Part shown: in pieces, positions 1 to 41,902 of the stretch
How positions within the stretch are numbered: position 1 is the first letter of the stretch
Layout: each line of letters begins with the position of its first letter
Source: a virus
Taxonomy: Duplodnaviria > Heunggongvirae > Uroviricota > Caudoviricetes
Virus record (IMG/VR): IMGVR_UViG_2778261315_000003
Length of the DNA stretch: 41,902 nt
Reading direction: 5' to 3' (one strand)
The notes under the pieces: generated by a model
Told to the model about the DNA's origin: nothing
The model's database searches: none
Seen by the model: only the letters and a program-made list of their open reading frames with translations
Position numbers and translations under genes: made by a program

Positions 1-170
1 TTAACTCATCATTATTACATCATCATTGTAAATAATTAAATTAACTTCCATAACATTAAAATATGTATCCACTGACGCTTTTTTACATAACGAAGAATTG
101 ACCATTTTGTCCTGTTGTGCCTTAATGTAAGTACCGTCCACGGCGTGGGACATACTTCAAGGAACCTTTT

Positions 171-362
171 GTGAGTCAGGCAACCAGTATGCGAAAACGA
201 CACCGATTTAACAGTCGCATGACCCGTATCGTACTGCTCATCAGCTTTATCTTCTTCTTTGGCCGTTTTATCTACTCGTCCGTCGGTGCCTGGCAGCACC
301 ATCAGAGCAAAAAAGAAGCTCAGCAATCCACACTCTCCGTCGAATCACCGGTACAACGTTAG
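171..362 (+). CDS. possible small membrane protein (63 aa), host side
   Basis: ORF with hydrophobic stretch IVLLISFIFFFGRFI after a basic N-terminus; sits in AT-rich DNA; an antisense ORF (36..326) competes, so weak. Confidence 0.25.
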   Translation: MSQATSMRKRHRFNSRMTRIVLLISFIFFFGRFIYSSVGAWQHHQSKKEAQQSTLSVESPVQR

Positions 363-672
363 CGGTTACCTTCTCCACTCTCACAGAACATAACGGCACC
401 TCGCTGTCGGATGCTTTTGCTCTTTGAGATTATCAAAGCGGCAGATATTCTTTCATCTTAAATTTTACGTCTTTGTTCTGACTGAAGTTCATCCTGTTCG
501 GCTGCGAAATAAATACATCATTAATACATATGTTGTGATGATGTATTTTTATAAATTATTTCCCATATGAATTTTAATAAATTTAATCTATTCCTTTATA
601 CGCAATACATTTACTTTCCTCTTTTGATGATCTTAAATGTCTTATTTTTCGTAATGTGTATAACAAGGAATA

Positions 673-1191
673 GTGATGAAATTAAAAAAATGTCTTCTGC
701 CTGTGGCAATGTTAGCGTCATTTACTCTGGCAGGATGCCAGTCAAATGCTGATGATCATGCCGCCGATGTTTATCAAACCGATCAACTGAATACCAAACA
801 AGAAACTAAAACCGTTAATATTATTTCCATTCTTCCCGCAAAAGTTGCCGTAGACAACGCCCAAAATAAACGGAACGCACAAGCCTTCGGCGCGCTTATT
901 GGCGCTGTCGCTGGCGGTGTTATCGGCCACAACGTCGGGTCTGGCAGCAATTCCGGAACGACAGCAGGTGCAGTTGGCGGCGGAGCTGTTGGCGCAGCAG
1001 CGGGTTCTATGGTGAATGATAAAACCTTAGTGGAAGGTGTTTCTTTAACATATAAGGAAGGCACCAAAGTGTATACCTCCACCCAGGTGGGTAAAGAGTG
1101 CCAGTTTACGACAGGTTTAGCCGTTGTTATTACCACGACGTATAACGAAACGCGTATTCAGCCAAATACCAAATGTCCTGAAAAGAGCTAA
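673..1191 (+). CDS. outer-membrane lipoprotein with glycine-zipper domain (YcfJ / 17-kDa-antigen-like)
   Basis: Signal peptide ending in lipobox LAGC; Gly/Ala-rich zipper FGALIGAVAGGVIGHNVGSG...AVGGGAVGAAAGS resembling E. coli YcfJ by recall; RBS-coupled to next gene. Confidence 0.7.
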   Translation: MMKLKKCLLPVAMLASFTLAGCQSNADDHAADVYQTDQLNTKQETKTVNIISILPAKVAVDNAQNKRNAQAFGALIGAVAGGVIGHNVGSGSNSGTTAGAVGGGAVGAAAGSMVNDKTLVEGVSLTYKEGTKVYTSTQVGKECQFTTGLAVVITTTYNETRIQPNTKCPEKS

Positions 1192-1206
1192 TAATCAGGA
1201 GGAGTC

Positions 1207-1746
1207 ATGAAGAAAGTTTTTCTTTGCGCCATCTTAGCCTCCTTAAGCTATCCGGCTATCGCCTCATCATTGCAGGATCAACTCTCGGCTGTCGCAGAAG
1301 CGGAACAGCAAGGTAAAAATGAAGAGCAAAGGCAGCATGACGAATGGGTCGCGGAGCGCAACAGGGAAATCCAGCAAGAGAAGCAACGTCGCGCAAACGC
1401 CCAGGCCGCGGCTAATAAAAGAGCGGCAACGGCAGCAGCGAATAAGAAAGCTCGTCAGGATAAACTGGACGCCGAAGCCACTGCGGACAAAAAACGCGAT
1501 CAAAGTTATGAAGATGAGCTACGTAGCTTAGAGATTCAGAAGCAAAAACTGGCGCTGGCGAAAGAAGAAGCCCGCGTTAAGCGCGAAAACGAATTTATCG
1601 ATCAGGAACTGAAGCACAAAGCTGCGCAAACCGATGTGGTGCAATCTGAAGCTGACGCAAACAGAAATATGACTGAAGGCGGTCGCGATCTGATGAAAAG
1701 CGTGGGTAAAGCAGAAGAGAACAAATCGGACAGCTGGTTTAACTAA
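1207..1746 (+). CDS. secreted coiled-coil protein, K/E/R/A-rich, unknown function
   Basis: N-terminal signal peptide MKKVFLCAILASLSYPAIASS; charged low-complexity body; good SD AGGAGG upstream; followed by terminator. Confidence 0.6.
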   Translation: MKKVFLCAILASLSYPAIASSLQDQLSAVAEAEQQGKNEEQRQHDEWVAERNREIQQEKQRRANAQAAANKRAATAAANKKARQDKLDAEATADKKRDQSYEDELRSLEIQKQKLALAKEEARVKRENEFIDQELKHKAAQTDVVQSEADANRNMTEGGRDLMKSVGKAEENKSDSWFN

Positions 1747-1784
1747 GCGATGTCAGTAACTTCAAGCCTATGATTCGTGAGTAT

Positions 1785-1817
1785 AAAAAACCCTCTGTAG
1801 TAACAGAGGGTTTTGTT
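1785..1817 (+). terminator. rho-independent terminator after the lipoprotein operon
   Basis: Hairpin CCCTCTGT-AGTA-ACAGAGGG followed by TTTTGTT. Confidence 0.6.
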
Positions 1818-1964
1818 CATTCATAGTACAGGGTTCAAATCATTCCCACTCAATTATTTACGACAATCATAACCAATTGAGTGATAACATTTTTCCAAAA
1901 CTTCATTTTTCTAGTACCGTTTTATATACCGTCACCGGAAATCAGTACCATGAAAAATGCCATG

Positions 1965-2447
1965 CTATCTGGTCAGGGTGTCGTACTGTTTTTCGCAGAC
2001 TCTTCCGGCTTCGGCTGCCCGGTCAGCATACTCTGCCAGTTGTCTGTTTCTCTCGAGAGATTTGCTGAGCACGTCGGCAAGCAAAACTCCGGTGTCTGCG
2101 GCTGACGTCCCAGCGCCGACAATGGCGTTATACTGCCTGAGCTGCTCACGGATGGCAAAGAGTTGTTGCTGCAACCGGCCAGCGCGAGCGGCAGCATCAA
2201 GAGCATCATTGCGCGCCTGGTCGATCCTCTGCTGCGCTTCACGTTCATTGATCGATTTCTCCTGTTCGTAGTGCTGACGAACTATCTCATCTTCAGCTTT
2301 GCGGTCTTCCTTCGCCTGCGCATACCCGGCATCGTACTGACGACTGCCGTGTGCATTCCAGGCTACAACTCCTGATATGACCAGAACAGCAAGCATCGCC
2401 ATGATAACCAACTGTTTCCAGTATGCTTTTGCGAATGCCCAGATCAT
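1965..2447 (-). CDS. Rz-like i-spanin (inner-membrane spanin)
   Basis: 160 aa, N-terminal TM helix then charged coiled-coil; directly downstream of endolysin with ATGA-type overlap; contains embedded lipoprotein ORF in another frame. Confidence 0.6.
1973..2209 (-). CDS. Rz1-like o-spanin, embedded in Rz in alternate frame
   Basis: ORF 1973..2248 contains [14 protein letters not shown] lipobox; start placed at internal Met (2209); Pro-containing short mature peptide, fully nested in Rz gene. Confidence 0.55.
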   Translation of the reverse strand: MMLLMLPLALAGCSNNSLPSVSSSGSITPLSALGRQPQTPEFCLPTCSANLSRETDNWQSMLTGQPKPEESAKNSTTP

Positions 2448-3073
2448 ACCGCCAGCACCTTACTGGCAGTGACGTACCGCGCGCGCCGGTCGTCGATGCC
2501 ATTCCTGCCACCATTGATAATCAGAGTTACACGTGCAATATCGCCGGTATACTTCATGCAACCTTTGCTGGAGAAGAACCACGCCGCGCTACGAGCCGCG
2601 TATTCGTCCTGCGCCAACAGTTCAGGATTCTCCAGCAGGTCAACTTTCAGACCGTTTCCACAGTCACGATAGTTATTCAAACCGGTAATCTGGATAAGCC
2701 CGCGCCCACGGTAATTCCAGCCATCACCAGGGGCATTGTTCCCCATGCGTTTGCTGTACACCAGATTTGCGATCGCGCGCTGGCGCTCGAGTGGCAATGG
2801 TGGTTCACCAGCACGGCGACCAAGTGCATTAGCCTGCCCCTGAGTGAGACGCCCAGCCCGAACGAAGTTAGCCAATCCGGTTACGCTGTAGTTGAAATTT
2901 TCCTGCAACCGGGTGAAGCCTCCAGACTCATGCCCGACCTGAGCAATAAACATTGCCTGATCTTCTGGTTTGCTGATACCAAACTCTTTCATCGCAGAAG
3001 TTATATGCGAGAACCAGCGAGCGGCCAGTTCCTCGCTGATACCAGCAGCTCGCTGGAATTGTTTAATCTCCAT
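2444..3073 (-). CDS. endolysin, glycoside hydrolase family 19 (chitinase-like)
   Basis: 209 aa; motifs [30 protein letters not shown] typical of GH19 phage lysins. Confidence 0.85.
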
Positions 3074-3371
3074 GTTTAGACCTCGTTATTTTGAAAATCT
3101 GAACTACGTTACCGCGCGTTTTAATGACTGCAGCAAGCATGACAGCGTTGATAATGACCTCAGATAAATCCACAACCATTGGCGTGCGTAACCAGATTGC
3201 ATAAGCGACACGAACTGGAATGCTGGCCGCAGCAACAATCAGGAAATAAGCAAGCCACCCACCCCATCGCCTGTGTTGAGAACCGTTTCTCCGAAATGTG
3301 GCAACTCGAACTGCTATACCGGCGCAAATAACCGCATTGGTGGTAAGCAAAAAAAGCTCATGAGTTACCAT
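3063..3371 (-). CDS. putative holin (about 3 TM helices)
   Basis: 102 aa, three hydrophobic helices, charged C-terminus, immediately upstream of and overlapping the endolysin start. Confidence 0.55.
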
Positions 3372-3771
3372 CGTCTTTTCTCCCCGGAATTAACTCGCGT
3401 GGATTATCGGAACGGTGATAGAGCCAGATCCCAATTCGCACAGCGACGATTGCTGACACAAATGCACCGGCAGAGAAAACAATCCCTTTCTCGAAAGAAT
3501 CCTGTGTGATTGTAGGGATCAGGCTGGCTATGCCGATAAGAATTGATGCTGCTGGTTTGTAGAATAGAAGTCCGCAGAGAAAGCTAAGCATCGACAAGAG
3601 CACGCGACGACGAATGGGATACTCTACCGCAGAGGTAACAAAAATCACCGCCCCAGCCAAAGACCCCAAAGCAACCTCAGGAGGAACTCCTGCTATCACT
3701 GCCGCCAAAGAACTCATGCTAAGCCACTGATTTAAAGTTTCACTGGTTAGTTGAGCTGACATGTTTTCCAC
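3358..3771 (-). CDS. lysis-cassette membrane protein (holin or antiholin-like, about 4 TM)
   Basis: 137 aa, multiple hydrophobic segments, first gene of lysis cluster after an AT-rich promoter region. Confidence 0.45.
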   Translation of the reverse strand: MENMSAQLTSETLNQWLSMSSLAAVIAGVPPEVALGSLAGAVIFVTSAVEYPIRRRVLLSMLSFLCGLLFYKPAASILIGIASLIPTITQDSFEKGIVFSAGAFVSAIVAVRIGIWLYHRSDNPRELIPGRKDDGNS

Positions 3772-4109
3772 CGTTTATATGCATAACTACCTCCTGAACA
3801 GTAAAGCATTACGCATGATAAACCATTTATGGTTTTTTGTTACCCGATATTATCAATCCAATTCGCGATGGTCAAAACATATCCACAGCGGTAAGTTTGA
3901 GTGTTTTCATTTCCAAAACTTTATACAAAAATATATGCAGTCTGTTATTTTTACGCACAATAAAAACACGATACCAGCTATTTCGCCATAAATACAATTT
4001 CCTTTAATGCTGCCAACAGAGCCTGCAAAACATATAACAGAACACATAAATAACAGGCATAATATAGATTTAATAATCTAAGTGCATATAAATATCATTT
4101 AAGAAGTTA

Positions 4110-4156
4110 AGAGCATTATTATAATAACAATAACCCCGCTGTTTTATTCGGGGTTA
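4110..4156 (-). terminator. terminator-like hairpin downstream of tailspike (minus strand)
   Basis: AACCCCG-N10-CGGGGTT hairpin 13 bp after the tailspike stop, followed on the transcribed strand by AUUGUUAUUAUAA. Confidence 0.45.
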
Positions 4157-4168
4157 TTGCATTTATTA

Positions 4169-7144
4169 TTACATTGACATTAATATAAACATGGATAATT
4201 CATCATAGCGAATTCCGTATCGTCCTCCTGCTTTTTTTACAAGAATCATATTTCCTGTTTTATATTGAGAATAAATTTTCTCACCTGTATCAGGATCTGT
4301 GCTCTCTTCAGTTATCACCTCTTCATCCCATACGTCAGGCCATTCATCGTAACACCAAAAAGCATATTGCTCAGGATTTAAACCATGCTTTCTAAGAATA
4401 TCCCCTACGGTTTGAGCGCCAACGCCAAAATGATACCTGGACGACTCAATTCCTTTGTGATTAATTGAGTCATTAAATTTAAATTTATAGATGACTGACT
4501 TTATTTCAATAGCGGCATCACGCTCTGCATTAAGAATATCATATCTTGTTTTAAGAGTTTCATCTGATGTATTGATTGACCCGGTTCCTGCATAAATAAC
4601 AGAGCATCTGTTTGATGGCTGTCCAATAGCTTTAACATTATCATCAACAGGAGCTATTTTATTAGCATCTGCCAACCACCAGTCTGTTCCATCAGCGTGA
4701 CCGATTCTTACTCTTATCCCACTTCTAATATTTAAACTTCCAGTATTACTCTGTAAATTACAATCTCCTGACGTTGGTCCAAGCAGTACAGTTTTACCAA
4801 CACCACATACTACTCTGGCATTTCCTTTTTGTGATACGAGTCTTGACTCACCTCCTGACTGCTCAGGAAGAGATTTATGGTCTATAAATGCATCGCGGGG
4901 GTTAAATACACCGTCTCCAGAATTATATCTTCCTCCTGTATAGTTGTTAAATACAGGACCCCAGTCAACGCCATTGCCTTCAGAGCACCCGACCATTCTA
5001 AGCACTCGCGTATTCCCTGCTGCATATGGTAATGAGCTTGTTGATTGCCGGGAAGCTATCATACGTGCTCCATAACCAATAGCATTACCACCATTTATAG
5101 TTACATATGCTTGCTGGCTTTCGAAATATGTACTGTAAAAGTTCATATTTCCACAGTCATGCAGATGAATAAGAACATCATCCCATCCCTGAATGGTTCC
5201 CGCATGTACCTGTACACCGCGAACTGGTTCCCCTGAAACCTCCATACACTCTGATGGTCGGCTGAATGGCTGAGACAGGTATTGCGATGTGGCAAGCAGA
5301 TGTGTGTGGTGATACAGGCTGGTAATGTAGCAATCGAAAAATTGCGTTCCCGCCATACCAAAGTTATCTATGTCATTTCGCCGTATAGTAGAACCTACTG
5401 TTGCCTCAGAAGCGTTAGACACTCCAGTAAATACTAACTTATCACCGGATACGGATAATCCTGAATAAGTGAAATTCCTGCCTCCAGATCTTAAAACCCC
5501 GGACGTTTCGAAGGTGTGGCTTGCTGACCATGGGATTTCGATAGTGCTGGACGTTACCGCTGTAATTCGGAATACATCATGGGCGCGGATCGAAACACCC
5601 TTGAATCCCTGGAATCTACAGTGATAATAGTTTTCATCCTCGCCCTGAGCGGCCAGCGTGCCAGATACAGGAATGTTCGTTTTTAAAAGTGCCGTCTTGC
5701 GCCAGTATCCAACCACCTGCAAATTGCGGTATTCATTGCCAAAAGACGCACGTGACCAAATACCTACATCCCACTCATCGCCAAGACCGGTATTTGCAAT
5801 GTCTTTATAACCATCCAGCCCATTGAAATATGGAACAATACGAAAGTTCTCAAGGCGAACACATCCTGTCTCTGGCATCAATATTGCGGCAGAGAATGGT
5901 TTAAGCGTGGCTCTTGTAGCCCCATTAGCATCACCGTTAGTAAAATCCAATAAATCATATGATGACGCAGGTGCCGTTGTTGTATACGGGTCTTCGGAAG
6001 ATGGATTAGAAACCACACCACCACTAACATCCATATTAGAAACACAATCTACAGTATATTTTTTATTTCCTACACCGTACATCAGGAATGTGGTCCCTGT
6101 GGTAATATCAGGAGCAAATGTTGCAGTATATCCAGAGACCCATTTGCCCACACCAAGACCAATTATCCCACCACCAGAAACAGGTGTTAACGTATCCGTT
6201 ATTACATACGCATTATCAGTACCATAAATAACCTTTCCTGTGTTAATGGCAGCTTGCCACGCGGCCCAGTCTATTGACTGAGATAATGAGTCAACAAAAG
6301 GATATAAGGATTTTGCTTCAGAAATTGAAGAAAACCTCTCAGATAATGGATGATATTTCCCATCCCCAATTGCTCCGAATTGTTTTACATTTAAGAAAAG
6401 AGCATTGTTTTCATGCTGAGTTATAGTTACAGCCCCGGCAAATGGCTGCCTTACACCAATTAATGCATCACCTTTTCCTTCTCCTGCGCTAGATAATTGC
6501 AGAAGAACATCTGCGGCACTGCCAGAAGGCACAGGTACACCTATAGGTTTACCATTGACGATACCAATGACAGTTTCTTCCAGTAAATGAACTGGAGGAA
6601 GTGGTTCAATAAAATTATCTGGAACCCGTAATGTCCTGTTAATATTCACATTAACAATATTATCAACATAATTCTTTGTAGCTGCATCTTGAGGCTTGGA
6701 AGGATCGCGCAAATTGCGGATGTAATTATTCAAAGCATCGTAATAGTTTGCCACAAATGATGGCTTGCGCAGCGCCAGGCTAAACCAACTGCGGACTTGC
6801 TGTATCAGCATCGTCAGCTTATCTAACGCGTCTTCATGCACCTCAGCGAAAAACTTTCCCTGATTTCGCAGATCAGTTTCCTGCGTAACTGGTAGCTCTC
6901 GTGATATAGAAATCTGATAACCGTTAGCTAACGCCTTCGACAGAATTACATTACCGCCATTATATCCACCAGCCCCTGTGACAGTGTAATCAGTATCAAG
7001 AGCCAGCACAGCGATATTTTCGTCAAGGTCAACCACCTGTACTGCCAGATCAGATTCCTTGAAAACCCTAAAGGTATACGGAAATGATGTCGTAACGCCG
7101 TTACCTGTGTATTCGTTGTGGTCAACTTCGGTTGAGACCGTCAT
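4169..7144 (-). CDS. tailspike / tail fiber with conserved N-terminal anchor and C-terminal intramolecular chaperone-like domain
   Basis: 991 aa; N-terminus YTGNGVTTSFPYTFRVF typical of podovirus fibre/spike anchors; Gly/Ser/Thr/Asn-rich central beta-rich region; C-terminal tail (...SDETLKTRYDILNAERD...HFGVGAQ...YDELSMF) resembles peptidase-S74-type chaperone domain. Confidence 0.8.
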   Translation of the reverse strand: MTVSTEVDHNEYTGNGVTTSFPYTFRVFKESDLAVQVVDLDENIAVLALDTDYTVTGAGGYNGGNVILSKALANGYQISISRELPVTQETDLRNQGKFFAEVHEDALDKLTMLIQQVRSWFSLALRKPSFVANYYDALNNYIRNLRDPSKPQDAATKNYVDNIVNVNINRTLRVPDNFIEPLPPVHLLEETVIGIVNGKPIGVPVPSGSAADVLLQLSSAGEGKGDALIGVRQPFAGAVTITQHENNALFLNVKQFGAIGDGKYHPLSERFSSISEAKSLYPFVDSLSQSIDWAAWQAAINTGKVIYGTDNAYVITDTLTPVSGGGIIGLGVGKWVSGYTATFAPDITTGTTFLMYGVGNKKYTVDCVSNMDVSGGVVSNPSSEDPYTTTAPASSYDLLDFTNGDANGATRATLKPFSAAILMPETGCVRLENFRIVPYFNGLDGYKDIANTGLGDEWDVGIWSRASFGNEYRNLQVVGYWRKTALLKTNIPVSGTLAAQGEDENYYHCRFQGFKGVSIRAHDVFRITAVTSSTIEIPWSASHTFETSGVLRSGGRNFTYSGLSVSGDKLVFTGVSNASEATVGSTIRRNDIDNFGMAGTQFFDCYITSLYHHTHLLATSQYLSQPFSRPSECMEVSGEPVRGVQVHAGTIQGWDDVLIHLHDCGNMNFYSTYFESQQAYVTINGGNAIGYGARMIASRQSTSSLPYAAGNTRVLRMVGCSEGNGVDWGPVFNNYTGGRYNSGDGVFNPRDAFIDHKSLPEQSGGESRLVSQKGNARVVCGVGKTVLLGPTSGDCNLQSNTGSLNIRSGIRVRIGHADGTDWWLADANKIAPVDDNVKAIGQPSNRCSVIYAGTGSINTSDETLKTRYDILNAERDAAIEIKSVIYKFKFNDSINHKGIESSRYHFGVGAQTVGDILRKHGLNPEQYAFWCYDEWPDVWDEEVITEESTDPDTGEKIYSQYKTGNMILVKKAGGRYGIRYDELSMFILMSM

Positions 7145-7248
7145 GTTAAATCTCCAGATAGTCGCAGCACCCGTTGCGCCGCATATCTGGTTATTCTATT
7201 ACCTGGAAAACCACATATGGATATAAAGGCTGTAAATACGAATAGATA

Positions 7249-7263
7249 TTACCTTTCAGGTAA
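7249..7263. promoter_or_regulatory. palindromic operator-like site TTACCTTTCAGGTAA
   Basis: Perfect TTACC-N5-GGTAA; intergenic between tailspike start and divergent small gene. Confidence 0.6.
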
Positions 7264-7339
7264 TTTGCAAAACGTGCTGGATAGCAAACAAATTATTTGC
7301 TACTGTATAAATATACAGTTATTGCATGGAGAAGATAAG

Positions 7340-7597
7340 ATGCAGCAGTATCACTATCCACTGGAAGACGGATTTACCGAAAGGATTCACACGCCGGGAG
7401 GCGTCAGGTCACTGGTGGAGGGATCGCACTTGATGAAATTACTCCGGGATCTCGATAAGGATGGATTTAATGTCGATGGCCCACTTGCCGAACTGACTGC
7501 ACTGATTAACTACGTCACCAGCTCACAGATGTCTATGCGGGATCTGCAAACACATCTCGACTATTGTGCCGAACAATTACGAAAACAAACCCGGTAA
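7340..7597 (+). CDS. small protein paralogous to the C-terminal domain of the Bro-N protein
   Basis: Start moved to internal Met with GGAG RBS, because ORF 7217.. overlaps the operator; roughly 40% identity by eye to the Bro protein C-terminus (IH.P.GV..L.E.S.LM.LL..L..DG..V.G..AELT...Y...RD.QTH..Y). Confidence 0.5.
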   Translation: MQQYHYPLEDGFTERIHTPGGVRSLVEGSHLMKLLRDLDKDGFNVDGPLAELTALINYVTSSQMSMRDLQTHLDYCAEQLRKQTR

Positions 7598-7619
7598 ATT
7601 TAAAGGCCGCAAGAGCGGC

Positions 7620-8348
7620 CTATCGTTTCGCTTTGTGCTCATCCCAGCACGTTTTGCACCATGCCATTAAGCCGTCCGCATTTTGATTATTAGGGTAAAA
7701 GCTGGTTCGTTTTCTGCGGACATTACAAATTGGGCACCACTTCATATGGCGTGTATTCTTTGGGCCATCGAGACACCTTGCACACCATTTAGTCAATCCA
7801 TCTGGATTTTTTGACGATTTCCTGAATTTTTCATATGGAAGGTTTATTCTGCATCGCAAGCACTGCTTGCTACCACTTGAAACTCTGTTAGCTGATTCTT
7901 CTTTTGGCGGCGATACAGAAGGTATTCTTGCTGGCTCTGATATTGCCTGAGGTGCTTTTTTAGATGACTGAGACGATATGTCATCACCAGGGAATCTTCC
8001 ATGATATGCCGGACGCGTTGACACTCCAGGTGGAATCTCAGCTGTAAACGGCTTTGGCTGAATCAGTTGCCTCTCTTTTGCTAACTCCTGCTGTTTATAA
8101 TATGTCTGGATTACCGCACTATCATAAGCAGGAGGTGCGGAAATATTAGGCGCATTACCTCCAGTTTTTTGAAACTGAGTAGAGGTGTGTTCTATCACCT
8201 GTGTACGATTAATCGTTATCTCCCCATCTTCGGTCTTTATCGTTTTGTTATGATTAACGACCGTACGATCAGAGATCTTAGTCTTGTTCTGGTTGATAAC
8301 GTAAATAATCACCGCAACCACACCAACAACTATCCAGAAAACTTCCAT
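7620..8348 (-). CDS. membrane-anchored protein with Pro-rich linker and tandem C4 zinc-ribbon-like repeats
   Basis: 242 aa; N-terminal TM FWIVVGVVAVIIYVI; repeated C-x2-C ... NPDGL..WC..C units near C-terminus; own promoter region with two operators upstream. Confidence 0.6.
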   Translation of the reverse strand: MEVFWIVVGVVAVIIYVINQNKTKISDRTVVNHNKTIKTEDGEITINRTQVIEHTSTQFQKTGGNAPNISAPPAYDSAVIQTYYKQQELAKERQLIQPKPFTAEIPPGVSTRPAYHGRFPGDDISSQSSKKAPQAISEPARIPSVSPPKEESANRVSSGSKQCLRCRINLPYEKFRKSSKNPDGLTKWCARCLDGPKNTRHMKWCPICNVRRKRTSFYPNNQNADGLMAWCKTCWDEHKAKR

Positions 8349-8368
8349 TGCTTTTCCTCACAATAACA

Positions 8369-8383
8369 TTACCTTAAAGGTAA
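8369..8383. promoter_or_regulatory. palindromic operator-like site TTACCTTAAAGGTAA
   Basis: Perfect TTACC-N5-GGTAA, 21 bp upstream of the 7620..8348 gene start. Confidence 0.6.
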
Positions 8384-8461
8384 TATCTTGCTTTCAGGTG
8401 ATCAAGCGTTAAACGCAATCAACCAAATACGGTTGATTTTAATGTTTCTTCGCGCTTATCA

Positions 8462-8476
8462 TTACCTTTACGGTAA
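8462..8476. promoter_or_regulatory. palindromic operator-like site TTACCTTTACGGTAA
   Basis: Perfect TTACC-N5-GGTAA in the divergent intergenic region between the 7620..8348 and Bro genes. Confidence 0.6.
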
Positions 8477-8743
8477 ATTTACATCGCACTCCTCTTGTGC
8501 CATAGTAATCGGGCACTGGCAAAATCCAGTGCCGGGATTGGTCTCCCGGATTACTACAGAGGCACATATGCCGCATAAGCGGTTTTTTTATGTGTAAAGC
8601 GCACCTATTCTATGGTGGGCTGTGTGGGGGCACCGAAAGGTGCGCCGGGTTCCTTTGTAGCCGGTAAGACCAACTCTGCACAGTTCACCACCATCTGATT
8701 GGTCTCAGCGGTGGTGATTAACCTAACTACAAAGGTGATCGCC

Positions 8744-9436
8744 ATGAATACCAAACCTTCCATCTTTTCCTTTGAGTCATCCTGCCAGATCCGTATGTTC
8801 ATGATTGACGGAGAACCTTGGTTTGTCACCAAAGATGTGTGCAATGCTTTGAATATTGATGTTACACAAGCGAGAAAACTTGATAAAAAAGGCTGGAACA
8901 AAAAGGGGCTGTATTCAATACAGACCCCTGGTGGAATACAAGAACTATCCATCGTTTCAGAATCAGGTCTCTACATCCTTATTCTGCGTTGCAAAGAGGC
9001 AATGACTGAAGGAACGAGAGCATTCAGATTTCTTGAATGGGTTACAGGTGAGGTTCTTCCTCAGATCCGCCGCACCGGAAGTTACATTAAAAACTCGCTC
9101 CCGCAGGAAGAACGCATAAAGATGGTTGCCGACCAGGTAGCCAACGCCACGGCGTCAGCAGTAATGCAGGCGATGAAGATAGAGAACAAAACCTACAGTG
9201 CCCCACTGAAGCCCGGCTACCGCAGCCTGATTCATTCTCCGTCTGGTGTTCTCGGCCTGACGGAGAACTCACTGCTGATGAATCTGCTGAACCAGTTACA
9301 GGACGACGGGCACGACGTATCGGGCGCGGCGGCGGAGCTGACCACCATGTTCTGTTACATCGTTGGTGTGAGCAAATGCCTGCGTGATATCCAGACACAC
9401 GCAGAGTACATCAATGACAAGGCAGGGTTCTTCTGA
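8744..9436 (+). CDS. Bro-N domain protein, putative antirepressor
   Basis: Bro-N signature FSFE...IRMFMIDGEPWFVTKDVCNALNI...TPGGIQ...SESGLYILILR...FLEWVTGEVLPQIRRTGSY; start at Met 8744 with AGGTGA RBS. Confidence 0.8.
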   Translation: MNTKPSIFSFESSCQIRMFMIDGEPWFVTKDVCNALNIDVTQARKLDKKGWNKKGLYSIQTPGGIQELSIVSESGLYILILRCKEAMTEGTRAFRFLEWVTGEVLPQIRRTGSYIKNSLPQEERIKMVADQVANATASAVMQAMKIENKTYSAPLKPGYRSLIHSPSGVLGLTENSLLMNLLNQLQDDGHDVSGAAAELTTMFCYIVGVSKCLRDIQTHAEYINDKAGFF

Positions 9437-9521
9437 CGGGCGGCGGCACATGGATGTGCCTACAATTATCAATAATTGTTTACACTCGTTGCAGTTAAAA
9501 GCATTATACTCATGTTTAAAA

Positions 9522-9536
9522 TTACCCGATTGGTAA
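9522..9536. promoter_or_regulatory. palindromic operator-like site TTACCCGATTGGTAA
   Basis: Perfect TTACC-N5-GGTAA, 22 bp upstream of the 9558 start codon. Confidence 0.6.
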
Positions 9537-9557
9537 AGTCGATTGGTTGAGGTTCAT

Positions 9558-9884
9558 ATGAGCAGAAGATATGTCAAGGAGCTGGCTATAGAGTCTGGCA
9601 CCCCTTTGGGTATCGTTCCTGGCTCCAACTATGCCAAGGCTTTAAACCGAGACTCTGTCGTCAAAGTTATATCAAGAGACATGAATATGGTCGGAGACGA
9701 TCTCAGACGGTCAGAAAATCGTGTTTATGCTGAATATATAGTAAAGAACGGAAAAAAAATTGCAGCGCCTGCTGGCGGAAAATGGGCAATAGTGACAGGG
9801 AAAAACTCAAATGCAAGAGGAAAACCAGAAGCTAAAGGAATGTCCTTCGACAAATATGCAAAAATCTATTGGGCAACCAAGTGA
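9558..9884 (+). CDS. hypothetical basic protein (about 108 aa)
   Basis: ORF with GAGGT RBS; Lys/Arg-rich; first gene of an operator-controlled two-gene cassette. Confidence 0.45.
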   Translation: MSRRYVKELAIESGTPLGIVPGSNYAKALNRDSVVKVISRDMNMVGDDLRRSENRVYAEYIVKNGKKIAAPAGGKWAIVTGKNSNARGKPEAKGMSFDKYAKIYWATK

Positions 9885-10359
9885 TAACGAAGAAACTGAG
9901 TTCGAGGAAGTTGAGGAAGGGCTAAGTAACGAGATCATTCAACACCCAGATGCCTTCACAAGAGTTCTTGATCGCCCTGAAATTCAGGAGATAGTTGTCG
10001 CTCACCATGCGTTTCAGGGTCCGCTTCCTCCCCCCTATCTGCTTCGCGGGTATCAGGATATTTTACCTGATGCCCCCGAACGCATCTTCCAGCTGACGGA
10101 GAAGGAGTTTGCTCACCGCCAGAAAATGGAGGAAAAGGCACTTGACGGGGCTATTAATAGAGATAAACGTGGGCAGTGGTTTGGCCTGAGTGCAACTATT
10201 TTTACAGTAGCTTGTGCAACATTATTAGGTTTAACAGGTCATGAAGTTCTAGCTGGCACAGTGATCGGTACAGTTGTTGCAGTGGCTGGTATTTTCGTTC
10301 TTAGACAAAAACCAAGCATCAAGAAGAAATCTGAAGACAACAAACCTGAAGAAAAGTAA
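9856..10359 (+). CDS. membrane protein, DUF2335-like (2 C-terminal TM helices)
   Basis: Acidic N-terminal region; motif HHAFQGPLPPPYLLRGYQDILPDAPERIF as recalled for DUF2335; two TM helices near C-terminus; start could be 9811 or 9856. Confidence 0.55.
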   Translation: MQKSIGQPSDNEETEFEEVEEGLSNEIIQHPDAFTRVLDRPEIQEIVVAHHAFQGPLPPPYLLRGYQDILPDAPERIFQLTEKEFAHRQKMEEKALDGAINRDKRGQWFGLSATIFTVACATLLGLTGHEVLAGTVIGTVVAVAGIFVLRQKPSIKKKSEDNKPEEK

Positions 10360-10382
10360 GCCCGCGCTGCGGGCTTTTTTGT
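10359..10382 (+). terminator. rho-independent terminator
   Basis: GCCCGC-GCTG-CGGGC followed by TTTTTTG immediately after the stop codon. Confidence 0.6.
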
Positions 10383-10452
10383 GGGCGAAACAAAAGTCAG
10401 TGCTACACTCATTGACGCCACATTGAGGTGGTTTATAGATGGAAATTTCACA

Positions 10453-10614
10453 ATGAAAAAAGCATTTGCTGCACTGTTCGTTTTGTTGTCTCTGGTAGCT
10501 TCAACTCAGGCCTTTGCCGGTCGTTGTCAGCACGACAGCGATACTGCCGCTGACGGCTCCCGCTGCGGTGGGCATTCTGCGGATTCCCGCCCGGGCGGCG
10601 GTGGCATTCGTTAA
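10453..10614 (+). CDS. small secreted Cys-containing peptide (about 53 aa)
   Basis: Start at internal Met MKKAFAALFVLLSLVASTQAFA (signal peptide), Gly/Ser/Asp-rich mature part with 2 Cys; candidate TTGACG-16-TATAGA promoter upstream; terminators on both sides. Confidence 0.45.
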   Translation: MKKAFAALFVLLSLVASTQAFAGRCQHDSDTAADGSRCGGHSADSRPGGGGIR

Positions 10615-10645
10615 AAACAAGGCCGCGAAAGCGGCCTGTTTGATC
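10612..10645. terminator. bidirectional terminator between convergent genes
   Basis: GGCCGC-GAAA-GCGGCC hairpin flanked by A-run on one side and T-run on the other. Confidence 0.55.
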
Positions 10646-11495
10646 ACTGTGCAGTTTTCGCTGATCGATTTTCAGCTCTAAATTCAAGAACCGTTTCAAT
10701 ATTTCTTTCCTTCAGCATATCAATAACATTTTTATTCATTTGACTATCACTGGTTAATAACTGGTAAACGTTGCTTCTCTCTTTATCAGAGTTTTCTTTA
10801 ACAGCTGCTTTGCATGCCAAATGCTTATTGAAATTTTCTACATCGCTAGTACAGGAATTTACGGCTGCTGATGAAATATCAGACGCTGAAGAAACACCGT
10901 CATCCAAACGTTTTATAGCATTTTCTATACATGAGTTAAGGGAATAAACGACAACTGAGCGATACCCTTCAGACGCACACCATTCTAAATTTCTTGAAGG
11001 ATCGAGTGGTTTTACTTCGCTGGATTGAATTAACTTGTCAAAAACTGACTTATATTCAATCTGTTTTTTATCTATAGCCCATACTTCAGTAGCTGATTTA
11101 TAATTCCCCGTATGCCTATTAACATCAAATCCATGTTTTATAAGCAAATCTGCCCATGAAAGATTTATTGATTCATTGTTATGAGGCCATTTTCCTGTCA
11201 GAACCGCCCCCATAGACCCCATATATCCGCCATATGATGGTATAGCACCATGGCTCAGTAACTTCTCTGCAACCACAGGGCAATTAATTACATAAGAGGC
11301 GTAAAGCCCATTCCATAAAGCCCCTCTATAGTAATCGCCACGATTAGGTTCTTTTAAGTCGATAGCCTTTGATAATTGTTCGCACGTTTTGCATGCATCA
11401 AAGTTATCCTTATTGCATTGCAATGAACTGGCAGCTGTAGGATTTACAGAGACTATTGAAAGCACTATGCCAAAAAACAAATTTATTTTTTTCAT
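10644..11495 (-). CDS. AT-rich secreted protein of unknown function (moron), possibly ankyrin-repeat-like
   Basis: 283 aa; N-terminal signal peptide MKKINLFFGIVLSIVSVNPTAA; visibly lower G+C than neighbours; segments ...AEKLLSHGA... and ...ADLLIKHGFDVN... loosely fit ankyrin consensus; start 1 bp after the gp16-like stop. Confidence 0.7.
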   Translation of the reverse strand: MKKINLFFGIVLSIVSVNPTAASSLQCNKDNFDACKTCEQLSKAIDLKEPNRGDYYRGALWNGLYASYVINCPVVAEKLLSHGAIPSYGGYMGSMGAVLTGKWPHNNESINLSWADLLIKHGFDVNRHTGNYKSATEVWAIDKKQIEYKSVFDKLIQSSEVKPLDPSRNLEWCASEGYRSVVVYSLNSCIENAIKRLDDGVSSASDISSAAVNSCTSDVENFNKHLACKAAVKENSDKERSNVYQLLTSDSQMNKNVIDMLKERNIETVLEFRAENRSAKTAQ

Positions 11496-11496
11496 C

Positions 11497-14400
11497 CTAT
11501 TTCATCTGCTCTTCAACTTTATTTAGTAATGGTGATATCGCCCACAGATTCTGAAAAGGTAGCATTTTACGGACAGCGTGGGTTTGCTGGCTGTCAAATT
11601 CTCCGTTAAGTACACCATTTGCAACCGTCGCGGCATCACCGCCAAGATCAAAGGTAGGACCAAGTAAAGCACCAATAGCATTACGACTCTGAAACCTTGA
11701 TACCGGAGGCGCACCAAACATCGCGCCAAGACCAAACCTACCGCCGCTTATGTTCTCAACGGTATTCAGCGGCTCAGAGAGCCAGCCAAGCATTCCGCCC
11801 CGGTCGATCCCCTCTTTCACAAGGTTATTCCAGCTGTAGTCGATATCGCGACCGCTTAACTTCTGTTTCATCATATAGACCATTGAGCCAAGCGCAATCG
11901 TGCCAAGCGCACCAAGATAGAATGCAGCATCGCCCTGCTGGATACCAGATACCAGCACCCTGTTATGCTGTGCGAAGATAAACGTTTTGAACTGCGTGAT
12001 CATCTTCCAGCCTTCTTTACTAAAAAACAGCGGTGTATCACCTACGCCAGGCGTTACAATCACTGAGTCTACATCTTTCAGCACTGCAGACTGGAAAATC
12101 TCTCTAGCGAAACGGTCATCCCACAGATGACTATGCCCGGTTAACAGCCCGTCCATATCCTCTCCGTGCTTCCCGAATTGCTCCCCGATTCGGCGCAGAA
12201 CATCTTCATTGATGCCGACCTGTGCCATCTTCCGCATTTCACTTTTGGAGAGCGTGCCACCAGCAGAAACTTGGCGAGCCGCGTCAAGTATCCTCGACTG
12301 CACTATCATCCCAGACCATGATTTAAGTGCGCTGTTCCACTGATTCATCAGCGTCCAGTTACCGAATTTCTGCGTCATCCAGTTCAGACCTCGCTCAGCG
12401 GCGCTTCTCCGGCTATAGGGGTCAGTAAGATCCGCTATAGCCTTTGTACGCGTAGACAGGACATAATCAAGCCCAACGGCCATTTCTCGCAAATCCCTGG
12501 TTGCAATTTTCACTGAGTCCATATTTTTAAGCATGCTTACCATTGGTCCGAGAGATTTTCTCAGGCCATGCTGCATCATCGGTCGCATCAGATCAGTTGC
12601 AGCGGAGACGGTCATTCCACCAAGCAAACGGAGGAAGTTAATATTCCTAGCAACTCGCCCGGCACGAACAAAGAAACTGCGTGGATCTTGAGGTGCGCCG
12701 TAAGTACCAAGCAGTCGGTCACGCATAGCCGTAATATCCCTAATATCAGCCTCCCGTTGCTTCTCAAGAGCTGCACGTCGTTTAGGTGTTTTAGCCTCTT
12801 TTATTAGCCGGGTATATTCCTCACTAACCTGACGGATTTGCTCCCCCATATCTTTACGGCCAAACTGCGCAGTCAGCTCAATTTCTGGTGCCACCTGCCG
12901 GAGATAACTTTCCATGATGTAGTTAACATCTGATTCAAGAAAATCTTCTATACGCTCATCAGGAATAAGCAGCGTTCGGCTTTTAGTGAAACCAGCCCGA
13001 CCAACGAGTCTCTCTGGGATAATATCGGCTGGTACAAGCCCGGAAGGTGCGCCTATTATTTTATTCACGATCTCGTCAGCAGCGTCCTCTGCTTCCTCTC
13101 GGGATAGAGGCTCCATCTGCTTCAGTGCTCGCTCGCGGCTTGCATTCAGCCTTGTGGTTGAATTTGTCCGTTTTTGCAGTCGGCGAAGCTCAGAACGATA
13201 TTTCCGTGGATTATCCAGCAACTCCATATGGCGCTGATAGACAGGAAGCTCACTCTTTGCCTGCGCTATATCATCAAGGCGTGTTTTAAGGTCAGAGCTT
13301 TCTTTCATCATTCTTGCCTGAAGTTTTTCTGATAAAGTCTCGGCCAACTCTTTTTCTATTCTTGTAAGACGCGCCTGTGTGTCAGTCTCCTGAGATATAA
13401 GCTTATTTCGTTTATCCAGTTCTTCCATGAGTAGAATTTTTTTACCAGACCATTTCTCCGCTTCAGCGATTTCACTAGCGAGAGCATCAGCGCGCGGTGC
13501 TGATTCCTCTGCAGTTTTTAGCAATGAATTTATCTTTTCAATTCGCTGACCTGCTTTGTCAGCACCTTTGGCACTAATCCCTTGTATCCAGTTGGCAATT
13601 CGCCCTCTGAATTCAGTGCGGTCGGAAAGTATCTTATCGAACTTATAAATGCGGGGAAGATAACTTTTCGCCGTCACGACATCGATATCCTCAGGAAGGA
13701 TCCCCAGTTCCTGCATACGGGCTTTTGTGGTCTCGAAAATGGGGCGGATTCTGGCGGCTGCTTGTGAAACCTCAGGAATATCACTCTGATCACCACGGCG
13801 CATAGCCATGCCAACAGCTTCATTGAAATCAATAAAGTTCATCCTCTTCACGCCGCGGGCGCTAACAGATTTGCTGTACTGCTGGTAAGCATCACGAGTA
13901 GCTTCCATCTGCTTATAAAGCATGGCGTCGTATTGCTTAATCTTAGTCTCGACTGCCGTAAACGTAGCCAACCCCTCATCATTTTTGGCGAAGAAATAGT
14001 TATTTTCGGCAAGCTGCTGGTTAATCTGACGGGAAACAAGAGATGGTGATTGCGCCAAGCGGCCAGCAGGAGTGACACTCAACGTTTTGTTAGCAAGTCC
14101 AAGTCCAGCAAGCTGTTCCTGATCGAGTGTGGTATTGAAAACCTGAGCTGCACCAATGCTTTGAGGAGAATCCATACCTCGCAAATGATTACCTACTGAG
14201 TTAACCACTGCCTCGCGCGCGCTAGGTCCAGCAAGTAGCTGTGCACCAGCACCAAGGATCCCACCAACGAGAGCATCAACAACAACGTTCGATACGCTCT
14301 CCATCGGTGAGCGAGCTTCCTGAGTGGCCTGCAATGCGGCCTCTGAAGCAACACTGCCAGCAGCATTGGCTAAAGCAAAACGTCCGGCTGTTTCTGCAAT

Positions 14401-14886
14401 ACGACCGCCACGAACGACAGCGCCGAACGGAATAAACATAGAAATCGCATTGAATGGATCTGCTAATCTCATTGCTACAGAAGAGACTGTACCAGCAAAT
14501 CCCAAGCCTGAATTGTATTCCATGTCAGCTCTCTGCTGATCGATTCGATGTTTAATTGCCATTGTTTCTTCATGCGAACCGGAGTTGATAAACGAATCTG
14601 CAAAATCTTCATAGCCTTTAATATCTGCTGCATCGTTATCAAATGGGTTATATCCTTCAACCCTGTCAAACTGACTGAAAGGAGCACTGGCAATAAAGCT
14701 ACCCAGCGTGTTATCTATACGAAATGCTGCTTGTCTAGACCTTTGAACGCGTTGATCACTGGTAAATGGGTTCACAGCAGAAAGCAAAGAAGGTGTTTCC
14801 ATATAGAAATTACTGTCATCAGGTGCTGCTATTTGCTGAATATCCTCGCCAAGCAACTCTTTAGGATCCTGTTCATATATCGGCAT
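11497..14886 (-). CDS. internal virion (ejection) protein, T7 gp16-like
   Basis: 1129 aa; position after gp15-like gene; C-terminal region (..MITQFKTFIFAQHN.. / Gly-rich end) resembles T7 gp16 C-terminus by recall. Confidence 0.7.
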   Translation of the reverse strand: MPIYEQDPKELLGEDIQQIAAPDDSNFYMETPSLLSAVNPFTSDQRVQRSRQAAFRIDNTLGSFIASAPFSQFDRVEGYNPFDNDAADIKGYEDFADSFINSGSHEETMAIKHRIDQQRADMEYNSGLGFAGTVSSVAMRLADPFNAISMFIPFGAVVRGGRIAETAGRFALANAAGSVASEAALQATQEARSPMESVSNVVVDALVGGILGAGAQLLAGPSAREAVVNSVGNHLRGMDSPQSIGAAQVFNTTLDQEQLAGLGLANKTLSVTPAGRLAQSPSLVSRQINQQLAENNYFFAKNDEGLATFTAVETKIKQYDAMLYKQMEATRDAYQQYSKSVSARGVKRMNFIDFNEAVGMAMRRGDQSDIPEVSQAAARIRPIFETTKARMQELGILPEDIDVVTAKSYLPRIYKFDKILSDRTEFRGRIANWIQGISAKGADKAGQRIEKINSLLKTAEESAPRADALASEIAEAEKWSGKKILLMEELDKRNKLISQETDTQARLTRIEKELAETLSEKLQARMMKESSDLKTRLDDIAQAKSELPVYQRHMELLDNPRKYRSELRRLQKRTNSTTRLNASRERALKQMEPLSREEAEDAADEIVNKIIGAPSGLVPADIIPERLVGRAGFTKSRTLLIPDERIEDFLESDVNYIMESYLRQVAPEIELTAQFGRKDMGEQIRQVSEEYTRLIKEAKTPKRRAALEKQREADIRDITAMRDRLLGTYGAPQDPRSFFVRAGRVARNINFLRLLGGMTVSAATDLMRPMMQHGLRKSLGPMVSMLKNMDSVKIATRDLREMAVGLDYVLSTRTKAIADLTDPYSRRSAAERGLNWMTQKFGNWTLMNQWNSALKSWSGMIVQSRILDAARQVSAGGTLSKSEMRKMAQVGINEDVLRRIGEQFGKHGEDMDGLLTGHSHLWDDRFAREIFQSAVLKDVDSVIVTPGVGDTPLFFSKEGWKMITQFKTFIFAQHNRVLVSGIQQGDAAFYLGALGTIALGSMVYMMKQKLSGRDIDYSWNNLVKEGIDRGGMLGWLSEPLNTVENISGGRFGLGAMFGAPPVSRFQSRNAIGALLGPTFDLGGDAATVANGVLNGEFDSQQTHAVRKMLPFQNLWAISPLLNKVEEQMK

Positions 14887-17636
14887 TATTTGCCCCCTGC
14901 GTATATATTGCTCGGAAGGTAATTGGCTGAACCATAACCGAATGGTTTGGTCAGATCTGGAGGAGTATATCCATCTTTATTGCTGAACTGCGGCAGCGGA
15001 TTGCCTTCTCTCCGCACTCTAGCCTCATCAACACGCTGTTGCTGGAACTGAATGGTTTGCCTGTACATTGGAGATGTCAGCTGATCCGGCTTGAAACGAA
15101 CAGGGAGACCATTTTCTCCAATATAATTTCTCGGTTCTATCGCTCCGTTTGCGTCAGGCTGTAAAACCATAACAGCATAACTCCTATCCCTTGCCGTAAG
15201 GCCATCAGAAACAAGTATTAAGTCCGTATCACTGCGAGGACCGCCAAAGGATTTTGATTTAAGCTCGTGTTTTTCCTGCTCCCACTGCCCCTGTATCCAG
15301 TTACCAGCACCATTATTTACTCCGTACAATGCCTCAGGTGCATACTTCATAACCTCTGCTTTGCCATTAACTGTAGAAACTCCCCAGGTGGTTCTGATCA
15401 TGGCATTGGTCATTTTCTCAGCCTGTTCTGCATCGCCACCTGTCTGTACAAAGTTAGCATCGTAAATTGTCTGGTAATCTCGCTGATAGGCCGCATTTGA
15501 TTTTCCTGGATCGGTAATATCCGGAGACCACGAACCAAAGGAAGTCAGACTGCTGGCGTTATTTTGTGCAGCAGTTGCCCTCGCCGCGACATATTTTTTG
15601 TCTCGCATGGCAGTGGAAAGCATCTGTTTCATTCGGTCATCCTGTTGGAAAACCTGGCTGTAAGCCATATCAACAGCCTTATCCTCCGGCACGCCAGCGC
15701 GGGAATAATCGTAAACCTTGCCGTAAAATGCCATCGTACTTTTATCAAGTGTTGCCGCTGCCGCCGGATTATTATCGAATAACTGACCGTAGAATTTTGC
15801 CATCGGGACAACCAGCGCAGGATCTCTTGATGTTGCTCCACTGTTAAGCATTGTTTTAACCTGAGTTGGTATCATGCCGCTTTTAGTTGTGACGGTGACC
15901 AGTGTATTGATGCTCTGCGGATCAGATATGGAAAACGAAGGCGCGATATCCTGCGCGAAATAACGGTCTACCGCTGCCTGATTGTTTTTGTCGTTCGGGT
16001 CCAGCGGGAAGTTATTTTGCATTGAAGACACGAACCTGTTTCTTCCCTGCTGAATCTCCCACTCCCTATCCATCTCTTTAAATTTGGCCTGCATTTTCTC
16101 CCAGCGTTGCTGGTTAGCTGCAAATCCAGGAGTGTTTGGATCCTGTGGACGTAAACGTTCAAGAATGTCTTGTCGTCCTTCTGGAGTGAGGTCTTTAGCG
16201 GCACCAATGACACCTCCATATTGTATCTGCGCCTGCATATCCTTCCACTTCATAGCGCCAATGCGCGGACCATTGGCCCGGATAAAATCGTCCTCAGAAG
16301 GTAACTTCTCAGGTTTCAATCCTTCATCAAGGGCTGAATATGCATCTTTAACTACGGTGCTAAGCTGGTCCGCATACTGCTGGCGGTACTGATTTCTCAG
16401 CTCATTAGCCTGCCTCAATGCCTGTATTTGCATTTGAGGGCTCATAGCGTCAAATGCCGCATTGCCCGTATAACGCTTAGGTGAATCAAGGTTAGTTAGA
16501 CCAAGGGCTGCCGAGATACCAGTTTCAAGCTGTTCGGTGCTATAAGGCATACTGCCATTTTCGTGTTTAATAATCCCAGCACATAAAGCAGCTAGTGTCT
16601 TTGGGTTAGAGATATCAAGCTGATCATTCTCCCCAACACCAAGCTCACTACACAATGCCCTAATATAAGCATCAGTATTATTACCATCACTAGCCGGAGC
16701 ATAGCGATTAACAATCTCGCTAACGGTGTCATAGCCTTGACGCTGGTAAGACAACATATTTTTACCCAACGCGCGGATTCCATGCTCAGGGGTAGCAAAC
16801 GTTGCAAAACGTCCATCGCTACCGATCTGACCTTCCCACGGGTTAGATTTGCTCGCTTCAATATTACCAGGGTTATTATTACGTAAACCACGAGCATCCA
16901 ATGAATTACCATGTGATATTGCACGACTCACACCATCAAGATCCCCTGGCTCTCCATTAACCTGAAGAAACTCGTTGTATTTTTGAGCGATATTTCCTAT
17001 CCATGCTTGCTGCCCCATTTGTTCCTTGAGCTGAGTTTTCTGCTGAACACGCCACTCATCAGGAAGCCCATGCGCATCAGCGTATTGATCAATAGATTCA
17101 AATCGCTGCTTGGCTAAATCGACAAATGCTTGGTTATCGCTATATAGCCCCGCAGACTGAGTGACAGCCAATGCATTTCCTGACAAATACGTTTGATCTT
17201 GGAATTGCTGAAACTGCCCAACTTCATATCGACGTGCCTGATTGTAATAAGACTGCATAGACTGCTGGAGTTGAAAGGATAATTTATTCCTTTCCTCACT
17301 TTCAGGAATTGAGCCTAATAATGCCTGAGCCCTTTCCTGCATATTTTTCATAACAGCGTCACTCTGACCAAGAGCGTTTTTACCCTGTTTAGAAATCAGC
17401 CCATTTTCAGGGTTGTTAATCTGGTCATCTGCAAATTGGTTAAATTGCAGTAACGCCTCCTGGGCCATAGCAACATTCGCTTTCTGCCTGGCTTCACCAT
17501 ATGCCACCGCATACTGATCTGCGACATTCGCCAGCACCTGACCTGCTTGAGGAACATCGAAGGTCTGAAAACCACCGGTTTGCACACCACGACTTTGCAC
17601 CTGGCGTCCGGATGTAGTAGGAACAACAGGCATCAA
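14886..17636 (-). CDS. internal virion protein, T7 gp15-like, with central conserved motif block
   Basis: 916 aa; gene order gp14-gp15-gp16; central block RGLRNNNPGNIEASKSNPWEGQ...FATFATPEHGIRALGKNMLSYQRQGYDT looks like a conserved enzymatic or binding domain. Confidence 0.65.
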   Translation of the reverse strand: MMPVVPTTSGRQVQSRGVQTGGFQTFDVPQAGQVLANVADQYAVAYGEARQKANVAMAQEALLQFNQFADDQINNPENGLISKQGKNALGQSDAVMKNMQERAQALLGSIPESEERNKLSFQLQQSMQSYYNQARRYEVGQFQQFQDQTYLSGNALAVTQSAGLYSDNQAFVDLAKQRFESIDQYADAHGLPDEWRVQQKTQLKEQMGQQAWIGNIAQKYNEFLQVNGEPGDLDGVSRAISHGNSLDARGLRNNNPGNIEASKSNPWEGQIGSDGRFATFATPEHGIRALGKNMLSYQRQGYDTVSEIVNRYAPASDGNNTDAYIRALCSELGVGENDQLDISNPKTLAALCAGIIKHENGSMPYSTEQLETGISAALGLTNLDSPKRYTGNAAFDAMSPQMQIQALRQANELRNQYRQQYADQLSTVVKDAYSALDEGLKPEKLPSEDDFIRANGPRIGAMKWKDMQAQIQYGGVIGAAKDLTPEGRQDILERLRPQDPNTPGFAANQQRWEKMQAKFKEMDREWEIQQGRNRFVSSMQNNFPLDPNDKNNQAAVDRYFAQDIAPSFSISDPQSINTLVTVTTKSGMIPTQVKTMLNSGATSRDPALVVPMAKFYGQLFDNNPAAAATLDKSTMAFYGKVYDYSRAGVPEDKAVDMAYSQVFQQDDRMKQMLSTAMRDKKYVAARATAAQNNASSLTSFGSWSPDITDPGKSNAAYQRDYQTIYDANFVQTGGDAEQAEKMTNAMIRTTWGVSTVNGKAEVMKYAPEALYGVNNGAGNWIQGQWEQEKHELKSKSFGGPRSDTDLILVSDGLTARDRSYAVMVLQPDANGAIEPRNYIGENGLPVRFKPDQLTSPMYRQTIQFQQQRVDEARVRREGNPLPQFSNKDGYTPPDLTKPFGYGSANYLPSNIYAGGK

Positions 17637-18199
17637 TAACCTCCTATTTTGAATCGGGAGTCAGAATTCATAAAACCTGAGTTAGATAACATTGGCGTGT
17701 TTCCTTGCTTACTAATCGGATTGATACTTCCGCCACCCAACTTATATGCACCGTATGCTTTTAGTGGTGCCGTTAACAAAGTGCTGGTCATCGATGATTT
17801 AGCAGCCGACTGAGCAGCAGCCCCCTGTGCCTGAGCATTCATTCCCTGAACCTGATACCCATATGCCTCACGCTGAGCATTATTCACTGTCGTTAACGCA
17901 TCAAGAGTGCCGAACTGAGCATTATCCGCAAAAACGTCAAGAGCTGTTCCGCTACTTAATTCCGCACCGGTAGCCCCCATAGTGGCCGCCGCAGTGCCTG
18001 AGCGTTGACGCATTTCACGACGACGCTGATCCGCTTCAATATTCCCACGATTGATTGAATCCTGTGCCTGAGCTTCAGCAATTTCAGCATTCCGATCAGC
18101 TATGGCTGACTGGTATTTTGCCTGCTTGCTCTGGCTGTACATTGACGCGGCTGTGGATGCCACTGTGACGGCAACCAAAGCGATGGCTGGGTTACACAT
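17633..18199 (-). CDS. internal virion protein, T7 gp14-like
   Basis: 188 aa starting MCNPAIALVAVTVASTAAS..., Ala/Gln-rich; composition and start resemble T7 gp14 (MCWAAAIPIAISGAQA...). Confidence 0.65.
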   Translation of the reverse strand: MCNPAIALVAVTVASTAASMYSQSKQAKYQSAIADRNAEIAEAQAQDSINRGNIEADQRRREMRQRSGTAAATMGATGAELSSGTALDVFADNAQFGTLDALTTVNNAQREAYGYQVQGMNAQAQGAAAQSAAKSSMTSTLLTAPLKAYGAYKLGGGSINPISKQGNTPMLSNSGFMNSDSRFKIGGY

Positions 18200-18663
18200 T
18201 ATTTTCTCTCCATGTGAAATCTGTGGAAATTAAGACCAAGAGCACCATAAGGCGCGGCTTCTTCAAGCCTGAATCCAAGCCAGTGCAGCCATGCTTTGGC
18301 AACATGGTTTCGCTCGTCGACGTAGTTTTCCAGGCGCGGATAAACTGCCAGCATCTGCTGCAATACAGGGCGGCAGTGGCGAAGAAATGTCTTCTGATAT
18401 TTTTCAATACGGCTGGTTCCGATCAGCCAGGGCGTACCATTGCCACCGATCATTGACGCCGGAGATACACCAAACATGGTTACCAGTTCTCCGTTCGCGA
18501 ACCCTGACCAGGCCATAGTCGCAGTGCGCAGACCAACACGCAGCGCATCTTCGGTAGTCATCAGCGATACCGCATACAGTTCGTCAATATCAGCCTGACG
18601 AACATCCGGCAAAATCATCTGAAGATGCTCTTCGGTAGCGGGAATAATTTGAACGTCGATCAT
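18199..18663 (-). CDS. virion-associated hypothetical protein (gp13 position)
   Basis: 154 aa ORF tightly packed between tail-tube and gp14-like genes. Confidence 0.45.
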   Translation of the reverse strand: MIDVQIIPATEEHLQMILPDVRQADIDELYAVSLMTTEDALRVGLRTATMAWSGFANGELVTMFGVSPASMIGGNGTPWLIGTSRIEKYQKTFLRHCRPVLQQMLAVYPRLENYVDERNHVAKAWLHWLGFRLEEAAPYGALGLNFHRFHMERK

Positions 18664-21134
18664 CAGAATCCCCCAACAGTAAGGCGAGGAATAACGGCAA
18701 GAACAGACAGCGGCAACGGATCAAGCTGACGGATTTTTACACGTCCGTTTTTGCCCCAGTTACTGTCCAGTTTCACTTCTACTTTTCCGGTAGCATCATC
18801 AACAGGATCATCGTAGAACTCGAATTCACGCTGTGGATATTCGTACCATTTACCGCCGGGCGTAGTCGCCCAGATGCCGCGACTGGCATTCACAACCAGA
18901 GTAACGGAGGGGATCACCTGTTTTTTGTCCAGCAGCGTTTCCTGTCCGTTAATGTTGATATCCAGTGTTTCGAATTCAGCAGTTATTGGCAGGCCGATGT
19001 GCACTACAGCCCCCGGAGATTCCAGCGTGACGGCACCTCCGGAAACCACTTTCTGTGGTTCCACGTTCGCATCAGAGAGAATGTTTACGGTCTGACCTTC
19101 AAGATGAGACAAGCCGCCAAATGCCCGGCGCGCCATCTGCCAGTTCGTGGTGGCCACATTCCTGAGGGATGGCGGGACGTTCCTGTTAGGACGAACCACT
19201 ACAGCGGTATTGCTGGTTACAGAAATAATGTCGCAACGTAATTCTTTTGACACTTCATCGCCAGTATCAGGATCCGTTCCGGTATAAGGGAACTGTAGTT
19301 GCGCGCCGACATCACTACTGGTGAAGTACGCACCACCAGAAACACTGATTGTATATTCCGCGCGGTAATCCCATTCGCCAGAACCACCAGTGATGATCAT
19401 CGTTCTGTCAGACGTATTTCTTCCATCATAGCTAAGGCCAGAATCAACAAAGAAAGCATCTTCATCGCTGGTAAATAAACGGCTGGACAGTCTCTCGATG
19501 TATCTCACTGTTTGCCCGTTAACGGTTCGGTTAACGACGAAATACACCGCATCTTCATTGCCTTCGCTGATACTGCATGTGCTTTCATATTTTCCGGTAC
19601 TGGATTGTGGTGCCCATGCGAAAACCTGCTGATCACGCAGATAGGTCATTACCAATAATTTACCGTCATCACGAATGCAGAATGCGCTGGAGTAAGGGAC
19701 AATCGAGAAGCACCAGTCAACAATGCTGTGCTTCTGAAAAAGATGATTGGCAAGGATAGTAAGGTCGTTCCCCTGATAGCCGTCAACATCGAATGAGTAG
19801 GCCAGATCACGGACAACACTGCCTTTCTCCTGGACGAACAGAGCAATATTCGCCACAGCAATTGGTGGGACGTTGCTTGAGCCATTTGATCCCTGAGAGC
19901 TGAATGCAAATGATGATGGGGTTAACACTTTGTTCTGGTCGCCGGTGATGACGTACTCACCTCCGGAAGTCAGCGCCACCAGCGAACCAACATCAATCAG
20001 GTGGCGGATCTCATTAACCTGACGCCCGGCATAGGTGTAGATAATTCTGTCGTCATCCTGCGTAGGATTGCTTTTGCCAAAATCCTTATAATCCCCGGTA
20101 CGGCTGGCCCAGATAGTCTGAGGGAACGCAGTCGATGCGGCGAAGTAAAGACGTTGTTGATAATAAACAACAGTGCCAGGATAACCATTAACACTGTTCC
20201 AGGCATATTTAGCCCATTTATAGCTGGCATTATCCTCGCCAACGACCTGCGAAGGGATATAGGAAATCACCTCGGCAGTTGCAGTAGTGCCGTTTACAGC
20301 AGTGATACGGGCAATGCCAAACCCACTGTGCAGATACTCCCACTCAATGCCAGTATCATCATCACCGGATCCGCCCCAGCCATCCCATGATGTGCCTTCT
20401 GTATGCGAAGGGCGCAAAGTGCCTGTTTTGCCTGCTGTAACGGCGCGATAGTAGTTACTGTCTGCACGGCGAATATCGCCAATCGACGTACTCTTACTGG
20501 TTTCCCATACCGGCACTGAATCCACTGCAGGCTGTTCCAGATAGAACAATTTGCCTACCTGCTCCGCGCCAAAAATAGAGGCGCTTGCCGTTAACGTAAT
20601 TGCCCCGGTGCTGGCGCTGGCATAAACCGTCACTGACTCGTCAATATTGATATCTTCAAATGGCCCGTTCTTCGTTACCACATCAACCAGTTGCCAGTTG
20701 TCATGCGCGTAGCGGCGCAACTCTTTCGGCGGGTATGCCGGGTGAACCAGCGTAAGCACGTCGGCGCTTTGCGTGAATTTAATTCGGAACAGATCGGCTT
20801 CAGTATATGGCGTGGCAATTTCATAAATAACATTGCTGCTGTTCAGCACCAACGCACCATCTTTGATAACGCGCATGTACTGGTGCCCGAACTCCAGAGC
20901 ATAGGTCTGAACCGTCGAGAACTGGAACGGGATCAGGCGGCATTTCCGATTTGGGTATTTGGCGGCACCGATAAAACGCGTACCAGGTCGATTCTCAACG
21001 CCGCCATACTGCCGCACGATAAAGTTATCGCACTTGCGCAATGCCACCTGGTACTTCGCCATGTCGATACGACCGTACAACGACGGTCCAATCTCACCAC
21101 CGGCAAAGCTGGGCTGGATCCAACTGATAGCCAT
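18663..21134 (-). CDS. tail tubular protein B / nozzle (T7 gp12-like)
   Basis: 823 aa beta-rich protein directly after gp11-like adaptor; size and position match podovirus nozzle. Confidence 0.6.
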   Translation of the reverse strand: MAISWIQPSFAGGEIGPSLYGRIDMAKYQVALRKCDNFIVRQYGGVENRPGTRFIGAAKYPNRKCRLIPFQFSTVQTYALEFGHQYMRVIKDGALVLNSSNVIYEIATPYTEADLFRIKFTQSADVLTLVHPAYPPKELRRYAHDNWQLVDVVTKNGPFEDINIDESVTVYASASTGAITLTASASIFGAEQVGKLFYLEQPAVDSVPVWETSKSTSIGDIRRADSNYYRAVTAGKTGTLRPSHTEGTSWDGWGGSGDDDTGIEWEYLHSGFGIARITAVNGTTATAEVISYIPSQVVGEDNASYKWAKYAWNSVNGYPGTVVYYQQRLYFAASTAFPQTIWASRTGDYKDFGKSNPTQDDDRIIYTYAGRQVNEIRHLIDVGSLVALTSGGEYVITGDQNKVLTPSSFAFSSQGSNGSSNVPPIAVANIALFVQEKGSVVRDLAYSFDVDGYQGNDLTILANHLFQKHSIVDWCFSIVPYSSAFCIRDDGKLLVMTYLRDQQVFAWAPQSSTGKYESTCSISEGNEDAVYFVVNRTVNGQTVRYIERLSSRLFTSDEDAFFVDSGLSYDGRNTSDRTMIITGGSGEWDYRAEYTISVSGGAYFTSSDVGAQLQFPYTGTDPDTGDEVSKELRCDIISVTSNTAVVVRPNRNVPPSLRNVATTNWQMARRAFGGLSHLEGQTVNILSDANVEPQKVVSGGAVTLESPGAVVHIGLPITAEFETLDININGQETLLDKKQVIPSVTLVVNASRGIWATTPGGKWYEYPQREFEFYDDPVDDATGKVEVKLDSNWGKNGRVKIRQLDPLPLSVLAVIPRLTVGGF

Positions 21135-21739
21135 CAGGACAACCTCGCAATGGTAAACTCGTCAACCGGTGGCTGTGGTTCCTGTGATTCATTCTGGCTA
21201 TGCGAGCCAGCACTAAGAATCACGCGATTGTACATATTGAGGGCAAACGTACCGAGGTCTGCATTCCCAGTCAGCGCCATGTTAATAGCTGCCGCAAGAC
21301 GCCAAGCCAACGCCTCCATAAAAATGGCATCAAACATGTTCACATCTGTAACGCGAGAGACATACTTGAGCCATGCCTGCGGCTGGTCTGTGTAGATCAA
21401 TTTTCCTGTTCCGTTGGTGTCTGCACCAACTTCGTACTGAACACGCATTGCTGCTGTTGGATTGCGTACACCAGGAAGCATAATTTCAGTAATGCGCAGA
21501 CAATCGGACGGGTACTGATACGCATATTCCCAGTCAGGCGGTGGATTGCTCGTATCTGCAAGCGCCACGCGTTTGGTAGCAAAGTTCCAGTCAAAATCAG
21601 AAAGCACAGCATCACGGCAGGCCTCAAAGTGCAGCGAACATTCCCCCGCTTCCTTGCTGGCTTCCGTCAGGCTGTTAATGCTGCGGCTATTGCCAATATT
21701 GGACAGCGCACGATTGCAGATCTCTACTACAGAGGCCAT
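21134..21739 (-). CDS. tail tubular protein A / adaptor (T7 gp11-like)
   Basis: 201 aa; N-terminus ICNRALSNIGNSRSINSL resembles T7 gp11 VNDILASIGEPPVSTL by recall; precedes nozzle gene. Confidence 0.6.
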   Translation of the reverse strand: MASVVEICNRALSNIGNSRSINSLTEASKEAGECSLHFEACRDAVLSDFDWNFATKRVALADTSNPPPDWEYAYQYPSDCLRITEIMLPGVRNPTAAMRVQYEVGADTNGTGKLIYTDQPQAWLKYVSRVTDVNMFDAIFMEALAWRLAAAINMALTGNADLGTFALNMYNRVILSAGSHSQNESQEPQPPVDEFTIARLS

Positions 21740-22068
21740 TACTCACCCCCATTGCCGTACAGAGTTTCAGCCGCTGATTTTTCTACATCCCCGGAAACAG
21801 GAGCGATCGCCATATCAGTGATCTGCAGATCGGCGCTGCGATTAACACCATCGTCAGTTTCTCTGGCAGACAGGCCTCGAATAACAGCCTTTGCAGTTAT
21901 CATCACTTCTGTTCCGACGCCCTGAGGTTGCGCCTTCAGCTTATTCAATGTGTCGTTATTAAGAGTGATGCACAGCCCCCACGGGTATTCATCACGAGTT
22001 CTGGTTTCTCCGCTCTCATCCTGGTAGCTGTCAGTGCCGGTTTTGAGGTTTACGAGTTCCATATACAC
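21739..22068 (-). CDS. hypothetical structural-module protein
   Basis: 109 aa ORF in head-tail operon, translationally coupled to the adaptor gene. Confidence 0.45.
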   Translation of the reverse strand: MYMELVNLKTGTDSYQDESGETRTRDEYPWGLCITLNNDTLNKLKAQPQGVGTEVMITAKAVIRGLSARETDDGVNRSADLQITDMAIAPVSGDVEKSAAETLYGNGGE

Positions 22069-22112
22069 TCCTGCAATAAAGGGGCCGAAGCCCCTTGTCG
22101 GATTCGCGAGGC

Positions 22113-22457
22113 TTACACGCCCAGTTCTTTACGCTTATCTGCGATCTTCTCGCGGAGCGTTTCGGCTTTAGCGTTATGGTGTGGCTTCTCGTTAAAGAGC
22201 AATTCGTACTCTTCACGGAGCTTATCCAGTTCACCATCATCTGACACATCGTTGATGATTTTGGTGCTGGTTGCTGCCATAGACACCTTTCCTGCTACAT
22301 TTGCTTTTGCCTGTCTGGCTGCATCGTTAACAGGTTCCAGTGCGCTACCAGGCTCACCTTCGTATTCGATTTCTGCCCCCTCAGGCCACAGAGTGTTATG
22401 GATATGAGAGAGGCGCAGAACGCGGTATCTTGGTTTCTCACCTGACATCGATATCAC
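22113..22457 (-). CDS. hypothetical structural-module protein
   Basis: 114 aa ORF, charged C-terminus; start overlaps previous gene stop. Confidence 0.45.
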   Translation of the reverse strand: MISMSGEKPRYRVLRLSHIHNTLWPEGAEIEYEGEPGSALEPVNDAARQAKANVAGKVSMAATSTKIINDVSDDGELDKLREEYELLFNEKPHHNAKAETLREKIADKRKELGV

Positions 22458-22458
22458 C

Positions 22459-22896
22459 TTAACCAGTTACTTTTGAGCGGATCGGATACGGCGTATTGGC
22501 ATCAACATCAAGACTGATACCCGCAGTGAATTCGCCAGCCGTTAGTGGGCCAGTTGCGACGGAGTAGTTAACACGCAGATATCGCAGAACACCGGCTGGC
22601 ACCTTTGCAGAAACAACTCGCTTACCTGCTGTCAGGGTGGCCTTTGCCAACGCACCACTATCATAAATAGTGGTCCAAGAGCTGTTATTCTCACTCGTCT
22701 GCAACTGGATGTTTACAGTTGCATCACCGCTTGCCGCGGCGGCTGTGTTAACCAGCGCCCAAAACTCAAGCGAGTAACCCACGCCGATATCACGACGTTT
22801 TCCGTCAATTGGACCGAGATCGATTACGTCAGTAGAAGCCGCGGTATTCGTAACCGCCTGAGCTTCGGAGAACATCAACAGTTTGTCGGTGATCAT
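22459..22896 (-). CDS. possible capsid decoration / accessory protein
   Basis: 145 aa Thr/Ala/Ser-rich beta-type protein right after the major capsid gene. Confidence 0.45.
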   Translation of the reverse strand: MITDKLLMFSEAQAVTNTAASTDVIDLGPIDGKRRDIGVGYSLEFWALVNTAAAASGDATVNIQLQTSENNSSWTTIYDSGALAKATLTAGKRVVSAKVPAGVLRYLRVNYSVATGPLTAGEFTAGISLDVDANTPYPIRSKVTG

Positions 22897-22947
22897 CTTC
22901 TTTCTCCATTAGTGGGTCTGTTACGACCCACAGGTTAATAACAGGCG

Positions 22948-23940
22948 TTACACCACGCGGGCTTCTGTTTCCAGAAGCGCATCAGTTTCACGGATTGGTA
23001 CACCACGGAATGAAGTCCACCACTCGCCTTCTGTCTCTTTTACGCTGATCGCCAGAGATGTTTTCTCCAGAGATTGCAGATCAAGAGCCTGGCCTACAGT
23101 GCGGTTCATGTAGAACACCGGGCGACCCATGCCACGATTTGGAATGCGATGCAGTGCTTTAACCATCAACTTCGCAATATTTGCGGCAGAGGAAGGTTCT
23201 GAAAGATTGCTGACATCGATGTTTGCAATGCGAACAACATAACGCCAGTCACGCAGAGCAAGTCCGTTGTCCCATTTGTAATGGGTACGGTAGCCTTCGT
23301 ACTTGCCGCCATTCGCATCTTCCAGTGTCACCTGGCCTTTATCTTCCATCTGGATGCCAGCCTTCTGCCCTTTCGGGAAGATGCCATGCACGGTGTTTTC
23401 GCCCCACACCACTAACCAGATTGAGGTGTTATCTGTACCCGTGCCACCAGCATCAATGATGTTCTGAGCATTACCCGCAGACAGGCTGGAATAGCGGGAG
23501 GACAGTCCCATAAACTGCTGAGGGTTAACGCTGGAATCACCATAAAACAGTGTCTGCGCCATCTGCTGATTCATCGCTTCAATAAATGCGCGGTCTTCAG
23601 ACAGGCGGAATTCGGCGGTATTACCGTTCAGATCAGCCAGTGACTTATCGACTTCAGCATAGGTTTCCAGCATGCCAACGGAATCGGTGACCTGCACTGT
23701 GGTTGATTTGCTTGGCTGTACACCATAGTTCAGCAAACGCCAGGTAGCTGAAGGTAAACCAGAACGAATGGTGGTTCGGTGTCCGGTAGGAAGGTTCCCT
23801 TCGACAAAAGGCATATCCTGAAGGATCGGGTTAGTTTGACCGAGAAGCTCGATAATCTTATCGACTTTCCCGTTTGGATCGACGCGCTTACCCCAGTCAG
23901 CCAGCGTTAGCGCAGTTAAGCCTTTAACAGCCATTGTCAT
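22948..23940 (-). CDS. major capsid protein
   Basis: 330 aa; position after scaffold, before decoration and tail genes; HK97-fold-like size. Confidence 0.75.
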   Translation of the reverse strand: MTMAVKGLTALTLADWGKRVDPNGKVDKIIELLGQTNPILQDMPFVEGNLPTGHRTTIRSGLPSATWRLLNYGVQPSKSTTVQVTDSVGMLETYAEVDKSLADLNGNTAEFRLSEDRAFIEAMNQQMAQTLFYGDSSVNPQQFMGLSSRYSSLSAGNAQNIIDAGGTGTDNTSIWLVVWGENTVHGIFPKGQKAGIQMEDKGQVTLEDANGGKYEGYRTHYKWDNGLALRDWRYVVRIANIDVSNLSEPSSAANIAKLMVKALHRIPNRGMGRPVFYMNRTVGQALDLQSLEKTSLAISVKETEGEWWTSFRGVPIRETDALLETEARVV

Positions 23941-23948
23941 TTCCTCTC

Positions 23949-24650
23949 TTATTTGCCATAGAGCACTTCGGCCGCACTACGCTGGCCTTCATTACCACCG
24001 GTGACCATGCCATCTTCAGACATCGCCTTTCCGATTTTCACGAACGTTTTGACCAGATCAGGGTGATTACCCAGCCCGGTGGTGTTCAGATATTCTTTGA
24101 GTTCAGGTGTCCCGAACTGGTCAAGCGCACGCTGTGCGGCGCTAAGGTTAGAAATCAACTTGTCGCCACCGATTTCTTTGTCAGCTTTTACATCCGCAGC
24201 CCACTGCTCGGTTGTTTTCTGCCAGGCTTCTGCCTGGCGCTGCTGAACACCTGCCAGAATCTTCGGATAAGCATCAACCAGCTTTTGCGCTTGCTCGTTG
24301 GTCAGGTTTAGTTCTCGCGCCACCGGCTCGAATTCCTTCAACGCTTCTGTATCCAGCTCTACGCCTTCGGCAGCCTGAAACTCGTACTTCTCAGGCGCAC
24401 CCTCTGGTTTATCGCCGTCCTTTTTTTCATCCTGCTTATCGTTTTCAGGCTTTTTGTCATCAGCAGGTTTATCGCCATCAGCAACAGGTTGTGGCTTATC
24501 ACCTTCCGGTTGTGATGGATCACCAACTGGAGCAGGGTTATCACCTGCAGGCGCTGACGGTTCTGACGCAGCCGGAGCTGCTCCACCATCGACTGGTTGC
24601 TCATTGCAAAGACGGCGATACAGCAAACGCTCAAATAAATTCATGATCAC
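23949..24650 (-). CDS. scaffolding protein
   Basis: 233 aa; acidic Pro/Asp/Lys-rich low-complexity N-terminal half, helical C-terminal half; between portal and capsid. Confidence 0.6.
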   Translation of the reverse strand: MIMNLFERLLYRRLCNEQPVDGGAAPAASEPSAPAGDNPAPVGDPSQPEGDKPQPVADGDKPADDKKPENDKQDEKKDGDKPEGAPEKYEFQAAEGVELDTEALKEFEPVARELNLTNEQAQKLVDAYPKILAGVQQRQAEAWQKTTEQWAADVKADKEIGGDKLISNLSAAQRALDQFGTPELKEYLNTTGLGNHPDLVKTFVKIGKAMSEDGMVTGGNEGQRSAAEVLYGK

Positions 24651-24943
24651 TCCTGTTCACTGGCCTCTTTGGCCATCTTCAAATACTGTTCAGGGCAATG
24701 CGCCATAACGCGCTGAAACAGTTCCAGCGCCAGATTGCGTTGCCCCTCATTAAATGCCATTGCCATAGCGTCCATCGGTGAGATAGCGGAAAACACACGG
24801 CCTTTCTCCAGCACCGACCAGACAACGCGACGCCCCTGTTCACTGCTCATGACAAAGCGAATGTCATCAATTTCACGCTGTGCCATGTCACGTTGCTTAC
24901 GGGCGTTTTCTTCTTTCAGTTGATCATCTTCGTAATCTGTCAT
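24647..24943 (-). CDS. hypothetical small head-module protein
   Basis: 98 aa acidic ORF coupled between portal and scaffold. Confidence 0.45.
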   Translation of the reverse strand: MTDYEDDQLKEENARKQRDMAQREIDDIRFVMSSEQGRRVVWSVLEKGRVFSAISPMDAMAMAFNEGQRNLALELFQRVMAHCPEQYLKMAKEASEQE

Positions 24944-26619
24944 TGTGATTGCCCACCCTGACCACTAACTGCATTCGCCATAGCTGACAAAACACTCGGA
25001 TCCGAAGTTTTAGCTTCGCTTAGCGTCTTGGCGCCCTGTGCCGCCGCCATTCCCATCGCCATCATTTGTTGCTGCTGTTGCTGCTGTGCCCGTTGCTGGC
25101 GAGCCTGCTCAACCTGTTCCTGCGGAACAATGACGGTTGGAGACACTCCGGACATATCAGCGAATGCATCGATCGCCTGATCAACATTGAGTTTGTCGAG
25201 AGCTTCTGGTTTCGCTTGCGCAAGTTGACCAATGAAGTTAACCGTGGACGCCAGACTGGACAGGCCGATAGACTTCTGCGCCTGAGCCATGACGGAAATG
25301 TATTCGACCTTCAGGGGCATGCCTTCCATCGCGTCAGGCGGTGGCGGCAGCATGTTTTTACGCACCATCATCGAGAAAGCGCGGTCAATGAGAGGATTAA
25401 GACATTCGTCGTTCAGACGCTCCAGAACCGGCCCCAACATCAGAAGCTTTTCTTCTTTCATTTCGATCACTGCTTCAACAGGCATCGAGCGGGTATTGAT
25501 GTTCTGCAACATCATGAACAGATCGACAAAGTAGGCGCTGTTAATGATTTGGCGAGTGTCCTGAATGTCTGCTACCAGATCTGCTGTACTGGGGTTAACC
25601 AGATAAGCAGGCCTGAAACCATCCTGACCAGTAATCTGATCGATATACGTGATGTCGCCAGGAAGAAGGGAGGCGCGCTGATTCTTGAGGGAAGTCGGAG
25701 CAACCATCGGCGGATTGGTGGCTTTATCAATCAACTGCGACTTGCGCTTCTGGAGAAGCTGCAATGCCTTAACAGGTCCAAGCGCCAGCATACCCGGGCA
25801 TGATGATCCATAAACATCTTCGCCGTTAACTTCCCAGCGCGGAGCCATAATTGGAAACTCATCGAATCCGGACTCACGCAACAACTTGTCGTTATCGCCA
25901 CCAACCTCGTAATAAACCGATTTGAATGGCTTGTTCTTGCTATCCAGCTTCGATGTATCGCGGTCAATGTTCGGGTAAACCGAATGCATCACTTCAATCC
26001 ACTTCTCGTAGGTGCCGCTTTCCCACATGCTTTTTACGGATTCGCTGACGTTATTTAGCCCGAACTCCTGAACAAGCTGACGAACAGTCATAGAGAACTT
26101 GCGAAAACAGGTGTCCACACTGCCACGAGGTGAGTTAGCCAGGTAGTAACTGCCTATCGGGAATGGCATTGTGCGAATGATGTCATCGTCATCCTCCAGT
26201 ACCGCCATTGCACCAGTGCTGTATGTGCCGAGGCTTCCGTATAACTGCGGCAGCGACTGATAGAGATTCGACTTATTGAACATATCGTTCATGCGGTTCT
26301 GCACCGCCTCAAGCCACAACTTAACAGGGCCATAATCCATCATTTCAGGATCTGGCGTAGCCAGGCGAAACCACGGACGCGCGGGGCTTGTGATGCCTGA
26401 CATCATGCCGCTGGCGAGAGTTCGCGCCGCCATAGTCCCGGTCGAATCAATAATGCGTGTATTGCGTCGATCGTTACGGTTGACCTCAGAAGTCAGAAAG
26501 CGGGAACCACGCGGGTTGATGTAATCACTCAACTCGCGCCAGTGCGGCTCGAACGACTGACGCTCGCTTTCAAGTTGTGCGAACTGTTTGTTCAATCGCT
26601 CTTTAGTTGTTTCCGCCAT
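24940..26619 (-). CDS. portal (head-to-tail connector) protein, T7 gp8-like
   Basis: 559 aa; C-terminal QQRAQQQQQQQMMAMGMAAAQ tail resembles the T7 gp8 C-terminus (QQKMAQQSMQMGMDNG) by recall. Confidence 0.85.
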   Translation of the reverse strand: MAETTKERLNKQFAQLESERQSFEPHWRELSDYINPRGSRFLTSEVNRNDRRNTRIIDSTGTMAARTLASGMMSGITSPARPWFRLATPDPEMMDYGPVKLWLEAVQNRMNDMFNKSNLYQSLPQLYGSLGTYSTGAMAVLEDDDDIIRTMPFPIGSYYLANSPRGSVDTCFRKFSMTVRQLVQEFGLNNVSESVKSMWESGTYEKWIEVMHSVYPNIDRDTSKLDSKNKPFKSVYYEVGGDNDKLLRESGFDEFPIMAPRWEVNGEDVYGSSCPGMLALGPVKALQLLQKRKSQLIDKATNPPMVAPTSLKNQRASLLPGDITYIDQITGQDGFRPAYLVNPSTADLVADIQDTRQIINSAYFVDLFMMLQNINTRSMPVEAVIEMKEEKLLMLGPVLERLNDECLNPLIDRAFSMMVRKNMLPPPPDAMEGMPLKVEYISVMAQAQKSIGLSSLASTVNFIGQLAQAKPEALDKLNVDQAIDAFADMSGVSPTVIVPQEQVEQARQQRAQQQQQQQMMAMGMAAAQGAKTLSEAKTSDPSVLSAMANAVSGQGGQSQ

Positions 26620-26633
26620 TTCAATGACTCCGG

Positions 26634-26840
26634 TTACTGACCAAGCAGCGTTTTACCGCTGGTATTAGCGGTTGATGTGTCGCCCTGAGAACCGGTAAGC
26701 AGCGTAGAACTACGACCAGCAGCAGCGCGACGGCGACGTGTTTCTTCGTCGCGGGCATCAACAACGGCGGCATCCTGCTCCTGTGGTGCTGCCTGAACTT
26801 CTGGTGTTGCAGGCACTGATGGTGAGCTACCCATGCACAT
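26634..26840 (-). CDS. small hypothetical protein preceding portal
   Basis: 68 aa; good E. coli-like codon usage; preferred over overlapping frame 26621..26860. Confidence 0.4.
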   Translation of the reverse strand: MCMGSSPSVPATPEVQAAPQEQDAAVVDARDEETRRRRAAAGRSSTLLTGSQGDTSTANTSGKTLLGQ

Positions 26841-26930
26841 ATCAATGACTCCGTACGCAATTAAATTATTACCAATTTAACCACATATGATTTATTTATC
26901 GTAGACAGTTGACATTTAACGCGCCAATTA

Positions 26931-26945
26931 TTACCTTTCAGGTAA
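26931..26945. promoter_or_regulatory. palindromic operator-like site TTACCTTTCAGGTAA
   Basis: Perfect TTACC-N5-GGTAA upstream of the head operon; identical to site at 7249. Confidence 0.6.
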
Positions 26946-27267
26946 CCAAAGAGTTCATTCCGGTTACTAACCTGACTGGCTTGTCGTTAAATTGAACAGG
27001 TGGAGTGAGCTTTTATTTTGAGCAGTACGGCGTATGGCACATGCGCCGATAGCGGTCTGGATACGTTTAAGGGGCACCCTCCCTTGCTCGGGCAAACGAA
27101 CCAGGTAGCCGGAATGTGCAAGTCGAGCGGTTTTATTCCGCGCACGGGGATTCACCATCCCGGCGATTCGGTGTGACGCCTCGGAAGAGACGAGGGTACA
27201 ACGATGAGAGCATTTATGGAGCCGCGACAAAGTGTGGTGCCTTAACAGGCTAAGTGCTCTCAGCGTT

Positions 27268-27344
27268 GTGGCATTAGCTCAGTTGGACAGAGCAACCGCC
27301 TTCTAAGCGGTTGGTCGCAGGTTCGAATCCTGCATGCCACGCCA
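27268..27344 (+). tRNA. tRNA-Arg (anticodon UCU)
   Basis: Cloverleaf folded by hand: acceptor GTGGCAT/ATGCCAC, D-arm GCTC..GAGC, anticodon stem ACCGC/GCGGT with loop CTTCTAA, T-arm GCAGG-TTCGAAT-CCTGC, discriminator G, encoded CCA. Confidence 0.9.
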
Positions 27345-27387
27345 GAATCACGCCTAAGGACCGTGATGCCAGAAGTTCCAGGTGCTT

Positions 27388-27430
27388 GGCGGTGATGGTT
27401 TCCCTTGAAGGACTATCACCGCCCTTTTTA
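27388..27430 (+). terminator. stem-loop with U-run downstream of tRNA
   Basis: GGCGGTGAT-N18-ATCACCGCC followed by CTTTTT. Confidence 0.4.
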
Positions 27431-27507
27431 CAGCAGGACGCCATTGCGATGACTTCATGCTGTAAACCCGTACAGCCACGGAAGGCATAACTCATTGCTT
27501 CCAGTTC

Positions 27508-27531
27508 GCCCGGTTCGCCGGGCATTTTTTT
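27508..27531 (+). terminator. rho-independent terminator (UUCG tetraloop)
   Basis: GCCCGG-TTCG-CCGGGC followed by ATTTTTTT; only 12 bp upstream of the next ORF. Confidence 0.6.
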
Positions 27532-27542
27532 AAGATGAGATC

Positions 27543-27962
27543 ATGAAGACAATTGATATGTTGGCTAAGTATCTAAATGAATGGCCATTAAAATATTCTC
27601 GTATCGTTCAGGCTGAAGACTGCATTTTTTATGGCGTTTTTGCTGGTAATGAAATGCATTACGAAGTAATTCAGAGTGAGGGACTGGCCGGGTTAACTCT
27701 TAGCGAAGACCATGGTACTAGCGTTACGTTCCATGACTGGATAACAGCACAACGTTCTGAAATGGAAAAAGGCGATGTGTTTGATATTTCTCGCTCTGTT
27801 TGCGCTAAAGCAAAAAGTGATAATGATTACATGAGCGAACACTTATACAACATGAAGTTACAATGCCTGCATGCGGCGCTTATTCAGAATAGGCAATTCG
27901 ATAAAACAAGTGCCATCAATATTGCGGAAGCCATCAACGCTGGATTTGATGCCATTAAGTAA
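27543..27962 (+). CDS. moron protein of unknown function (139 aa, cytoplasmic)
   Basis: Plus-strand ORF between portal and terminase, opposite to all neighbours; no signal peptide; followed by terminator. Confidence 0.55.
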   Translation: MKTIDMLAKYLNEWPLKYSRIVQAEDCIFYGVFAGNEMHYEVIQSEGLAGLTLSEDHGTSVTFHDWITAQRSEMEKGDVFDISRSVCAKAKSDNDYMSEHLYNMKLQCLHAALIQNRQFDKTSAINIAEAINAGFDAIK

Positions 27963-27975
27963 CGCCGTGACATGT

Positions 27976-28010
27976 CACAAACAGCCAGCCGATGAGCTGG
28001 CTTTGTTTTA
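27976..28010. terminator. terminator hairpin between convergent moron and terminase genes
   Basis: AGCCAGC-CGATGA-GCTGGCT followed by TTGTTTT. Confidence 0.5.
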
Positions 28011-28052
28011 TCCTCATCAGAGGATATCAACGACATTATCCCCTCAAGCGGA

Positions 28053-29528
28053 TTAAGCATAGGGATCGTAATCTGTGATGGCCTTGCCTTGCTGGTTCTG
28101 CTGCCCGGGAATTCGCAGACGCTTAGACACAGGGAACGCAAACGTCATCAGTAGCGCATCGCCTTTACCCGGAGAACGCCCAAGCCGCTCCTTGATATCT
28201 TCCTTCGGTTCGATAACGATTTTACCGTCCACTCGAACTTTGTACTCTGCCGCCGACAGGTCGTCCGCTGTTTCCTGGTCATCCAGCATGCCGCCCAGCC
28301 TCAGCCATGTCTTGCATGAGTTGAACATCTCCCCACGCTTGTTGAGCATCTGCGGGTCAGTAGACGCGCCACCGAACGGAACAAGTTGCCATGTGCGCCC
28401 CCAACCGTCACCGATTGACTTCAGCCCGGTACCGTAACCGAAGTCGATGAACACCGCGTCAGCCTGATACTGGTCTTCAAAGTCAGCGATGCGCTTCGCC
28501 ATAATCAGATCGTCGGTGGTCTTGTTGCCAGTCCACAGCACCTTACTGTGCAGCCCCTGCCGCAGGTATATCACCGCGTCATCAACACCGGAGTATGCAG
28601 GGTCAACGCCGATTATCACCGGAGCATGTGCCACCTGCGCAGCAGTTACCACCCGTTTCATTGCCTCGTCAGTAAGACCGGTAGGGATAAACTGCAATTC
28701 AGATGCATCAGGGAATATGCCACGCACACGGATTTTAACGAAGTCGCTGTCTTCCCCGTAGTCATCAACCCATTTCTGCAACTGCTGTTTGTTAGTGCCT
28801 TCCACCGTCCGGCTGTCAATCTGCGCAGTTTTCCAGCGGTGTTTGTATTTGCGAAAACATTCGCGAAAACGTCCGGTATTACGCGTCGGGTTTCCGAACG
28901 CCACCCAGATAATCTCAGTGTCTTCGTCCGTAAGCGCACCCTCAGCAACTTCCCACACCAGATCCGCAATGTTCGACGCTTCATCGAATACCACGATGAT
29001 GCGTTTGCGCTCGTTGTGTAGTCCGGCGAATGCCTCAGTGTTGTGCTCAGACCAGGGGATTGCGTCAGCTCGCCACCGCTTGTCGTGCCCAGGATCATTG
29101 CTGTACATCGCGGTAGCGGTACAGGTAAACCAGTCTTTCGTGATAGCAAGGTTAGACCACTTGATAATTTCCGGCCAGGTCTTCGTTCGTAGCTGGTTGT
29201 CGGTGTTAGCGGTCACCACAACCTTACAATCCTCGCAAGTGGACATGCCCCAGTTGATCAGCATTGAGATGAATGCGGATTTACCAATACCGTGACCTGA
29301 AGCGCGTGCCAGCATAAGCGGCTGATAGCGCGTCTCTGGATTCTGCAGGTGATCACGTATCTCTCGGAACGCATCAGCCTGCCACTGACGTGGGCCGGTA
29401 GCATGTGCCAGTTCAGTCCCTTCTTCCCCCCACGGGAACGCATAGAGGGCATAGCCAAGCGGATCGTGAGTGAACCCTGCAATATCCTCGATCAACTGCT
29501 CTTCAGGAGATAACGCTGTATCTGTCAC
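28053..29528 (-). CDS. terminase large subunit
   Basis: 491 aa; Walker-A-like SGHGIGKS, ATPase and nuclease halves; preceded by small-subunit gene. Confidence 0.85.
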   Translation of the reverse strand: MTDTALSPEEQLIEDIAGFTHDPLGYALYAFPWGEEGTELAHATGPRQWQADAFREIRDHLQNPETRYQPLMLARASGHGIGKSAFISMLINWGMSTCEDCKVVVTANTDNQLRTKTWPEIIKWSNLAITKDWFTCTATAMYSNDPGHDKRWRADAIPWSEHNTEAFAGLHNERKRIIVVFDEASNIADLVWEVAEGALTDEDTEIIWVAFGNPTRNTGRFRECFRKYKHRWKTAQIDSRTVEGTNKQQLQKWVDDYGEDSDFVKIRVRGIFPDASELQFIPTGLTDEAMKRVVTAAQVAHAPVIIGVDPAYSGVDDAVIYLRQGLHSKVLWTGNKTTDDLIMAKRIADFEDQYQADAVFIDFGYGTGLKSIGDGWGRTWQLVPFGGASTDPQMLNKRGEMFNSCKTWLRLGGMLDDQETADDLSAAEYKVRVDGKIVIEPKEDIKERLGRSPGKGDALLMTFAFPVSKRLRIPGQQNQQGKAITDYDPYA

Positions 29529-30121
29529 TGATTACCATCCTGACGTTCTTTGAGTCGCTTCCTGGCTGCTGCTATGCGATCAGCAATTGTCACATTCACA
29601 TTAACATCCAGACGTTCTTTGAACGCGTTGACATCAACATGCTTACCAATCAGCTCAAGGTTCTTCACCTTGTCAGGCCATTTAATTTTTTTGAGGATTG
29701 TCTCTATCGAATCCTCGTTCATGTTCATGATGGTCGACGACAGATCAAAGCCACTAAGCGTAGTGCGCCAGATTTTCGGCCACTCACGGATTGGTTTAAG
29801 GCTCCCATCGTCGTTGAGGATGTCGATCACGTCCATCTGGTCGATCTCCACCAGGCGCATGAGAACGTAATCAGCACTGACGCGCATTCGTTTGTTGCGC
29901 TCCTCCATCAACTCGGCAATCCGTTTTTGAATGCGTTCATCGCGCATCATGACACTGGCTTTAACTGCCGCTGTATTTGGGGAGAATCCTGCGTTAATCG
30001 CTGCCTGAGTCTGGTTTTCAGGCGTTTTGATGTATGACTGACAATAAGCCTCCTGCATTGCTGTTAGTGGCTTAAATTGCGTTGATTTGCGTTTATAGGT
30101 TTTAGGTTCAGCAGGCATCAT
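29525..30121 (-). CDS. terminase small subunit
   Basis: Motif AYCQSYIKTPENQTQAAINAGFSPNTAAVKAS typical of small terminase HTH family; start placed at internal Met (ORF extends to 30199). Confidence 0.65.
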   Translation of the reverse strand: MMPAEPKTYKRKSTQFKPLTAMQEAYCQSYIKTPENQTQAAINAGFSPNTAAVKASVMMRDERIQKRIAELMEERNKRMRVSADYVLMRLVEIDQMDVIDILNDDGSLKPIREWPKIWRTTLSGFDLSSTIMNMNEDSIETILKKIKWPDKVKNLELIGKHVDVNAFKERLDVNVNVTIADRIAAARKRLKERQDGNQ

Positions 30122-30195
30122 AACCACCGTGGTAATTGTTACCGTTGTGGTAATAATACCATGCAAAATAAAGCCGCCATAGTTGGCGGCAGTAT

Positions 30196-30429
30196 TCAAA
30201 ATCCATCAAATTCATCGTAAAAACTCTCGTCAAGATACCCTTCCCATTTACCGCGAATGAAAATTACATCCTCGCCGCAAGGGTGCTGACTGTCGATAAC
30301 TATATCCCTCCTGGCGCAACCATACTTATGCATGAGAAATTTAACCTCTTTCGGAAAATTTGCTGAGTTATCTCTCATATCTTCAAGGTCGTAGCGTATT
30401 TTTGGCATAACACCTTCGTGACATGTCAC
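30196..30429 (-). CDS. hypothetical protein
   Basis: 77 aa ORF, coupled in early/nin-like operon. Confidence 0.4.
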   Translation of the reverse strand: MTCHEGVMPKIRYDLEDMRDNSANFPKEVKFLMHKYGCARRDIVIDSQHPCGEDVIFIRGKWEGYLDESFYDEFDGF

Positions 30430-30767
30430 ACTATTAATTTCGTTTCATGCCAGCCTTTAGTCACCCAGCATTGCGAGTCACCATTACACGGGCATGAATT
30501 CACAGGAACTCTCTCGCCGCACTTACCGCAACGTTTTCTGCTGATCGATTTTATACGCCCGCGCACGCGTGCATCATCCTGGCGGATCAGTAACGCTATA
30601 TACTCACCAAATTCGTAAGGCGCACGCCCGGGGCGACGCGTGGCACAGTTACGCTCCAGCATTTCAATTTCCTGAGCATCAAGCACAATCTCCAGCTTAC
30701 GTACACCGGATTCAGCTTGTCTGGCTCTCTGAGCGGCTTTGCGCTCTGCTGCTGATTTAGCCATCAA
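30426..30767 (-). CDS. hypothetical protein with Cys-rich C-terminus
   Basis: 113 aa; basic coiled N-terminus, C-terminal CGKCG...CPCNGDSQC. Confidence 0.45.
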   Translation of the reverse strand: MMAKSAAERKAAQRARQAESGVRKLEIVLDAQEIEMLERNCATRRPGRAPYEFGEYIALLIRQDDARVRGRIKSISRKRCGKCGERVPVNSCPCNGDSQCWVTKGWHETKLIV

Positions 30768-30791
30768 TATTCACCTTTATTGCGAACATAC

Positions 30792-31013
30792 TTAGCTGTG
30801 TGTTGCCGATGTGCGGAGATTCTCTTCTATCAATTCCACGCATTCTGACCGACGAACAAATAATTCGTCTCCGTTATGAATTACGACATAGCCGTAAGCG
30901 GTTTTACGCATCACATCGAACTCATCCCATACGGAAATACCGCACTCTGCTAACGAGCAATCCAAATAATCTTCCGGATGCTTGTCGGTGTTATTAATGA
31001 TGCGAATCCTCAA
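30792..31013 (-). CDS. hypothetical protein
   Basis: 73 aa ORF. Confidence 0.4.
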   Translation of the reverse strand: MRIRIINNTDKHPEDYLDCSLAECGISVWDEFDVMRKTAYGYVVIHNGDELFVRRSECVELIEENLRTSATHS

Positions 31014-31043
31014 ATCTTTTCACCTTTAAGGATAAGTTGCATG

Positions 31044-31826
31044 TTAGCCACGGTTAACCTCCTTCGGCGGTTCTGGTAGCAGCATCCAGAACAAGGCGTT
31101 CCCTAACCACGATAAAGTGCCGTCGCTCAACTCCACGTATTCCCCTTGCACCTGTCCTGCCATATACTCACCGTGCTTTGAATAAATTAAAATCCAATCA
31201 TCTTGAGCGGGCATTCGCTCACTACAGCTTATCCAACCATCCGGAGTTACCGGATAGTTGCGCATTGCGACCTTTAATGCCTCATAGAAGCAACCTTTCA
31301 GATTGTTGAACTGACGCCCATTTAGCGGGACGTGTTCAGTCAGCATGTTGTGTAATTTCCATGCCGCGTCGTTTACTTCGCTGGATGACAGGGGAGGCAA
31401 CTTGTAAGTTTGGCTTACAGGTTCGGCACCATGAAGCATGGCGGCTCGGCAGGCGTTTTCTGCGATAGATGCGCATTCTTCAACGACATCGCGCACCGAT
31501 TCTGGAAATTCATCTATGCACGCGCGGATTGCTGTAGCGGCATCTGGCACAGATACCTGCGCTGGCTGGGCAGTGTAAACGATACCTTCAACCCAATGCG
31601 CACCATCTTCATTGCAATGGCACTTCGACTCTAGCGGCTCATCCAAACCTTCAGCACCACACCCGCTACAGGTGAAGAGTTTGCGACTTTTGGCTTCCAG
31701 CGATGCCAGTGCAATTCGTGCCAGTTCTTCCGCTTCTTCTGCTGGCAGTACAACGTTGCTACCAGGTCCGTATGTTTCGCGCCACTGCTTGATTGTCAGC
31801 AGTCGCTCTTTGGTAATAGTGGTCAT
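31044..31826 (-). CDS. DUF551-like prophage protein
   Basis: 260 aa; C-terminal GWISCSERMPAQDDWILIY matches the DUF551 signature as recalled. Confidence 0.5.
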   Translation of the reverse strand: MTTITKERLLTIKQWRETYGPGSNVVLPAEEAEELARIALASLEAKSRKLFTCSGCGAEGLDEPLESKCHCNEDGAHWVEGIVYTAQPAQVSVPDAATAIRACIDEFPESVRDVVEECASIAENACRAAMLHGAEPVSQTYKLPPLSSSEVNDAAWKLHNMLTEHVPLNGRQFNNLKGCFYEALKVAMRNYPVTPDGWISCSERMPAQDDWILIYSKHGEYMAGQVQGEYVELSDGTLSWLGNALFWMLLPEPPKEVNRG

Positions 31827-31836
31827 TTGTTATGCC

Positions 31837-32034
31837 TCAATACACGAAATCTGTTTTAAATTCATGGTTACATTCTGGACAGCATGTTTCGTAACCTTTT
31901 ATTTCTTCACATGCCTGTTTAGCTCCAGAAAACTCCCAGAAATCTGGATCACAAAGCAGATCGAAATTGTGACCACATTTGGGACATTCGGTATCAAGTG
32001 ACAGACTCCAGTAGGCAGTGGTGTTTTTATCCAT
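31837..32034 (-). CDS. small zinc-ribbon protein
   Basis: 65 aa with CPKCGH ... CCPEC pairs. Confidence 0.45.
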   Translation of the reverse strand: MDKNTTAYWSLSLDTECPKCGHNFDLLCDPDFWEFSGAKQACEEIKGYETCCPECNHEFKTDFVY

Positions 32035-32035
32035 A

Positions 32036-32821
32036 TCACTCTCCTTTGATGCGAATGCCAGCGTCAGACATCATATGCAGATACTCAACTGCATCCTGAA
32101 CCCATTGACCGCCAATCCCGTAATAGCGATGCGTAATGATGTCGATAGTTACTAACGGGTCTTGTTCGATTAACTTCCGCAGAAACTCTTCCAGGTCACC
32201 AGTGCAGTGCTTGATGACAGGAGTTTTCCCAGGATGGCGAACAACAAGAAACTGATTTCCGACTTCACGGACTTCGTTGCTTTCCAGTTCTGCAATGCGC
32301 TTCTCTGAGGCTTCCAGCTTCTCGCGCATATCGTCAACGTACTCGACCAGAGAACCGCCAGCAGGAATTTCGCACTCCTCGACCAGTTGGAAGTAGATAT
32401 CAGCTGCGGCCCGTGTGTTGCTATGCCTAGCGTCGCCCATCTCACCTTCACGAAGAGCATCGCGTTCGGCGGTAAGATTGGCTATTTTGCTGTCTTTGCC
32501 TTCCAGCTCAACGCGCAGCCTCCCAACCGTAAGCGCAATATCCTCGTTCTCCTGGTCGCGTGATTTGATGTATTGCTGGTTTCTTTCCCGTTCATCCAGT
32601 AGTGCCAGCACGGTTTCTGGTCCGGCCAGAAATTTGAAGGCGTTGAGCGCATCAATATCAACGCCGTAATCTTTAAGTTCCTGTTCGCTTATCAGATCAT
32701 CATCAACTGGCAACATTAACAGGCGTTCCATTGCTGGAATTGCACGTTCCGCCACCTCACGCAATGCCTGGTAATTAATTTCGCTCACTGGTTGCCTCCT
32801 TTGCGAATCTGTTCCGCCCAT
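32036..32821 (-). CDS. hypothetical coiled-coil protein (possibly Ea22-like)
   Basis: 261 aa; N-terminus INYQALREVAERA resembles Ea22-family starts by recall; central coiled coil. Confidence 0.45.
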   Translation of the reverse strand: MGGTDSQRRQPVSEINYQALREVAERAIPAMERLLMLPVDDDLISEQELKDYGVDIDALNAFKFLAGPETVLALLDERERNQQYIKSRDQENEDIALTVGRLRVELEGKDSKIANLTAERDALREGEMGDARHSNTRAAADIYFQLVEECEIPAGGSLVEYVDDMREKLEASEKRIAELESNEVREVGNQFLVVRHPGKTPVIKHCTGDLEEFLRKLIEQDPLVTIDIITHRYYGIGGQWVQDAVEYLHMMSDAGIRIKGE

Positions 32822-33396
32822 TCTTCAAGGGATTTCTCCGCATATTCACCAGACAGGCCATCAATCGGATGCGGTTCATTAGCCAACTCTTCTTTCGCTG
32901 ACAGAATCATGCGTGTAACGTCGAAAACTTCACGTAAAGACTTATTGATAAATCCGTGATTGAACGCAGCAGCAAGGCGGCTGGCGGTATAGTTAATCCC
33001 CTCGTTGCGTGCTTCTGCACGAATTTCAGCCAGGAAAGCGTCGGTGGCTGGGGTTTCTGGCATACAGTCAGCAGCGTCGAAATACTCTTCACTTTTGTCA
33101 TCCCAAATCCAGCAATCATCTTTGATGAACTTGTTCAGCCCCGCATTCTCCGCCGCCAGCGCCGAAAACTTCTCGTGTGCCAACTTAACAGCCGAATCAG
33201 CCTGCTTAATTGACTCAATCGCTCTCTGGTGGTCTTCGGCCAGCGCATTAGCACGCACCAGTTGCACTTCCAGTTGCGCTGCCAAATCGCTGATCAGCTT
33301 TGCCACACTGCGCATATCAACGGCACCACATTCTGCTTTCAGTTCCGAAGCCATCTCATGCCCGGCGGCAACTAACCCTTTGATATTACTTTCCAT
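32785..33396 (-). CDS. hypothetical coiled-coil protein
   Basis: 203 aa, helical, acidic. Confidence 0.45.
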   Translation of the reverse strand: MESNIKGLVAAGHEMASELKAECGAVDMRSVAKLISDLAAQLEVQLVRANALAEDHQRAIESIKQADSAVKLAHEKFSALAAENAGLNKFIKDDCWIWDDKSEEYFDAADCMPETPATDAFLAEIRAEARNEGINYTASRLAAAFNHGFINKSLREVFDVTRMILSAKEELANEPHPIDGLSGEYAEKSLEEWAEQIRKGGNQ

Positions 33397-33457
33397 CTTT
33401 ACCCTCGCTTATCCACATAACTTATTGATTACATTGATAACTAAAAAGATCGTCTAT

Positions 33458-33802
33458 TCAGAACTCTTCGATGTTCCAGCCACCACCTGCTTTCTTTGGC
33501 TTAACCGTTACCCCGATGATTCGGAACGGATACTGATCTGCGGCGACTTTGGTTTTCACCCTGGCGTCGTCGGTCCAGAAACCTTTCACTTCGTGCAGTT
33601 CCATCTCGCCGGTGGCGAGCATCACAGCAAAATCGGGCGTATAGAACGTGTTGTCAGCTAACCGCAACTTGATACCCTCGAATCGATACCAGGCGATTTC
33701 CCCTGCACGTTTACGCTGCTCAAGGTGCTGGCAATACGCAGATTCTGTTTTGTTCATCTGGCCTGTTTTGAGTCGACCAAGAGCCTGTATCTGTTTTCTC
33801 AT
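33458..33802 (-). CDS. DUF1064-like phage protein, putative nuclease
   Basis: 114 aa; pattern AGEIAWYRFEG...YTPDF...HEVKG resembles DUF1064 by recall. Confidence 0.45.
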   Translation of the reverse strand: MRKQIQALGRLKTGQMNKTESAYCQHLEQRKRAGEIAWYRFEGIKLRLADNTFYTPDFAVMLATGEMELHEVKGFWTDDARVKTKVAADQYPFRIIGVTVKPKKAGGGWNIEEF

Positions 33803-33805
33803 GAT

Positions 33806-33820
33806 TTACCCCTGAGGTAA
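33806..33820. promoter_or_regulatory. palindromic operator-like site TTACCCCTGAGGTAA
   Basis: Perfect TTACC-N5-GGTAA, 4 bp upstream of the 33802 start codon. Confidence 0.6.
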
Positions 33821-33867
33821 TTAAAAACCACATAAGACACGAAATCAATAGATCTTAGAACATTTTA

Positions 33868-33882
33868 TTACCTAGCAGGTAA
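33868..33882. promoter_or_regulatory. palindromic operator-like site TTACCTAGCAGGTAA
   Basis: Perfect TTACC-N5-GGTAA; second site in same intergenic region, 48 bp centre-to-centre from previous. Confidence 0.6.
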
Positions 33883-33919
33883 TTATCAAAACGTAAAAAA
33901 ATGCGCTATCGCGCTGGTA

Positions 33920-34696
33920 TTACTTGATAAATCCTGCCGCCTTTCCCCGCCTGTATTCCTCCATCAGCCACTGCGCCGGTGTTATTCCCCCCAGGGTAGC
34001 GGCGTTAGGCATACACCCGAAACTTCGCCCTGGTGGATGGTAAACGTCTCTCCCTGTGTCCGGAGGCGTACTCATGGGTTCTGGCTTTGCCTGTATGCTG
34101 ATCACCGGATCGGGTATCTGCTGTCCGGAAGCCACCTTTTTCGCCCAATCATCAAGCAGCCTGCGCGCGTGTTTCTCAACCTCAATCTCGCTAAGCTGGC
34201 GCTGATACATTGCACGGCGGGTATCACATACGACCCAGTACATAACCGGATGCCGCCACGGGAATCTTTCGGGACCACCAGGATATAAACTTTTTTCCTT
34301 GCTGTACCGGTGAAACTCCGCCATCACATCGTCAATGGTGACGCCAAGAACCATCTTGCTGTCTTTACACCACTTGATAAATTGCCCTGGCGACGGCCAG
34401 AACGGAGATTCACTGGCGCGGGCGTGGCGCATACCAGCGTTAACCTGTTCCATTGTAGTGATCCCATTCTCCAGAAACGCAAGCATCCATTGCTTACGGA
34501 ATTCATTAAGTTTGTTCTGCTCCCTTATGGTCGAAACGCTTGCAGGAAATGCAGCCTGTAACTGGACAAATAGTTCATTGAAAATTCTAGCGACCTGCTC
34601 CTTTTTGCCATTGCTGTCACGCCGCTCTTCATGCACAGCAACACCATGCTCACGTAAGCGATCGTACTCATTGAGAAGTTCTGGAGTTGATTTCAT
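33920..34696 (-). CDS. replication protein P-like (helicase loader)
   Basis: 258 aa; strong resemblance to lambda P by recall (AFPAS...QWMLAFLENGITTMEQVNAGMRHAR...FWPSPGQFIKWC). Confidence 0.85.
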   Translation of the reverse strand: MKSTPELLNEYDRLREHGVAVHEERRDSNGKKEQVARIFNELFVQLQAAFPASVSTIREQNKLNEFRKQWMLAFLENGITTMEQVNAGMRHARASESPFWPSPGQFIKWCKDSKMVLGVTIDDVMAEFHRYSKEKSLYPGGPERFPWRHPVMYWVVCDTRRAMYQRQLSEIEVEKHARRLLDDWAKKVASGQQIPDPVISIQAKPEPMSTPPDTGRDVYHPPGRSFGCMPNAATLGGITPAQWLMEEYRRGKAAGFIK

Positions 34697-35510
34697 CCCA
34701 CACCCCTTCTATCCAGTCAGTGTTATTCCAGTCAAGCTCATCGCTTTTCCCGACGTTTTTTGATTTTCCCCTGATATGATTTACGTGCCTGGCGAATTTT
34801 TGTTCCCACTGAACCTGCGTGAACACTTTGCCCTCAGCCATCCAGTAATCCCGGAATGCAGCAAGTTCAGCAGGTGTAAATTCCGGTTCCGGCAGGGCCG
34901 TTCCCCACAGCGCAGCACGCCGTCGAAAATCCGGCGATGGATGCCAGCCATCGGCCATCGGAAATTTCCCAATAGGTTCACTCAGGCCATCCAGAAATGC
35001 AGGTTCTGCCACCTGCAACGGCGTACCGTTCGCTTCACTGGTCGGATCACTCTCGCGCGCGTGTGCTATGTGTGGGGTTTTATATATATCTTCCTCTTCC
35101 TCTGGTAACTCCTTTTGTAACGCTGTTGGCGTTACTTTTTGCGTTACTCGTTTTCGATGCTCTGCCACTCTTCTATTCGTAAGTGCACGTTTTTTCGATG
35201 ATTCTCCATTGTGTCGCTCAAAGTTTGGAAGAATTAGTTTGCCGTCATGATAAGCAAGCCATCCGACGCTAATGAGGGCGTCAGCAAATCCTGTAATAAA
35301 AGCGAGTCTATCAAGTACTCCTTTTGTAACGCTGCCAGCGTTACCGTCTATTGTTTGCTGGTCAGCCCATGCCCATATACGAACCAGCTTTCCAATAACA
35401 GCATCTGGATCAATACCCAGAATTTCTGCTATCTGAAAAATTTCAGGTTTATCAGGAGTGATAACTTCAACCTTAATCCAGCTGCTTGCCATAGGTTTCC
35501 CCTCTTGCAC
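34668..35510 (-). CDS. replication initiator with DnaT-like C-terminal domain (lambda O position)
   Basis: 280 aa; C-terminal DGWHPSPDF...FTPAELAAFRDYWMAEGKVFTQVQWEQKFARHV typical of DnaT-domain phage replication proteins; precedes and overlaps P-like gene. Confidence 0.7.
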   Translation of the reverse strand: MQEGKPMASSWIKVEVITPDKPEIFQIAEILGIDPDAVIGKLVRIWAWADQQTIDGNAGSVTKGVLDRLAFITGFADALISVGWLAYHDGKLILPNFERHNGESSKKRALTNRRVAEHRKRVTQKVTPTALQKELPEEEEDIYKTPHIAHARESDPTSEANGTPLQVAEPAFLDGLSEPIGKFPMADGWHPSPDFRRRAALWGTALPEPEFTPAELAAFRDYWMAEGKVFTQVQWEQKFARHVNHIRGKSKNVGKSDELDWNNTDWIEGVWDEINSRTSQ

Positions 35511-35685
35511 TCTTTAGTGCACAAGCAAATTCATTACGATGGCGGTTGGCGCTATTCATTGCACATTCAACACATGTTCCGTTCAGAACATACCTTTCAG
35601 AGAGATGGCCGTGACGGCACCGCTTTCCTGTGAAATAGCGATTTAACCCGGCTTTTGCGGCCTCCATTCTGGTTACTATCTTCAA
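35473..35685 (-). CDS. small zinc-finger protein (CII position)
   Basis: 70 aa with C-x-H ... C-x2-C pattern (RCRHGH...CVEC). Confidence 0.4.
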   Translation of the reverse strand: MKIVTRMEAAKAGLNRYFTGKRCRHGHLSERYVLNGTCVECAMNSANRHRNEFACALKSARGETYGKQLD

Positions 35686-35763
35686 TTTTTCCGCCCCTTT
35701 TTGTTATTGATATTGGCTATTTTGCACAATTGGAAAATTTGATCAACCAGATTTGGTTTTTTA

Positions 35764-35778
35764 TTACCTTTGAGGTAC
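35764..35778. promoter_or_regulatory. near-palindromic operator-like site TTACCTTTGAGGTAC
   Basis: One mismatch from TTACC-N5-GGTAA; intergenic between Cro-like gene and downstream replication operon. Confidence 0.45.
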
Positions 35779-35833
35779 GAATAGATATGAAAAGACCGCC
35801 GGATGGCGGTCTACAGAGGGTTGTGGCTGGATA

Positions 35834-36064
35834 TCATGAGTAGAAGAAGTATGCCAGTTCTGCTTTTGAGCGCAGCCATTGTCTTGTTTTACAGGCTTTA
35901 AAAAGCCCATTCATCAATACCTTACCTGGCATTTTGCGCTTACCTGTTAAGTGAGTCTGGATATAGTGACTCGTCGTTCCGGCTTCCTGTGCGAAGGCTT
36001 CACGCTCATCCGGAGTAAGTGCAAGCCAGTGCTTTTTGAAATCGAAATGTCCGTTATCGCTCAT
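35834..36064 (-). CDS. Cro-like small DNA-binding regulator
   Basis: 76 aa, divergent from repressor gene, HTH-like LTPDEREAFAQEAGTTSHYIQTHLTGKRKMP. Confidence 0.5.
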   Translation of the reverse strand: MSDNGHFDFKKHWLALTPDEREAFAQEAGTTSHYIQTHLTGKRKMPGKVLMNGLFKACKTRQWLRSKAELAYFFYS

Positions 36065-36100
36065 AGCTATTGCCTGATATTTATTTCAGATAATAAATAT

Positions 36101-36115
36101 TCACCCATAAGGTAA
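36101..36115. promoter_or_regulatory. operator-like site variant TCACCCATAAGGTAA
   Basis: One-mismatch variant in the repressor/cro intergenic region. Confidence 0.4.
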
Positions 36116-36131
36116 CAAAAATCAAGGATAG

Positions 36132-36146
36132 TTACCTATGAGGTGC
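36132..36146. promoter_or_regulatory. operator-like site variant TTACCTATGAGGTGC
   Basis: Two-mismatch variant, adjacent to the perfect site at 36149. Confidence 0.4.
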
Positions 36147-36148
36147 AT

Positions 36149-36163
36149 TTACCTGTTGGGTAA
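36149..36163. promoter_or_regulatory. palindromic operator-like site TTACCTGTTGGGTAA
   Basis: Perfect TTACC-N5-GGTAA in the divergent repressor/cro promoter region. Confidence 0.6.
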
Positions 36164-36218
36164 TATTGCTTTAAATTGAATCATCTACTGATTCATATAT
36201 GAGGCGATTTTCCAGAAA

Positions 36219-36803
36219 ATGAAAAGTATCCAGGACGTCCGCAGGCAAAATCTCAACGACTTGATCGACCGTGAATTCAATGGTGTTCAGACGCGGATGG
36301 CAGAAAAACTTGGAACTCAGGCAAATCTGGTAAACCGCTGGGCTCTTGGCAAGAAGGTTATCGGCGACCAGGTTGCGCGAAAAATTGAAGCTGCCGCCAA
36401 TAAACCCCGTAACTGGCTTGATATCGATCGCTCGCTTTCTCAGGAAGGTTTTCAGCCTGTCGGCCCAAGCGACATTGGTCAGCTGGCGGCTCACAACCTG
36501 GAACGCTGGATGAGCGAAAGCCGCGACCTTTCAACTCAGGGAAAACTTCACCGCGCATCCGGCGTCGCCCAGGTGACAATCAGCCGCCTGTTAAACAATG
36601 AGGTCAGTGTTTCCATTTCCACCCTGGAGAATGTTGCATCAGCATTCGGGCGTCACGGCTATGAATTACTGATTCACCCGCACGACCCTGCGACCATCAA
36701 CTATGACCGCTCGCGCTACGCATTGTTACCCGAAACCGAGAAAGCAAAGATCGAAAGTTATATTGAATTTGTCATCAACCAGAACGAAAAAAACAAACAA
36801 TAA
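36219..36803 (+). CDS. tandem-HTH (XRE-family) repressor, CI position, no peptidase domain
   Basis: 194 aa; two HTH-like segments (VQTRMAEKLGTQANLVNRWALGK and LHRASGVAQVTISRLLNNE); no S24/LexA-like C-terminal domain visible. Confidence 0.65.
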   Translation: MKSIQDVRRQNLNDLIDREFNGVQTRMAEKLGTQANLVNRWALGKKVIGDQVARKIEAAANKPRNWLDIDRSLSQEGFQPVGPSDIGQLAAHNLERWMSESRDLSTQGKLHRASGVAQVTISRLLNNEVSVSISTLENVASAFGRHGYELLIHPHDPATINYDRSRYALLPETEKAKIESYIEFVINQNEKNKQ

Positions 36804-36820
36804 AATCATATTTTTCAGTA

Positions 36821-36850
36821 AGTAAGCCGCCTTCTGGCGGCTTTTTTATT
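36821..36850 (+). terminator. rho-independent terminator after repressor gene
   Basis: AAGCCGCC-TTCT-GGCGGCTT followed by TTTTATT. Confidence 0.55.
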
Positions 36851-36860
36851 GCCTATACTA

Positions 36861-36875
36861 TTACCTAATAGGTAA
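36861..36875. promoter_or_regulatory. palindromic operator-like site TTACCTAATAGGTAA
   Basis: Perfect TTACC-N5-GGTAA upstream of a TTGACA -35-like hexamer (36895..36900). Confidence 0.6.
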
Positions 36876-36922
36876 TTTTTTTAACTCATATCTATTGACA
36901 TCAAACCAAATACGCATAATTA

Positions 36923-36937
36923 TTACCTCAACGGTAA
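36923..36937. promoter_or_regulatory. palindromic operator-like site TTACCTCAACGGTAA
   Basis: Perfect TTACC-N5-GGTAA just downstream of the candidate -10 region and 20 bp before an RBS/ATG. Confidence 0.6.
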
Positions 36938-36956
36938 CAGACCGAGGTAACAAGTT

Positions 36957-37109
36957 ATGCAGTGGAAAATCATCAACGGTTGGTACTGCGTTACTGCATG
37001 CGGATTCATGAGCTGGAAGTTCCGCACCTTACAGGAAGGCATTAAGTGGGCTTTCGTCAGCAAAGAAGCTCGCGATGTGGCCAACGATAACGAGATATGG
37101 GAGGGCTGA
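36957..37109 (+). CDS. possible small ORF (50 aa), first gene of early operon
   Basis: ATG preceded by GAGGT at good spacing; not in supplied ORF track (under 60 aa). Confidence 0.3.
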   Translation: MQWKIINGWYCVTACGFMSWKFRTLQEGIKWAFVSKEARDVANDNEIWEG

Positions 37110-37111
37110 TA

Positions 37112-37411
37112 ATGAACGTTAATCAGCAGAAAAATCTTCAAAAAATCATGCTGGCATTCGACAAGGACTACCGCCTGTCAGAACAGCTATATGACCGACA
37201 AGTTGAACTGATCGAGAGCATCCGGCTTCATCAACTGGCCTCAACTTTTGACGCTGTAACAGGCAAAGGAGTTCGCCAGGAAGTGCTGGAGGCAGCTAAA
37301 GACAGCCCTGAGTTCGAAGAACTTATGGATGCCTACCGGCGCGAGGCAATGGCAATTATCGCCCGCTGGGATCTGGCGGATCGGATTGATGGGCAGAGGG
37401 AAGCGGCATGA
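37112..37411 (+). CDS. hypothetical protein
   Basis: Start at MNVNQQ with GGAGG RBS (ORF track starts at 37097); helical, acidic. Confidence 0.45.
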   Translation: MNVNQQKNLQKIMLAFDKDYRLSEQLYDRQVELIESIRLHQLASTFDAVTGKGVRQEVLEAAKDSPEFEELMDAYRREAMAIIARWDLADRIDGQREAA

Positions 37412-38229
37412 AACCGGGAATTTATTTCGACATCAGCAACGAAGACTACCACGCCGGTGACGGCGTGAGTAAGTCGCAACTGGACATGGTTGCCAAGAAT
37501 CCGGCGCTTCTTAAATGGGTTCAGGCAGCACCAGAAGACGAAGAGAAAAAGTCTGCACTGGATATGGGAACCGCATTGCACTGTCTGCTTCTGGAGCCTG
37601 GAGAATTCGACAAACGCTTCATTGTTTCACCGAAGTTCGATCGTCGGACAAAACAAGGTAAAGCTGACGAAGAAGCATTTCTTCGTGATGTGGCGGATAT
37701 GGGTATTACGGTACTTGATGTCGAGCAGTGGCGAAAACTGGAGCTGATGCGTGATAGCGCAATGGCTCATCCGGCGGCACGCTGGATGCTGGAAGCACCT
37801 GGTTACTGCGAAGCATCAATGTACTGGAACGATGAAGAGACGGGTGAGTTGTGCCGAATTCGTCCAGACAAATGGCTGAACGAGCACAACGTGATCGTCG
37901 ACGTGAAAAAGGTTGCAGATATGGACCGTTTTGCACGCCACATCGAGGAATTCCGCTACCACGTGCAGGACGCAATGTACCGCGAAGGCGCAATGAGGGT
38001 TACTGGTCAGCCGCATGGTTTTTTCTTTCTTGCCGTGAGCGAAAGCATTGATTGTGGTCGGTATCCGGTACGCGTGTTCGAGCTGGATGCGCCAGATGTC
38101 GATGCCGGGCACGCTCTGTTCCGCCGGGATCTGAATACCTATCACGAATGCCGCATCAACGATGAATGGGGCGGAGTGGAAATTATTAAACGCCCTGACT
38201 GGGCACGTAAACAGGATATGTACGTATGA
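37408..38229 (+). CDS. PD-(D/E)XK exonuclease, RecE C-terminal-domain-like
   Basis: 273 aa; N-terminal GIYFDISNEDYHA signature and RPD...IVDVKK nuclease motif; coupled upstream of RecT. Confidence 0.65.
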   Translation: MKPGIYFDISNEDYHAGDGVSKSQLDMVAKNPALLKWVQAAPEDEEKKSALDMGTALHCLLLEPGEFDKRFIVSPKFDRRTKQGKADEEAFLRDVADMGITVLDVEQWRKLELMRDSAMAHPAARWMLEAPGYCEASMYWNDEETGELCRIRPDKWLNEHNVIVDVKKVADMDRFARHIEEFRYHVQDAMYREGAMRVTGQPHGFFFLAVSESIDCGRYPVRVFELDAPDVDAGHALFRRDLNTYHECRINDEWGGVEIIKRPDWARKQDMYV

Positions 38230-39107
38230 GCAATGATATCGCAATCACATCACAACCAGGCGCAACTGTAGGCACTGCTGCGGCAATCTTCAGCCCCGAG
38301 GGCATGAATCAACTGGTGCGTTTCGCTGAGTTGATGTCACAAAGCAAAGCGACTGTACCGAAACATCTTGAAGGCAAACCTGCCGATTGCCTGGCGGTGA
38401 CCATGCAGGCGGCACAGTGGGGAATGAACCCTTTCGCCGTGGCGCAGAAAACGCATGTGGTAAACGGAACGTTAGGCTACGAAGCACAGTTGGTAAACGC
38501 GGTCGTATCCTCTTCCAGCCTGCTAGCGACACGCCTGAATTATCGCTGGAGCGGTGACTGGTCGAATGTTAACGGCAAAACAGATAAATCACCGAATCTG
38601 ACGGTAACTGTGTCAGCAGTCCTTAAAGGAGAAGCAGAACCACGTGAGCTTACCATCAGTATGGCGCAAGCCGGAGTGCGTAACTCTCCATTGTGGGAAC
38701 AGGATCCGCGCCAGCAACTTGCCTATCTTTGCACGAAACGATGGGCTCGCCTGCACGCTCCTGATGTACTTCTTGGTGTTTACACCCCTGACGAATTACA
38801 GGAAACGGCACCGCGCGTTGAGCGAGACATTACTCCGCAAACAACTACTGCTGCGGGAATGAACAGTCTGATCAACGCTAAACCAGTGAAAAAGCCTGAT
38901 GAGCAAACGCGTAAAGCGGATAGCCGTGATCCAGAAGAAATGCTGATGGCCTTTACCAGCGCAGCGATGAATTACAGCACTGTCTCCGAACTGGATAAGG
39001 CTTACAAATACATTGCACAAAAACTTTCAGATGATGACGAACTGCTGGCAAAAGCCACCGACGTTTACAGCGTTCGTCGGGAAGAATTAAACGAAACATC
39101 TATGTAA
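38226..39107 (+). CDS. recT: RecT-family single-strand annealing recombinase
   Basis: 293 aa; RecT-like N-terminal region (ATVPKHL...PADCLAV...AAQWGMNPFA) by recall; partnered with exonuclease. Confidence 0.7.
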   Translation: MSNDIAITSQPGATVGTAAAIFSPEGMNQLVRFAELMSQSKATVPKHLEGKPADCLAVTMQAAQWGMNPFAVAQKTHVVNGTLGYEAQLVNAVVSSSSLLATRLNYRWSGDWSNVNGKTDKSPNLTVTVSAVLKGEAEPRELTISMAQAGVRNSPLWEQDPRQQLAYLCTKRWARLHAPDVLLGVYTPDELQETAPRVERDITPQTTTAAGMNSLINAKPVKKPDEQTRKADSRDPEEMLMAFTSAAMNYSTVSELDKAYKYIAQKLSDDDELLAKATDVYSVRREELNETSM

Positions 39108-39156
39108 CCACCACCGCGGCGCCACACGCGCCGCACTGCAACCAAGAGAGGTATTT

Positions 39157-39405
39157 ATGAAAGGTGCATTAGGTAAGAAGGAACTCCTGGCGGTGGTGCC
39201 ACTGTCATGGAGCACTATCGACCGTATGGAGCGCGCAGGGGAATTTCCTAAACGCTGGTATATCACTGACAAACGCTGCGCATGGAACCGTGACGAAGTT
39301 GAGCGTTGGCTTGATGAACGTCAGGCAGCAAGCCCGGCAGAGTTCCAGGGTAAAAAACCTCCTGTTCAGCAACGTGTATATCGTCCCGTGAGCAACGCTG
39401 CATGA
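39157..39405 (+). CDS. AlpA-family HTH protein (excisionase / regulator)
   Basis: 82 aa; LLAVVPLSWSTIDRMERAGEFPKRWYITDKRCAWNRDEVERWL fits AlpA/Xis-like pattern. Confidence 0.6.
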   Translation: MKGALGKKELLAVVPLSWSTIDRMERAGEFPKRWYITDKRCAWNRDEVERWLDERQAASPAEFQGKKPPVQQRVYRPVSNAA

Positions 39406-39514
39406 GTGCGCTGCTAAGGCACTGGATCAAATGGTCAGGATGGTACTTATTCCTGGCCTCTGTTTCAGCATGGCTTTATCTGCTGGCATTAATTTTCAGA
39501 GAGGGTTGGATTAA

Positions 39515-39814
39515 GTGAGAAAGTTAAGCCAACTTGAAAAATATCACATGAATAAGGTTTCAATGCGCAGTCCGTCAAAGATTGTCGCCGTTACTCCTGC
39601 GGCGATAGAGATCGAAAAACGCGCGATTGAAAGAGAGAAAAAAGGGCAGTTCCGCATTGCCGCCCACCTTTGGCTTCAGTGTATGGATGTTGCTTCTGGT
39701 GATGTTGAACGTGCAAGGATCGCGATTCGCAGGGACCAATGTATCACAAAAGGTAACGGACTTCGCCGTGGCGACTATAGCGGCATAGGATGTTGTGGGG
39801 TGGTTTATGACTAA
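39515..39814 (+). CDS. PerC-family-like transcriptional activator (tentative)
   Basis: Segment EKKGQFRIAAHLWLQCM...VERARIAIRRDQCI fits PerC-like pattern by recall. Confidence 0.4.
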   Translation: MRKLSQLEKYHMNKVSMRSPSKIVAVTPAAIEIEKRAIEREKKGQFRIAAHLWLQCMDVASGDVERARIAIRRDQCITKGNGLRRGDYSGIGCCGVVYD

Positions 39815-40457
39815 GAAATACACACTAATCTATGCAGATCCACCCTGGGCATACCGGGACAAAGCCACAGATGGTAATCGCGGTGCCGGTTTTAAATATC
39901 CGGTTATGAGTGTGCTGGATATCTGCCGCCTTCCTGTGTGGGATTTGGCCGGTGAAAACTGTCTGTTGGCCATGTGGTGGGTGCCAACACAACCACTCGA
40001 AGCACTAAAAGTTGTTGAAGCCTGGGGATTCCGTCTGATGACCATGAAGGGCTTCACGTGGATAAAATGTGGTAGTCGACAACCAGATAAACTGGTTATG
40101 GGTATGGGACACATGACTCGCGCCAATAGTGAAGATTGCCTGTTTGCGGTAAAGGGAAAACTACCTCCGCGCATTAATGCAGGTATCGTTCAGTCATTTA
40201 CCGCACCGCGGCTTGAGCATTCAAGAAAACCAGATGTCGTTCGTGAAAAACTTGTGCAATTATTAGGCGATGTTTCTCGCATTGAACTGTTCGCCCGCCA
40301 GACGTCTCATGGCTTCGATGTTTGGGGTAATCAGTGCGAAGACCCGGCAGTGCAACTACACCCTGGATACGCGTTGGATATTGGCGGATTAACAAATGCA
40401 TTCAGCAATGCTCCGCTGTCACCAACAGACAACCAGGGGCGGGAGCGTGCTGCATGA
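39807..40457 (+). CDS. DNA N6-adenine methyltransferase (Dam-like, DPPW motif)
   Basis: Motif LIYADPPWAY near N-terminus; start placed at MTKKYTL. Confidence 0.8.
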   Translation: MTKKYTLIYADPPWAYRDKATDGNRGAGFKYPVMSVLDICRLPVWDLAGENCLLAMWWVPTQPLEALKVVEAWGFRLMTMKGFTWIKCGSRQPDKLVMGMGHMTRANSEDCLFAVKGKLPPRINAGIVQSFTAPRLEHSRKPDVVREKLVQLLGDVSRIELFARQTSHGFDVWGNQCEDPAVQLHPGYALDIGGLTNAFSNAPLSPTDNQGRERAA

Positions 40458-40648
40458 ACAGGGCATCACCAGCAGATTTAAGAAAATGCCTTGAAACTGC
40501 AAACATGCTTGCACACAGCGGGATCAGGTTTGTTCCAATTCCCGCTGTCACTGATGCTGAATTTGCAACGCTGTCAGCAATATTCGCAGACAAAATTGAA
40601 TCACTGGCAGCAGAAGCCGAGATGGAAGAAAATCAGCAGAACTATTAA
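40454..40648 (+). CDS. small hypothetical protein, translationally coupled to methyltransferase
   Basis: ATG overlaps the methyltransferase stop (ATGA); 64 aa acidic. Confidence 0.4.
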   Translation: MNRASPADLRKCLETANMLAHSGIRFVPIPAVTDAEFATLSAIFADKIESLAAEAEMEENQQNY

Positions 40649-40651
40649 ACG

Positions 40652-41902
40652 TTATTCTCCCGCCATCCACTTCTCAAACTTCGACGGGGAGAACGGAATC
40701 AGATCCGTATGCTCCCCGTCAATCCAGGAATCAATCATATCTGCCCACTGCTGCAACATGTAGGCGCGCTGTCTGGCGTATTCCGCTTTGTTATATACGG
40801 CGCGCACACCTTTCTGCTCATGTGCCAGAGCCTTTTCAATCCAGTCTGAAGGATAACCAGCCTCATGCAACAACGTACTGGCTGTACGGCGCATATCGTG
40901 TACGGTGAAGTCCTGAATATGCTCACCATCTTCATTTATTATTTTCACCGTTCTGTCGATCAGAGAGTTCAACGCGGCATTAGATAATGGCTTCCGGAAA
41001 TTGTAACGACCAGGAACCAGGTATTCACTTCCACCAGCGCACATCTGCAACCCAACCAATATATCCTGTGCTTGTTTAGGCAGGTAAATAACGTGCGCCC
41101 GGCTTCCCTTCATGCGGTCTGAAGGAATTGTCCATGTCCATTTTTTAAAATCTATTTCATCCCACGTTGCATTGGTGAATTCGCCCTTACGAACCATAGT
41201 GATAAGCACCAGTTTTAAAGCCATTTTCATAGTGCCCATAGCACCAATGGCATCCAGCGTGCGGAAGAACAGGCCAATTTCTTCTGGTGTCAGTGTTCGC
41301 TCTCGTGGTTTAAATATGGCGATAGACGAAGGTTTAATGTCAGCCGCAGGATTAAACAAACCATGACCACGGTCATTGGCGTGACGGTATACGCTACTGA
41401 TGATCTCCCTGGCCTGCACTGCTGTTGCCCGACCACCGCGTTCGACAATCCGGTCACACAAATCACGAACCATCGATGTGGTAATTTCAGCCATCATTTT
41501 GTTGCCAAGAACCGGAAGTATGTCACGGTCGATCACCGCCTGCTTCATTGCGCGGGTACTGTCAGCCAGGATGACGTGTTTCATATAACTGTCGGTATGT
41601 ACCGCAAACGTCTCGGCACCACGAATCTTTTTGATACCGTCACGTTTAGCCGCAGCCGGCGACTGGCCTGCTTTAAGCAGCTTCTTTGCAGCAATCAGTT
41701 CTTCTCGCGCTTCTGCCAGGCTGATACCGTCACGCCCATACTGCCCGATTACCAGTGTTTCGCGGCGACCGTTGATACGGTAGTCATAGCGAAACGAGAC
41801 CGTGCCTGACGTAAGCACAGCTACATACAGCCCGTCACGATCGGAGACCTTGTACAGTTTGTCCTGCGGCTTGAGGTTTTTTAATTTTGTATCGGTAAGC
41901 AC
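40652..41902 (-). CDS. int: tyrosine integrase, P4 / CP4-57 type (N-terminus at window edge)
   Basis: 416 aa; N-terminal arm-binding region and C-terminal catalytic region (HDMRRTASTLLHEAGY...RAVY); ORF reaches the window end with a GTG start. Confidence 0.9.
   Translation of the reverse strand: MLTDTKLKNLKPQDKLYKVSDRDGLYVAVLTSGTVSFRYDYRINGRRETLVIGQYGRDGISLAEAREELIAAKKLLKAGQSPAAAKRDGIKKIRGAETFAVHTDSYMKHVILADSTRAMKQAVIDRDILPVLGNKMMAEITTSMVRDLCDRIVERGGRATAVQAREIISSVYRHANDRGHGLFNPAADIKPSSIAIFKPRERTLTPEEIGLFFRTLDAIGAMGTMKMALKLVLITMVRKGEFTNATWDEIDFKKWTWTIPSDRMKGSRAHVIYLPKQAQDILVGLQMCAGGSEYLVPGRYNFRKPLSNAALNSLIDRTVKIINEDGEHIQDFTVHDMRRTASTLLHEAGYPSDWIEKALAHEQKGVRAVYNKAEYARQRAYMLQQWADMIDSWIDGEHTDLIPFSPSKFEKWMAGE

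Follow-up and report, generated by a model that had tools for sequence, protein, structure and literature searches.

The locus considered here raises the question of why a single prophage should carry two genes ending in the same kind of domain, one encoding it as a small free-standing protein and the other behind a Bro-N module, and to which signals each of them responds. The window, i.e., the whole stretch of 41,902 nucleotides that was analysed, is a temperate E. coli prophage of the phiV10/epsilon15-like (Uetakevirus) kind; some phiV10-like prophages reside in EHEC and APEC strains. Both open reading frames lie on the plus strand, at 7340..7597 (85 aa) and 8744..9436 (230 aa), and not divergently as proposed in the initial annotation: each antirepressor gene is divergent solely from its own minus-strand neighbour, and between them lies a minus-strand gene (7620..8348) for a 242-aa membrane-anchored protein with two Cys-rich zinc-ribbon-like repeats (PHROG 6762, E 6e-150) and weak Stc1 and endonuclease VII-like zinc-finger matches. 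This gene is missing from phiV10, ZX5, Tyrion and SPC32H, is annotated in TL-2011b just as “similar to hypothetical protein”, and is inserted cargo outside the antirepressor pair. A GC-rich hairpin at 7604..7621, a probable terminator according to the terminator scan (scored on the minus strand), separates the convergent ant and 242-aa genes.

The kinship of the two C-terminal regions, estimated earlier by eye at about 40% identity, is borne out by formal alignment. BLASTP comparison of the products of 7340..7594 and 8744..9433 gave 32 identities over 74 residues (43%) without gaps, at E 2e-16, pairing residues 2–75 of the small protein with residues 149–222 (the C-terminal 74) of the Bro-N protein and enclosing the motifs that had been listed, so the paralogy is real. 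Both proteins also match PHROG 450 (E 7e-48 for the small protein, E 5e-37 for the Bro-N protein) and the same PDB chain, 5D50_E “Anti-repressor protein” (residues 2–84, E 1.4e-46, and residues 149–225, E 1.6e-13, respectively). A tblastn search of the whole window with either protein revealed just these two copies of the domain and no third. Since the homologues of the small protein are 85–86 aa long, its start is taken as 7340; the start formerly placed at 7217 is the upstream ATG of a 126-aa open reading frame, which was rejected, the extension crossing the operator and the LexA box described below. A TTG start at 8699 was rejected for the Bro-N gene, the homologues of which are 230 aa long and the extension of which also crosses regulatory sites.

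The small gene can be placed by its resemblance to the ant gene annotated in phage SPC32H, the product of which is 86.7% identical to the 85-aa protein. Its ATG is preceded, 8 nt upstream, by GGAG, and nearly all homologues among the 120 matches listed are 85–86 aa long. The typical SPC32H-type Ant, a small stand-alone protein of about 86 aa, is matched in size by the 85-aa protein and not by the 230-aa Bro-N protein. PDB entry 5D50 is the SPC32H Ant crystallised in complex with its Rep, and a Rep-Ant-LexA antirepression switch of SPC32H is said to have been described by Kim and Ryu (J Virol, 2013) and Kim et al. (PNAS, 2016), with PDB entries 5D50 and 5D4Z. According to a passage of a further paper, Ant is a tetramer that breaks up the Rep tetramer (PMC9638917). 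Judged by homology, the small gene is an orthologue of SPC32H ant and the free-standing copy the ordinary working form of the protein. The suggestion that a free-standing domain is unusual, and hence a decoy or modulator, does not agree with the 85–86-aa form being both the characterised antirepressor of this phage lineage and the commonest form in the databases. Moreover, Salmonella relatives such as SPC32H, SPN1S and epsilon15 possess the small form only, without a Bro-N fusion; therefore, the function of the small Ant cannot depend on the fusion.

Ahead of ant, a LexA (SOS) box, TACTGTATAAATATACAGTT, is situated at 7301..7320, with the core CTGTATAAATATACAG (CTGT-N8-ACAG) at 7303..7318, as at the ant promoter of the SPC32H type. 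The box is kept in SPC32H, phiV10, TL-2011b and Tyrion. The strict scan of the window for CTGT-N8-ACAG returned three matches, the two others without an AT-rich core, and revealed no LexA box before the Bro-N operon. In a promoter scan of the sequence upstream of ant, no confident −35/−10 pair was detected. The main controls of the two genes, this LexA box and the isrK/c4 antisense-RNA switch before the Bro-N gene, had been overlooked in the initial annotation.

The presumed target of both antirepressors is the product of rep (36219..36803, plus strand), an SPC32H-type repressor (PDB 5D50_A “Repressor”, E 4e-42, residues 1–190), i.e., a cognate Rep is encoded in the same genome. It is 42% identical to the Rep of SPC32H and 100% identical to that of ZX5, and it is also the presumed binder of TTACC-N5-GGTAA sites. 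Exact copies of this motif number 11 in the window vs. 0 in 100 shuffles; they form clusters flanking rep (36101–36163 and 36861–36937), and the motif clusters around rep in SPC32H as well. Judging from this distribution, TTACC-N5-GGTAA is the probable Rep operator.

The sites reported earlier beside both antirepressor genes are real. An exact palindromic site, TTACCTTTCAGGTAA, lies upstream of ant at 7249..7263, 38 bp upstream of the LexA box, its position and half-sites being kept in SPC32H, phiV10, TL-2011b and Tyrion, and another exact site (8462..8476) abuts the −35 of the promoter of the Bro-N operon, here called P-isrK. The geometry TTACC-N5-GGTAA-A-TTTACA-N17-CATAGT is preserved at the latter across genera (TL-2011b, ZX5, Tyrion and one phage of Klebsiella), with a variable N5 spacer; in phiV10, the operator is retained and the −35 region is different. 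Further exact sites precede the minus-strand 242-aa gene (8369..8383, with an identical site in TL-2011b) and follow the Bro-N gene (9522..9536), the last of these directly downstream of promoter-like sites at 9479–9507 and 9495–9522 and ahead of the next gene (9558..9884). The P-isrK operator stands immediately upstream of the −35, with its centre near −44; repression by Rep is an assumption at this promoter, and an activator could also bind near −44. Both promoter regions carry a probable Rep operator, which makes both antirepressors most likely members of the Rep regulon; the loss of Rep would then be self-reinforcing.

The leader of the Bro-N gene is occupied by a compact RNA cassette. The promoter scan placed the probable promoter of the isrK-c4-antirepressor operon at 8478..8506 on the plus strand (TTTACA-17-CATAGT, with TG before the −10); its −10 ends 6 nt ahead of the first base of the match to the isrK model. 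This match, 8513..8589 on the same strand (Rfam RF01394, 74.7 bits, gathering score 50), represents an isrK-type sRNA with its own intrinsic terminator at 8570–8589 according to the terminator scan, i.e., the Gifsy-1 arrangement of a terminated isrK upstream of an antirepressor gene. It is followed by a full-length c4-type antisense RNA at 8608..8695, also on the plus strand (Rfam RF01695, 78.6 bits, gathering score 45), the loops of which, b′ CCUUUGUAG (8652–8660) and a′ AGACCAA (8667–8673), were delineated by folding and complementarity. Downstream, at 8699..8735 (plus strand), are the c4 targets a2 (TTGGTCT, 8699–8705) and b2 (CTACAAAGG, 8727–8735), of which b2 overlaps the Shine-Dalgarno sequence of the Bro-N gene. 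The loops a′/b′ are complementary both to a2/b2 and to a second pair inside isrK, a1 (TTGGTCT, 8538–8544) and b1 (CTACAGAGG, 8554–8562), giving two target pairs as in the immI region of P1; the dedicated c4-a1b1 model RF03163 scores 39.9 bits in isrK, under its gathering score of 46.7.

These pairings covary: among six phages, the c4 loops, a1/b1 and a2/b2 fall into two specificity types. The compensatory a pairs are AGACCAA/TTGGTCT vs. ACGCCAA/TTGGCGT and the compensatory b pairs CCTTTGTAG/CTACAAAGG vs. CCTTTTAG/CTAAAAGG, both changing jointly in all three elements. The isrK-c4 cassette is conserved across phages of E. coli, Enterobacter and Klebsiella. No icd-like coupled open reading frame of the P1 immI kind was found between c4 and the start codon of the Bro-N gene. 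A 28-codon frame (8612..8698) overlaps c4 itself; considered as a candidate orf45- or icd-like coupled frame, it is conserved among relatives neither in length nor in frame (the products are 15–35 aa long and in differing frames). In the ZX5 record, a CDS annotated as “ash family protein” mostly covers the c4 RNA.

The gene controlled by this cassette (8744..9436, plus strand) encodes 230 residues comprising Bro-N (residues 16–106, Pfam PF02498, 51.4 bits vs. a cut-off of 25.6), a linker and the Ant-like C-terminal domain; Pfam matches to DUF724 and P22_AR_N were below threshold, and neither antirepressor had an NCBIfam match. Fusions of Bro-N with an Ant-like domain are widespread in Enterobacteriaceae. 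An AlphaFold2 model of the fusion, built on an 18-sequence alignment, had a mean pLDDT of 63, and was poor over the C-terminal 110 residues (36–65). In a Foldseek search of the PDB, its N-terminal domain matched 4ye7, a Bro-N-like structure of baculovirus origin (probability 0.97), and weakly the Mbp1 DNA-binding domain; 5D50 was not recovered, so the search is uninformative on the Ant-like domain.

Functional evidence comes from phage vB_EcoP_ZX5, the ORF4 of which is 80% identical to the Bro-N protein overall and 99% identical from about residue 100 onwards. The recombination joint, at about 9040, coincides with the domain boundary, and the divergence of the Bro-N part suggests that modules were swapped near residue 100. 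Overexpression of ORF4 lowered the ZX5 prophage titre from 10^9 to 10^6 and reduced rep transcription by 75%; the protein was GST-tagged and overexpressed during infection, and lysogeny outcome, not binding, was measured (PMC9782041). The antirepressor nature ascribed earlier to the Bro-N protein is supported.

The Ant domain family is small (its members in a set of 1.84 billion proteins reduce to 64 representatives at 50% identity) and occurs alone or behind Bro-N, AntA, Phage_pRha or ORF6N. Its distribution follows that of Rep: all 35 records of the phage collection containing the domain are also among the 37 records with a Rep match, and a further prophage of this type, which encodes a 194-aa HTH protein where rep would lie, contains an AntA::Ant-like gene. 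The identities of the fused domain and of Rep to their counterparts in relatives are 96–100% and 98.5–100% for E. coli phages, 79% and 78% for Tyrion, and 54% and 45% for Klebsiella phages, a roughly parallel divergence which may simply reflect phylogeny. Between this phage and SPC32H, identity is 87% for the small Ant and only 42% for Rep; therefore, the tracking of Rep by Ant sequences is loose. With identity to the cognate small Ant at only about 40%, the fused domain could have a different specificity. Both subtypes share conserved core positions, and one natural protein, P0143, resembles a hybrid of them. A third Ant-domain gene is present in each of TL-2011b, HEMP4 and another guaA prophage. 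Matches to the locus were detected in 542 of 5,426 complete E. coli genomes (about 10%), at up to three places per genome. Neither Pfam nor NCBIfam contains a model for the SPC32H-type Ant domain, which is why the small antirepressor carries the RefSeq label “hypothetical protein” and the fused copy has no label beyond “BRO-N domain-containing protein” (in 12 of 12 E. coli genomes among those listed).

Taken together, the phage quite probably possesses two antirepressors built on one Rep-directed Ant domain, with the small ant wired to LexA and the fusion to isrK/c4. The proposal builds on the homologies, on the RNA elements and the covariation of their pairings, on the conservation of the operator and LexA sites, and on the reduced lysogeny seen with the ZX5 orthologue. 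LexA bound at 7301–7320 would keep ant off until DNA damage leads to LexA cleavage and Ant is made; its tetramer would then take the Rep tetramer apart and strip Rep from its operators, as in SPC32H. The Bro-N::Ant-like gene would be the last gene of the isrK-c4-ant operon. Most transcripts from P-isrK would go no further than the terminator of isrK, producing the short sRNA, and the read-through RNA would carry c4, the loops of which would pair with a2/b2 over the ribosome-binding site of the Bro-N gene and block its translation in the lysogen. By analogy with what has been reported for IsrK and AnrP of Gifsy-1, IsrK would act as an anti-c4, its a1/b1 titrating c4 and so turning translation on. 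The Bro-N::Ant-like protein would then inactivate Rep via its Ant-like C-terminal domain, predicted from its sequence to bind the phage's own Rep, Bro-N being an exchangeable N-terminal module. Rep itself would act at the operator sites either by repression or by activation.

A bolder extension, which we consider unlikely as a whole, treats Ant as a portable Rep-specific “warhead” placed behind swappable modules (Bro-N, AntA, Rha, ORF6N) and sensors, with LexA-gated free and IsrK/c4-gated fused copies converging on one repressor, with mixed tetramers, and with Rep near −44 activating isrK. If true, mixed Ant tetramers would integrate the DNA-damage and RNA-switch signals non-additively, and activation of the isrK promoter by Rep would maintain the supply of c4 in the lysogen.

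Antirepressors of the trans-acting, anti-immunity kind include P22 Ant, as they do P1 Ant. The Bro-N::Ant-like protein might likewise act mainly in trans, on the Reps of related resident prophages or of a lysogen undergoing superinfection, and contribute little or nothing to the induction of its own prophage; this is possible, if clearly the less probable course. It would fit the mere 40% or so of identity between the fused domain and the phage's own small Ant, suggestive of another Rep specificity, and the operator of the phage-repressor type, without a LexA box, at the Bro-N operon. Both the control and the trans action are paralleled by Fels-1 FsoA, which is under the phage repressor and acts on the repressor of another prophage (PMC3121763), and in P1 the classical anti-immunity functions are antirepressors under c4 control (PMC8201110). 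The third Ant-domain gene of some relatives and the E. coli genomes with up to three matching places agree with this as well. However, the ZX5 orthologue acted on a phage with a Rep identical to that of the window, and the divergence of the fused domain parallels that of the Rep encoded alongside it in phages of E. coli, Enterobacter and Klebsiella. In any case, action in trans is compatible with the two-antirepressor scheme and does not exclude it.

It is improbable that the Bro-N protein is itself a DNA-binding regulator, in which the Ant-like domain serves oligomerisation only and does not act on Rep. Domains of the Bro-N/KilA-N type do resemble DNA-binding domains, as the matches of the model to 4ye7 and, weakly, Mbp1 illustrate, and Ant is a tetramer according to the passage cited above (PMC9638917). 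Still, the Ant domain is confined to phages also holding an SPC32H-type Rep, and overexpression of ZX5 ORF4 lowered lysogeny. Furthermore, four unrelated N-terminal modules are joined to the Ant domain, which argues that the lineage-specific function sits in the C-terminal domain. Least probable is the idea, raised by the initial annotation, that the small protein is a decoy or modulator of the Bro-N antirepressor, acting via mixed oligomers or by competing for Rep without inactivating it: the protein is 87% identical to the SPC32H Ant, which was crystallised bound to its Rep, has a LexA-controlled promoter region of its own, and is the only form in SPC32H, SPN1S and epsilon15. The tetrameric state and the shared core positions make mixed tetramers conceivable, and P0143 resembles a chimera of both subtypes, but the same passage describes SPC32H Ant as breaking up the Rep tetramer (PMC9638917), and homology largely refutes the decoy idea.

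Under the two-antirepressor scheme, Bro-N “antirepressors” of a common class become linkable through their C-terminal domain to a solved antirepressor–repressor complex, and the link to a 5D50-type complex offers a concrete target, Rep, and a mechanism, both of them testable. The scheme would also explain how DNA damage on the one hand and an RNA switch independent of SOS on the other could each induce phiV10-like prophages. No component is new in kind; the modest novelty consists in two paralogous Ant modules wired to different inputs.

SPC32H shares the orthologous small ant (87%) at the same place beside the tailspike gene, the same LexA box and upstream TTACC-N5-GGTAA site (the upstream regions align), a homologous Rep and the same operator motif around rep. 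It differs in that its Rep is only 42% identical to the one found here and in lacking the second, fused copy of the Ant domain, which in this phage is under RNA control. In vB_EcoP_ZX5, the orthologous Bro-N::Ant-like ORF4 stands behind the same isrK-c4 cassette and Rep is identical; the Bro-N part is only about 55–60% identical, and c4 is of another specificity type. The paper on ZX5 mentions SPC32H nowhere and lists no lysogeny-related proteins other than ORF4, ORF12 and ORF21 (PMC9782041); the small ant gene is annotated in the ZX5 record as “hypothetical protein”.

The immI region of P1/P7 (c4-icd-ant1/2, with a C1 operator) resembles the present operon in its c4, which belongs to the same Rfam family, in having one target pair upstream (a1/b1) and another downstream (a2/b2) that covers a ribosome-binding site, in regulating an antirepressor, and in bearing an operator of the primary repressor (here a probable one) at the operon promoter (PMC8201110). 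In contrast to immI, the present operon has no icd-like coupled frame, c4 covering the antirepressor's own ribosome-binding site; its a1/b1 region is a terminated isrK sRNA, its antirepressor is Bro-N::Ant-like by domain content, and its host element is an integrated podophage. The isrK-orf45(STnc1160)-anrP locus of Gifsy-1 shows the same succession of isrK, a processed c4-like RNA and an antirepressor-like gene, and there, as here, IsrK is complementary to the downstream RNA (PMC4825925). The differences are that the short frame over c4 is not conserved in the present phages and that the repressor belongs to another family. Gifsy-1 also carries, besides its isrK-anrP locus, a small LexA-controlled antirepressor, GfoA (PMC3121763), so the two-input design already has a precedent.

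The locus comprises two plus-strand genes, ant (7340..7597; 85 aa) and a Bro-N gene (8744..9436; 230 aa), whose products share a C-terminal domain: pairwise BLASTP aligned residues 2–75 of the small protein with 149–222 of the large one without gaps (32 of 74 positions identical, 43%; E 2e-16), and this alignment embraces all the motifs from which the initial annotation had deduced their similarity by eye. The assignment of a Bro-N domain to the larger protein was also confirmed (Pfam Bro-N, residues 16–106, 51.4 bits at a cut-off of 25.6), and TTACC-N5-GGTAA sites indeed occur next to both genes (7249, 8369, 8462, and 9522). At the same time, the genes are not mutually divergent, as had been proposed, since both lie on the plus strand with a minus-strand gene (7620..8348; 242 aa) between them, and the start at 7217 belongs to an over-long ORF reading across regulatory sites. 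No third copy of the domain was found in the window.

Judged by its sequence, the small protein is an orthologue of Ant, an antirepressor known from the Salmonella phage SPC32H: chain E of PDB 5D50 ("Anti-repressor protein", 86 aa) aligns with it over the full length (E 1.4e-46), it shares 86.7% identity with the product of the gene annotated as ant in SPC32H, and it is encoded beside the tailspike gene, as in SPC32H. Its partner, the repressor Rep, is represented by the ORF 36219..36803 (+), matching the SPC32H repressor (5D50 chain A, E 4e-42). The 200 bp 5' of ant can be aligned with SPC32H and the related phages phiV10 and TL-2011b, including a near-consensus LexA box (7301–7320; TACTGTATAAATATACAGT) and the TTACC-N5-GGTAA site at 7249. 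In SPC32H, SOS reportedly does not cleave Rep; Ant is said to inactivate it, and LexA to repress the ant promoter. Given this orthology, the Rep partner, and the LexA box, the free-standing domain can be regarded as the canonical, functional form; it is also the commonest among the database relatives, nearly all of the 120 relatives listed having 85–86 aa. The initial annotation had considered such a copy unusual and possibly a decoy, which is unlikely for a functional SPC32H-type antirepressor. Between E. coli and Salmonella phages, small Ant is 83–87% identical, but the Reps just 42%, so either Ant recognises a conserved surface of Rep or there has been reassortment of the ant and rep modules.

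The C-terminal domain of the Bro-N protein (residues 149–225) matches 5D50 chain E as well (E 1.6e-13) and belongs to the same PHROG family as small Ant. Full-length Bro-N::Ant-like fusions (227–237 aa) abound in E. coli, Salmonella, Citrobacter, Klebsiella, Enterobacter, and others. The Ant-domain profile retrieved only 64 clusters from 1.84 billion representative proteins, with the domain either alone (~85–98 aa) or C-terminal to Bro-N, AntA, Phage_pRha, or ORF6N; hence, it is a narrow, lineage-specific effector carried on exchangeable N-terminal modules. In the phage collection, all 35 records with the domain were among the 37 with a Rep match. An exchange of the N-terminal module is apparent in the window itself: compared with TL-2011b and vB_EcoP_ZX5 (ZX5), DNA identity is 52–67% in the Bro-N-coding part (8740–9039) and 93–100% from 9040 onward, with a sharp recombination joint at ~9040, the end of the Bro-N domain, at the WVTGEVLPQIRRTG motif. 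In an AlphaFold2 monomer model of the fusion, confidence was high for the Bro-N domain alone, and Foldseek recovered with this model only Bro-N-like and APSES-like folds. Since no Pfam or NCBIfam model of the Ant domain was found, both genes are under-annotated; the small ant of ZX5 is labelled "hypothetical protein".

Because the fusion carries an Ant paralogue, the phage possesses two effector copies under different inputs, presumably aimed at the same Rep. Small Ant and the fused paralogue may also form mixed oligomers, and the fused copy may serve a trans-acting or anti-immunity role. Experimental support exists for the orthologous ORF4 of ZX5, which is 80% identical to the Bro-N protein overall and 99% from residue 100, the Reps of both phages being 100% identical: its overexpression brought prophage titres down from 10^9 to 10^6 and cut rep transcription by 75% (PMC9782041). 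The lysogeny-related proteins named in that paper are ORF4, ORF12, and ORF21 only, and SPC32H is not mentioned. In phiV10, the type phage, the Bro-N gene (2311..2990) is frameshifted within the Ant-like domain, and its annotation is split into a 194-aa protein and a 29-aa ORF; thus, its second antirepressor may be inactive, unless this is a sequence error. Some phiV10-like prophages harbor a third Ant-domain gene (three tblastn places each in TL-2011b and HEMP4), e.g., an AntA::Ant-like fusion adjoining the integrase in a related prophage (L008, 10001..10531). A natural 84-aa protein (P0143), with the N-terminal half like the small subtype and the C-terminal half like the fused one, suggests recombination between the two paralogues.

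The TTACC-N5-GGTAA motif occurs at 11 exact sites in the window and in none of 100 shuffles. Very probably it is the Rep operator, since it clusters around rep in the window, i.e., between rep and a divergent cro-like gene (36101–36163) and around a TTGACA...CATAAT promoter downstream of rep (36861, 36923), in the same arrangement as in SPC32H. At the isrK promoter 5' of the Bro-N gene, TL-2011b, ZX5, Tyrion, and a Klebsiella phage share with the window the arrangement TTACC-N5-GGTAA-A-TTTACA-N17-CATAGT, with freely varying N5; in phiV10, the operator is kept and the -35 region is different. The 7249 site, directly followed by TTTGCA, is conserved in SPC32H and Tyrion. With this conserved placement, both antirepressor genes possess a putative Rep site. 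We infer that Rep represses at both, although sites centred near -44 would suit activation as well; under repression, the loss of Rep would be self-reinforcing. Together with the sites around rep, further Rep-type sites (26931, 30121/30139, 33806/33868, 35764) make up at least six loci; the 26931 site is the same 15-mer as that upstream of ant, and the members of two pairs, 33806/33868 and 36861/36923, lie 62 bp apart in each case.

Rfam models identified two RNA elements directly 5' of the Bro-N gene, first the sRNA isrK (8513..8589; 74.7 bits against a gathering score of 50) and then the antisense RNA c4, matched over its full length (8608..8695; 78.6 bits against 45). The exposed c4 segments CCUUUGUAG (8652–8660) and AGACCAA (8667–8673) are complementary to CUACAAAGG (8727–8735), overlapping the Shine-Dalgarno AAAGGUGA, and UUGGUCU (8699–8705) just upstream of the start codon, as well as to CUACAGAGG and UUGGUCU inside isrK. 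Six phages fell into two specificity types, one comprising the window, Tyrion, and a Klebsiella phage and the other TL-2011b, phiV10, and ZX5, between which both pairs covary: AGACCAA/UUGGUCU vs ACGCCAA/UUGGCGU and CCUUUGUAG/CUACAAAGG vs CCUUUUAG/CUAAAAGG. That c4 loops, isrK sites, and RBS-proximal sites change jointly argues strongly, on comparative grounds, for a functional switch. A short ORF inside c4 is not conserved in length or frame among the relatives compared, so the ZX5 "ash family protein" CDS (1935..2048), mostly overlapping c4 (1921..2006), is probably an annotation artefact.

The region belongs to a phiV10/epsilon15-like (Uetakevirus) temperate podophage of E. coli. The matches to 7100–9600 include Escherichia phage TL-2011b (95% identity, 83% covered), EC.W1-9, vB_EcoP_ZX5, and phiV10, among others. 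An integrase gene is located at the end of the window; guaA (the GMP synthase gene), given as the ZX5 attachment site (PMC9782041), adjoins the integrated L008 prophage, which has the same early gene order. A match to 7217–9436 was detected in 542 of 5,426 complete E. coli genomes (~10%), at least 80% covered in 107 of them. Both Ant-domain copies occur in E. coli, Enterobacter (Tyrion), and Klebsiella members; the Salmonella members SPC32H, SPN1S, and epsilon15 have the small copy only. The block from ant to the conserved 1129-aa virion gene varies among relatives, harboring just a 46-aa membrane protein in SPC32H. In the window, ant and the isrK cassette are separated by the inserted 242-aa gene, which has a Rep-type operator (8369..8383) directly upstream of its start and may represent Rep-controlled cargo (a moron). 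Its product (PHROG 6762) displays an N-terminal hydrophobic segment, two Cys-rich zinc-ribbon-like repeats, and weak Stc1 and endonuclease VII-like matches; phiV10, ZX5, Tyrion, and SPC32H lack it, and its TL-2011b counterpart is labelled only "similar to hypothetical protein". Further cargo genes downstream encode a PHROG 10654 protein (9558..9884, +), a DUF2335 membrane protein (9811..10359, +), and a 283-aa PHROG 6118 protein (10644..11495, -), the first two preceded by promoter-like sites and the 9522 operator. A tRNA gene (27268..27341, +; Rfam, 73.3 bits) also resides within the prophage.

Every component of the locus is of a known kind: the SPC32H Rep/Ant/LexA switch, modular Bro-N antirepressors, and the c4/isrK RNA switch. 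In the literature examined, we found no description of the C-terminal domain of this common Bro-N antirepressor as a paralogue of the structurally solved Ant, nor of one phage with two Ant effector copies under different inputs, presumably directed at a single Rep. The dispersed Rep-type operators are reminiscent of P1 with its many C1 operators. The P1/P7 immI operon has the same c4-type design (PMC8201110), but the icd-like coupled ORF of P1 is missing here. The isrK/c4/Bro-N cassette shares the design of the Gifsy-1 isrK-orf45-anrP locus, where read-through of the isrK terminator yields an untranslated mRNA from which the c4-like RNA STnc1160 is processed, and translation of AnrP, an antirepressor-like protein, is switched on by short IsrK (PMC4825925). 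Gifsy-1 also offers a precedent for a single prophage in which one antirepressor is gated by LexA and another by IsrK.

Follow-up and report, generated by a model that had tools for sequence, protein, structure and literature searches.

Dispersed TTACC-N5-GGTAA palindromes as probable operators of the repressor in an epsilon15-type temperate podophage

The palindrome TTACC-N5-GGTAA is dispersed over the window (the whole stretch of DNA that was analysed, 41,902 nt). The window, which shares 97-98% identity with published phages, is a temperate podophage of the epsilon15/phiV10 type (Uetakevirus). In epsilon15 (AY150271.2; Kropinski et al. 2007, Virology 369:234), the identical motif ATTACC-N5-GGTAAT is annotated in the GenBank record as "protein_bind: repressor" at seven dispersed positions, at the same genomic positions as in the window. 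Since this record already annotates the same dispersed sites, the operators of the window appear to be a known system that was read correctly rather than a discovery. We consider it highly probable that TTACC-N5-GGTAA (in its preferred form ATTACC-N5-GGTAAT) is the operator of an epsilon15-type Rep, with induction driven by the antirepressor Ant.

Distribution of the palindrome in the window and in related genomes

A motif search detected 11 perfect copies, at positions 7249, 8369, 8462, 9522, 26931, 30139, 33806, 33868, 36149, 36861 and 36923. The original prediction had listed ten of these, all correctly placed, and had missed the copy at 30139 before terS. One-mismatch sites are found at 3624, 30121, 35764 and 36101, and the site at 36132 displays two mismatches; the three variants reported initially (35764, 36101 and 36132) are therefore real and the site at 30121 is added to them. 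The site at 3624 is intragenic and probably due to chance.

The claim that the motif lies far above chance is borne out by 100 dinucleotide-preserving shuffles of the window, in which no match was obtained. Non-coding DNA represents 3,568 bases (8.5% of the window) and contains, as had been proposed, all the perfect sites (11 of 11; binomial P about 2e-12, Fisher P 1.6e-12); it also contains three of the four one-mismatch sites (P=0.002). The two-mismatch sites of the window show no enrichment in non-coding DNA. As controls, 100 kb of E. coli K-12 contained a single site, within the yacL coding region, and lambda (48.5 kb) contained none.

An unbiased palindrome screen, covering every 5-mer arm with spacers of 0 to 12, was applied to the window and to seven relatives, and TTACC/N5 took the top rank in each of them. 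Across these eight genomes the arms are invariant, the spacer is free and the motif keeps the same distance, to the base pair, from orthologous genes. The symmetry does often extend to ATTACC...GGTAAT, the outer A/T being present in about two thirds of the arms, which corresponds to a preference and not to a rule. Epsilon15 also contains 11 perfect sites, four of which have no annotation in its GenBank record; two of the four belong to the rep/cro switch, the others being the site ahead of the lysis genes and the proximal nin-like site. SPC32H contains ten TTACC-N5-GGTAA sites positioned as in the window. The sites shared by epsilon15 and the window precede terS by 21 bp, the head operon by 91 bp and the nin-like genes, or lie in the ant/tailspike and rep/early-left gaps; the spacers are A/T-rich in epsilon15 and mixed in the window.

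The phage encodes several methyltransferases, and some restriction-modification systems typically recognise bipartite sequences whose spacer is fixed, so that the motif could be a methyltransferase or restriction target, or else a recombination or module-boundary sequence. Such a non-regulatory role is very improbable: restriction targets are depleted or randomly spread, not intergenic at fixed distances from start codons, the sites are kept though the neighbouring accessory genes vary, and the -10 fusions and the three-site switch (below) would be left without explanation.

Operators and promoter-like elements

Three sites form a switch between rep (36219..36803, plus strand) and the divergent gene p41 in the cro position (35834..36064, minus strand). 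O1 (TCACCCATAAGGTAA, 36101..36115, one mismatch) is included in the spacer and the -35 of the leftward p41 promoter and its position is conserved in 8 genomes. O2 (TTACCTATGAGGTGC, 36132..36146) has two mismatches in the window and is perfect in epsilon15, SPC32H and Klebsiella phages. O3 (36149..36163) is perfect and stands 56 bp from the rep ATG on one side and 85 bp from the p41 ATG on the other. Together they would act as a lambda-like switch. The one-mismatch site 35764..35778 is flanked by the terminator that follows p41 and by the replication genes.

Downstream of rep, the early-left distal operator (36861..36875) is localized upstream of the -35, and is followed by a T-tract. The PL-like promoter TTGACA-17-AATTAT (36895..36923, plus strand) has a -10 that runs into the proximal operator (36923..36937). 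From this operator to the first early-left gene (36957) there are 20 bp, and 8 genomes conserve the -35 core as well as the junction of -10 and operator. The two operators are spaced by 62 bp in seven of the eight genomes and by 63 bp in the eighth. The nin-like pair displays the 62-bp spacing in all eight genomes, with a distal operator (33868..33882) directly after the terminator ending the replication genes and a proximal one (33806..33820) that overlaps the ribosome-binding site, 4 bp from the ATG of the DUF1064 gene; the corresponding promoter is on the minus strand (-35 TTGATT, 33843-33848; -10 TTTAAT, 33820-33825).

The perfect terS operator (30139..30153, 21 bp before the terS ATG at 30118) is fused to the extended -10 TGgTATTAT (30153-30161, minus strand), and a second, weaker operator with one mismatch (30121..30135) overlaps the terS ribosome-binding site; this second site is degenerate but conserved in 7 genomes. 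Among the accessory genes, an immI-like module carries a distal operator (8369..8383) and a proximal operator (8462..8476), the latter fused to the -10 of TTGATT(8433)-18-TATCAT(8462). The 93 bp that separate these two operators do not correspond to a whole number of helical turns. This promoter would drive an isrK-like sRNA (8513-8589, plus strand; Rfam 74.7 bits), a C4 antisense RNA (8608-8695, plus strand; Rfam 78.6 bits), both above the gathering score, and, 3' of these RNAs, a Bro-N antirepressor-like gene (8745-9436; Pfam Bro-N). A further accessory operator (9522..9536), before the gene 9559-9884, is fused to the -10-like TAAAAT (9517-9522).

A -10-like hexamer is fused to the motif in six cases. 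The final bases of the -10 also serve as the first bases of an operator at the early-left and nin-like promoters, at that of terS and at two accessory promoters, so that bound Rep would block RNA polymerase; the terS and nin-like operators in addition cover the ribosome-binding site.

The head-region operator (26931..26945) is found 91 bp before the first head-operon gene and shares bases with the -10 of a divergent promoter (TTGACA at 26909-26914, 17 bp, TACCTT), which is conserved and points at tRNA-Arg and a p03-like gene. In the divergent tailspike/ant region, the operator (7249..7263) is separated from the tailspike ATG by 105 bp and from the ant ATG by 77 bp. A conserved element, CATATRTGGTT, separate from the operator motif, is common to three late operons: it occurs in the blocks CATATGTGGTT-N5-GGTAATA at 26867..26889 (minus strand, 49 nt before the head-operon ATG) and 7197..7219 (minus strand, 75 nt before the tailspike ATG), and as the degenerate core CATAAATGGTT at 3821..3831 (minus strand, 69 nt ahead of the lysis cassette's first gene). 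The operators of the head and tailspike regions are about 30-55 bp upstream of this element, a placement that is unusual for simple occlusion and counts against simple blocking by Rep. Each of these single sites may add a lock on the late genes or on the adjoining divergent promoters. The promoter element common to the three late operons suggests a late activator. No N or Q homolog was recognised in the window by Pfam and PHROG searches, in agreement with the initial statement on Q.

The sites do precede most transcription units, as had been claimed. Upstream of the lysis operon, the window contains only a two-mismatch candidate. With this operon lacking a good site and the late operons sharing their own promoter element, the proposal that one regulator controls all operons directly is overstated.

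The six -10 fusions and the activator-like upstream positions of the head, tailspike and (in epsilon15) lysis sites could also be explained by a positive element in place of a repressor operator, either an activator site (late or early) or a shared phage promoter element. This reading is improbable: the distal sites lack a promoter of their own, the rep/cro switch is built of the same motif, and the late operons already have a different conserved element. Moreover, palindromic symmetry with a free spacer suits a dimeric HTH pair, and the coverage of early, late and accessory units fits a global lock better than a class-specific activator.

Rep, p41 and induction by Ant

The protein Rep, already proposed as the likely regulator, is 100% identical to phiV10 gp40 and homologous over its full length to SPC32H Rep (PDB 5D50, E=4e-42). 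Its N-terminal part is an HTH DNA-binding domain and its C-terminal part an HTH_3-like domain (Pfam HTH_3 at residues 106-147) for oligomerisation and antirepressor binding; no S24 peptidase domain was detected in the Pfam search. From the epsilon15 annotation we infer that Rep is the likely binder of the motif. When an identical Rep was overexpressed in phage ZX5, transcripts of endolysin and holin fell by more than 99.9% and free phage disappeared (PMC9782041).

The identity of Rep with epsilon15 Rep is only 42%, as is that with SPC32H Rep (N-terminal domain 52%, C-terminal domain 38%), which belongs to a different clade. The stretch NLVNRW (residues 36-41), included in the putative recognition helix, is nevertheless invariant in seven Reps representing all Rep types, although overall identity drops to 42%. 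This invariance parallels that of the operator arms. Each 5-bp arm would be contacted by a single N-terminal HTH. Between the two HTH-like halves of Rep, it is probably the N-terminal half that pairs with the TTACC half-site, because the cI of Pseudomonas phage PseuP_224 (OP795451), which shares only this domain with Rep (39% over residues 4-68), has operators with the same ATTACC/GGTAAT half-sites and a spacer of 4 bp instead of 5.

Secondary accounts of the SPC32H repressor (Kim et al. 2016, PNAS 113:E2480) describe a Rep that binds palindromic sites as a tetramer and is disassembled by Ant, the antirepressor being LexA-controlled. As far as these accounts go, they conflict with the dimeric regulator of the original prediction. 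At the early-left and nin-like promoters, the second operator stands exactly 62 bp (about six helical turns) upstream, past the -35; if Rep is tetrameric like that of SPC32H, both sites could be bridged by a single tetramer that clamps the promoter.

A tentative alternative is that p41 is the main binder, or competes with Rep as in lambda Cro/CI; besides maintaining lysogeny, the dispersed sites would then also serve to lower the transcription of early and accessory genes in the lytic cycle. p41 belongs to PHROG 35 "transcriptional repressor", is divergent from rep over the three-site operator and contains an HTH-like stretch, AGTTSHYIQxHLTG, invariant across the genus; by eye only, a similar ORF is apparently in the cro position of the Pseudomonas phage with ATTACC-N4-GGTAAT sites. 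As p41 is as invariant as Rep and both co-occur even in the Pseudomonas phage, covariation does not separate the two proteins. On the other hand, the epsilon15 authors gave the sites to the repressor, overexpression of Rep alone shuts off lytic transcription (PMC9782041), and the 62-bp pairing is explained less naturally by a 76-residue Cro-like protein than by a tetrameric Rep. The two readings are mutually compatible, and p41 is a possible second binder of the same operators.

With Rep as the principal binder, about 15 sites would be occupied in the lysogen. Since Rep has no S24 domain, induction would be independent of Rep cleavage. The gene ant (7340..7597, plus strand) encodes a small antirepressor 87% identical to SPC32H Ant, with profile matches to PHROG 450 and PHROG 1760 "anti-repressor". 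A perfect LexA box (CTGTATAAATATACAG, 7303..7318) is localized just 5' of ant and is conserved in relatives. Following DNA damage, LexA would leave this box, Ant would be made and would strip Rep from DNA. This route (LexA-boxed ant, 7340-7597) was absent from the original prediction. Homologous Rep and LexA-boxed Ant relate the window to the Rep-Ant switch of SPC32H (Kim & Ryu 2013, J Virol 87:11775; PDB 5D50, 5D4Z).

Comparison with other repressor systems

The layout of the operators is a P1/lambda hybrid. It had been described as P1/N15-like rather than lambda-like, and the likeness to P1 is supported to a degree by the immI-like module behind one operator pair; the core immunity region is lambda-like. 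As in the P1 C1 network, one repressor would act on operators across many operons, including late and accessory ones, and the C4 RNA before an antirepressor-like gene under a repressor-controlled promoter recalls P1 immI (c4 RNA, icd, ant). P1 operators are asymmetric 17-mers bound by a C1 monomer and C1 is unrelated to Rep, whereas the window has symmetric sites and an XRE-type HTH protein as repressor. The likeness to lambda, on which the hybrid assignment rests, concerns the three-site operator between divergent repressor and cro-position genes and the operator-controlled early-left promoter just downstream of the repressor gene. Unlike lambda CI, Rep has no S24 autocleavage domain, and the operators of the window are also found outside the immunity region.

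The "stoperators" of mycobacteriophage L5 (gp71) are likewise many repressor sites spread across a genome. They are asymmetric, orientation-dependent and act on elongation within transcription units, in contrast to the symmetric sites at promoters of the window. N15 (CB repressor) is also induced through an SOS-/LexA-controlled antirepressor, AntC. Compared with epsilon15, the window carries one more operator pair, on the immI-like accessory module, and has no counterpart of the site that epsilon15 has ahead of its lysis genes.

In PseuP_224, the sites only flank cI on both sides, a Q antiterminator is annotated and the C-terminal half of cI is, by eye, of S24/LexA type, unlike that of Rep. 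PseuP_224 thus represents the same repressor family in a classic lambda-type layout.

Distribution of the palindrome in the window and in the genus

From its sequence, the window is identified as a temperate podophage of the genus Uetakevirus, in the epsilon15/phiV10 group. It displays 97-98% nucleotide identity over most of its length with the Escherichia phages TL-2011b, vB_EcoP_ZX5, EC.W1-9 and phiV10, and a gene-by-gene map reveals the synteny of Uetakevirus. The window is in the opposite orientation to the records of these four phages and its end falls inside the integrase gene. The gene map was obtained by transfer of the annotation of four relatives.

A search on both strands detected 11 perfect copies of the motif TTACC-N5-GGTAA in the window, at positions 7249, 8369, 8462, 9522, 26931, 30139, 33806, 33868, 36149, 36861 and 36923. 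The ten perfect sites of the original prediction are all present, the site at 30139 having been overlooked. Four additional sites show one mismatch (3624, 30121, 35764 and 36101). Two of the variants proposed previously, 35764 and 36101, belong to this class and the third (36132) carries two mismatches; the sites with two mismatches occur in the window at background frequency. No match was obtained in 100 dinucleotide-preserving shuffles. The motif is first-ranked in the window when all 5-mer arms with spacers of 0 to 12 are screened, and it is the commonest hyphenated palindrome in the eight genomes examined (the window and seven related phages, including epsilon15), with 8 to 11 copies in each. 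Its invariant part consists of the two arms alone, the spacer carrying almost no information and the outer A/T of ATTACC-N5-GGTAAT being a preference. The sites had been described as intergenic; on our own gene map, the 11 perfect sites are indeed all located in the non-coding fraction of the window (3,568 bases, 8.5%; P about 2e-12 by the binomial test and 1.6e-12 by the Fisher test), and three of the four one-mismatch sites are non-coding as well (P=0.002). As for unrelated DNA, E. coli K-12 (two 50-kb pieces) has a single site, within the yacL coding region, and none was found in the lambda genome. A role in restriction or methylation was rejected in view of the distribution of the sites.

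The GenBank record of epsilon15 (AY150271.2) contains seven features annotated as "protein_bind, repressor, lysogeny", all of the form (A)TTACC-N5-GGTAAT. One is found before each of terS, the head operon and the nin-like genes, one between the ant-like gene and the tailspike gene, and the remaining three between rep and the early-left genes (the PL-like unit beyond rep). The type phage of the genus therefore already has the dispersed palindromic operator on record. The motif is unannotated in the records of phiV10, TL-2011b and SPC32H, where we count 8, 10 and 10 copies, respectively. The finding is already known, being a restatement of a system annotated in epsilon15 and structurally characterised in SPC32H, in a phage that differs little from published ones.

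Where present in the eight genomes, the sites lie at near-fixed distances from orthologous start codons. The distance is 21 bp for terS and 91 bp for the first head gene, with one deviating genome in each case (23 and 92 bp, respectively), approximately 99-107 bp for the tailspike gene and 54-56 bp for rep. The nin-like operon, a minus-strand unit, has operators 4 and 66 bp upstream of its first gene, provided that this is a DUF1064 homolog, and the early-left unit has operators 20 and 82 bp upstream of its first gene in the phiV10-type genomes. The two operators of a pair are 62 bp apart at both units in every genome, with a single 63-bp exception.

Rep as the probable reader of the operators

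The motif very probably represents the operators of Rep, the protein encoded at 36219-36803 (+), and would be read by its N-terminal HTH domain. Rep is 100% identical to gp40 of phiV10. A phmmer search of the PDB matched it to 5D50_A (E=4e-42, residues 1-190) and to 5D4Z, a C-terminal domain (E=4e-20), so that Rep is a full-length homolog of the SPC32H repressor, combining an N-terminal HTH domain with a C-terminal domain for dimerisation and for binding of the small antirepressor Ant. Pfam places HTH_3 in the C-terminal half, and in the N-terminal half it finds just a weak match of HTH type; only HTH-type families are matched, with no S24 peptidase domain, and Rep is predicted to be a repressor without self-cleavage. 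The SPC32H Rep is described in secondary accounts of Kim et al. 2016 as a tetramer on palindromic DNA, each DNA-binding pair being formed by N-terminal domains of different dimers. Paired operators of the window might likewise be bridged by a Rep tetramer. The Rep of ZX5 has the same sequence, and its overexpression reduced the transcripts of endolysin by 99.99% and those of holin by 99.97%, and abolished free phage (PMC9782041).

Four types of Rep are found in the sequenced phages, namely that of phiV10 and those of Tyrion/BUCT554 (approximately 76% identity), of the Klebsiella phage (approximately 45%) and of epsilon15/SPC32H (approximately 42%). The Rep of the window and that of SPC32H are 52% identical in the N-terminal domain and 38% in the C-terminal domain. 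The segment NLVNRW (residues 36-41) is invariant in the seven Reps. Covariation of the recognition helix with the operator arms was considered and gave no discrimination: neither varies within the genus, and covariation therefore cannot tell Rep from p41, the small protein encoded in the cro position, divergently from rep (35834-36064, minus strand). It is conceivable, if rather doubtful, that p41 shares the operator sites, which would be compatible with their binding by Rep.

A role of the N-terminal domain is also indicated by a more distant phage, PseuP_224 of Pseudomonas. Its cI resembles Rep in the N-terminal domain only, the C-terminal half looking like an S24-type domain. This cI is flanked by three ATTACC-N4-GGTAAT sites and one single-mismatch site (10906, 10932, 11768 and 11807), and no ATTACC-N4-GGTAAT is found away from cI in the 43 kb of the genome. 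Since the N-terminal domain and the half-sites are shared, the half-site goes with the N-terminal HTH. Since the sites are confined to the flanks of cI, dispersal belongs to the epsilon15-like genome plan and is not a trait of the repressor family. PseuP_224 also has an annotated Q antiterminator. In a separate observation made by eye, an unannotated ORF in the cro position of PseuP_224 resembles p41 (GTTRAYLRMIAYGHK versus GTTSHYIQTHLTGKR).

The composition of the spacer is the sole operator feature that tracks the Rep clade. The 5-bp spacers contain approximately 1.7 G/C in the phiV10/Tyrion/Enterobacter clade versus 0.5 in the epsilon15/SPC32H/Klebsiella clade. The averages range over 1.3-2.0 versus 0.2-0.7, for a similar genome G+C (0.47-0.53 in the window and its seven relatives). 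The difference between clades has a P value of about 2e-5 on a reduced site set; the common descent of the sites inflates this value. Tentatively, immunity specificity could be exerted through indirect readout of the spacer or through Rep-Ant pairing, and not through the contacted bases. One Rep tetramer might also span the two operators of each 62-bp pair and hold the early promoters clamped in a very tight loop.

Probable operators at the early promoters and the switch, and upstream of late operons

Orthologous regulatory regions, when aligned, reveal a module that recurs. At the early-left unit, whose first gene begins at 36957, the order is distal operator, T-tract, TTGACA (36895-36900), 17 bp, AATTAT (36918-36923) and proximal operator, with one T shared as the end of the -10 and the beginning of the proximal operator. 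The promoter of the nin-like operon displays the same plan on the minus strand (TTGATT at 33843-33848 and TTTAAT at 33820-33825), and its proximal operator covers the ribosome-binding site. Upstream of terS, the operator at 30139 is fused to an extended -10, TGgTATTAT, which comes after a terminator (30173-30190), and a weaker second operator (30121) overlaps the terS ribosome-binding site. In the phiV10 record terS starts at 30199 (window coordinates), 81 bp upstream of the start in the TL-2011b and epsilon15 records. As this start would enclose the intrinsic terminator and both terS operators, the start at 30118 (-), which matches TL-2011b and epsilon15, is more likely. Fusions of -10 and operator are also observed in the accessory region, at 8462 (TATCAT) and 9522 (TAAAAT). 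An activator site or a sequence with no regulatory function is an unlikely identity for the motif, and we retain the reading as Rep operators.

Between rep and p41, a three-site switch is composed of O1 (36101), O2 (36132) and O3 (36149), with spacings of 31 and 17 bp, and is kept in the eight genomes. O1 is located inside the leftward promoter, and a search for the rep promoter near O3 gave weak -10 and -35 matches only. Beyond the switch, the one-mismatch operator at 35764-35778 adjoins the terminator that follows p41 (35793-35812). The opposite strand ahead of it reads CATATTTGGTT in phiV10 and CAGATTTGGTT in the window; speculatively, by analogy with lambda PRE, this region might contain a promoter reading back through p41 towards rep.

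For the head and tailspike operons, the operators are separate from the likely late promoters. A conserved divergent promoter (TTGACA, 17 bp, TACCTT), aimed at tRNA-Arg and a p03-like gene, has its -10 overlapped by the site at 26931. The tRNA-Arg(UCU) (27268-27344, plus strand) is antisense to an ORF of PHROG 4647 (27274-27525, minus strand), which is a hypothetical protein in phiV10, TL-2011b and BUCT554; SPC32H has a tRNA-Arg annotated at the equivalent place. In most of the genus, the head, tailspike and lysis operons are preceded by a late block, CATAT(G/A)TGGTT followed after 7 nt by a -10-like hexamer, whose core is found in the window at 26879-26889, 7209-7219 and 3821-3831 (-). This block is 49 nt from the ATG of the head operon, 75 nt from that of the tailspike and, in most genomes, approximately 70 nt before the lysis cassette. 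It is located downstream of the head and tailspike operators. The absence of a -35 implies a late activator, and the block looks like an activator-dependent promoter class. A fixed 62-bp pairing of the head and tailspike sites with a GGTAAT half-site was rejected, the distance, counted on the aligned sequences, being 62 bp at the head and 50 bp at the tailspike operon, and this rule also fails at the lysis late promoters, where the half-site is absent. The single candidate for a lysis operator in the window (3880-3894) has two mismatches, a class at background frequency, and is not claimed.

The proposal that one repressor controls all operons is thus sustained in part. On the anatomy of the sites, there is good support for direct repression by Rep at the switch and at five units (early-left, nin-like, terS, immI-like and 9522); at the head and tailspike operons it is no more than plausible, and the lysis operon of the window has no credible operator.

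A candidate for the late regulator is the protein in the Q position (30426-30767, minus strand; 113 aa), the product of the last early-right gene before terS, which is conserved. Its N-terminus is basic and helical, and its C-terminus is rich in Cys (CxxC...CxC...C). It gave no sequence match in Pfam, NCBIfam or the PDB, and belongs to PHROG 536, labelled "transcriptional regulator" only. Among its 623 homologs, the best 120 are all "hypothetical" or unnamed and at least 77% identical. The AlphaFold model is weak (pLDDT 47 for single-sequence input, 61 when an alignment was supplied), and a Foldseek search of the PDB with it found no match (best E=3.6).

A second perfect palindrome, GTGACATGTCAC, is present in 2 to 4 copies in each of the eight genomes (27967-27978 and 30418-30429 in the window; 2143, 19518 and 39613 in epsilon15). 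Nearly all copies lie at operon ends by an intrinsic terminator; the places are downstream of the Q-position gene, the junction where TerL and p03 converge, and the end of the structural operon. The third copy is missing from the window.

Antirepressor modules and comparison with known systems

The Ant homolog of the window (7340-7597, plus strand) is 87% identical to the Ant of SPC32H. A perfect LexA box (CTGTATAAATATACAG, 7303-7318) is located 22 bp upstream of the ant ATG and is kept in Tyrion, BUCT554, epsilon15 and SPC32H, with one mismatch in the Klebsiella phage. In SPC32H, the induction switch is reportedly the control of ant by LexA, a result said to come from Kim and Ryu in 2013. Induction of the phage would pass through LexA and then Ant. 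In secondary accounts of Kim et al. 2016, Ant is presented as a tetrameric antirepressor that disassembles Rep.

Further downstream, a promoter bracketed by the operators at 8369 and 8462 leads to an isrK-like sRNA, a C4 antisense RNA and a Bro-N antirepressor-like gene (8745-9436). The two RNAs are matched in tandem by Rfam on the plus strand (isrK, 8513-8589, 74.7 bits; C4 antisense RNA, 8608-8695, 78.6 bits). The order of operator-flanked promoter (8433-8476), C4 antisense RNA and antirepressor-like gene is like that of P1 immI. The antirepressor modules of the phage are therefore two in number, this immI-like Bro-N module and the small LexA-controlled Ant. The gene located between them (7620-8348, minus strand) encodes a protein of 242 aa that belongs to PHROG 6762 and gives matches to endonuclease VII/HNH-like and Lar-like zinc-ribbon families; it is unmatched among the TL-2011b, phiV10 and SPC32H proteins used for the gene map.

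The system is like the epsilon15-like Rep/Ant system in its Rep homolog, its ATTACC-N5-GGTAAT operator, the operator positions and the LexA-boxed antirepressor. The original prediction favoured a P1-like over a lambda-like design, and the immI-like module agrees with it. However, P1 C1 operators are asymmetric sequences of 17 bp, whereas the sites described here are symmetric, and Rep is not of the C1 type but an XRE/HTH_3-type homolog of the SPC32H Rep. The switch is lambda-like, with a three-site operator between divergent repressor and cro-position genes; unlike the lambda repressor, Rep is without the RecA-stimulated self-cleavage domain (S24). The sites also differ from the L5 stoperators, which are asymmetric, oriented and inside transcription units, in being palindromic, intergenic and mostly at promoter-like elements.

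The finding changes no concept, and the comparative results are a modest addition to a known system. The main benefit is for the annotation of the window, in which approximately 15 intergenic sites can be labelled as Rep operators and induction can be assigned to a LexA-controlled antirepressor. The comparative results also set the late-promoter element apart from the operators. The phiV10-type phages are described as O157 reporter phages (PMC7472331) and their relatives are prophages of pathogenic E. coli, so the operator set is useful in practice. The residual interest lies in the strict 62-bp pairing, in arms and a recognition helix that are invariant across Rep clades and in a clade-specific spacer composition. 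For the genus, the results provide an operator and promoter plan at base-pair resolution, with the fusion of -10 and operator, the 62-bp pairs and the three-site switch.

Follow-up and report, generated by a model that had tools for sequence, protein, structure and literature searches.

Several phages carry small, accessory, dispensable and membrane-associated genes, such as rexAB of lambda, sieA/sieB of P22, gp15 of HK97 and imm of T4. Classical exclusion genes are expressed in lysogens, T4 imm is an example of an early-expressed one, and in lambda the slot after cI is the place of rexAB. Other membrane-tethered proteins serve different ends. The early protein p16.7 of phi29 consists of an N-terminal membrane anchor, a linker and a cytoplasmic C-terminal domain that binds nucleic acid. 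Escherichia coli ZipA has a type Ib bitopic topology, with a basic juxtamembrane region, a P/Q-rich linker and a globular cytoplasmic C-terminal domain, which is alpha/beta, zinc-free and binds the FtsZ tail. The Stc1 domain (PF12898; S. pombe Stc1, PDB 2LUY) is built from two C-x2-C...C-x2-C ribbons with a D-G...(W)C-x2-C signature; Stc1 binds Argonaute in the eukaryotic nucleus, and Stc1 as well as LIM-type zinc fingers bind proteins.

The gene at 7620-8348 of the window studied here encodes a 242-aa protein that resembles each of these systems in part. It shares with the phage genes named above a small size, an accessory and dispensable nature and a (predicted) membrane location, and, like prophage exclusion genes, it forms a single-gene cassette with its own promoter and terminator. 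However, the protein has no sequence or fold similarity to RexAB, SieA/SieB, gp15 or Imm, its cytoplasmic domain is a pair of zinc ribbons, and the gene is predicted to be silenced by the repressor here rather than expressed in the lysogen. The anchor-linker-C-terminal-domain build is that of p16.7, whose helical homeodomain-like dimer domain has an unrelated fold and serves the phage's own replication, whereas the present family is dispensable and often found in the cI operon. The layout also recalls ZipA, whose C-terminal domain is not homologous to zinc ribbons. The ribbon pair itself has the signature of Stc1, but unlike Stc1 and the Zn modules of nucleases it is tethered to the membrane and lacks a nuclease, helicase or other enzymatic partner domain. 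The family is already in databases, only as "hypothetical protein" or PHROG 6762; its architecture is undescribed and its regulatory wiring is unusually clear. We regard the protein as an accessory prophage membrane protein and a candidate exclusion factor.

The window (the whole stretch of 41,902 nucleotides) is an epsilon15/phiV10-like (Uetakevirus-type) prophage with host DNA at its start, where the ORFs 673-1191 and 1207-1746 match yfgH and yfgI of E. coli 118UI in length and position. Its main parts are as follows.

4169-7144, minus strand: tailspike gene, following the lysis genes
about 7150-10600: small accessory island, which holds the gene under study
7620-8348, minus strand: coding sequence of the membrane-tethered tandem zinc-ribbon protein (PHROG 6762), ATG start, 242 aa
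from 10644, minus strand: virion, portal and terminase genes
about 33-38 kb: immunity/early region, followed by the integrase-side end

A first-pass annotation of the same DNA had placed the gene between the tailspike and virion genes, which agrees with these coordinates, and on the strand opposite to the structural genes, which does not: the tailspike gene, the virion genes and the gene itself are all on the minus strand. It is the small flanking genes (7340-7597, 8744-9436 and 9543-10359) that lie on the strand opposite to it. In epsilon15-like prophages of other genera, the homolog is found in the same tailspike-to-virion island and is oriented opposite to the structural genes. A minus-strand ORF at 8605-8952 was judged spurious: it shares sequence with the C4 RNA and runs antisense to the Bro-N gene, both described below.

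The gene is preceded by a Shine-Dalgarno sequence (GAGGAA, 8354-8359), and both the gene and its architecture are real and conserved. From the N-terminus, the protein is divided into five parts.

8289-8342, minus strand: single transmembrane (TM) helix, residues 3-20, predicted N-out/C-in signal anchor
8184-8288, minus strand: conserved juxtamembrane segment, residues 21-55, NQNKTK..DRTV....TIKTEDGEI.I.RTQV
7875-8183, minus strand: variable, disordered Pro/Ser/Gln-rich linker, residues 56-158
7755-7874, minus strand: zinc ribbon 1, residues 159-198, with C163, C166, C189 and C192, pLDDT >90
7623-7754, minus strand: zinc ribbon 2, residues 199-242, with C205, C208, C231 and C234

The one N-terminal TM helix, the long Pro/Ser-rich linker and the two C-x2-C repeats noted in the first pass were all recovered. 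Residues 1-20 are the sole hydrophobic segment of the protein (Kyte-Doolittle 19-residue mean 2.33), and AlphaFold2 models a helix at residues 3-20 with pLDDT of about 90. The helix is preceded by M-E, with no basic residue, and followed by NQNKTKISDR; by the positive-inside rule, the topology prediction that the first pass had proposed therefore gives a single TM helix in N-out/C-in orientation. The protein is thus predicted to be a bitopic inner-membrane protein with a periplasmic N-terminus of two residues and a cytoplasmic C-terminal domain, and a Cys4-zinc domain with a net charge of +14 would likewise belong in the cytoplasm. Reading the N-terminus as a signal peptide of a periplasmic Cys-rich protein was rejected because of the charge distribution, as there is no basic n-region (M-E) and the basic residues come after the helix. 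The relatives of the zinc-ribbon domain are soluble cytoplasmic proteins, an observation that also counts against a periplasmic location.

In an alignment of 30 homologs, N21, T39 and G42 of the juxtamembrane segment are invariant and many of its positions are at least 90% conserved, and the motif is also kept in distant relatives of the TM class. AlphaFold2 gives the segment two strands at low confidence (pLDDT 46-59), so that it may form a beta-hairpin. The linker is 28% Pro+Ser over residues 61-158, has pLDDT values mostly below 50, and differs in length by about 45 residues between homologs. Comparison of close E. coli alleles, where counts are small, gives dN/dS values of about 0.07-0.15 for the Zn domain, against about 1 for the linker; with the same reservation about counts, the Zn domain is under purifying selection.

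The two repeats are C163-x2-C166-x22-C189-x2-C192 (NPDGLTKWCARC) and C205-x2-C208-x22-C231-x2-C234 (NADGLMAWCKTC), which align to one another with a BLOSUM62 local score of 69, and all eight Cys of both ribbons are invariant in the 30 homologs. The last 84 residues, comprising the two ribbons, are modelled at pLDDT 89-95 and account for the net charge of +14. Conserved basic and aromatic residues are found in this domain (RRKRTS, KFRKSSK, W188, W204 and W230), the RRKRTS patch being carried by zinc ribbon 2 together with a C-terminal helix.

According to the first-pass annotation, the protein could not be assigned to a known family, and database searches bear this out. PHROG 6762, whose members are annotated as hypothetical, is the sole full-length family match in the PHROG search (E=5.7e-150, residues 1-242 on profile positions 1-242 of 242), while PHROGs annotated as endonuclease VII, HNH endonuclease, primase and Lar-like are matched over their Zn-ribbon portions by the zinc part; zinc ribbon 2 hits N-terminal Zn modules in the EndoVII, HNH and Lar-like PHROGs. 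The NCBIfam scan returned no matches, the PADLOC 2.0 defence profiles gave no match at E<=0.1, and the Pfam Stc1 profile (PF12898) scored 21.1 bits, below its gathering threshold of 24.8 bits (E=4.7e-4); distant relatives with more repeats pass that threshold (39.2 and 25.7 bits). No paper mentioning the family emerged from literature searches, which covered, among other subjects, phage-encoded Stc1 domains and exclusion proteins with a membrane-anchored zinc ribbon.

The first pass had also proposed a fold search of the C-terminal domain. The best PDB match of the full AlphaFold2 model is the Stc1 tandem zinc finger (2LUY), and in BFVD the domain model hits, at E of about 1e-6, Zn modules at the N-termini of HNH/EndoVII/beta-beta-alpha-Me nucleases from phages and giant viruses. 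A PDB sequence search yielded chance-level RING matches and a weak match to the N-terminus of PacI, whose N-terminal Zn module is weakly matched by zinc ribbon 1. As modelled, the C-terminal domain appears Stc1-like, of the fold type of the accessory Zn modules of HNH/EndoVII nucleases and PacI.

Since most of the BFVD matches are nucleases, the protein could be taken for a membrane-bound HNH-type (beta-beta-alpha-Me) nuclease that cuts incoming DNA. However, these matches cover the accessory Zn modules and not the catalytic core, an invariant D-G stands in both repeats at the place where D-H would be expected, no H/N pair is conserved, and neither Pfam HNH nor Endonuclease_7 matches the protein even at E<=1. 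Nuclease identity was rejected because the catalytic residues are absent and no nuclease family was detected, and we consider it highly improbable.

A different role is suggested by the solved structure closest to the model, as the Stc1 tandem zinc finger is a protein-binding domain. The LIM/Stc1-like ribbons might keep a cytoplasmic protein of the host or the phage at the membrane, such as a lysis-lysogeny regulator (repressor or antirepressor) or a host factor, in the mode of membrane anti-sigma factors or of ZipA with their partners. The order of TM helix, P,S,Q-rich linker and globular C-terminal domain is the ZipA layout, and one homolog has been automatically named ZipA (JGI). The gene is also always near immunity genes (antirepressor units here, cI in lambdoid phages), although this nearness may merely reflect the sites where cargo accumulates. 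On the other hand, the net charge, like the conserved patches RRKRTS and KFRKSSK, indicates a polyanion ligand; nucleases, helicases and DNA-binding domains make up the overwhelming majority of the module's relatives and fusion partners; and no partner gene is conserved across contexts. Such a sequestering tether therefore appears unlikely to us. From the company that the module keeps and from its conserved basic and aromatic residues, we favour nucleic acid as the ligand of the zinc-ribbon domain, and its charge, fold relatives and fusion partners suggest that the nucleic acid would be DNA.

Homologs of the 242-aa protein form 33 clusters. The wider family was explored with a profile search covering 1.84 billion representative proteins, in which a profile of the domain gathers 3111 clusters at E<=1e-3. 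Among the best 150 of these 3111, about 45 share the architecture of a TM helix, an N-Q-N-K-T...T-I-K-T-x-D-G-E segment, a linker and two ribbons, in proteins of 180-240 aa; the remainder of the 150 are soluble arrays of 2-14 ribbons. In some ribbon arrays, the fusion partner is Bro-N+T5orf172, KilA-N, an SF1 helicase, HEAT repeats or a J-domain; the first three of these partners are DNA-associated, in keeping with a nucleic-acid ligand.

Of 5426 complete E. coli genomes, 129 carry an identical or near-identical gene, which is annotated as "hypothetical protein" in every case; in strains ML35 and 118UI the identity is 100%. Among deposited phages, a close copy occurs only in TL-2011b, with distant homologs in three Yersinia phages and one Aeromonas phage. 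Homologs at 38-63% identity were found in Superficieibacter, Enterobacter, Citrobacter, Salmonella, Serratia, Providencia, Pectobacterium, Buttiauxella and Edwardsiella. The gene is absent from phiV10, ZX5 and most sequenced relatives, and is thus dispensable.

In four lambdoid lineages, cI is directly followed on its own strand by a TM-class homolog, in the slot equivalent to that of lambda rexAB. The gap from cI is 17-35 bp in Aeromonas phage phiARM81mr and in the lineages L096/L097 and L101/L102, and in L094 one small ORF stands between cI and the homolog. This position, by analogy with rexAB, supports a role in conflict or exclusion. In an Edwardsiella lambdoid prophage, the homolog belongs to the early-right operon, after the replication genes and two genes from an RloB + AAA_21 pair. 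In Buttiauxella, it is carried by a small integrative element that has a cI-like repressor and no virion genes.

The Edwardsiella arrangement, the overall design shared with p16.7 and the early, repressor-controlled expression predicted for the present gene (see below) would all suit an early protein that anchors the phage's own replicating or entering DNA to the inner membrane for replication or packaging, as p16.7 does in phi29. We find this quite unlikely, as phiV10, ZX5 and most relatives do without the gene, its place in the cI operon of four lambdoid lineages implies that it would be made in lysogens which are not replicating phage DNA, and the Buttiauxella element has no virion genes. 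Dispensability, together with location in a hotspot, also fits a role in conflict or exclusion, to which we return after the genomic context and regulation of the gene.

Comparison with phiV10 delimits the inserted DNA, as phiV10 aligns to 7004-7597 and to 8454-9447 with only about 23 bp between.

7598-8453: cargo cassette, an 856-bp insertion relative to phiV10, containing terminator, gene, Shine-Dalgarno sequence, operator, promoter and about 70 bp beyond the operator
7604-7621, minus strand: intrinsic terminator hairpin of 7 pairs (6 G-C), overlapping the stop codon

The terminator is common, back-to-back, to the gene and to the convergent gene 7340-7597. In EC.W1-9, the same slot is filled by two unrelated genes in the same orientation, with an operator-like site ahead of them that immediately follows a TAGAAT -10. 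The slot is thus empty in phiV10 and occupied by another cassette in EC.W1-9, as would be expected of the cargo hotspot proposed in the first pass. Like a moron, the cassette is present or absent among otherwise collinear phages and has its own terminator and a conserved predicted promoter, and the gene appears to be a self-contained cargo cassette.

The regulatory sites upstream of the gene, and the regulators that may act on them, are the following.

8368-8384, both strands: operator O(znr), a perfect palindrome ATTACCTTAAAGGTAAT with zero mismatches
8377-8405, minus strand: predicted sigma70 promoter with -35 TTGATC (8400-8405), a 17-nt spacer and -10 TACCTT (8377-8382)
8461-8477: second operator copy ATTACCTTTACGGTAAA, retained in phiV10, which lacks the gene
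8513-8589, plus strand: isrK (74.7 bits)
8608-8695, plus strand: C4 antisense RNA (78.6 bits)
8744-9436, plus strand: Bro-N antirepressor gene
35834-36064, minus strand: cro-like gene
36219-36803, plus strand: phage repressor of 194 aa with two HTH regions, Pfam HTH_3, no S24 peptidase

The palindrome ATTACC-N5-GGTAAT has 19 strand-matches at no more than two mismatches, against 0.2 expected by chance. About 12 sites have at most one arm mismatch (7248, 8368, 8461, 9521, 26930, 30120, 30138, 33805, 33867, 36148, 36860 and 36922), and three adjacent operator-like copies lie at 36103-36164, between the cro-like gene and the repressor gene. The repressor is 100% identical to that of vB_EcoP_ZX5, whose overexpression abolished lytic growth (PMC9782041). 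From this distribution, we infer that the palindrome is the operator of the repressor (and of Cro).

The operator at 8368-8384 overlaps the -10 and the transcription start of the gene, which is predicted near 8370, and the -10 hexamer (TACCTT) is itself the left arm of the operator. A default promoter scan did not report this promoter, whose -10 is weak; it was recovered only by comparing the upstream regions of six lineages with 45-63% protein identity. In five of these six divergent lineages, TTGAnn is found exactly 17 nt upstream of TACCTT (TAACCT in Providencia), while only 4-8 of the 17 spacer positions are alike. The operator keeps the same distance from the ATG in Serratia, Providencia, Enterobacter-type and other lineages, and its type tracks the phage: Providencia-type prophages have no TTACC-type site and use TTAACC-N5-GGTTAA before the homolog and at two other places in the island.

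The first pass had described the gene as operator-controlled with two operator copies upstream. Control by an operator is supported by the conserved promoter layout and by an operator type that co-varies with the phage, but only the copy at 8368-8384 lies within the cassette. The one at 8461-8477 abuts the -35 of a promoter-like site, TTTACA(8478)-17-CATAGT(8506), the -10 of which ends 7 nt before the isrK match at 8513. It probably belongs to the divergent plus-strand isrK/C4/Bro-N unit, which resembles a P1 immI-like or Gifsy isrK-like unit, and not to the gene under study.

Because bound repressor would occlude the -10 and the start, the gene should be silent in this stable lysogen and switched on after infection or induction, a prediction that makes it a poor fit to the classical lysogen-expressed exclusion moron. 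Activation of the promoter by the repressor was considered and rejected: since about 28 bp separate the operator centre from the ATG downstream of it, transcription from a class II activating position would begin within the gene's coding sequence.

Toxic early genes are typically kept under tight repressor control, as this cargo gene is predicted to be, and the alternative cassette of EC.W1-9 likewise has an operator-like site. The derepressed protein might be a host-directed effector that perturbs the nucleoid, division or the membrane (Kil-like) or triggers abortive infection. Against this, a constitutively toxic protein would kill the lysogen if co-transcribed with cI, as in four lineages, the protein has neither a pore-forming nor an enzymatic domain, and the PADLOC profiles gave no match; the chance of such an effector seems slim.

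Our preferred reading, held tentatively and at somewhat short of an even chance, is that the protein is a membrane-tethered, nucleic-acid-binding superinfection-exclusion or inter-phage conflict factor acting on entering DNA. The basic tandem zinc-ribbon domain would be offered to the cytoplasm on a disordered leash of about 100 residues from the inner membrane. In the prophage, the 194-aa repressor, and possibly the cro-like protein too, would shut off the gene, whereas without repression (infection or induction) it would be transcribed together with the neighbouring antirepressor units. The tethered domain might then catch nucleic acid at the cytoplasmic face of the inner membrane, most likely DNA entering the cell, and so protect the cell that harbours the resident or replicating phage genome. 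The inner-membrane location usual for superinfection exclusion is predicted here from the single TM helix. A conflict role makes sense of both contexts, the repressor-controlled early expression in this prophage and the co-transcription with cI in lambdoid phages; however, the cI-co-transcribed and the repressor-silenced contexts are not obviously equivalent, and the protein has no similarity to any known exclusion or defence protein (none in PADLOC).

A more specific form of the conflict-factor reading, which is rather doubtful at present, is a new single-protein conflict system in which a zinc-ribbon DNA catcher on its inner-membrane leash of about 100 residues intercepts DNA as it leaves a phage ejection channel or arrives by another route. 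In temperate phages, the protein would be expressed either from the cI operon or from repressor-gated cassettes. A related possibility is that epsilon15-like phages maintain an entire island of cargo cassettes, every one equipped with the phage's own operator, which would serve as an arsenal for the induction phase and not as a set of lysogen-expressed morons.

If the protein does exclude phages or incoming DNA, it would represent a mechanistically new single-gene defence at the level of the membrane, carried by about 2% of complete E. coli genomes and by prophages of numerous Enterobacterales and of Aeromonas. A first function would in that case also be assigned to the very widespread Stc1-like zinc-ribbon module of phage and giant-virus proteins (the 3111 clusters above). 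Whatever the function, cargo cassettes of epsilon15-like phages are predicted to be wired directly into the repressor regulon, which alters the usual expectation that cargo is expressed in the lysogen.

Finally, a further palindrome was identified just upstream of the -35.

8417-8438: palindrome/hairpin with 8-bp arms, AATCAACC-N6-GGTTGATT

Enterobacter-type homologs have a different palindrome, GTGACATGTCAC, at the equivalent place.

Copies of the inferred operator of the phage repressor, the palindrome ATTACC-N5-GGTAAT, were found at about 12 sites (7248, 8368, 8461, 9521, 26930, 30120, 30138, 33805, 33867, 36103-36164, 36860, and 36922), which are spread through the entire prophage and reach beyond the immunity region. 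Every transcription unit of the accessory island is preceded by a copy, and further copies are located near the terminase region and near the tRNA region. This prophage-wide dispersal implies that the phage repressor controls a distributed regulon. The tRNA gene (27268-27341), which scores 73.3 bits, has the portal region on one side and the terminase region on the other, and a tRNA-Arg is annotated at the equivalent position of the related prophage in the 118UI genome.

Features of the accessory island discussed below
7248-7264, perfect copy of the inferred repressor operator, 5' of the 85-aa gene
7303-7318, perfect LexA box CTGTATAAATATACAG, 5' of the 85-aa gene
7340-7597, plus strand, 85-aa gene, PHROG 450, epsilon15 gp19-like
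8417-8438, second palindrome, directly 5' of the predicted -35 of the zinc-ribbon gene
8513-8589, isrK sRNA
8608-8695, C4 antisense RNA
8744-9436, Bro-N antirepressor gene
9521-9537, operator, 5' of two overlapping plus-strand ORFs
9543-9884, plus strand, ORF of PHROG 10654, unknown function
9811-10359, plus strand, ORF for a DUF2335 membrane protein, PHROG 3996 "moron"

The slot that holds the zinc-ribbon cassette in the window is filled in phage EC.W1-9 by an unlike two-gene cassette in the same orientation (2088-3100), whose products of 168 aa and 139 aa both had zero matches in Pfam and PADLOC. In this cassette, an operator-like site, TTTACCCTAGAGGTAG, directly follows a TAGAAT -10; each alternative cargo cassette of the slot carries the phage's operator, or an operator-like form of it in EC.W1-9. 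The stretch 9521-10359 is a further accessory unit with predicted repressor control.

The unit at 8461-9436 resembles the arrangement of P1 immI and Gifsy-1, with the operator followed by a promoter-like site, isrK, the C4 RNA, and the Bro-N gene. A candidate a1/b1 target of the C4 antisense RNA is present at 8500-8552, with a sub-threshold score. The operator is centred some 44 bp ahead of the isrK match, a position from which the phage repressor could repress, or even activate, this unit. The C-terminal part of the Bro-N antirepressor is similar to the product of the adjoining 85-aa gene, which, with a LexA box and an operator in front of it, has the appearance of a small Gifsy-type antirepressor under SOS control. 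The phage repressor itself lacks an S24 peptidase domain.

The second palindrome upstream of the zinc-ribbon gene, which reads AATCAACC-N6-GGTTGATT in E. coli, could be an additional regulator site or a terminator-like insulator; in Enterobacter/Citrobacter-type prophages (L068-L073), the palindrome is GTGACATGTCAC, about 60-72 nt 5' of the homolog's ATG. In a separate group of related prophages (L078, L081, L082, L086, and L091), the TTACC-type operator is absent upstream of the homolog, which is preceded by CTGT(A/T)(A/T)AAATATCAG. This CTG-N9-CAG palindrome, shorter by one base than a LexA box, may be the operator of another immunity type.

Finally, an Edwardsiella tarda prophage (L095) encodes an RloB and AAA_21/AAA_15 pair (8182-10156) two genes from its zinc-ribbon homolog and between replication and lysis genes, which is a candidate OLD/AbiL-like defence module.

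Follow-up and report, generated by a model that had tools for sequence, protein, structure and literature searches.

A DUF2335 membrane protein and a small upstream partner in an exchangeable two-gene cassette of an epsilon15-like Escherichia coli prophage

What might a small basic protein and a membrane protein do together when their overlapping genes sit in the accessory region of a temperate phage? The two genes considered here, ORF A and ORF B, lie in a stretch of 41,902 nucleotides (the window, meaning the whole piece of DNA that was analyzed), which is an epsilon15-like (Uetakevirus) E. coli prophage. A preliminary description of this DNA had presented them as a cassette with its own operator and terminator and had likened the pairing to exclusion or defense modules. 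The DUF2335 family, to which ORF B belongs, is widespread in phages and prophages, and a constant, mostly unannotated small partner makes it a testable two-protein system. Nothing in what follows is very surprising for phage biologists, and the role of the pair may prove to be ordinary exclusion or lysis tuning.

The two proteins of the cassette

Gene calls and a Pfam search bear out the core of the preliminary description, a cassette of two genes, one for a small, basic and soluble protein and the other for a true DUF2335 membrane protein (Table 1). The DUF2335 profile search that it had called for matched ORF B to PF10097 at E=1.6e-15 and 57.2 bits (cut-off 25), with residues 73-122 covering the full model (positions 1-50 of 50); ORF B also matches phrog_3996, annotated as 'membrane protein' in the PHROGs category moron. 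Kyte-Doolittle means over 19 residues exceed 1.6 in two hydrophobic segments (residues ~123-141 and 144-166), as befits a DUF2335 membrane protein, residues 20-70 are acidic (pI 4.2), the motif HHAFQGPLPPPYLLRGY is present, and 22 homologues share G70, P71, L72, P73, P75, Y81, H102 and R120 without exception. The pI, the homologue alignment and the hydropathy profile thus uphold the acidic N-terminus, the conserved motif and the two C-terminal TM helices described earlier. The predicted topology is N-in, C-in with a periplasmic loop of only ~6 residues, and the TM hairpin is rich in Gly, Ala and Thr. The AlphaFold model of ORF B places helices at residues 88-141 and 145-165, the long helix continuing into TM1; the models of both proteins are of low confidence (pLDDT 52 and 60).

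Table 1. Coordinates of the genes, protein segments and candidate control elements at the cassette (a dot marks elements given without a strand)
Feature	Position	Strand	Remarks
Hairpin GGCACAT-GG-ATGTGCC	9445-9460	+	Inverted repeat just 3′ of the ant stop codon (9434-9436)
Palindrome ACAATTAT-CA-ATAATTGT	9462-9479	.	Perfect, AT-rich, unique in the window; touches the TTTACA hexamer
Promoter candidate P1, TTTACA-17-CATTAT	9479-9507	+	Sigma70-like, 9/12 matches
Promoter candidate P2, TTAAAA-16-TAAAAT	9495-9522	+	Sigma70-like; overlaps P1; -10 abuts the operator-like site
Operator-like TTACCCGATTGGTAA	9522-9536	.	Copy of TTACC-N5-GGTAA; would cover ~-7 to +9 of P2
ORF A	9558-9884	+	ATG start; GAGG at 9549-9552, 5 nt upstream; 108 aa
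A8 homopolymer	9752-9759	+	Inside ORF A
ORF B	9811-10359	+	182 aa; could also start at 9856 (second ATG), the start annotated in phage ZX5
ORF B juxtamembrane conserved domain	10027-10176	+	Residues 73-122
ORF B TM1	~10177-10233	+	Followed by the short loop GLTGHE
ORF B TM2	~10240-10308	+	Followed by a charged C-tail
Intrinsic-terminator-like hairpin AAGCCCGC-GCT-GCGGGCTT, then TTTTTTG	10358-10382	+	Overlaps the ORF B stop codon

ORF A contains 21 Lys and Arg residues, has a pI of 10.0 and no hydrophobic segments, and is predicted to be cytoplasmic. Its N-terminal core reads G-[ST]-x-L-x-I...Y and, 13-20 residues on, D-[MW]-x-x-V-G-x-D-x-x-x-[AS]; from there a basic, variable linker leads to the conserved C-terminal motif F-x-K-Y-A-x-L-Y-x-x-T-K. 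In short partners of 60-70 aa, neither the linker nor the basic character is conserved. The protein matches phrog_10654 and has no relatives in Pfam, NCBIfam, PADLOC or PDB, and an exhaustive profile search recovered only 11 representatives among 1.84 billion proteins. Domain and profile searches detected no DNA-binding or other nucleic-acid-binding domain in it, and the idea that it is an AbrB/MazE-like antitoxin, which came from a G-S-x-L-x-I-x-P motif, was rejected (hhalign probability 0.1%). Two public assemblies (P0005 and P0006) carry ORF A frameshifted or truncated at the A8 run, variants that are probably sequencing errors; a decayed remnant of the cassette (P0007, L102) has its deletion junction just 5′ of the same run.

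Neither protein has a characterized homologue in Pfam, NCBIfam, PHROGs, PADLOC or PDB, exclusion, toxin and holin families included. PADLOC v2.0.0 gave no match for ORF A and only a chance-level one for ORF B (E=0.039, methyltransferase model), and the sole other Pfam match of ORF B, Nodulin-like, was sub-threshold (E=0.0064, 16.5 bits against a cut-off of 24.7). Profile searches of the PDB with ORF A, ORF B and the partner core defined below found no matches, while Foldseek searches of PDB and BFVD returned nothing beyond other DUF2335 proteins or noise. The exclusion or defense function suggested earlier therefore finds no backing in PADLOC, in homology to known exclusion, toxin or holin proteins, or in an informative fold match.

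A partner directly upstream of DUF2335 genes

A homologous partner core of ~50 aa lies directly 5′ of the DUF2335 gene at every locus with upstream sequence (93/93), across 23 lineages defined at 60% identity. These loci comprise 88 found by HMM and five of the L098 lineage recognized by inspecting L095; a contig scan with too narrow a search pattern yielded only 2. Six-frame translation gave zero partner matches elsewhere in 893,000 residues, and a partner model built with one lineage left out still picked the upstream ORF in 19 of the 23 lineages at E<=1e-3. On comparative grounds, the pattern inside their overlap (below) included, ORF A and ORF B are both real genes, each conserved across many lineages. 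The preliminary description had drawn attention to a soluble protein paired with a membrane protein in a prophage accessory region, and this pairing is strongly conserved across DUF2335 lineages. Because the partner stands directly 5′ of the DUF2335 genes in all lineages examined, we infer that the two proteins most likely form a single membrane-bound complex. None of the papers retrieved mentions the upstream partner of DUF2335; the pairing is new here, as is the phage-wide operator at the cassette described below.

In the window, the two genes share 74 nt (29 nt with the ORF B start at 9856), and ORF B is read in frame +1 with respect to ORF A. Inside the overlap, the C-terminal motif of ORF A is conserved and the N-terminus of ORF B is variable. 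Overlap is usual among the lineages, and both its length (none to ~86 nt) and its frame differ from one to the next. A fusion of the two proteins by programmed frameshifting, an idea raised by P0004 and the A8 run, was rejected, since P0004 has several separate indels and overlap length and frame vary; our conclusion is assembly errors plus ordinary translational coupling.

An exchangeable cargo slot

ORF A and ORF B constitute a genuine two-gene accessory unit, presumably a self-contained operon (moron), that is swappable and horizontally exchangeable. The cassette fills a cargo slot with the Bro-N anti-repressor gene (ant) on one side and a 53-aa secreted-protein gene on the other, and it occurs in 68 of the 5426 complete E. 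coli genomes, 496 of which have the slot flanks. A comparison of neighborhoods in related prophages, also proposed in the preliminary description, shows the cassette swapping with other cargo between constant flanks: relatives hold, for example, a DUF4760 protein or a YafO toxin preceded by a small ORF. TL-2011b and phiv142-3 share the flanks of the window and carry different cargo, which is the presence or absence beside unchanged neighbors that marks a moron; alignments of the three are near-identical to ~9461 and divergent beyond, and the hairpin after ant is the end of a left flank common to phages with other cargo. This hairpin is weak, and read-through from ant into the cassette is possible. 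The GC content of the cassette is only slightly below that of its neighbors. Loss of the ORFs from close relatives with no change in neighbors had been named as an outcome that would count against the cassette; it does occur, and we read it as the behavior of dispensable cargo, which does not show the genes to be unreal. A view of the slot as a recognized defense hotspot was rejected, PADLOC matches among the alternative cargo proteins numbering zero.

The same cassette lies 3′ of the Q antiterminator in a Rahnella lambdoid prophage, adjoins Abi_2 and an IS3 element in Enterobacter, follows the tail-tip gene in a siphophage, and sits between rep and parA, directly after the replication initiator gene, in a phage-plasmid. 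Places of this kind (after Q, after tail genes, at the prophage end) are typical moron positions. In distant phages, the pair is co-directional and immediately precedes TerS/TerL, lies within the head genes, or comes behind lysin; it follows the holin and lysin genes in Streptococcus Javan phages, where alone a lysin linkage was seen. The flanking genes are mixed (terminase, head, tail, RadC, toxin, Abi, Ant, Rep, ParA), and a conserved functional neighborhood was therefore rejected. TA- or Abi-like neighbors appear at some loci.

The position behind holin and lysin in the Javan phages, and at the opening of the late operon before TerS elsewhere, would suit a lysis-timing module: the DUF2335 hairpin would resemble a class II-type holin or target one, under modulation by the cytoplasmic partner, much as T4 RI/RIII act on holin T. 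The abundance of small residues in the hairpin, its two TM helices with both ends predicted inside (N-in/C-in), and the lytic-phase expression predicted below point the same way. In the window, however, the lysis genes (~2444-3771, minus strand) lie 6 kb off, beyond the tailspike gene, and the phage already has two holin genes; neither ORF matches a holin or antiholin family in Pfam or PHROGs, the neighbors of the pair are heterogeneous across phages, and unrelated cargo replaces it in the slot. We consider a lysis-timing role unlikely.

The place of the pair right behind the replication initiator gene in the phage-plasmid, and immediately ahead of terminase or head genes in several phages, also brings to mind a membrane tether or organizer, comparable as an idea to phi29 p16.7: DUF2335 would anchor a basic, possibly nucleic-acid-binding partner and so localize replication or packaging at the membrane. 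The strongly basic partner agrees with this, but the pair is dispensable and is swapped for unrelated cargo in close relatives, the partner has no detected nucleic-acid-binding domain, and the 60-70-aa partners conserve neither linker nor basic character. We regard a tether as very improbable.

Candidate control elements and proposed role

The cassette had been described as having its own operator-bearing promoter and as ending in a strong terminator. Promoter-like and operator-like elements are indeed present, but the best operator candidate is phage-wide and not private to the cassette; a terminator-like hairpin is present as well (8-bp stem with 6 GC pairs, 3-nt loop and T-run at 10358-10376), but it recurs with its downstream sequence in TL-2011b and phiv142-3 and so belongs to the slot, independent of cargo. 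Promoter-like sites number 5 here against 5.9 in shuffles, that is, not above them, and it is consequently conservation and context, rather than the scan, that speak for the promoter. Conservation of candidate P1 is confined to the upstream region of the E. coli/Enterobacter type. A -10-like hexamer ending on the first T of TTACC occurs also in Klebsiella (TTGACG-16-TAAGAT) and Rahnella (TTGCAA-16-TATTAT), and the same -10/TTACC junction is found in TL-2011b (TACTAT) and in the ant promoter of the window (TATCAT). The palindrome upstream of these sites is fully intact in E. coli-type cassette promoters whose flanks have diverged (L026-L033); L007 and L036 have degenerate versions, and the Klebsiella and Rahnella promoters lack it. 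The palindrome could be a UP-like element or a second regulator site. It was rejected as the main operator, being kept only in the E. coli/Enterobacter-type promoter and having a single copy in the window.

The repeat TTACC-N5-GGTAA has 15 matches in the window (11 exact and 4 with one mismatch) against 0.70 expected, among them copies in the switch region, between the divergent Cro-like gene and the gene for a 194-aa repressor. It precedes the alternative cargo in the slot, and also the cassette in the Enterobacter island and the Rahnella lambdoid prophage. Autorepression by ORF A through this repeat was favored at first, since the repeat accompanies the cassette into four genetic backgrounds; it was dropped because the repeat also precedes the unrelated cargo of TL-2011b and phiv142-3 and has 11 copies in the window, the switch region included. 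The repressor is 100% identical to ORF21 of ZX5, overexpression of which blocks the lytic cycle (PMC9782041), and in phiv142-3 the slot cargo orf10 is up-regulated alongside the replication genes orf40/41 (PMC7724020). The cassette thus probably joins the phage immunity regulon, repressor binding being deduced from the positions of the sites. With an immunity-operator copy covering -10/+1, the cassette is predicted to be repressed in the lysogen and expressed together with the early lytic genes, a timing that would be atypical for a prophage defense gene. The co-directional placement of the pair by terminase, head or lysin genes in distant phages agrees with lytic-phase expression. The copy at the cassette deviates from the commoner TTACCT-N3-AGGTAA form and may be weak, so that some expression in the lysogen is possible. 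Like phage morons such as lambda bor/lom and HK97 gp15, the cassette is present or absent among near-identical phages, and its promoter-like and terminator-like elements may make it an independent transcription unit; the classic morons are prophage-expressed, whereas the cassette promoter carries an immunity operator and is predicted to be off in the lysogen.

The same -10/operator unit, slot, terminator and 53-aa gene accompany the small ORF plus YafO cassette of TL-2011b and many E. coli prophages, in which, again, a small gene comes first and overlaps the second. At the protein level the two cassettes are unrelated: YafO toxins are a family of soluble proteins, while ORF B sits in the membrane and resembles no toxin. 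A toxin-antitoxin or addiction-like pair, with DUF2335 as a membrane-damaging toxin restrained by the upstream basic protein, would account for a small upstream gene overlapping the downstream one and for the YafO-family toxins that many relatives hold behind a small ORF in this slot; the location between rep and parA in the phage-plasmid and the TA- or Abi-like neighbors at some loci also fit. We judge it improbable nonetheless. Neither protein resembles a toxin or antitoxin family in Pfam, NCBIfam, PHROGs or PADLOC, and the partner is not AbrB/MazE-like and matches no DNA-binding domain; the operator, phage-wide and present before other cargo, does not indicate autoregulation by ORF A, and the pair is embedded in the late structural operons of many phages.

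The predicted timing bears equally on classical superinfection exclusion, in which an inner-membrane protein expressed by the prophage blocks DNA entry, as do P22 SieA and HK97 gp15. On the P22 map, the immI region with sieA adjoins the tailspike gene, and the cassette region, between the tailspike and ejection-protein genes, presumably corresponds to it in position. Both are accessory regions by the tailspike gene with an anti-repressor gene and an inner-membrane protein gene (P22 layout: PMC10883804). ORF B is a predicted inner-membrane protein and its family falls in the PHROGs moron category, which also favors exclusion. Against this, the operator that overlies the promoter would keep the cassette silent in the lysogen, the conserved part is cytoplasmic and the periplasmic loop tiny, and, whereas Sie proteins are narrow in distribution and encoded by single genes, this family reaches across distant lineages and depends on a partner in the cytoplasm; Pfam and PHROGs searches found no homology to SieA, SieB or Imm. 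The cassette has no sequence similarity to SieA, whose counterpart here would act through a partner and a conserved domain in the cytoplasm, and P22 immI is under Mnt/Arc, whereas the cassette is apparently under the operator of the main repressor. Classical exclusion is, in our estimate, quite improbable.

We instead favor, tentatively, a joint reading in which operon anatomy, complex formation, repressor control and a lytic-phase membrane role go together; as a whole it is possible, though short of probable. The basic cytoplasmic partner and the DUF2335 protein, the latter held in the inner membrane by its two-helix hairpin, are translationally coupled, with the conserved DUF2335 domain and both termini of ORF B predicted to face the cytoplasm. 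The partner would bind the acidic or the conserved cytoplasmic part of DUF2335, and the charges of the two are complementary, ORF A being basic (pI 10.0) and the N-terminal part of ORF B acidic. The 194-aa repressor would silence the cassette in the lysogen, and infection or induction would turn it on with the early genes; in keeping with this, a lysogen of ZX5, whose cassette is 99.1% identical, shows no host phenotype (PMC9782041). The hairpin might then oligomerize and alter membrane permeability or block entry, with the partner as its regulator or sensor. Counting against this proposal, a periplasmic loop of ~6 residues is ill-suited to directly blocking the ejection proteins of an incoming phage, and the operator recurs before the cassette in the Enterobacter island and the Rahnella lambdoid prophage. 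Our guess at function, an inner-membrane complex of the lytic phase in phage competition or membrane gating, is made with low confidence. Somewhat more doubtful than the joint reading is the wider claim that DUF2335 and its partner (G-S-x-L-x-I ... D-W-x-x-V-G-x-D) may constitute a previously unrecognized two-component membrane system of tailed phages, from those of Enterobacterales to those of Streptococcus, with a mechanism of its own (not a holin, TA pair or Sie-type blocker) and deployed in epsilon15-like phages as exchangeable lytic cargo wired into the immunity regulon.

Two known systems resemble the pair in outline. Abortive systems of the lambda RexA/RexB type share its layout only, a soluble protein beside a small multi-pass membrane protein in a temperate phage; they have no homology to the cassette and are lysogen-expressed, whereas the cassette is predicted to be repressor-controlled, and RexB has four TM helices where ORF B has two. 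T4 RI and RIII, a membrane-tethered and a small cytoplasmic protein, act at the inner membrane on holin T during lytic growth; the likeness is one of analogy, without homology, and in this phage no holin gene is linked to the pair.

In one well-studied phage group, then, DUF2335 sits behind an immunity operator, in a slot that also carries YafO toxins, and the operator regulon and cargo slot together offer a simple handle on how accessory genes are deployed and swapped in epsilon15-like phages. Since vB_EcoP_ZX5 is cultivable and carries the near-identical copy (99.1%), experiments are feasible. A separate matter of nomenclature concerns the 'DUF2335 phospholipase' of type VI secretion papers, which is a different thing: those papers describe Tle1-type lipase domains, which we take to be DUF2235, so that the label looks like a slip.

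The cassette and its exchange slot

The window is an epsilon15-like (Uetakevirus) prophage of E. coli, in which the cassette lies within an accessory region bounded by the tailspike and ejection-protein genes. The preliminary description of a basic protein (ORF A) overlapping a protein with an acidic N terminus and two transmembrane segments (ORF B) was correct: the 9440-10390 interval holds two mutually overlapping plus-strand ORFs. ORF A (pI 10.0, Lys+Arg = 21) is devoid of a hydrophobic segment. The ORF B start at 9811 is the RefSeq choice, while in the record of the cultivable phage vB_EcoP_ZX5 (ZX5) the gene begins at the second ATG, which corresponds to 9856 and shortens the overlap to 29 nt. 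The suggested kinship with DUF2335 was borne out by a Pfam match across the entire model (E=1.6e-15), and ORF B also matches PHROG 3996, 'membrane protein'. Its residues 20-70 form the acidic N terminus (pI 4.2), and two hydrophobic helices follow at ~123-141 and ~144-166, whose flanking basic residues predict an N-in/C-in topology with an outer loop of 6 residues; the hairpin is Gly/Ala/Thr-rich with a tiny outer loop, and the conserved domain would be cytoplasmic. Within ORF A lies an A8 run at which two variants from public assemblies (P0005 and P0006) are frameshifted. In a decayed chromosomal remnant (L102), a deletion whose junction lies just upstream of this run has taken away the 3' end of ORF A, the whole of ORF B and the 5' end of the 53-aa gene.

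Features of the cassette region and of the predicted immunity switch, in window coordinates
Feature	Position	Strand	Description
Small ORF	7217-7597		adjoins tailspike gene
LexA-box-like site CTGTATAAATATACAG	7303-7318		perfect; at start of small ORF; 40 nt downstream of operator copy 7249
242-aa protein gene	7620-8348	-	N-terminal TM helix; two C-terminal Cys-rich zinc-ribbon repeats
ant leader	8433-8743		promoter-like sites and operator copy at 8433-8506
Leader hairpin + T-run	8570-8583		terminator-like; 160 nt before ant start
ant (Bro-N anti-repressor)	8744-9436		left neighbor of cassette
Exchange slot	9300-10620		between ant and 53-aa gene
Palindrome	9462-9479		unique in window
Operator candidate TTACCCGATTGGTAA	9522-9536		
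ORF A	9558-9884	+	108 aa; ATG start, GAGG 5 nt before
A8 run	9752-9759		within ORF A
ORF B	9811-10359	+	182 aa; +1 frame; 74-nt overlap with ORF A
Hairpin + T-run	10358-10376		terminator-like; closes cassette
53-aa signal-peptide gene	10453-10614		right neighbor of cassette
Cro-like gene	35834-36064	-	76 aa; divergent from repressor gene
HTH_3 repressor gene	36219-36803		194 aa; divergent from Cro-like gene
TTACC-N5-GGTAA, exact	7249, 8369, 8462, 9522, 26931, 30139, 33806, 33868, 36149, 36861, 36923		
TTACC-N5-GGTAA, one mismatch	3624, 30121, 35764, 36101		

Copies of the cassette with 99-100% identity occur in phages EC.W1-9 and ZX5, as well as in 68 of 5426 complete E. coli genomes. The same flanks are common to 496 genomes, where the slot carries other cargo: a small ORF with a YafO-family toxin, a DUF4760 protein, a 55-aa plus 147-aa pair, a 210-aa protein, or the tiny orf9/orf10 of the related phage phiv142-3. 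The left breakpoint falls at ~9461, immediately 3' of a hairpin downstream of ant, and the right one just before the terminator. With shared flanks around other cargo and with its breakpoints mapped, the cassette is dispensable, exchangeable cargo. The strong terminator ascribed to it corresponds to a terminator-like hairpin at its end; given the right breakpoint, however, this element belongs to the slot rather than to the cassette. Loci L002, L003 and L103-L105 mark the same exchange site. None of the slot cargo proteins matched PADLOC; phiv142-3 orf10 is reported to increase serum resistance (PMC7724020). The 53-aa protein (phrog_14503, annotated 'transmembrane anchored protein') carries a signal peptide, and its tail is rich in Cys and Gly. 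Its gene lies downstream of the slot regardless of cargo, and is likewise found after the DUF2335 pair in Klebsiella phage BUCT711 and in a lambdoid prophage of Rahnella (L010, 5316-5477).

A partner ORF upstream of DUF2335 genes

Relatives of ORF A were initially few: a word search yielded 7 clusters, and a profile search of 1.84 billion proteins yielded 11 representatives. Yet wherever the DNA ahead of another DUF2335 gene was read, it contained a small overlapping ORF. Such pairs occur in Klebsiella, both on the chromosome and in prophages; in an Enterobacter island, adjoining Abi_2 and an IS3 element; in a lambdoid prophage of Rahnella, immediately downstream of the Q antiterminator; in a siphophage, behind its tail-tip gene; in an Enterobacter phage-plasmid, flanked by rep and parA; in Klebsiella phage RAH1, whose record leaves the partner ORF unannotated; and in Javan prophages of Streptococcus, downstream of the lysin gene. 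All these partners have a ~50-aa core in common, G-[ST]-x-L-x-I...Y, followed after 13-20 residues by D-[MW]-x-x-V-G-x-D-x-x-x-[AS]. In the enterobacterial ones the core is joined by a basic linker, which is variable, and by a conserved F-x-K-Y-A-x-L-Y-x-x-T-K at the C terminus, encoded within the gene overlap, where the ORF B N terminus is variable.

Pairing was scored in 98 loci with a DUF2335 ORF (80 from a viral-contig scan). A partner-core HMM matched directly upstream of DUF2335 in 88 loci; across the 893,000 residues of the six-frame translation it had no other match. Five loci were unscorable, as they begin at a contig end; the remaining 5 form one lineage, and in the one read (L095) the partner is present. 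When each of 23 lineages (60% identity) was left out of the HMM in turn, the upstream ORF was still the best match (E<=1e-3) in 19, with a weak match in 3 and none in 2. No relative of the core was found in Pfam or PDB, and an AbrB/MazE-like identity was ruled out by comparison. Despite its conservation, the partner ORF is often absent from public gene calls and annotations (RAH1, BUCT711 and several Logan/NCBI contigs; the ORFs examined lie at L016 2778-2975, L019 2691-3041, and 4742-5077 of L004 and L007). At the Enterobacter locus L007 (1-6841), in a chromosomal island, the cassette has a promoter of the same type; an Abi_2-domain gene and the gene of a 1283-aa protein immediately precede it and an IS3 element follows, a context that looks defense-island-like.

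Candidate operator motif and probable immunity switch

The cassette had been credited with its own operator-bearing promoter. A candidate operator, TTACCCGATTGGTAA, indeed overlaps a -10-like hexamer (TAAAAT in the window) that ends on its first T, and the Klebsiella and Rahnella cassette promoters, otherwise unalignable, have the same overlap; the arrangement is, however, not exclusive to the cassette, as the unit also precedes the YafO cargo (in the relative TL-2011b) and the tiny ORFs of phiv142-3. We prefer this site over the 9462-9479 palindrome, which no promoter but the E. coli/Enterobacter type retains. The window contains 11 exact copies of TTACC-N5-GGTAA and 15 at <=1 mismatch (0.70 expected), often as TTACCT-N3-AGGTAA, mostly intergenic and overlapping -10-like hexamers; they include sites in the ant and 242-aa gene promoters, upstream of replication genes and elsewhere. 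Between the Cro-like and repressor genes lie the copies at 36101 and 36149 and a partial one at ~36133, and a further pair lies downstream of the repressor gene. The set looks like the operators of a repressor/Cro switch whose regulon includes accessory genes.

The 194-aa repressor has counterparts with 100% identity in phiV10, phiv142-3, ZX5 (ORF21) and EC.W1-9, so that these phages and the window phage should, judging from sequence, share immunity. Overexpression of ZX5 ORF21 abolished free phage and lowered lysin and holin transcripts by >99.9% (PMC9782041). If the motif is, as we infer, the immunity operator, the lysogen would keep the cassette silent, and its expression would begin with that of the early genes. 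This prediction fits reports that phiv142-3 orf10, like the replication genes orf40/41, belongs to the prophage genes up-regulated most in serum (PMC7724020), and that ZX5 lysogeny has no host phenotype (PMC9782041). Classical exclusion expressed in the lysogen, to which the predicted silence runs counter, is quite improbable.

The LexA-box-like site suggests that the 7217-7597 ORF is an SOS-controlled small gene, possibly an induction trigger. The hairpin in the long ant leader may be an attenuator or small-RNA element. The 242-aa protein matches endonuclease VII, HNH and Lar-like PHROGs and, weakly, Stc1.

Possible functions of the pair

Neither protein matched PADLOC or NCBIfam, no characterized homologue was found, fold searches matched only other DUF2335 proteins, and structure models of both were poor. 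Neighboring genes are heterogeneous across lineages (terminase, head, tail, RadC, toxin, Abi, Ant, Rep, ParA), which argues that the pair is a self-contained unit, and the tight coupling of the two genes common to these contexts points to a complex. The same coupling could be that of a toxin-antitoxin-like pair, which we consider rather improbable. The contexts also share lytic-phase placement (at a putative immunity-operator promoter, after Q, before TerS, among head genes or after a lysin gene). Tentatively, and at less than even chance, we favor a lytic-phase inner-membrane complex that, when competing with other phages, would alter entry or the permeability of the membrane, the partner acting as its regulator. 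Placement after a lysin gene could instead reflect control of lysis timing, which is unlikely, and placement near TerS or Rep a membrane tether for packaging or replication, the least probable of the readings named; the remaining probability is reserved for readings yet to be considered.

RexAB, SieA and RI/RIII resemble the cassette in layout only, all homology tests being negative. ORF B is a plain DUF2335 member, and the cassette fits the moron concept apart from its predicted repressor control; we rate it a phage accessory membrane cassette. The gene pair was already public as 'hypothetical' and 'DUF2335 domain-containing'; newly described here are its obligate partner, the slot and the link to the regulon. 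The cassette may represent a mechanistically new, widespread two-protein phage system, though the odds are against it. Three papers label the Tle1-type lipase/phospholipase domain of T6SS/T4SS effectors 'DUF2335', and text searches for DUF2335 thus yield misleading functional hints; we take the domain so labelled to be DUF2235.

What the first reader, a model, noticed from the sequence alone, without database searches (positions are those of the whole stretch)
10386..10645. Self-contained mini-cassette encoding a small secreted Cys-containing peptide
A roughly 53-aa ORF with a clear signal peptide and a Gly/Ser/Asp-rich mature part with two Cys is bracketed by two intrinsic terminators and preceded by a candidate sigma-70 promoter (TTGACG-16-TATAGA). 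Small secreted phage-encoded peptides are poorly annotated and can act as signals or toxins.
Basis: seen in the sequence. Interest (0 to 1): 0.45.

Follow-up and report, generated by a model that had tools for sequence, protein, structure and literature searches.

The report
Phage moron encoding small secreted peptide
A real, self-contained prophage gene cassette encodes an exported two-cysteine peptide of about 31 residues; the cassette is an ordinary phage "moron", but the peptide belongs to a large family, found in several bacterial phyla, whose function nobody has studied.

Summary
The ORF is real. It runs from 10453 to 10614 (+) and encodes 53 aa: a Sec-type signal peptide (MKK, hydrophobic core, AFA|G), then a 31-aa Gly/Ser/Asp-rich part with two invariant Cys. 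In 80 related phage contigs there are 33 different coding sequences but only one peptide, and all 22 variable sites are third codon positions. Across 118 coding sequences dN/dS is 0.05 for the mature part.

The 280-bp unit from the upstream terminator to the downstream hairpin sits between many different flanks. It occupies the accessory slot at the 3' end of the virion/ejection-protein operon of epsilon15-like prophages. phiV10 keeps only a 3' relic of it. This is a classic moron.

A conserved TAnnnT element (TGcTACACT, 10401-10409) followed by a conserved 5' hairpin (10417-10432) is the better candidate.

The gene is already annotated ("hypothetical" or "transmembrane anchored protein"; PHROG 14503). 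It has no Pfam family, no solved structure and no literature. The core motif C-x4-D-x-A-x-DGSRCG-x-R-x4-RPGG recurs in about 570 protein clusters from Proteobacteria, cyanobacteria and myxobacteria, alone or as a terminal module of longer exported proteins. Its function is unknown. The window's copy carries a rare R41H change at a near-invariant residue.

The parts
10358..10376 (.). Bidirectional intrinsic terminator (AAGCCCGC-GCT-GCGGGCTT + T6). It ends the upstream DUF2335 gene and marks the 5' edge of the mobile cassette.
   Evidence: found on both strands; homology to other phages begins at 10347/10359, and the flanks upstream of it differ.
10382..10387 (+). Candidate -35 hexamer TGGGCG. 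It is TGGACG in most E. coli copies. It lies 16 nt upstream of the -10.
   Evidence: It is a weak match (3/6; 4/6 in the common allele). Inferred, not tested.
10401..10409 (+). Favoured promoter element: an extended -10, TGcTACACT (hexamer TACACT at 10404-10409).
   Evidence: the A at position 2 and the T at position 6 are invariant in 39 diverse leaders; 91 of 106 unique leaders have TAnnnT 3-7 nt before the stem (13 different hexamers), against 21% in shuffles.
10412..10439 (+). It is present but not favoured.
   Evidence: not accepted by the scan; the -35 is not conserved outside the E. coli type. The implied start site near 10446 removes the SD-like GGAA.
10417..10432 (+). Leader stem-loop GCCAC-AUUGAG-GUGGU, at or next to the predicted 5' end of the mRNA (start site near 10416).
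   Evidence: fold; 100% of cells paired in 20 distinct leaders, against 22-56% when slid; 2 pairs have double changes; other stem versions at the same place (GCCGC/GCGGC, GCCGTC/GATGGC, GGCTATC/GATAGCC, TTGCC/GGCAA). A single hairpin is not significant on its own.
10441..10444 (+). Shine-Dalgarno-like GGAA, 8 nt before the ATG.
   Evidence: Enterobacterial homologues have GGA/GGT/AAGG at the same place. Alphaproteobacterial homologues have strong GGGGG/GGAG sites.
10453..10614 (+). Coding sequence of the 53-aa precursor, stop codon included. RefSeq annotates the common allele as WP_000708858.1.
   Evidence: 22 of 22 variable sites among 80 loci are at codon position 3; dN/dS is 0.18 for the signal peptide and 0.05 for the mature part; phrog_14503, E = 2e-39.
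10453..10518 (+). Signal peptide, residues 1-22 (MKK / AFAALFVLLSLVA / STQAFA). Predicted SPase I cleavage is after Ala22.
   Evidence: Sequence features. Its sequence is variable but its character is conserved in homologues, always with A-x-A. It aligns with the cytochrome b562 signal peptide.
10519..10611 (+). Mature peptide, residues 23-53, GRCQHDSDTAADGSRCGGHSADSRPGGGGIR. Cys25 is at 10525-10527 and Cys38 at 10564-10566. The rare allele His41 is at 10573-10575 (A at 10574).
   Evidence: C25, A32, G35, C38, R46, G48, G49 are invariant in the three family alignments; D34, S36 and G39 in two of them and >=90% in the third; R41 is nearly invariant. R41H occurs in 15 contigs, against at least 1000 for R41. 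AF2 pLDDT is about 81 for residues 23-42.
10620..10637 (.). Downstream hairpin AGGCCGC-GAAA-GCGGCCT. It is the 3' edge of the cassette and also the terminator of the convergent 283-aa gene (10644-11495, - strand).
   Evidence: a GC-rich hairpin directly follows the stop codon in nearly all enterobacterial homologues; the same hairpin is annotated as a terminator in phiV10.

Best explanation
The region is an autonomous phage moron in the accessory slot of an epsilon15/phiV10-like (Uetakevirus-type) E. coli prophage.

Proposed sequence of events, with the status of each step:
1. The unit is insulated by a terminator on each side (shown).
2. It is transcribed from its own sigma-70 promoter, an extended -10 at 10401-10409 (inferred from conservation).
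3. The mRNA begins at or next to a small conserved stem-loop, 10417-10432. This most likely protects the 5' end (inferred).
4. Translation starts at ATG 10453 and gives a 53-aa precursor (supported by the selection pattern).
5. The precursor is exported by Sec and cut by signal peptidase I after Ala22 (inferred from sequence).
6. The 31-aa product is oxidised in the periplasm to a Cys25-Cys38 loop of 12 intervening residues (inferred).

The mature peptide is one copy of a widespread, uncharacterised mini-domain of about 26 residues, C-x4-[DQ]-x-A-x-D-G-S-R-C-G-x-R-x4-R-P-G-G. Elsewhere the same motif is the terminal module of longer exported or membrane proteins. I therefore think it most likely works as a small binding module for a conserved envelope component or ion on the outer face of the inner membrane. 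In the lysogen it would then act as a lysogenic-conversion factor that alters the envelope, possibly affecting superinfection.

My probabilities: real, translated, exported peptide on a moron, about 0.9. Promoter and leader assignment, about 0.6. Envelope-binding or lysogenic-conversion role, about 0.3.
For: Coding and under selection:
- 80 IMG/VR loci hold 33 distinct coding sequences but one peptide. 22 variable sites are all at codon position 3. The only position-2 difference is the window's own R41H.
- Nei-Gojobori dN/dS over 118 coding sequences is 0.18 for the signal peptide and 0.05 for the mature part.
- Indels of +2 and -1 nt occur just 5' of the ATG.
- Alphaproteobacterial homologues have strong Shine-Dalgarno sites.

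Export:
- The n/h/c layout with A-x-A is kept in every homologue while the signal-peptide sequence drifts.
- The only hits to solved structures are other cleaved signal peptides.

Moron:
- Homology to other phages covers exactly 10347/10359-10639.
- At least 8 different upstream and at least 8 different downstream flank classes occur.
- GC is 0.56-0.59 in the cassette, against 0.31-0.44 beside it.
- phiV10 lacks the gene but keeps its last ~24 nt and the terminator.
- The immediate neighbours are not conserved: 4 of 80 and 9 of 80.
- The slot is the same in unrelated phages, beside the end of the ejection-protein genes.

Promoter and leader.

Family breadth and modular use:
- 24 species, including rhizobia, cyanobacteria and Polyangiaceae.
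- 900 clusters at 90% identity.
- 573 representatives at 50% identity with E <= 1e-3, many of them longer proteins with the motif right after a signal peptide or at the C-terminus.
- AF2 gives a compact loop with pLDDT about 81 for residues 23-42.
Against: - There is no expression data of any kind. Nothing was found in the literature.
- The promoter scan finds no sigma-70 site in the cassette. The favoured -35 is poor: 3/6 in the window.
- The leader hairpin has only 5 bp and is not significant on its own. Fold z = -0.58; 155 of 500 shuffles do as well. Its two outer-middle pairs never vary, and a covariance model did not reach the more divergent leader types.
- Function is inferred only from architecture and position. 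There is no Pfam, NCBIfam or PADLOC family, no fold match and no conserved partner gene.
- Very strong conservation across phyla is unlike typical fast-evolving exclusion proteins.
- A subset of longer proteins (P0156, P0171, P0196) has a signal peptide, a domain, a second hydrophobic segment and then the motif. That layout could place the motif in the cytoplasm, which would undercut the disulfide inference.
- The window's allele has His at the near-invariant Arg41 and may be impaired.
Confidence: 0.7

Rival explanations
1. The N-terminal hydrophobic segment is not cleaved. The product is a 53-aa single-pass inner-membrane protein (N-in, C-out) that displays the motif on the periplasmic face, as the database name 'transmembrane anchored protein' implies.
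For: The name is given by NCBI, UniRef and TL-2011b. In many longer family members the motif is tethered directly to a true transmembrane helix.
Against: The hydrophobic core is only about 13-14 residues. It is followed by a canonical A-x-A site that is conserved in all homologues. The name is an uncurated label. No experiment is on record.
Confidence: 0.15
2. The peptide is a superinfection-exclusion factor. It blocks the ejection or peptidoglycan-hydrolase proteins of incoming podoviruses, analogous in position to P22 SieA and in loop chemistry to the CKPHDC loop of Ivy (the Ivy and SieA facts are from my own knowledge).
For: It occupies the same slot next to the 3' end of the ejection or internal-virion protein genes in several unrelated phages. 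These neighbours include proteins with SLT, 'endolysin-domain' and LPD22/ART-PolyVal domains. The enterobacterial loop starts C-Q-H-D.
Against: Family members sit in non-phage core-genome and metal-resistance contexts. The Q-H-D positions are not conserved outside Enterobacterales. There is no PADLOC hit. dN/dS of 0.05 is atypical for arms-race genes.
Confidence: 0.12
3. The peptide is a periplasmic metal-ion (Cu, Ca or Zn) binding peptide or buffer.
For: Cys, Asp and (in enterics) His residues are invariant. The D-x3-D-G-x2-C stretch resembles the end of the DxDxDG calcium loop of Excalibur domains (my own knowledge). One lineage lies inside a copper/arsenic resistance island, between a glutaredoxin-MauE fusion and a membrane protein.
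Against: The central Asp of DxDxDG is an invariant Ala here. No Excalibur or other metal-domain hit appears even at E <= 10. His is not conserved across the family. The metal-island context is one lineage only.
Confidence: 0.12
4. The peptide is an extracellular signal, toxin, bacteriocin or RiPP precursor.
For: Small Sec-exported Cys peptides with toxin activity exist in E. coli, for example STb (my own knowledge). There is a weak NCBIfam hit to the His-Xaa-Ser repeat precursor HxsA3 (E = 0.05).
Against: The HxsA3 score is 13.4 against a cut-off of 65. No maturase, exporter or immunity gene is nearby, and the neighbours vary. The family is common in soil and aquatic bacteria and cyanobacteria. 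The motif also occurs as a fixed module of membrane proteins.
Confidence: 0.05
5. The stretch is a non-coding spacer between two terminators (or an sRNA), and the ORF is there by chance.
For: The ORF is short and GC-rich. A weak Rfam Trp_leader hit lies at 10269-10382 (21.5 bits against 41).
Against: Variation is at third codon positions only. dN/dS is 0.05. The amino-acid motif is conserved across phyla at saturated dS. The Rfam hit is simply the upstream terminator.
Confidence: 0.01

Closest known systems
PHROG families phrog_14503 ('membrane associated protein', category moron/auxiliary/host takeover) and phrog_3117; NCBI/UniRef 'transmembrane anchored protein' (WP_000708858.1, A0A0A1A7U0_ECOLX, TL-2011b gp43)
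   Same: Full-length match (E = 1.8e-39 and 3e-35). The sequence is identical apart from R41H. These are the same gene family.
   Different: They are sequence clusters with an uninformative label. No function, structure or experiment is attached. The window carries the minor H41 allele.
Phage morons as defined by Hendrix and colleagues: promoter-gene-terminator units inserted between conserved phage genes (description in PMC3573123)
   Same: The cassette has its own flanking terminators and a candidate promoter. It is present or absent among close relatives (phiV10 has only a relic). Its GC content is distinct. It sits in a known variable slot.
   Different: Expression from the prophage has not been shown. 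The same gene family also lives outside phages.
P22 SieA / immI-region accessory genes of P22-like and epsilon15-like podoviruses (my own knowledge of the P22 map)
   Same: Same genomic position, between the ejection-protein genes and the tailspike/anti-repressor region. Arc, Ant and Bro-N genes are next door in TL-2011b and L261.
   Different: There is no sequence similarity. SieA is a multi-pass inner-membrane protein, whereas this is an exported peptide of about 31 aa. No exclusion phenotype is known.
Excalibur extracellular Ca-binding domain (PF05901, DxDxDGxxCE; my own knowledge)
   Same: It is extracytoplasmic, has a Cys pair and ends in D-G-x-x-C.
   Different: The third position of the loop is an invariant Ala rather than Asp. 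The Cys spacing is 12 rather than about 28 residues. There is no Pfam match even at E <= 10.
Small Sec-exported disulfide peptides of E. coli such as heat-stable enterotoxin STb, and the disulfide loop CKPHDC of the periplasmic lysozyme/lytic-transglycosylase inhibitor Ivy (my own knowledge)
   Same: A short precursor with a cleavable Sec signal peptide, and a disulfide-closed loop as the likely functional element.
   Different: There is no sequence similarity. The family's distribution in environmental bacteria argues against an animal-directed toxin. The C-Q-H-D start of the loop is confined to Enterobacterales.

Membership tests
Phage moron | A discrete unit present in some phages and absent from close relatives at the same position | tested here: met
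   phiV10 and typing phages match only 10592-10639. phiV10 keeps a ~24-nt 3' relic plus the terminator behind Bro-N/p22. At least 8 different flank classes occur on each side.
Phage moron | Own transcription terminator(s) | tested here: met
   Hairpins at 10358-10376 and 10620-10637. A hairpin directly after the stop codon is conserved in homologous cassettes.
Phage moron | Own promoter | tested here: inconclusive
The consensus scan finds none. A conserved TAnnnT with TG extension lies at 10401-10409.
Phage moron | Base composition different from the neighbours | tested here: met
   GC is 0.56-0.59 over 10440-10679, against 0.38-0.44 upstream and 0.31-0.40 downstream.
Phage moron | Expressed from the repressed prophage | not testable with these tools
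   This needs RNA-seq or a reporter in a lysogen.
Sec/SPase I secretory precursor | Basic n-region, hydrophobic h-region of about 10-15 residues, and small residues at -3 and -1 | tested here: met
   MKK / AFAALFVLLSLVA / STQ-A-F-A|G. The same pattern is in all homologues. It aligns with the cytochrome b562 signal peptide. No dedicated predictor was available.
Bacterial lipoprotein (SPase II) | Lipobox [LVI][ASTVI][GAS]-C, with Cys immediately after the -1 residue | tested here: not met
   The sequence is F-A-G-R-C, or F-A-G-N-C in most homologues. An extra residue separates Gly from Cys. Only rare members have AGC or AAC.
PHROG 14503 / 3117 | Significant full-length profile match | tested here: met
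   E = 1.8e-39 (profile positions 1-53 of 53) and 3e-35.
Excalibur (PF05901) | Pfam profile match and a DxDxDG calcium loop | tested here: not met
   No hit for any of 28 members at E <= 10. The loop is D-T-A-A-D-G with an invariant Ala32.
His-Xaa-Ser repeat precursor HxsA3 (NF038309) | Score above the curated cut-off, with radical-SAM partners nearby | tested here: not met
   13.4 bits against a cut-off of 65. There are no such neighbours.
Known anti-phage defence proteins (PADLOC) | Profile match | tested here: not met
   No hit for the peptide or its seven neighbours.

The most novel reading that the evidence does not exclude
The roughly 26-residue two-cysteine motif (C-x4-D-x-A-x-DGSRCG-x-R-x4-RPGG) is an ancient, undescribed extracytoplasmic mini-domain. 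It binds one universal component of the diderm envelope, such as an ion, a peptidoglycan or lipid-linked element, or a conserved periplasmic enzyme. Podoviruses have repeatedly captured it as a stand-alone moron, placed beside their ejection-protein genes, to alter the lysogen's envelope or block superinfection with a 3-kDa peptide.
Probability: 0.15. Interest if true: 0.7.

Novelty: new member of a known kind. Interest (0 to 1): 0.42.

Why it matters
The cassette is carried by about 9% of complete E. coli genomes (499 of 5,426). It is also found in Klebsiella, Salmonella, Cronobacter, Pectobacterium and other prophages.

Its product is among the most strongly constrained parts of these mosaic accessory regions. 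Even so, it has no Pfam family, no structure and no publication.

The same mini-domain appears in rhizobia, cyanobacteria and myxobacteria and as a module of larger envelope proteins. Finding its ligand would therefore annotate hundreds of protein clusters at once. It would also show what a 3-kDa periplasmic peptide can do for a lysogen.

The peptide is small enough to synthesise chemically, so the question is cheap to test.

Tried and rejected
- Pfam, NCBIfam and PADLOC scans of the peptide, of 28 family members and of 80 longer motif-bearing proteins gave no family. Among the 80 there were single stray hits only (SNase, UL45).
- A profile search of PDB sequences matched only other signal peptides.
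- AlphaFold2 was run twice. Mean pLDDT was 70 and 75, and the loop residues 23-42 reached about 81. Foldseek against PDB gave nothing below E = 6.9.
- The Rfam scan gave only a sub-threshold Trp_leader hit, which is the upstream terminator.
- Literature searches for the family name, the accession and the motif string returned nothing. A paper on phiV10-like morons and a microproteome survey gave background only.
- I looked for a Rosetta-stone link. An HMM of the cytoplasmic domain fused to the motif in 9 proteins found no relative among 6,630 ORFs of all fetched loci.
- I looked for conserved partner genes. DUF2335 and the 283-aa ORF are not conserved neighbours. The copper/arsenic-island neighbours (glutaredoxin-MauE, a PRK09272-like protein, a 252-aa membrane protein) are confined to one lineage.
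- The covariance model of the leader (R1) retrieved only the leader types already in its seed, so the more divergent stems rest on my own hairpin listing.
- Single-sequence shuffle tests of the hairpin are not significant.
- The longer 77-aa reading from GTG 10381 is rejected. The upstream part is not conserved and is interrupted by indels in relatives.
Full report
**What is in the sequence.**
The ORF runs from ATG 10453 to TAA 10614 on the + strand. It encodes MKKAFAALFVLLSLVASTQAFAGRCQHDSDTAADGSRCGGHSADSRPGGGGIR. Residues 1-22 have the layout of a Sec signal peptide: MKK, a 13-residue hydrophobic core, then STQ-A-F-A with small residues at -3 and -1. The remaining 31 residues contain 8 Gly, 4 Ser, 4 Asp, 4 Arg, 2 His and 2 Cys.

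Upstream, 10358-10376 is an 8-bp GC-rich hairpin followed by T6. It overlaps the stop codon of the preceding DUF2335 gene (9811-10359) and scores as a terminator on both strands. Downstream, 10620-10637 is a 7-bp hairpin with a GAAA loop; the surrounding region folds at -22.5 kcal/mol, z = -2.9. The scan calls this hairpin a terminator only on the - strand, where it follows the convergent 283-aa ORF 10644-11495. On the + strand its tail is GTTTGAT.

The promoter scan does not accept them, and it finds no promoter in the cassette.

**It is a real gene.**
- RefSeq already annotates the ORF (WP_000708858.1, 'hypothetical protein'). Phage TL-2011b calls it 'putative transmembrane anchored protein'.
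- It matches phrog_14503 ('membrane associated protein', moron category) at E = 1.8e-39, and phrog_3117.
- Eighty IMG/VR contigs of the E. coli type hold 33 distinct coding sequences but a single peptide. All 22 variable sites among them fall at third codon positions. The only other difference is the window's own G-to-A change at 10574, which gives R41H.
- Over 118 distinct gap-free coding sequences, dN/dS is 0.18 for the signal peptide and 0.05 for the mature part, with dS about 1.4.
- Relatives carry +2 and -1 nt indels immediately 5' of the ATG. The N-terminal extensions drawn by some gene callers are not conserved. So 10453 is the start, not GTG 10381.
- A non-coding reading is effectively excluded. 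The only Rfam hit, Trp_leader at 21.5 bits against a threshold of 41, is the upstream terminator.

**It is a moron.**
The window is an epsilon15/phiV10-like prophage inserted next to yfgI. The best phage match is EC.W1-9 at 99%. The gene order is lysis genes, tailspike, an accessory region (Bro-N protein, a 113-aa ORF, DUF2335, the peptide), and then the convergent 3' end of the virion operon: the 283-aa ORF, the 1129-aa internal virion protein, a 916-aa protein and a T7 gp14-family core protein.
- Similarity to other phages (phiv142-3, HEMP4, TL-2011b, Phi05 contigs) covers just 10347/10359-10639, from terminator to hairpin.
- Among 80 related contigs there are at least 8 different upstream and at least 8 different downstream flank classes.
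- The immediate neighbours in the window occur in only 4 of 80 (DUF2335) and 9 of 80 (283-aa ORF) related contigs. A Bro-N gene is nearby in 78 of 80.
- GC is 0.56-0.59 in the cassette, against 0.31-0.44 beside it.
- phiV10 lacks the gene but retains its last ~24 nt and the terminator directly behind Bro-N/p22.
- 499 of 5,426 complete E. coli genomes carry the cassette.
- Unrelated phages hold the gene in the same place, facing the end of the ejection-protein genes. Examples are tailspike | peptide | 2197-aa LPD22/ART-PolyVal protein; Adhesin_E-like | peptide | 709-aa SLT protein; and lysis cassette | peptide | 892-aa protein.
- In 157 of 199 viral loci, a convergent ORF of at least 400 aa lies within 1.5 kb downstream of the peptide gene.

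**Promoter and leader.**
I aligned 110 unique upstream regions from enterobacterial cassettes. They share one layout: a TAnnnT hexamer, 3-7 nt, a 4-8 bp stem-loop, then CTACACA (TTATAGA in the E. coli type), an SD-like GGA/GGT/AAGG, then ATG.
- In 39 diverse leaders the A at position 2 and the T at position 6 of the hexamer are invariant.
- 91 of 106 unique leaders have such a hexamer, in 13 different versions, ending 3-7 nt before the stem. The figure is 21% in shuffled sequence.
- In the window this element is TGcTACACT (10401-10409), an extended -10. It has a poor -35, TGGGCG (10382-10387), 16 nt upstream. Most E. coli copies have TGGACG there.
- The implied start, near 10416, puts the stem-loop GCCAC-AUUGAG-GUGGU (10417-10432) at the very 5' end of the mRNA.

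The evidence for the stem is real but modest.
- On 20 distinct leaders the five pairs are 100% paired, against 22-56% when the 3' partner is slid. Two pairs show double changes.
- More divergent cassettes have other stems at the same place: GCCGC/GCGGC, GCCGTC/GATGGC, GGCTATC/GATAGCC, TTGCC/GGCAA, CGCCG/TGGCG.
- A single 5-bp hairpin is not significant against shuffles.
- A covariance model did not reach beyond the leader types in its seed.
- An operator palindrome at +1 remains an alternative reading.

Its -35 hexamer is ATAAAG, TCAAAG or TCAGAG in the Klebsiella, Kluyvera and Buttiauxella cassettes. I therefore rank it second.

**The peptide family.**
Homologues in E. coli, Shigella, Klebsiella, Cronobacter, Salmonella, Pectobacterium and Dickeya keep the mature part almost unchanged while the signal peptide drifts.
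- A scan of one genome per species found the gene in 24 species. These include Mesorhizobium, Methylobacterium, Agrobacterium, Phyllobacterium, Rhodoferax, Tolumonas, three cyanobacteria and a Polyangiaceae MAG.
- A profile search gave 900 clusters at 90% identity.
- An exhaustive HMM search of 1.84 billion representatives gave 573 hits at E <= 1e-3 and 83 at E <= 1e-10.
- The core is [A-x-A]|G-N-C-x4-[DQ]-[TR]-A-[SA]-D-G-S-R-C-G-x-R-[SA]-x-[DS]-x-R-P-G-G, usually one residue before the stop.
- C25, A32, G35, C38, R46, G48 and G49 are invariant in all three family alignments; D34, S36 and G39 are invariant in two of them and at least 90% conserved in the third. R41 is nearly invariant.
- The window's copy has His41. 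This is a natural minor allele, seen in 15 contigs against at least 1000 for Arg41. Other minor alleles are R37S and D34A.

The motif also occurs in longer proteins:
- signal peptide, motif, 'RNPDTDW', a transmembrane helix, then a cytoplasmic domain of about 150 aa;
- signal peptide, motif, a proline-rich linker, then a secreted domain;
- an N-terminal domain, a transmembrane helix, then the motif at the extreme C-terminus;
- tandem copies.

None of the partner domains is in Pfam. There is no Pfam or NCBIfam family, no solved relative and no fold match for the motif. AlphaFold2 gives a compact loop with pLDDT about 81 for residues 23-42. All genomes named so far belong to diderm lineages.

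Non-phage contexts are varied:
- a copper/arsenic resistance element, where the gene lies between a glutaredoxin-MauE fusion, a PRK09272-like membrane protein and a 252-aa membrane protein;
- a core-genome site between bacA and ffh in a 1.65-Mb genome;
- a site between greA and carB;
- islands with MucR-like regulators and integrases.

**How it most likely works.**
Shown: the cassette is an insulated, mobile, protein-coding unit, and its mature peptide is under strong purifying selection.

Inferred from sequence:
- transcription from its own promoter in the lysogen;
- a 5' stem-loop that probably stabilises the message;
- Sec export and cleavage after Ala22;
- a Cys25-Cys38 disulfide formed in the periplasm.

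Inferred from architecture: the motif is used as a terminal module next to the membrane in many exported proteins, and it is conserved across phyla. So the free peptide most likely binds a conserved envelope component or ion rather than a fast-evolving phage protein. Its recurrent position in the lysogenic-conversion/exclusion slot suggests that the benefit to the phage is an envelope change in the lysogen. I put about 0.3 on that functional class.

More specific versions score lower: an Ivy-like block of ejection hydrolases at about 0.12, metal binding at about 0.12, and an uncleaved membrane-anchored form at about 0.15.

One observation cuts against the simple topology. A few longer proteins (P0156, P0171, P0196) carry a signal peptide, a domain, a second hydrophobic segment and then the motif. 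That layout could place the motif in the cytoplasm.

**Comparison and verdict.**
In kind, this is a textbook moron carrying a small exported protein. The gene is already in RefSeq and PHROGs under uninformative names. It is not a lipoprotein (no lipobox), not an Excalibur domain (Ala in place of the central Asp, and no profile hit), not an HxsA3 precursor (13 bits against 65) and not a known defence protein.

What is new here:
- the corrected promoter and leader anatomy;
- the demonstration of very strong selection on the mature peptide;
- the finding that the peptide is one instance of a broad, undescribed mini-domain;
- the note that the window's allele is altered at a near-invariant Arg.

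Interest is moderate. The feature is not surprising for a phage biologist. It is, however, a cheap and well-defined target for anyone working on bacterial microproteins.

Noticed in passing
window 27967-27978, 30418-30429 (exact) and 24880-24891 (1 mismatch); also L002, L003, L007, L008, L016, L268 just after the cassette's hairpin: The 12-bp palindrome GTGACATGTCAC recurs at intergenic boundaries of this phage type. There are 3 copies in the window against 0.09 expected. It directly follows the peptide cassette's terminator in about 72 of 80 related contigs and in phiV10, but not in the window, where TTTGATCACTGTGCAG takes its place. At 27967 it sits 5 nt after a stop codon, just before a terminator hairpin. 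It could be an operator or a module-boundary/recombination sequence.
   Followed up: partly
L268 (phiV10) 2480-2560 compared with window 10590-10640: phiV10 lacks the peptide gene. It keeps the last ~24 nt of its coding sequence, the terminator and the palindrome, fused behind the Bro-N gene and a 29-aa ORF. This is a deletion relic of the cassette.
   Followed up: yes
window 10644-11495 (-): A 283-aa ORF with its own signal peptide (MKKINLFFGIVLSIVSVNPTAASS). It is AT-rich (GC 0.31-0.40), matches phrog_6118 and has no Pfam family. It is present in only 9 of 80 related contigs. This is a second secreted accessory gene, tucked at the end of the virion operon.
   Followed up: partly
window 9543-9884 and 9811-10359 (+): A 113-aa ORF (phrog_10654) overlaps the DUF2335 membrane-protein gene (phrog_3996) by 74 nt. 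The two hit the same numbers of related contigs in each locus group (4 E. coli-type, 7 Klebsiella-type), which suggests they travel as a pair.
   Followed up: no
window 10574 (codon 41), 10385, 10432, 10593: Over 10300-10700 the window differs from a closely related, representative E. coli prophage copy (locus L001, strain FDAARGOS_497) at four positions. These are R41H at a near-invariant Arg (a natural minor allele, 15 contigs against at least 1000), a weaker -35 (TGGACG to TGGGCG), a G-C to G-U change in the outer stem pair, and one synonymous change. Other minor alleles in E. coli are R37S (194 contigs) and D34A (27 contigs).
   Followed up: yes
window 10439-10456 (+): A five-codon upstream ORF (ATG GAA ATT TCA CAA TGA, MEISQ*) has a stop codon that overlaps the main ATG (ATGA). 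It is present in the E. coli-type leader only. It is not conserved as an ORF in Klebsiella-type leaders.
   Followed up: partly
proteins P0156, P0171, P0196: A conserved sub-family has a signal peptide, a domain of about 80 aa, a second hydrophobic segment and then the motif at the C-terminus. If the second segment spans the membrane, the two-Cys motif would be cytoplasmic. That does not fit the periplasmic disulfide model.
   Followed up: no
L252-L256 (around the P0096 homologue): In one lineage the peptide gene lies in a fixed block on an integrase-bearing element. The block is an 88-aa ORF, a glutaredoxin-MauE fusion, a PRK09272-like membrane protein, the peptide and a 252-aa membrane protein. 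It sits between copA/copB/csoR-like copper genes and ars genes.
   Followed up: partly
window 27268-27344 (+); window 673-1746: The prophage carries a tRNA-Arg (anticodon TCT). The left end of the window is host DNA (yfgH, yfgI), so the prophage is integrated next to yfgI.
   Followed up: partly

Follow-up and report, generated by a model that had tools for sequence, protein, structure and literature searches.

A secreted-type protein of two domains, one of them a divergent ankyrin-like module, encoded behind the ejection genes of Uetakevirus-like phages, as a candidate periplasmic exclusion factor

The SieA protein of phage P22 blocks DNA delivery, and mutations that escape this block map to the ejection proteins gp16 and gp20 (PMC10883804). 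Spackle, a periplasmic protein of phage T4 that is small, helical and made with a signal peptide, inhibits the ejected gp5 lysozyme (PMC7677548). In Bdellovibrio, the self-protection protein Bd3460, a periplasmic ankyrin protein that likewise bears a signal peptide, acts as an inhibitor of peptidoglycan endopeptidases, and a gene for such an enzyme lies immediately upstream of its own (PMC4686830). Signal peptides are also found on phage proteins of the ANKp type, which dampen phagocytosis and cytokine responses (bioRxiv 10.1101/608950). Here we describe a 283-residue protein that resembles each of these systems in part. Its parallels to Spackle, Bd3460 and SieA are analogies, not homologies, and it is best described as an uncharacterised envelope protein, accessory to the phage and built on a divergent ankyrin scaffold.

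The protein is encoded in a 41,902-nucleotide stretch of DNA (hereafter the window) that belongs to a phiV10/epsilon15-like (Uetakevirus-like) temperate podophage or prophage with a T7-style tail and ejection module. The nearest record is Escherichia phage EC.W1-9, with 99.8% identity across the region, and an integrase is encoded at 40652–41902. The ATG-started, 283-codon reading frame that the first-pass annotation had placed at 10644–11495 was confirmed and lies on the minus strand, which had been left unstated. It is assigned to phrog_6118 and annotated 'hypothetical protein' in every record that carries it. Upstream of it, the gene order is an 823-residue tail protein, two internal virion proteins of 154 and 188 residues (the latter matching Pfam T7_gp14), the gp15-like internal virion protein ivpC (916 residues; 14886–17636, minus strand) and the gp16-like internal virion (ejection) protein ivpD (1129 residues; phrog_342; 11497–14886, minus strand). 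Residues 248–400 of ivpC (nt 16437–16895, minus strand) form an endolysin-like muralytic domain (PDB 7q47_A, E = 2.8e-15). As had been reported, the start codon of our gene follows the stop of the gp16-like gene by 1 nt, the ATG standing after the ivpD TAG (junction ...ATGAAATAGgATGAAAAAA).

Six nucleotides past the stop codon of the 283-residue frame begins a Rho-independent terminator-like hairpin with a T-run (10610–10637, minus strand; 10637–10620 in its narrower extent), which closes the late/ejection operon and whose counterpart in phiV10 is annotated as a terminator. Convergent to the slot that the gene occupies lies an immI-like module (8513–9436, plus strand), comprising isrK and a C4 antisense RNA followed by a Bro-N antirepressor. 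The local layout consists of the ejection genes, the slot, small envelope ORFs, the antirepressor under isrK/C4-antisense-RNA control, and the tailspike. Rfam models revealed no RNA element within or beside the gene itself. In P22 the order is 16, sieA, mnt/arc/sar/ant, 9. There too the last ejection gene precedes the position in question, and an antirepressor under antisense-RNA control and the tailspike follow it, but sieA lies on the opposite strand and has its own promoter. SieA, Spackle and the 283-residue protein (the latter by prediction) are alike in being located in the envelope. However, SieA is an integral inner-membrane protein, whereas our protein is predicted to be soluble in the periplasm, and Spackle is the product of an early gene and shows neither sequence nor fold similarity to it.

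The N-terminus consists of MKK, 14 hydrophobic residues and NPTAAS, with small residues at –3/–1 near residues 22–24. This agrees with the cleavable signal peptide proposed earlier and places a Sec-type signal at residues 1 to ~23 (MKKINLFFGIVLSIVSVNPTAAS; 11427–11495, minus strand). The call is a heuristic assessment of the N-terminus, and the same layout is common to all 14 members of the family and to the stand-alone relatives of each domain. The protein has no lipobox, which rules out a lipoprotein. Its mature part contains exactly eight cysteines, each of them invariant in the 14 aligned members. Together, the signal peptide and the eight invariant cysteines point to an oxidising, extracytoplasmic location. 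The protein is probably exported by the Sec pathway, relieved of its signal peptide and folded in the periplasm with four disulfides.

When 1.84 billion representatives were searched exhaustively with the family profile, 68 relatives were recovered, and their matches divided the protein into two modules. Positions 6–155 of the profile match stand-alone secreted proteins of ~155–190 residues, with E-values down to 1e-41, and positions 160–272 match stand-alone secreted proteins or lipoproteins of 110–160 residues. The first of these modules, the N-domain, spans residues ~25–160 (11016–11423, minus strand). Two segments within it had been noted as weakly ankyrin-like, AEKLLSHGA (residues 76–84) and ADLLIKHGFDVN (residues 115–126). 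Both align to designed ankyrin repeat proteins (DARPins), and an ankyrin-like architecture was borne out at the level of the fold as well as the profile, though in divergent form. The predicted fold is a stack of ~3 repeats of ~33 residues each, every repeat made of a helix-turn-helix and a beta-hairpin; the AlphaFold model obtained from the deeper alignment has a pLDDT of 89.6. An hhalign comparison with a DARPin gave a probability of 83.9% (E = 7.7e-6) over residues 64–138. The family profile also matches multi-repeat proteins, confirmed as ANK proteins by Pfam, with E-values from 5.5e-9 to 8e-4; profile positions 53–158 align to four to six stretches in each, and to six in the match at 5.5e-9. 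The motif of the second helix and loop occurs twice, as EKLLSHGAIPS and DLLIKHGFDVN. The TPLH motif is absent, and its position is taken by the invariant sequences ALWNGLY and KWPHNN.

The divergence of the N-domain is reflected in searches that rely on existing models. The Pfam ANK models (Ank, Ank_2–5) matched neither the 283-residue protein nor any of the 14 members at E ≤ 10, and scans of the protein and all family members with the whole of Pfam, NCBIfam and PADLOC gave no meaningful match. Sequence searches of the PDB with the single sequence or the profile returned DARPins and coiled coils at E ~0.1–2, and BFVD returned no match at E ≤ 0.001. Compared with ankyrin proteins such as Bd3460, the protein thus escapes the Pfam Ank models, has ~3 repeats rather than six and carries ALWNGLY in place of TPLH. 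It also adds a helical C-domain and a cysteine-rich N-cap (C-x7-CxxC-x33-C), formed by C27, C35-x2-C38 and C72. Across the wider N-domain family, the invariant residues are solely Cys, Gly, Pro and Leu. With no residue of a catalytic type among them, an enzyme was rejected, and the domain is better suited to a binding scaffold.

Stand-alone relatives of the N-domain, ~60 in all, occur mainly in environmental bacteria and metagenomes, among them free-living Paraburkholderia (including P. unamae), Burkholderiaceae and Bacteriovoracia, where they lie on contigs of 137–895 kb. Most metagenome contigs around stand-alone relatives were too short to provide gene context. The single locus recovered by the scan of genome contigs places such a relative at the end of a prophage tail/baseplate module.

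The C-domain (residues ~166–283; 10647–11000, minus strand) is modelled by AF2 as a helical bundle with pLDDT >90. It is marked by the motif C189-x9-LDDGVSSASDI-x-AAV-x3-C215, joined by two further cysteines, C173 and C228. The stand-alone C-domain relatives share the motif in the form C-x9-[LI]DDx[IV]SxASDI-x-AV-x3-C. Sequence and structure searches with this domain found no named or structurally informative relatives, and none of the IMG/VR records was found to hold it in stand-alone form. Of ~20 stand-alone relatives, one is encoded directly downstream of a CI-like repressor and another directly downstream of an Arc-like repressor on a podophage-like contig. Sites directly behind repressor genes are classic places of genes for exclusion that are expressed by the prophage, and this neighbourhood points to expression of the C-domain relatives in the prophage state. 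Whatever their function, the two modules define two uncharacterised families of secreted domains, neither of them covered by Pfam.

Taken as a whole, the data lead us to read the gene as dispensable, non-virion cargo, expressed by read-through from the ejection operon and encoding a Sec-exported periplasmic protein that joins an ankyrin-like binding module to a helical module. We give this joint identity a probability of roughly 0.85. It includes, with the same confidence, the N-domain as a protein-binding scaffold and the C-domain as a helical module with an invariant, disulfide-framed LDDGxSxASDI loop.

The first part of this reading, dispensability, follows from the distribution of the gene. 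It was found in one of 50,697 phage records (EC.W1-9) and in none of the plasmid records searched. Among 5,426 complete E. coli genomes, 106 contain it, in each case as a chromosomal gene with the annotation 'hypothetical'. The 3' end of ivpD is present in 120 E. coli genomes and is accompanied by the gene in 106 of these prophages, which leaves ~14 that hold ivpD without it. All full-length members are located in phage ejection operons. In Klebsiella phage Kp4865-1, with an ivpD of 92% identity, the slot holds an unrelated 204-residue ORF, and in DEC9B and CS5L two unrelated ORFs occupy it. The slots of phiV10, phiv142-3 and TL-2011b, which also lack the gene, contain yet other genes. The slot is therefore a cargo hot spot and the gene dispensable. 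Its absence beside ivpD proteins of 92–100% identity supports an accessory, non-structural status and speaks against a structural component conserved in all relatives.

The genes found instead in or immediately past the slot are for the most part AT-rich, and roughly half of them encode membrane or secreted proteins. The latter comprise phiV10 p21 (two TM segments), phiv142-3 Orf12 (three TM segments; a homologue follows the 283-residue gene in Serratia), an N-anchored 187-residue protein of TL-2011b, a secreted 146-residue protein with a signal peptide in DEC9B, and a Providencia protein with two TM segments. The same scan found no TM or signal segment in the 314-, 55- and 113-residue proteins of TL-2011b, the 204-residue protein of Kp4865-1, the 149-residue protein of DEC9B or a metagenomic 70-residue protein. 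Family searches with the alternative cargos gave no match except for a P22_AR_N antirepressor-like protein in TL-2011b. Uetakevirus-like phages thus have, downstream of their last ejection gene, a hot spot for AT-rich cargo, about half of it targeted to the envelope. The 283-residue gene shares with morons such as HK97 gp15 and lambda bor/lom its presence or absence between otherwise near-identical phages, its deviant base composition, its place at the edge of a structural operon and the terminator behind it. Unlike morons, it has no detectable promoter of its own and has been retained in one slot through deep divergence.

Dispensability and export together bear on the idea of an ejected protein, raised in the first-pass annotation, and on a virion-associated role in which the protein would travel with the gp14/15/16-like proteins into the next host. 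Its gene is adjacent to and translationally coupled with those for internal virion proteins, as such a role would favour. Capsids, however, are assembled in the cytoplasm. A cleavable Sec signal and eight invariant cysteines of the disulfide type suit the oxidising periplasm and are incompatible with packaging into a cytoplasmic capsid, and the gene is missing beside ejection proteins of 92–100% identity as well as from phiV10, TL-2011b and phiv142-3. Given its export signal and dispensability, we consider a virion or ejected role very improbable. Of the roles first proposed, a periplasmic effector and a conversion factor stay as candidates.

The base composition of the gene had been taken as a sign of recent horizontal acquisition. 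The AT-richness itself is confirmed: the ORF has a G+C content of 0.370 and a GC3 of 0.289, against 0.480 and 0.436 for ivpD and a G+C content of 0.479 for the window. It ranks among the lowest 1.5% of all 852-nt segments (mean 0.480, s.d. 0.037), and a single region, 3528–4105, has a lower G+C content. Recent acquisition, on the other hand, is not supported. A Klebsiella orthologue has 86% identity to the protein, and full-length orthologues of 39–61% identity are found at the same position in several genera (Serratia rubidaea 61%, a metagenomic phage 59%, Morganella 41%, Providencia 39%). In all six lineages the gene lies on the same strand, 1–31 nt directly behind a gp16-like gene, and the same arrangement recurs in 30 of 31 IMG/VR loci. 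The orthologues have a G+C content of 0.35–0.40 in every lineage, while their flanks span 0.40 to 0.55. This AT-richness is not forced by the protein sequence, since a stand-alone relative of the N-domain within a high-GC element has a G+C content of 0.60.

The divergence of the protein is near that of ivpC in Klebsiella (83% identity for ivpC), Serratia (57%), Morganella (44%) and Providencia (35%). In the metagenomic phage the protein is more conserved, at 59%, than ivpC (43%) or ivpD (46%, partial alignment). Comparison of the E. coli and Klebsiella genes yields a dN/dS of 0.155 (0.10 for the N-domain), which shows purifying selection, and 59 alignment columns, including those of the eight cysteines, are invariant among family members. 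Its dS of 0.44 is low compared with 1.26–1.62 in the flanking genes; the cassette could have been swapped more recently than its flanks, or its synonymous sites could be constrained. Because the same slot has been kept through the deep divergence of the phage lineage, the gene is not a sporadic recent insertion. It is conceivable to read it as recently acquired, functionless foreign DNA whose AT-richness is a scar of acquisition, and a G+C content of 0.37 against 0.48 and the variability of the slot lend themselves to this. Yet six lineages, with identities as low as 39%, all retain an uninterrupted frame in one position and of equal AT-richness, and this conservation together with the dN/dS and the invariant columns effectively refutes such an origin. 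AT-richness of a phage gene does not by itself imply that it was acquired recently.

Co-transcription with the ejection genes, which had also been suggested, is supported by the sequence around the gene, which leaves no space after its upstream neighbour, lacks a convincing promoter and is followed immediately by a terminator. A consensus scan of the coding strand found no sigma-70-like site for the gene. A relaxed scan of the 600 nt upstream in six lineages returned weak matches inside the upstream gene, conserved solely within the close E. coli/Klebsiella pair. With no intergenic space and no conserved promoter, expression is most simply explained by read-through from the late/ejection operon. 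Being made with the late genes, the protein would act in the infected cell; action in lysogens would call for a promoter that escaped detection or for read-through.

Late expression opens the prospect of a helper late in the lytic cycle, guarding the wall from premature damage or sibling lysis-from-without, tuning the timing of lysis or masking a secondary receptor to spare progeny from being wasted on debris. The strict co-orientation with late ejection genes across a gap of 1–31 nt in six lineages, none with a promoter, and the terminator directly behind the gene are what one would expect of it. We nevertheless regard such a role as quite unlikely. The gene is missing from close relatives whose structural and lysis genes are the same, it is unlinked to the lysis cassette at 1965–3771, and the domain relatives beside repressor genes point to expression in the prophage state.

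We tentatively propose, largely by analogy and at less than even odds, that the protein acts as a periplasmic binder that blocks the entry of superinfecting related phages. It would bind a protein partner in the periplasm, and this binding would hinder the entry of the incoming phage. The likely partner would be the ejection apparatus that spans the envelope, or the muralytic domain of that apparatus, represented here by the endolysin-like domain of ivpC. Circumstantial support comes from the envelope-targeted half of the slot cargos, from the C-domain relatives behind repressors and the N-domain relative at the end of a tail/baseplate module, and from the P22-like layout with an ejected muralytic domain encoded in the same operon; these arguments from position and neighbourhood draw on few loci. 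The neighbour of Bd3460 is a secreted hydrolase, whereas that of our gene is an ejected virion protein with a muralytic domain.

Other observations count against exclusion of related phages. The gene has no promoter of its own in any lineage, and exclusion usually matters in lysogens; Kp4865-1 and 14 E. coli prophages with these ejection proteins lack the gene. Neither in sequence nor in structure does the protein resemble Spackle, SieA, Ltp or any PADLOC model. A more specific and considerably more doubtful version of the proposal casts the protein as a soluble exclusion factor of the periplasm, in which a disulfide-stabilised ankyrin-like binder and a new helical LDDGxSxASDI module would capture the T7-type ejectosome (gp14/15/16-like proteins or the muralytic domain) of incoming podophages. 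If this were true, it would constitute a new mechanistic class of phage-encoded entry blocker, an ankyrin-based soluble periplasmic inhibitor of podophage DNA ejection, both modules of which would moreover function on their own, as secreted proteins of other prophages. It would then offer an experimental handle on how ejection proteins of the T7/epsilon15 type cross the periplasm.

A periplasmic binder could instead provide immunity, with the ankyrin domain neutralising an incoming toxin (a T6SS peptidoglycan hydrolase or lipase, or a colicin/bacteriocin domain) to the benefit of the lysogen. The stand-alone N-domain proteins of free-living Proteobacteria are secreted and, at 155–190 residues, of the usual size for periplasmic immunity proteins. 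Purifying selection on the 283-residue protein would fit such a role, and periplasmic ANK proteins can serve as immunity proteins, as Bd3460 illustrates (PMC4686830). We consider this unlikely all the same, because no toxin gene adjoins any relative in the few contexts seen, every full-length member sits in a phage ejection operon and no promoter for expression in lysogens was found.

Animal hosts of the bacterium are another conceivable target. In the Shiga toxin logic, a Sec-exported, disulfide-bonded protein of a late operon is released at cell lysis, and late-operon expression of our gene is compatible with release in this way. The 283-residue protein has in common with the ANKp of the sponge-symbiont 'Ankyphage' that it is of ankyrin type, is encoded by a phage, begins with a signal peptide and is not regarded as a virion component. 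It is carried by Enterobacterales associated with animals (E. coli, among them clinical and avian isolates, Klebsiella, Morganella, Providencia and Serratia), and phage ANK proteins with signal peptides lower phagocytosis and cytokine responses (bioRxiv 10.1101/608950). ANKp, however, comes from a different type of phage and host and lacks the additional C-domain, and its relatives are defined by Pfam ANK signatures, a criterion that our protein does not satisfy. The stand-alone relatives of the N-domain are chiefly environmental or metagenomic, those of the C-domain are located in phage immunity regions, and no secretion route beyond the periplasm is evident. An effector released by phage lysis, an idea that rests on analogy to ANKp and Shiga toxin, is in our view improbable, and a periplasmic binder directed against related phages remains the function that we favour, tentatively as stated.

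In the literature we found no description of the protein, and the sole paper on EC.W1-9, the single isolated phage with the gene, does not discuss it. The domain assignments given here can be used to annotate the gene in ~2% of complete E. coli genomes and in the prophages of Klebsiella, Morganella, Providencia and Serratia that carry it.

The exported-protein gene and its neighbours differ in synonymous divergence. Between the E. coli window and L024, a Klebsiella locus carrying an orthologue, dS was 0.44 for this gene and 1.26–1.62, approximately threefold higher, for the flanking ejection genes; its protein divergence was similar to or above theirs. The low dS may reflect a cassette that was swapped in later than its flanks, or a constraint on synonymous sites in an AT-rich gene.

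The gap separating the antirepressor module from the tailspike is home to a 242-aa ORF (7620–8348, minus strand). Its product begins with a hydrophobic segment and carries, towards the C-terminus, Cys-rich repeats similar to the zinc ribbons of endonuclease VII/Stc1. In L022, the E. coli DEC9B prophage variant that lacks the exported-protein gene, the adjoining accessory region contains a gene with the annotation YafO-family type II toxin (978–1490 of that locus), which adds to the evidence that the entire region between ejection genes and tailspike is a hot spot for accessory genes.

The antirepressor module itself (8513–9436, plus strand) comprises an isrK RNA (8513–8589) and a C4 antisense RNA (8608–8695), both matched in Rfam at gathering level, immediately upstream of a Bro-N antirepressor gene (8699–9436). 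Together they form a control module like immI of P1/P7. Its placement, with ejection genes on one side and the tailspike on the other, is that of immI in P22.

Convergent with the exported-protein gene is a small plus-strand ORF (10381–10614) assigned to phrog_14503, 'membrane associated protein'. Its start codon is probably M25, giving MKKAFAALFVLLSLVASTQAFAG..., and the tail of its product is Gly-rich. Approximately 499 complete E. coli genomes contain the 260-nt stretch spanning this ORF, whereas the exported-protein gene is present in far fewer, 106. The G+C minimum of the entire window, as low as 0.33, falls at 3528–4105. This stretch, situated between a holin-like ORF (3358–3771) and the tailspike stop (4169), contains only tiny ORFs and may be a further cargo or regulatory spot.

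Among the ejection proteins, an endolysin-like muralytic domain occupies residues 248–400 of the gp15-like 916-aa protein (14886–17636, minus strand). The gp16-like 1129-aa protein (11497–14886, minus strand) aligns with phrog_342 only from profile position 192, indicating that it lacks an N-terminal lytic domain of the T7 gp16 type. In T7, by contrast, the lytic domain is N-terminal in gp16.

Escherichia phage EC.W1-9, the sole isolated phage with the exported-protein gene, was put forward for therapy in a preprint that describes it as integrase-free, whereas its own GenBank record (PP445227) annotates an integrase and a repressor (34301–35551 and 39460–40044).
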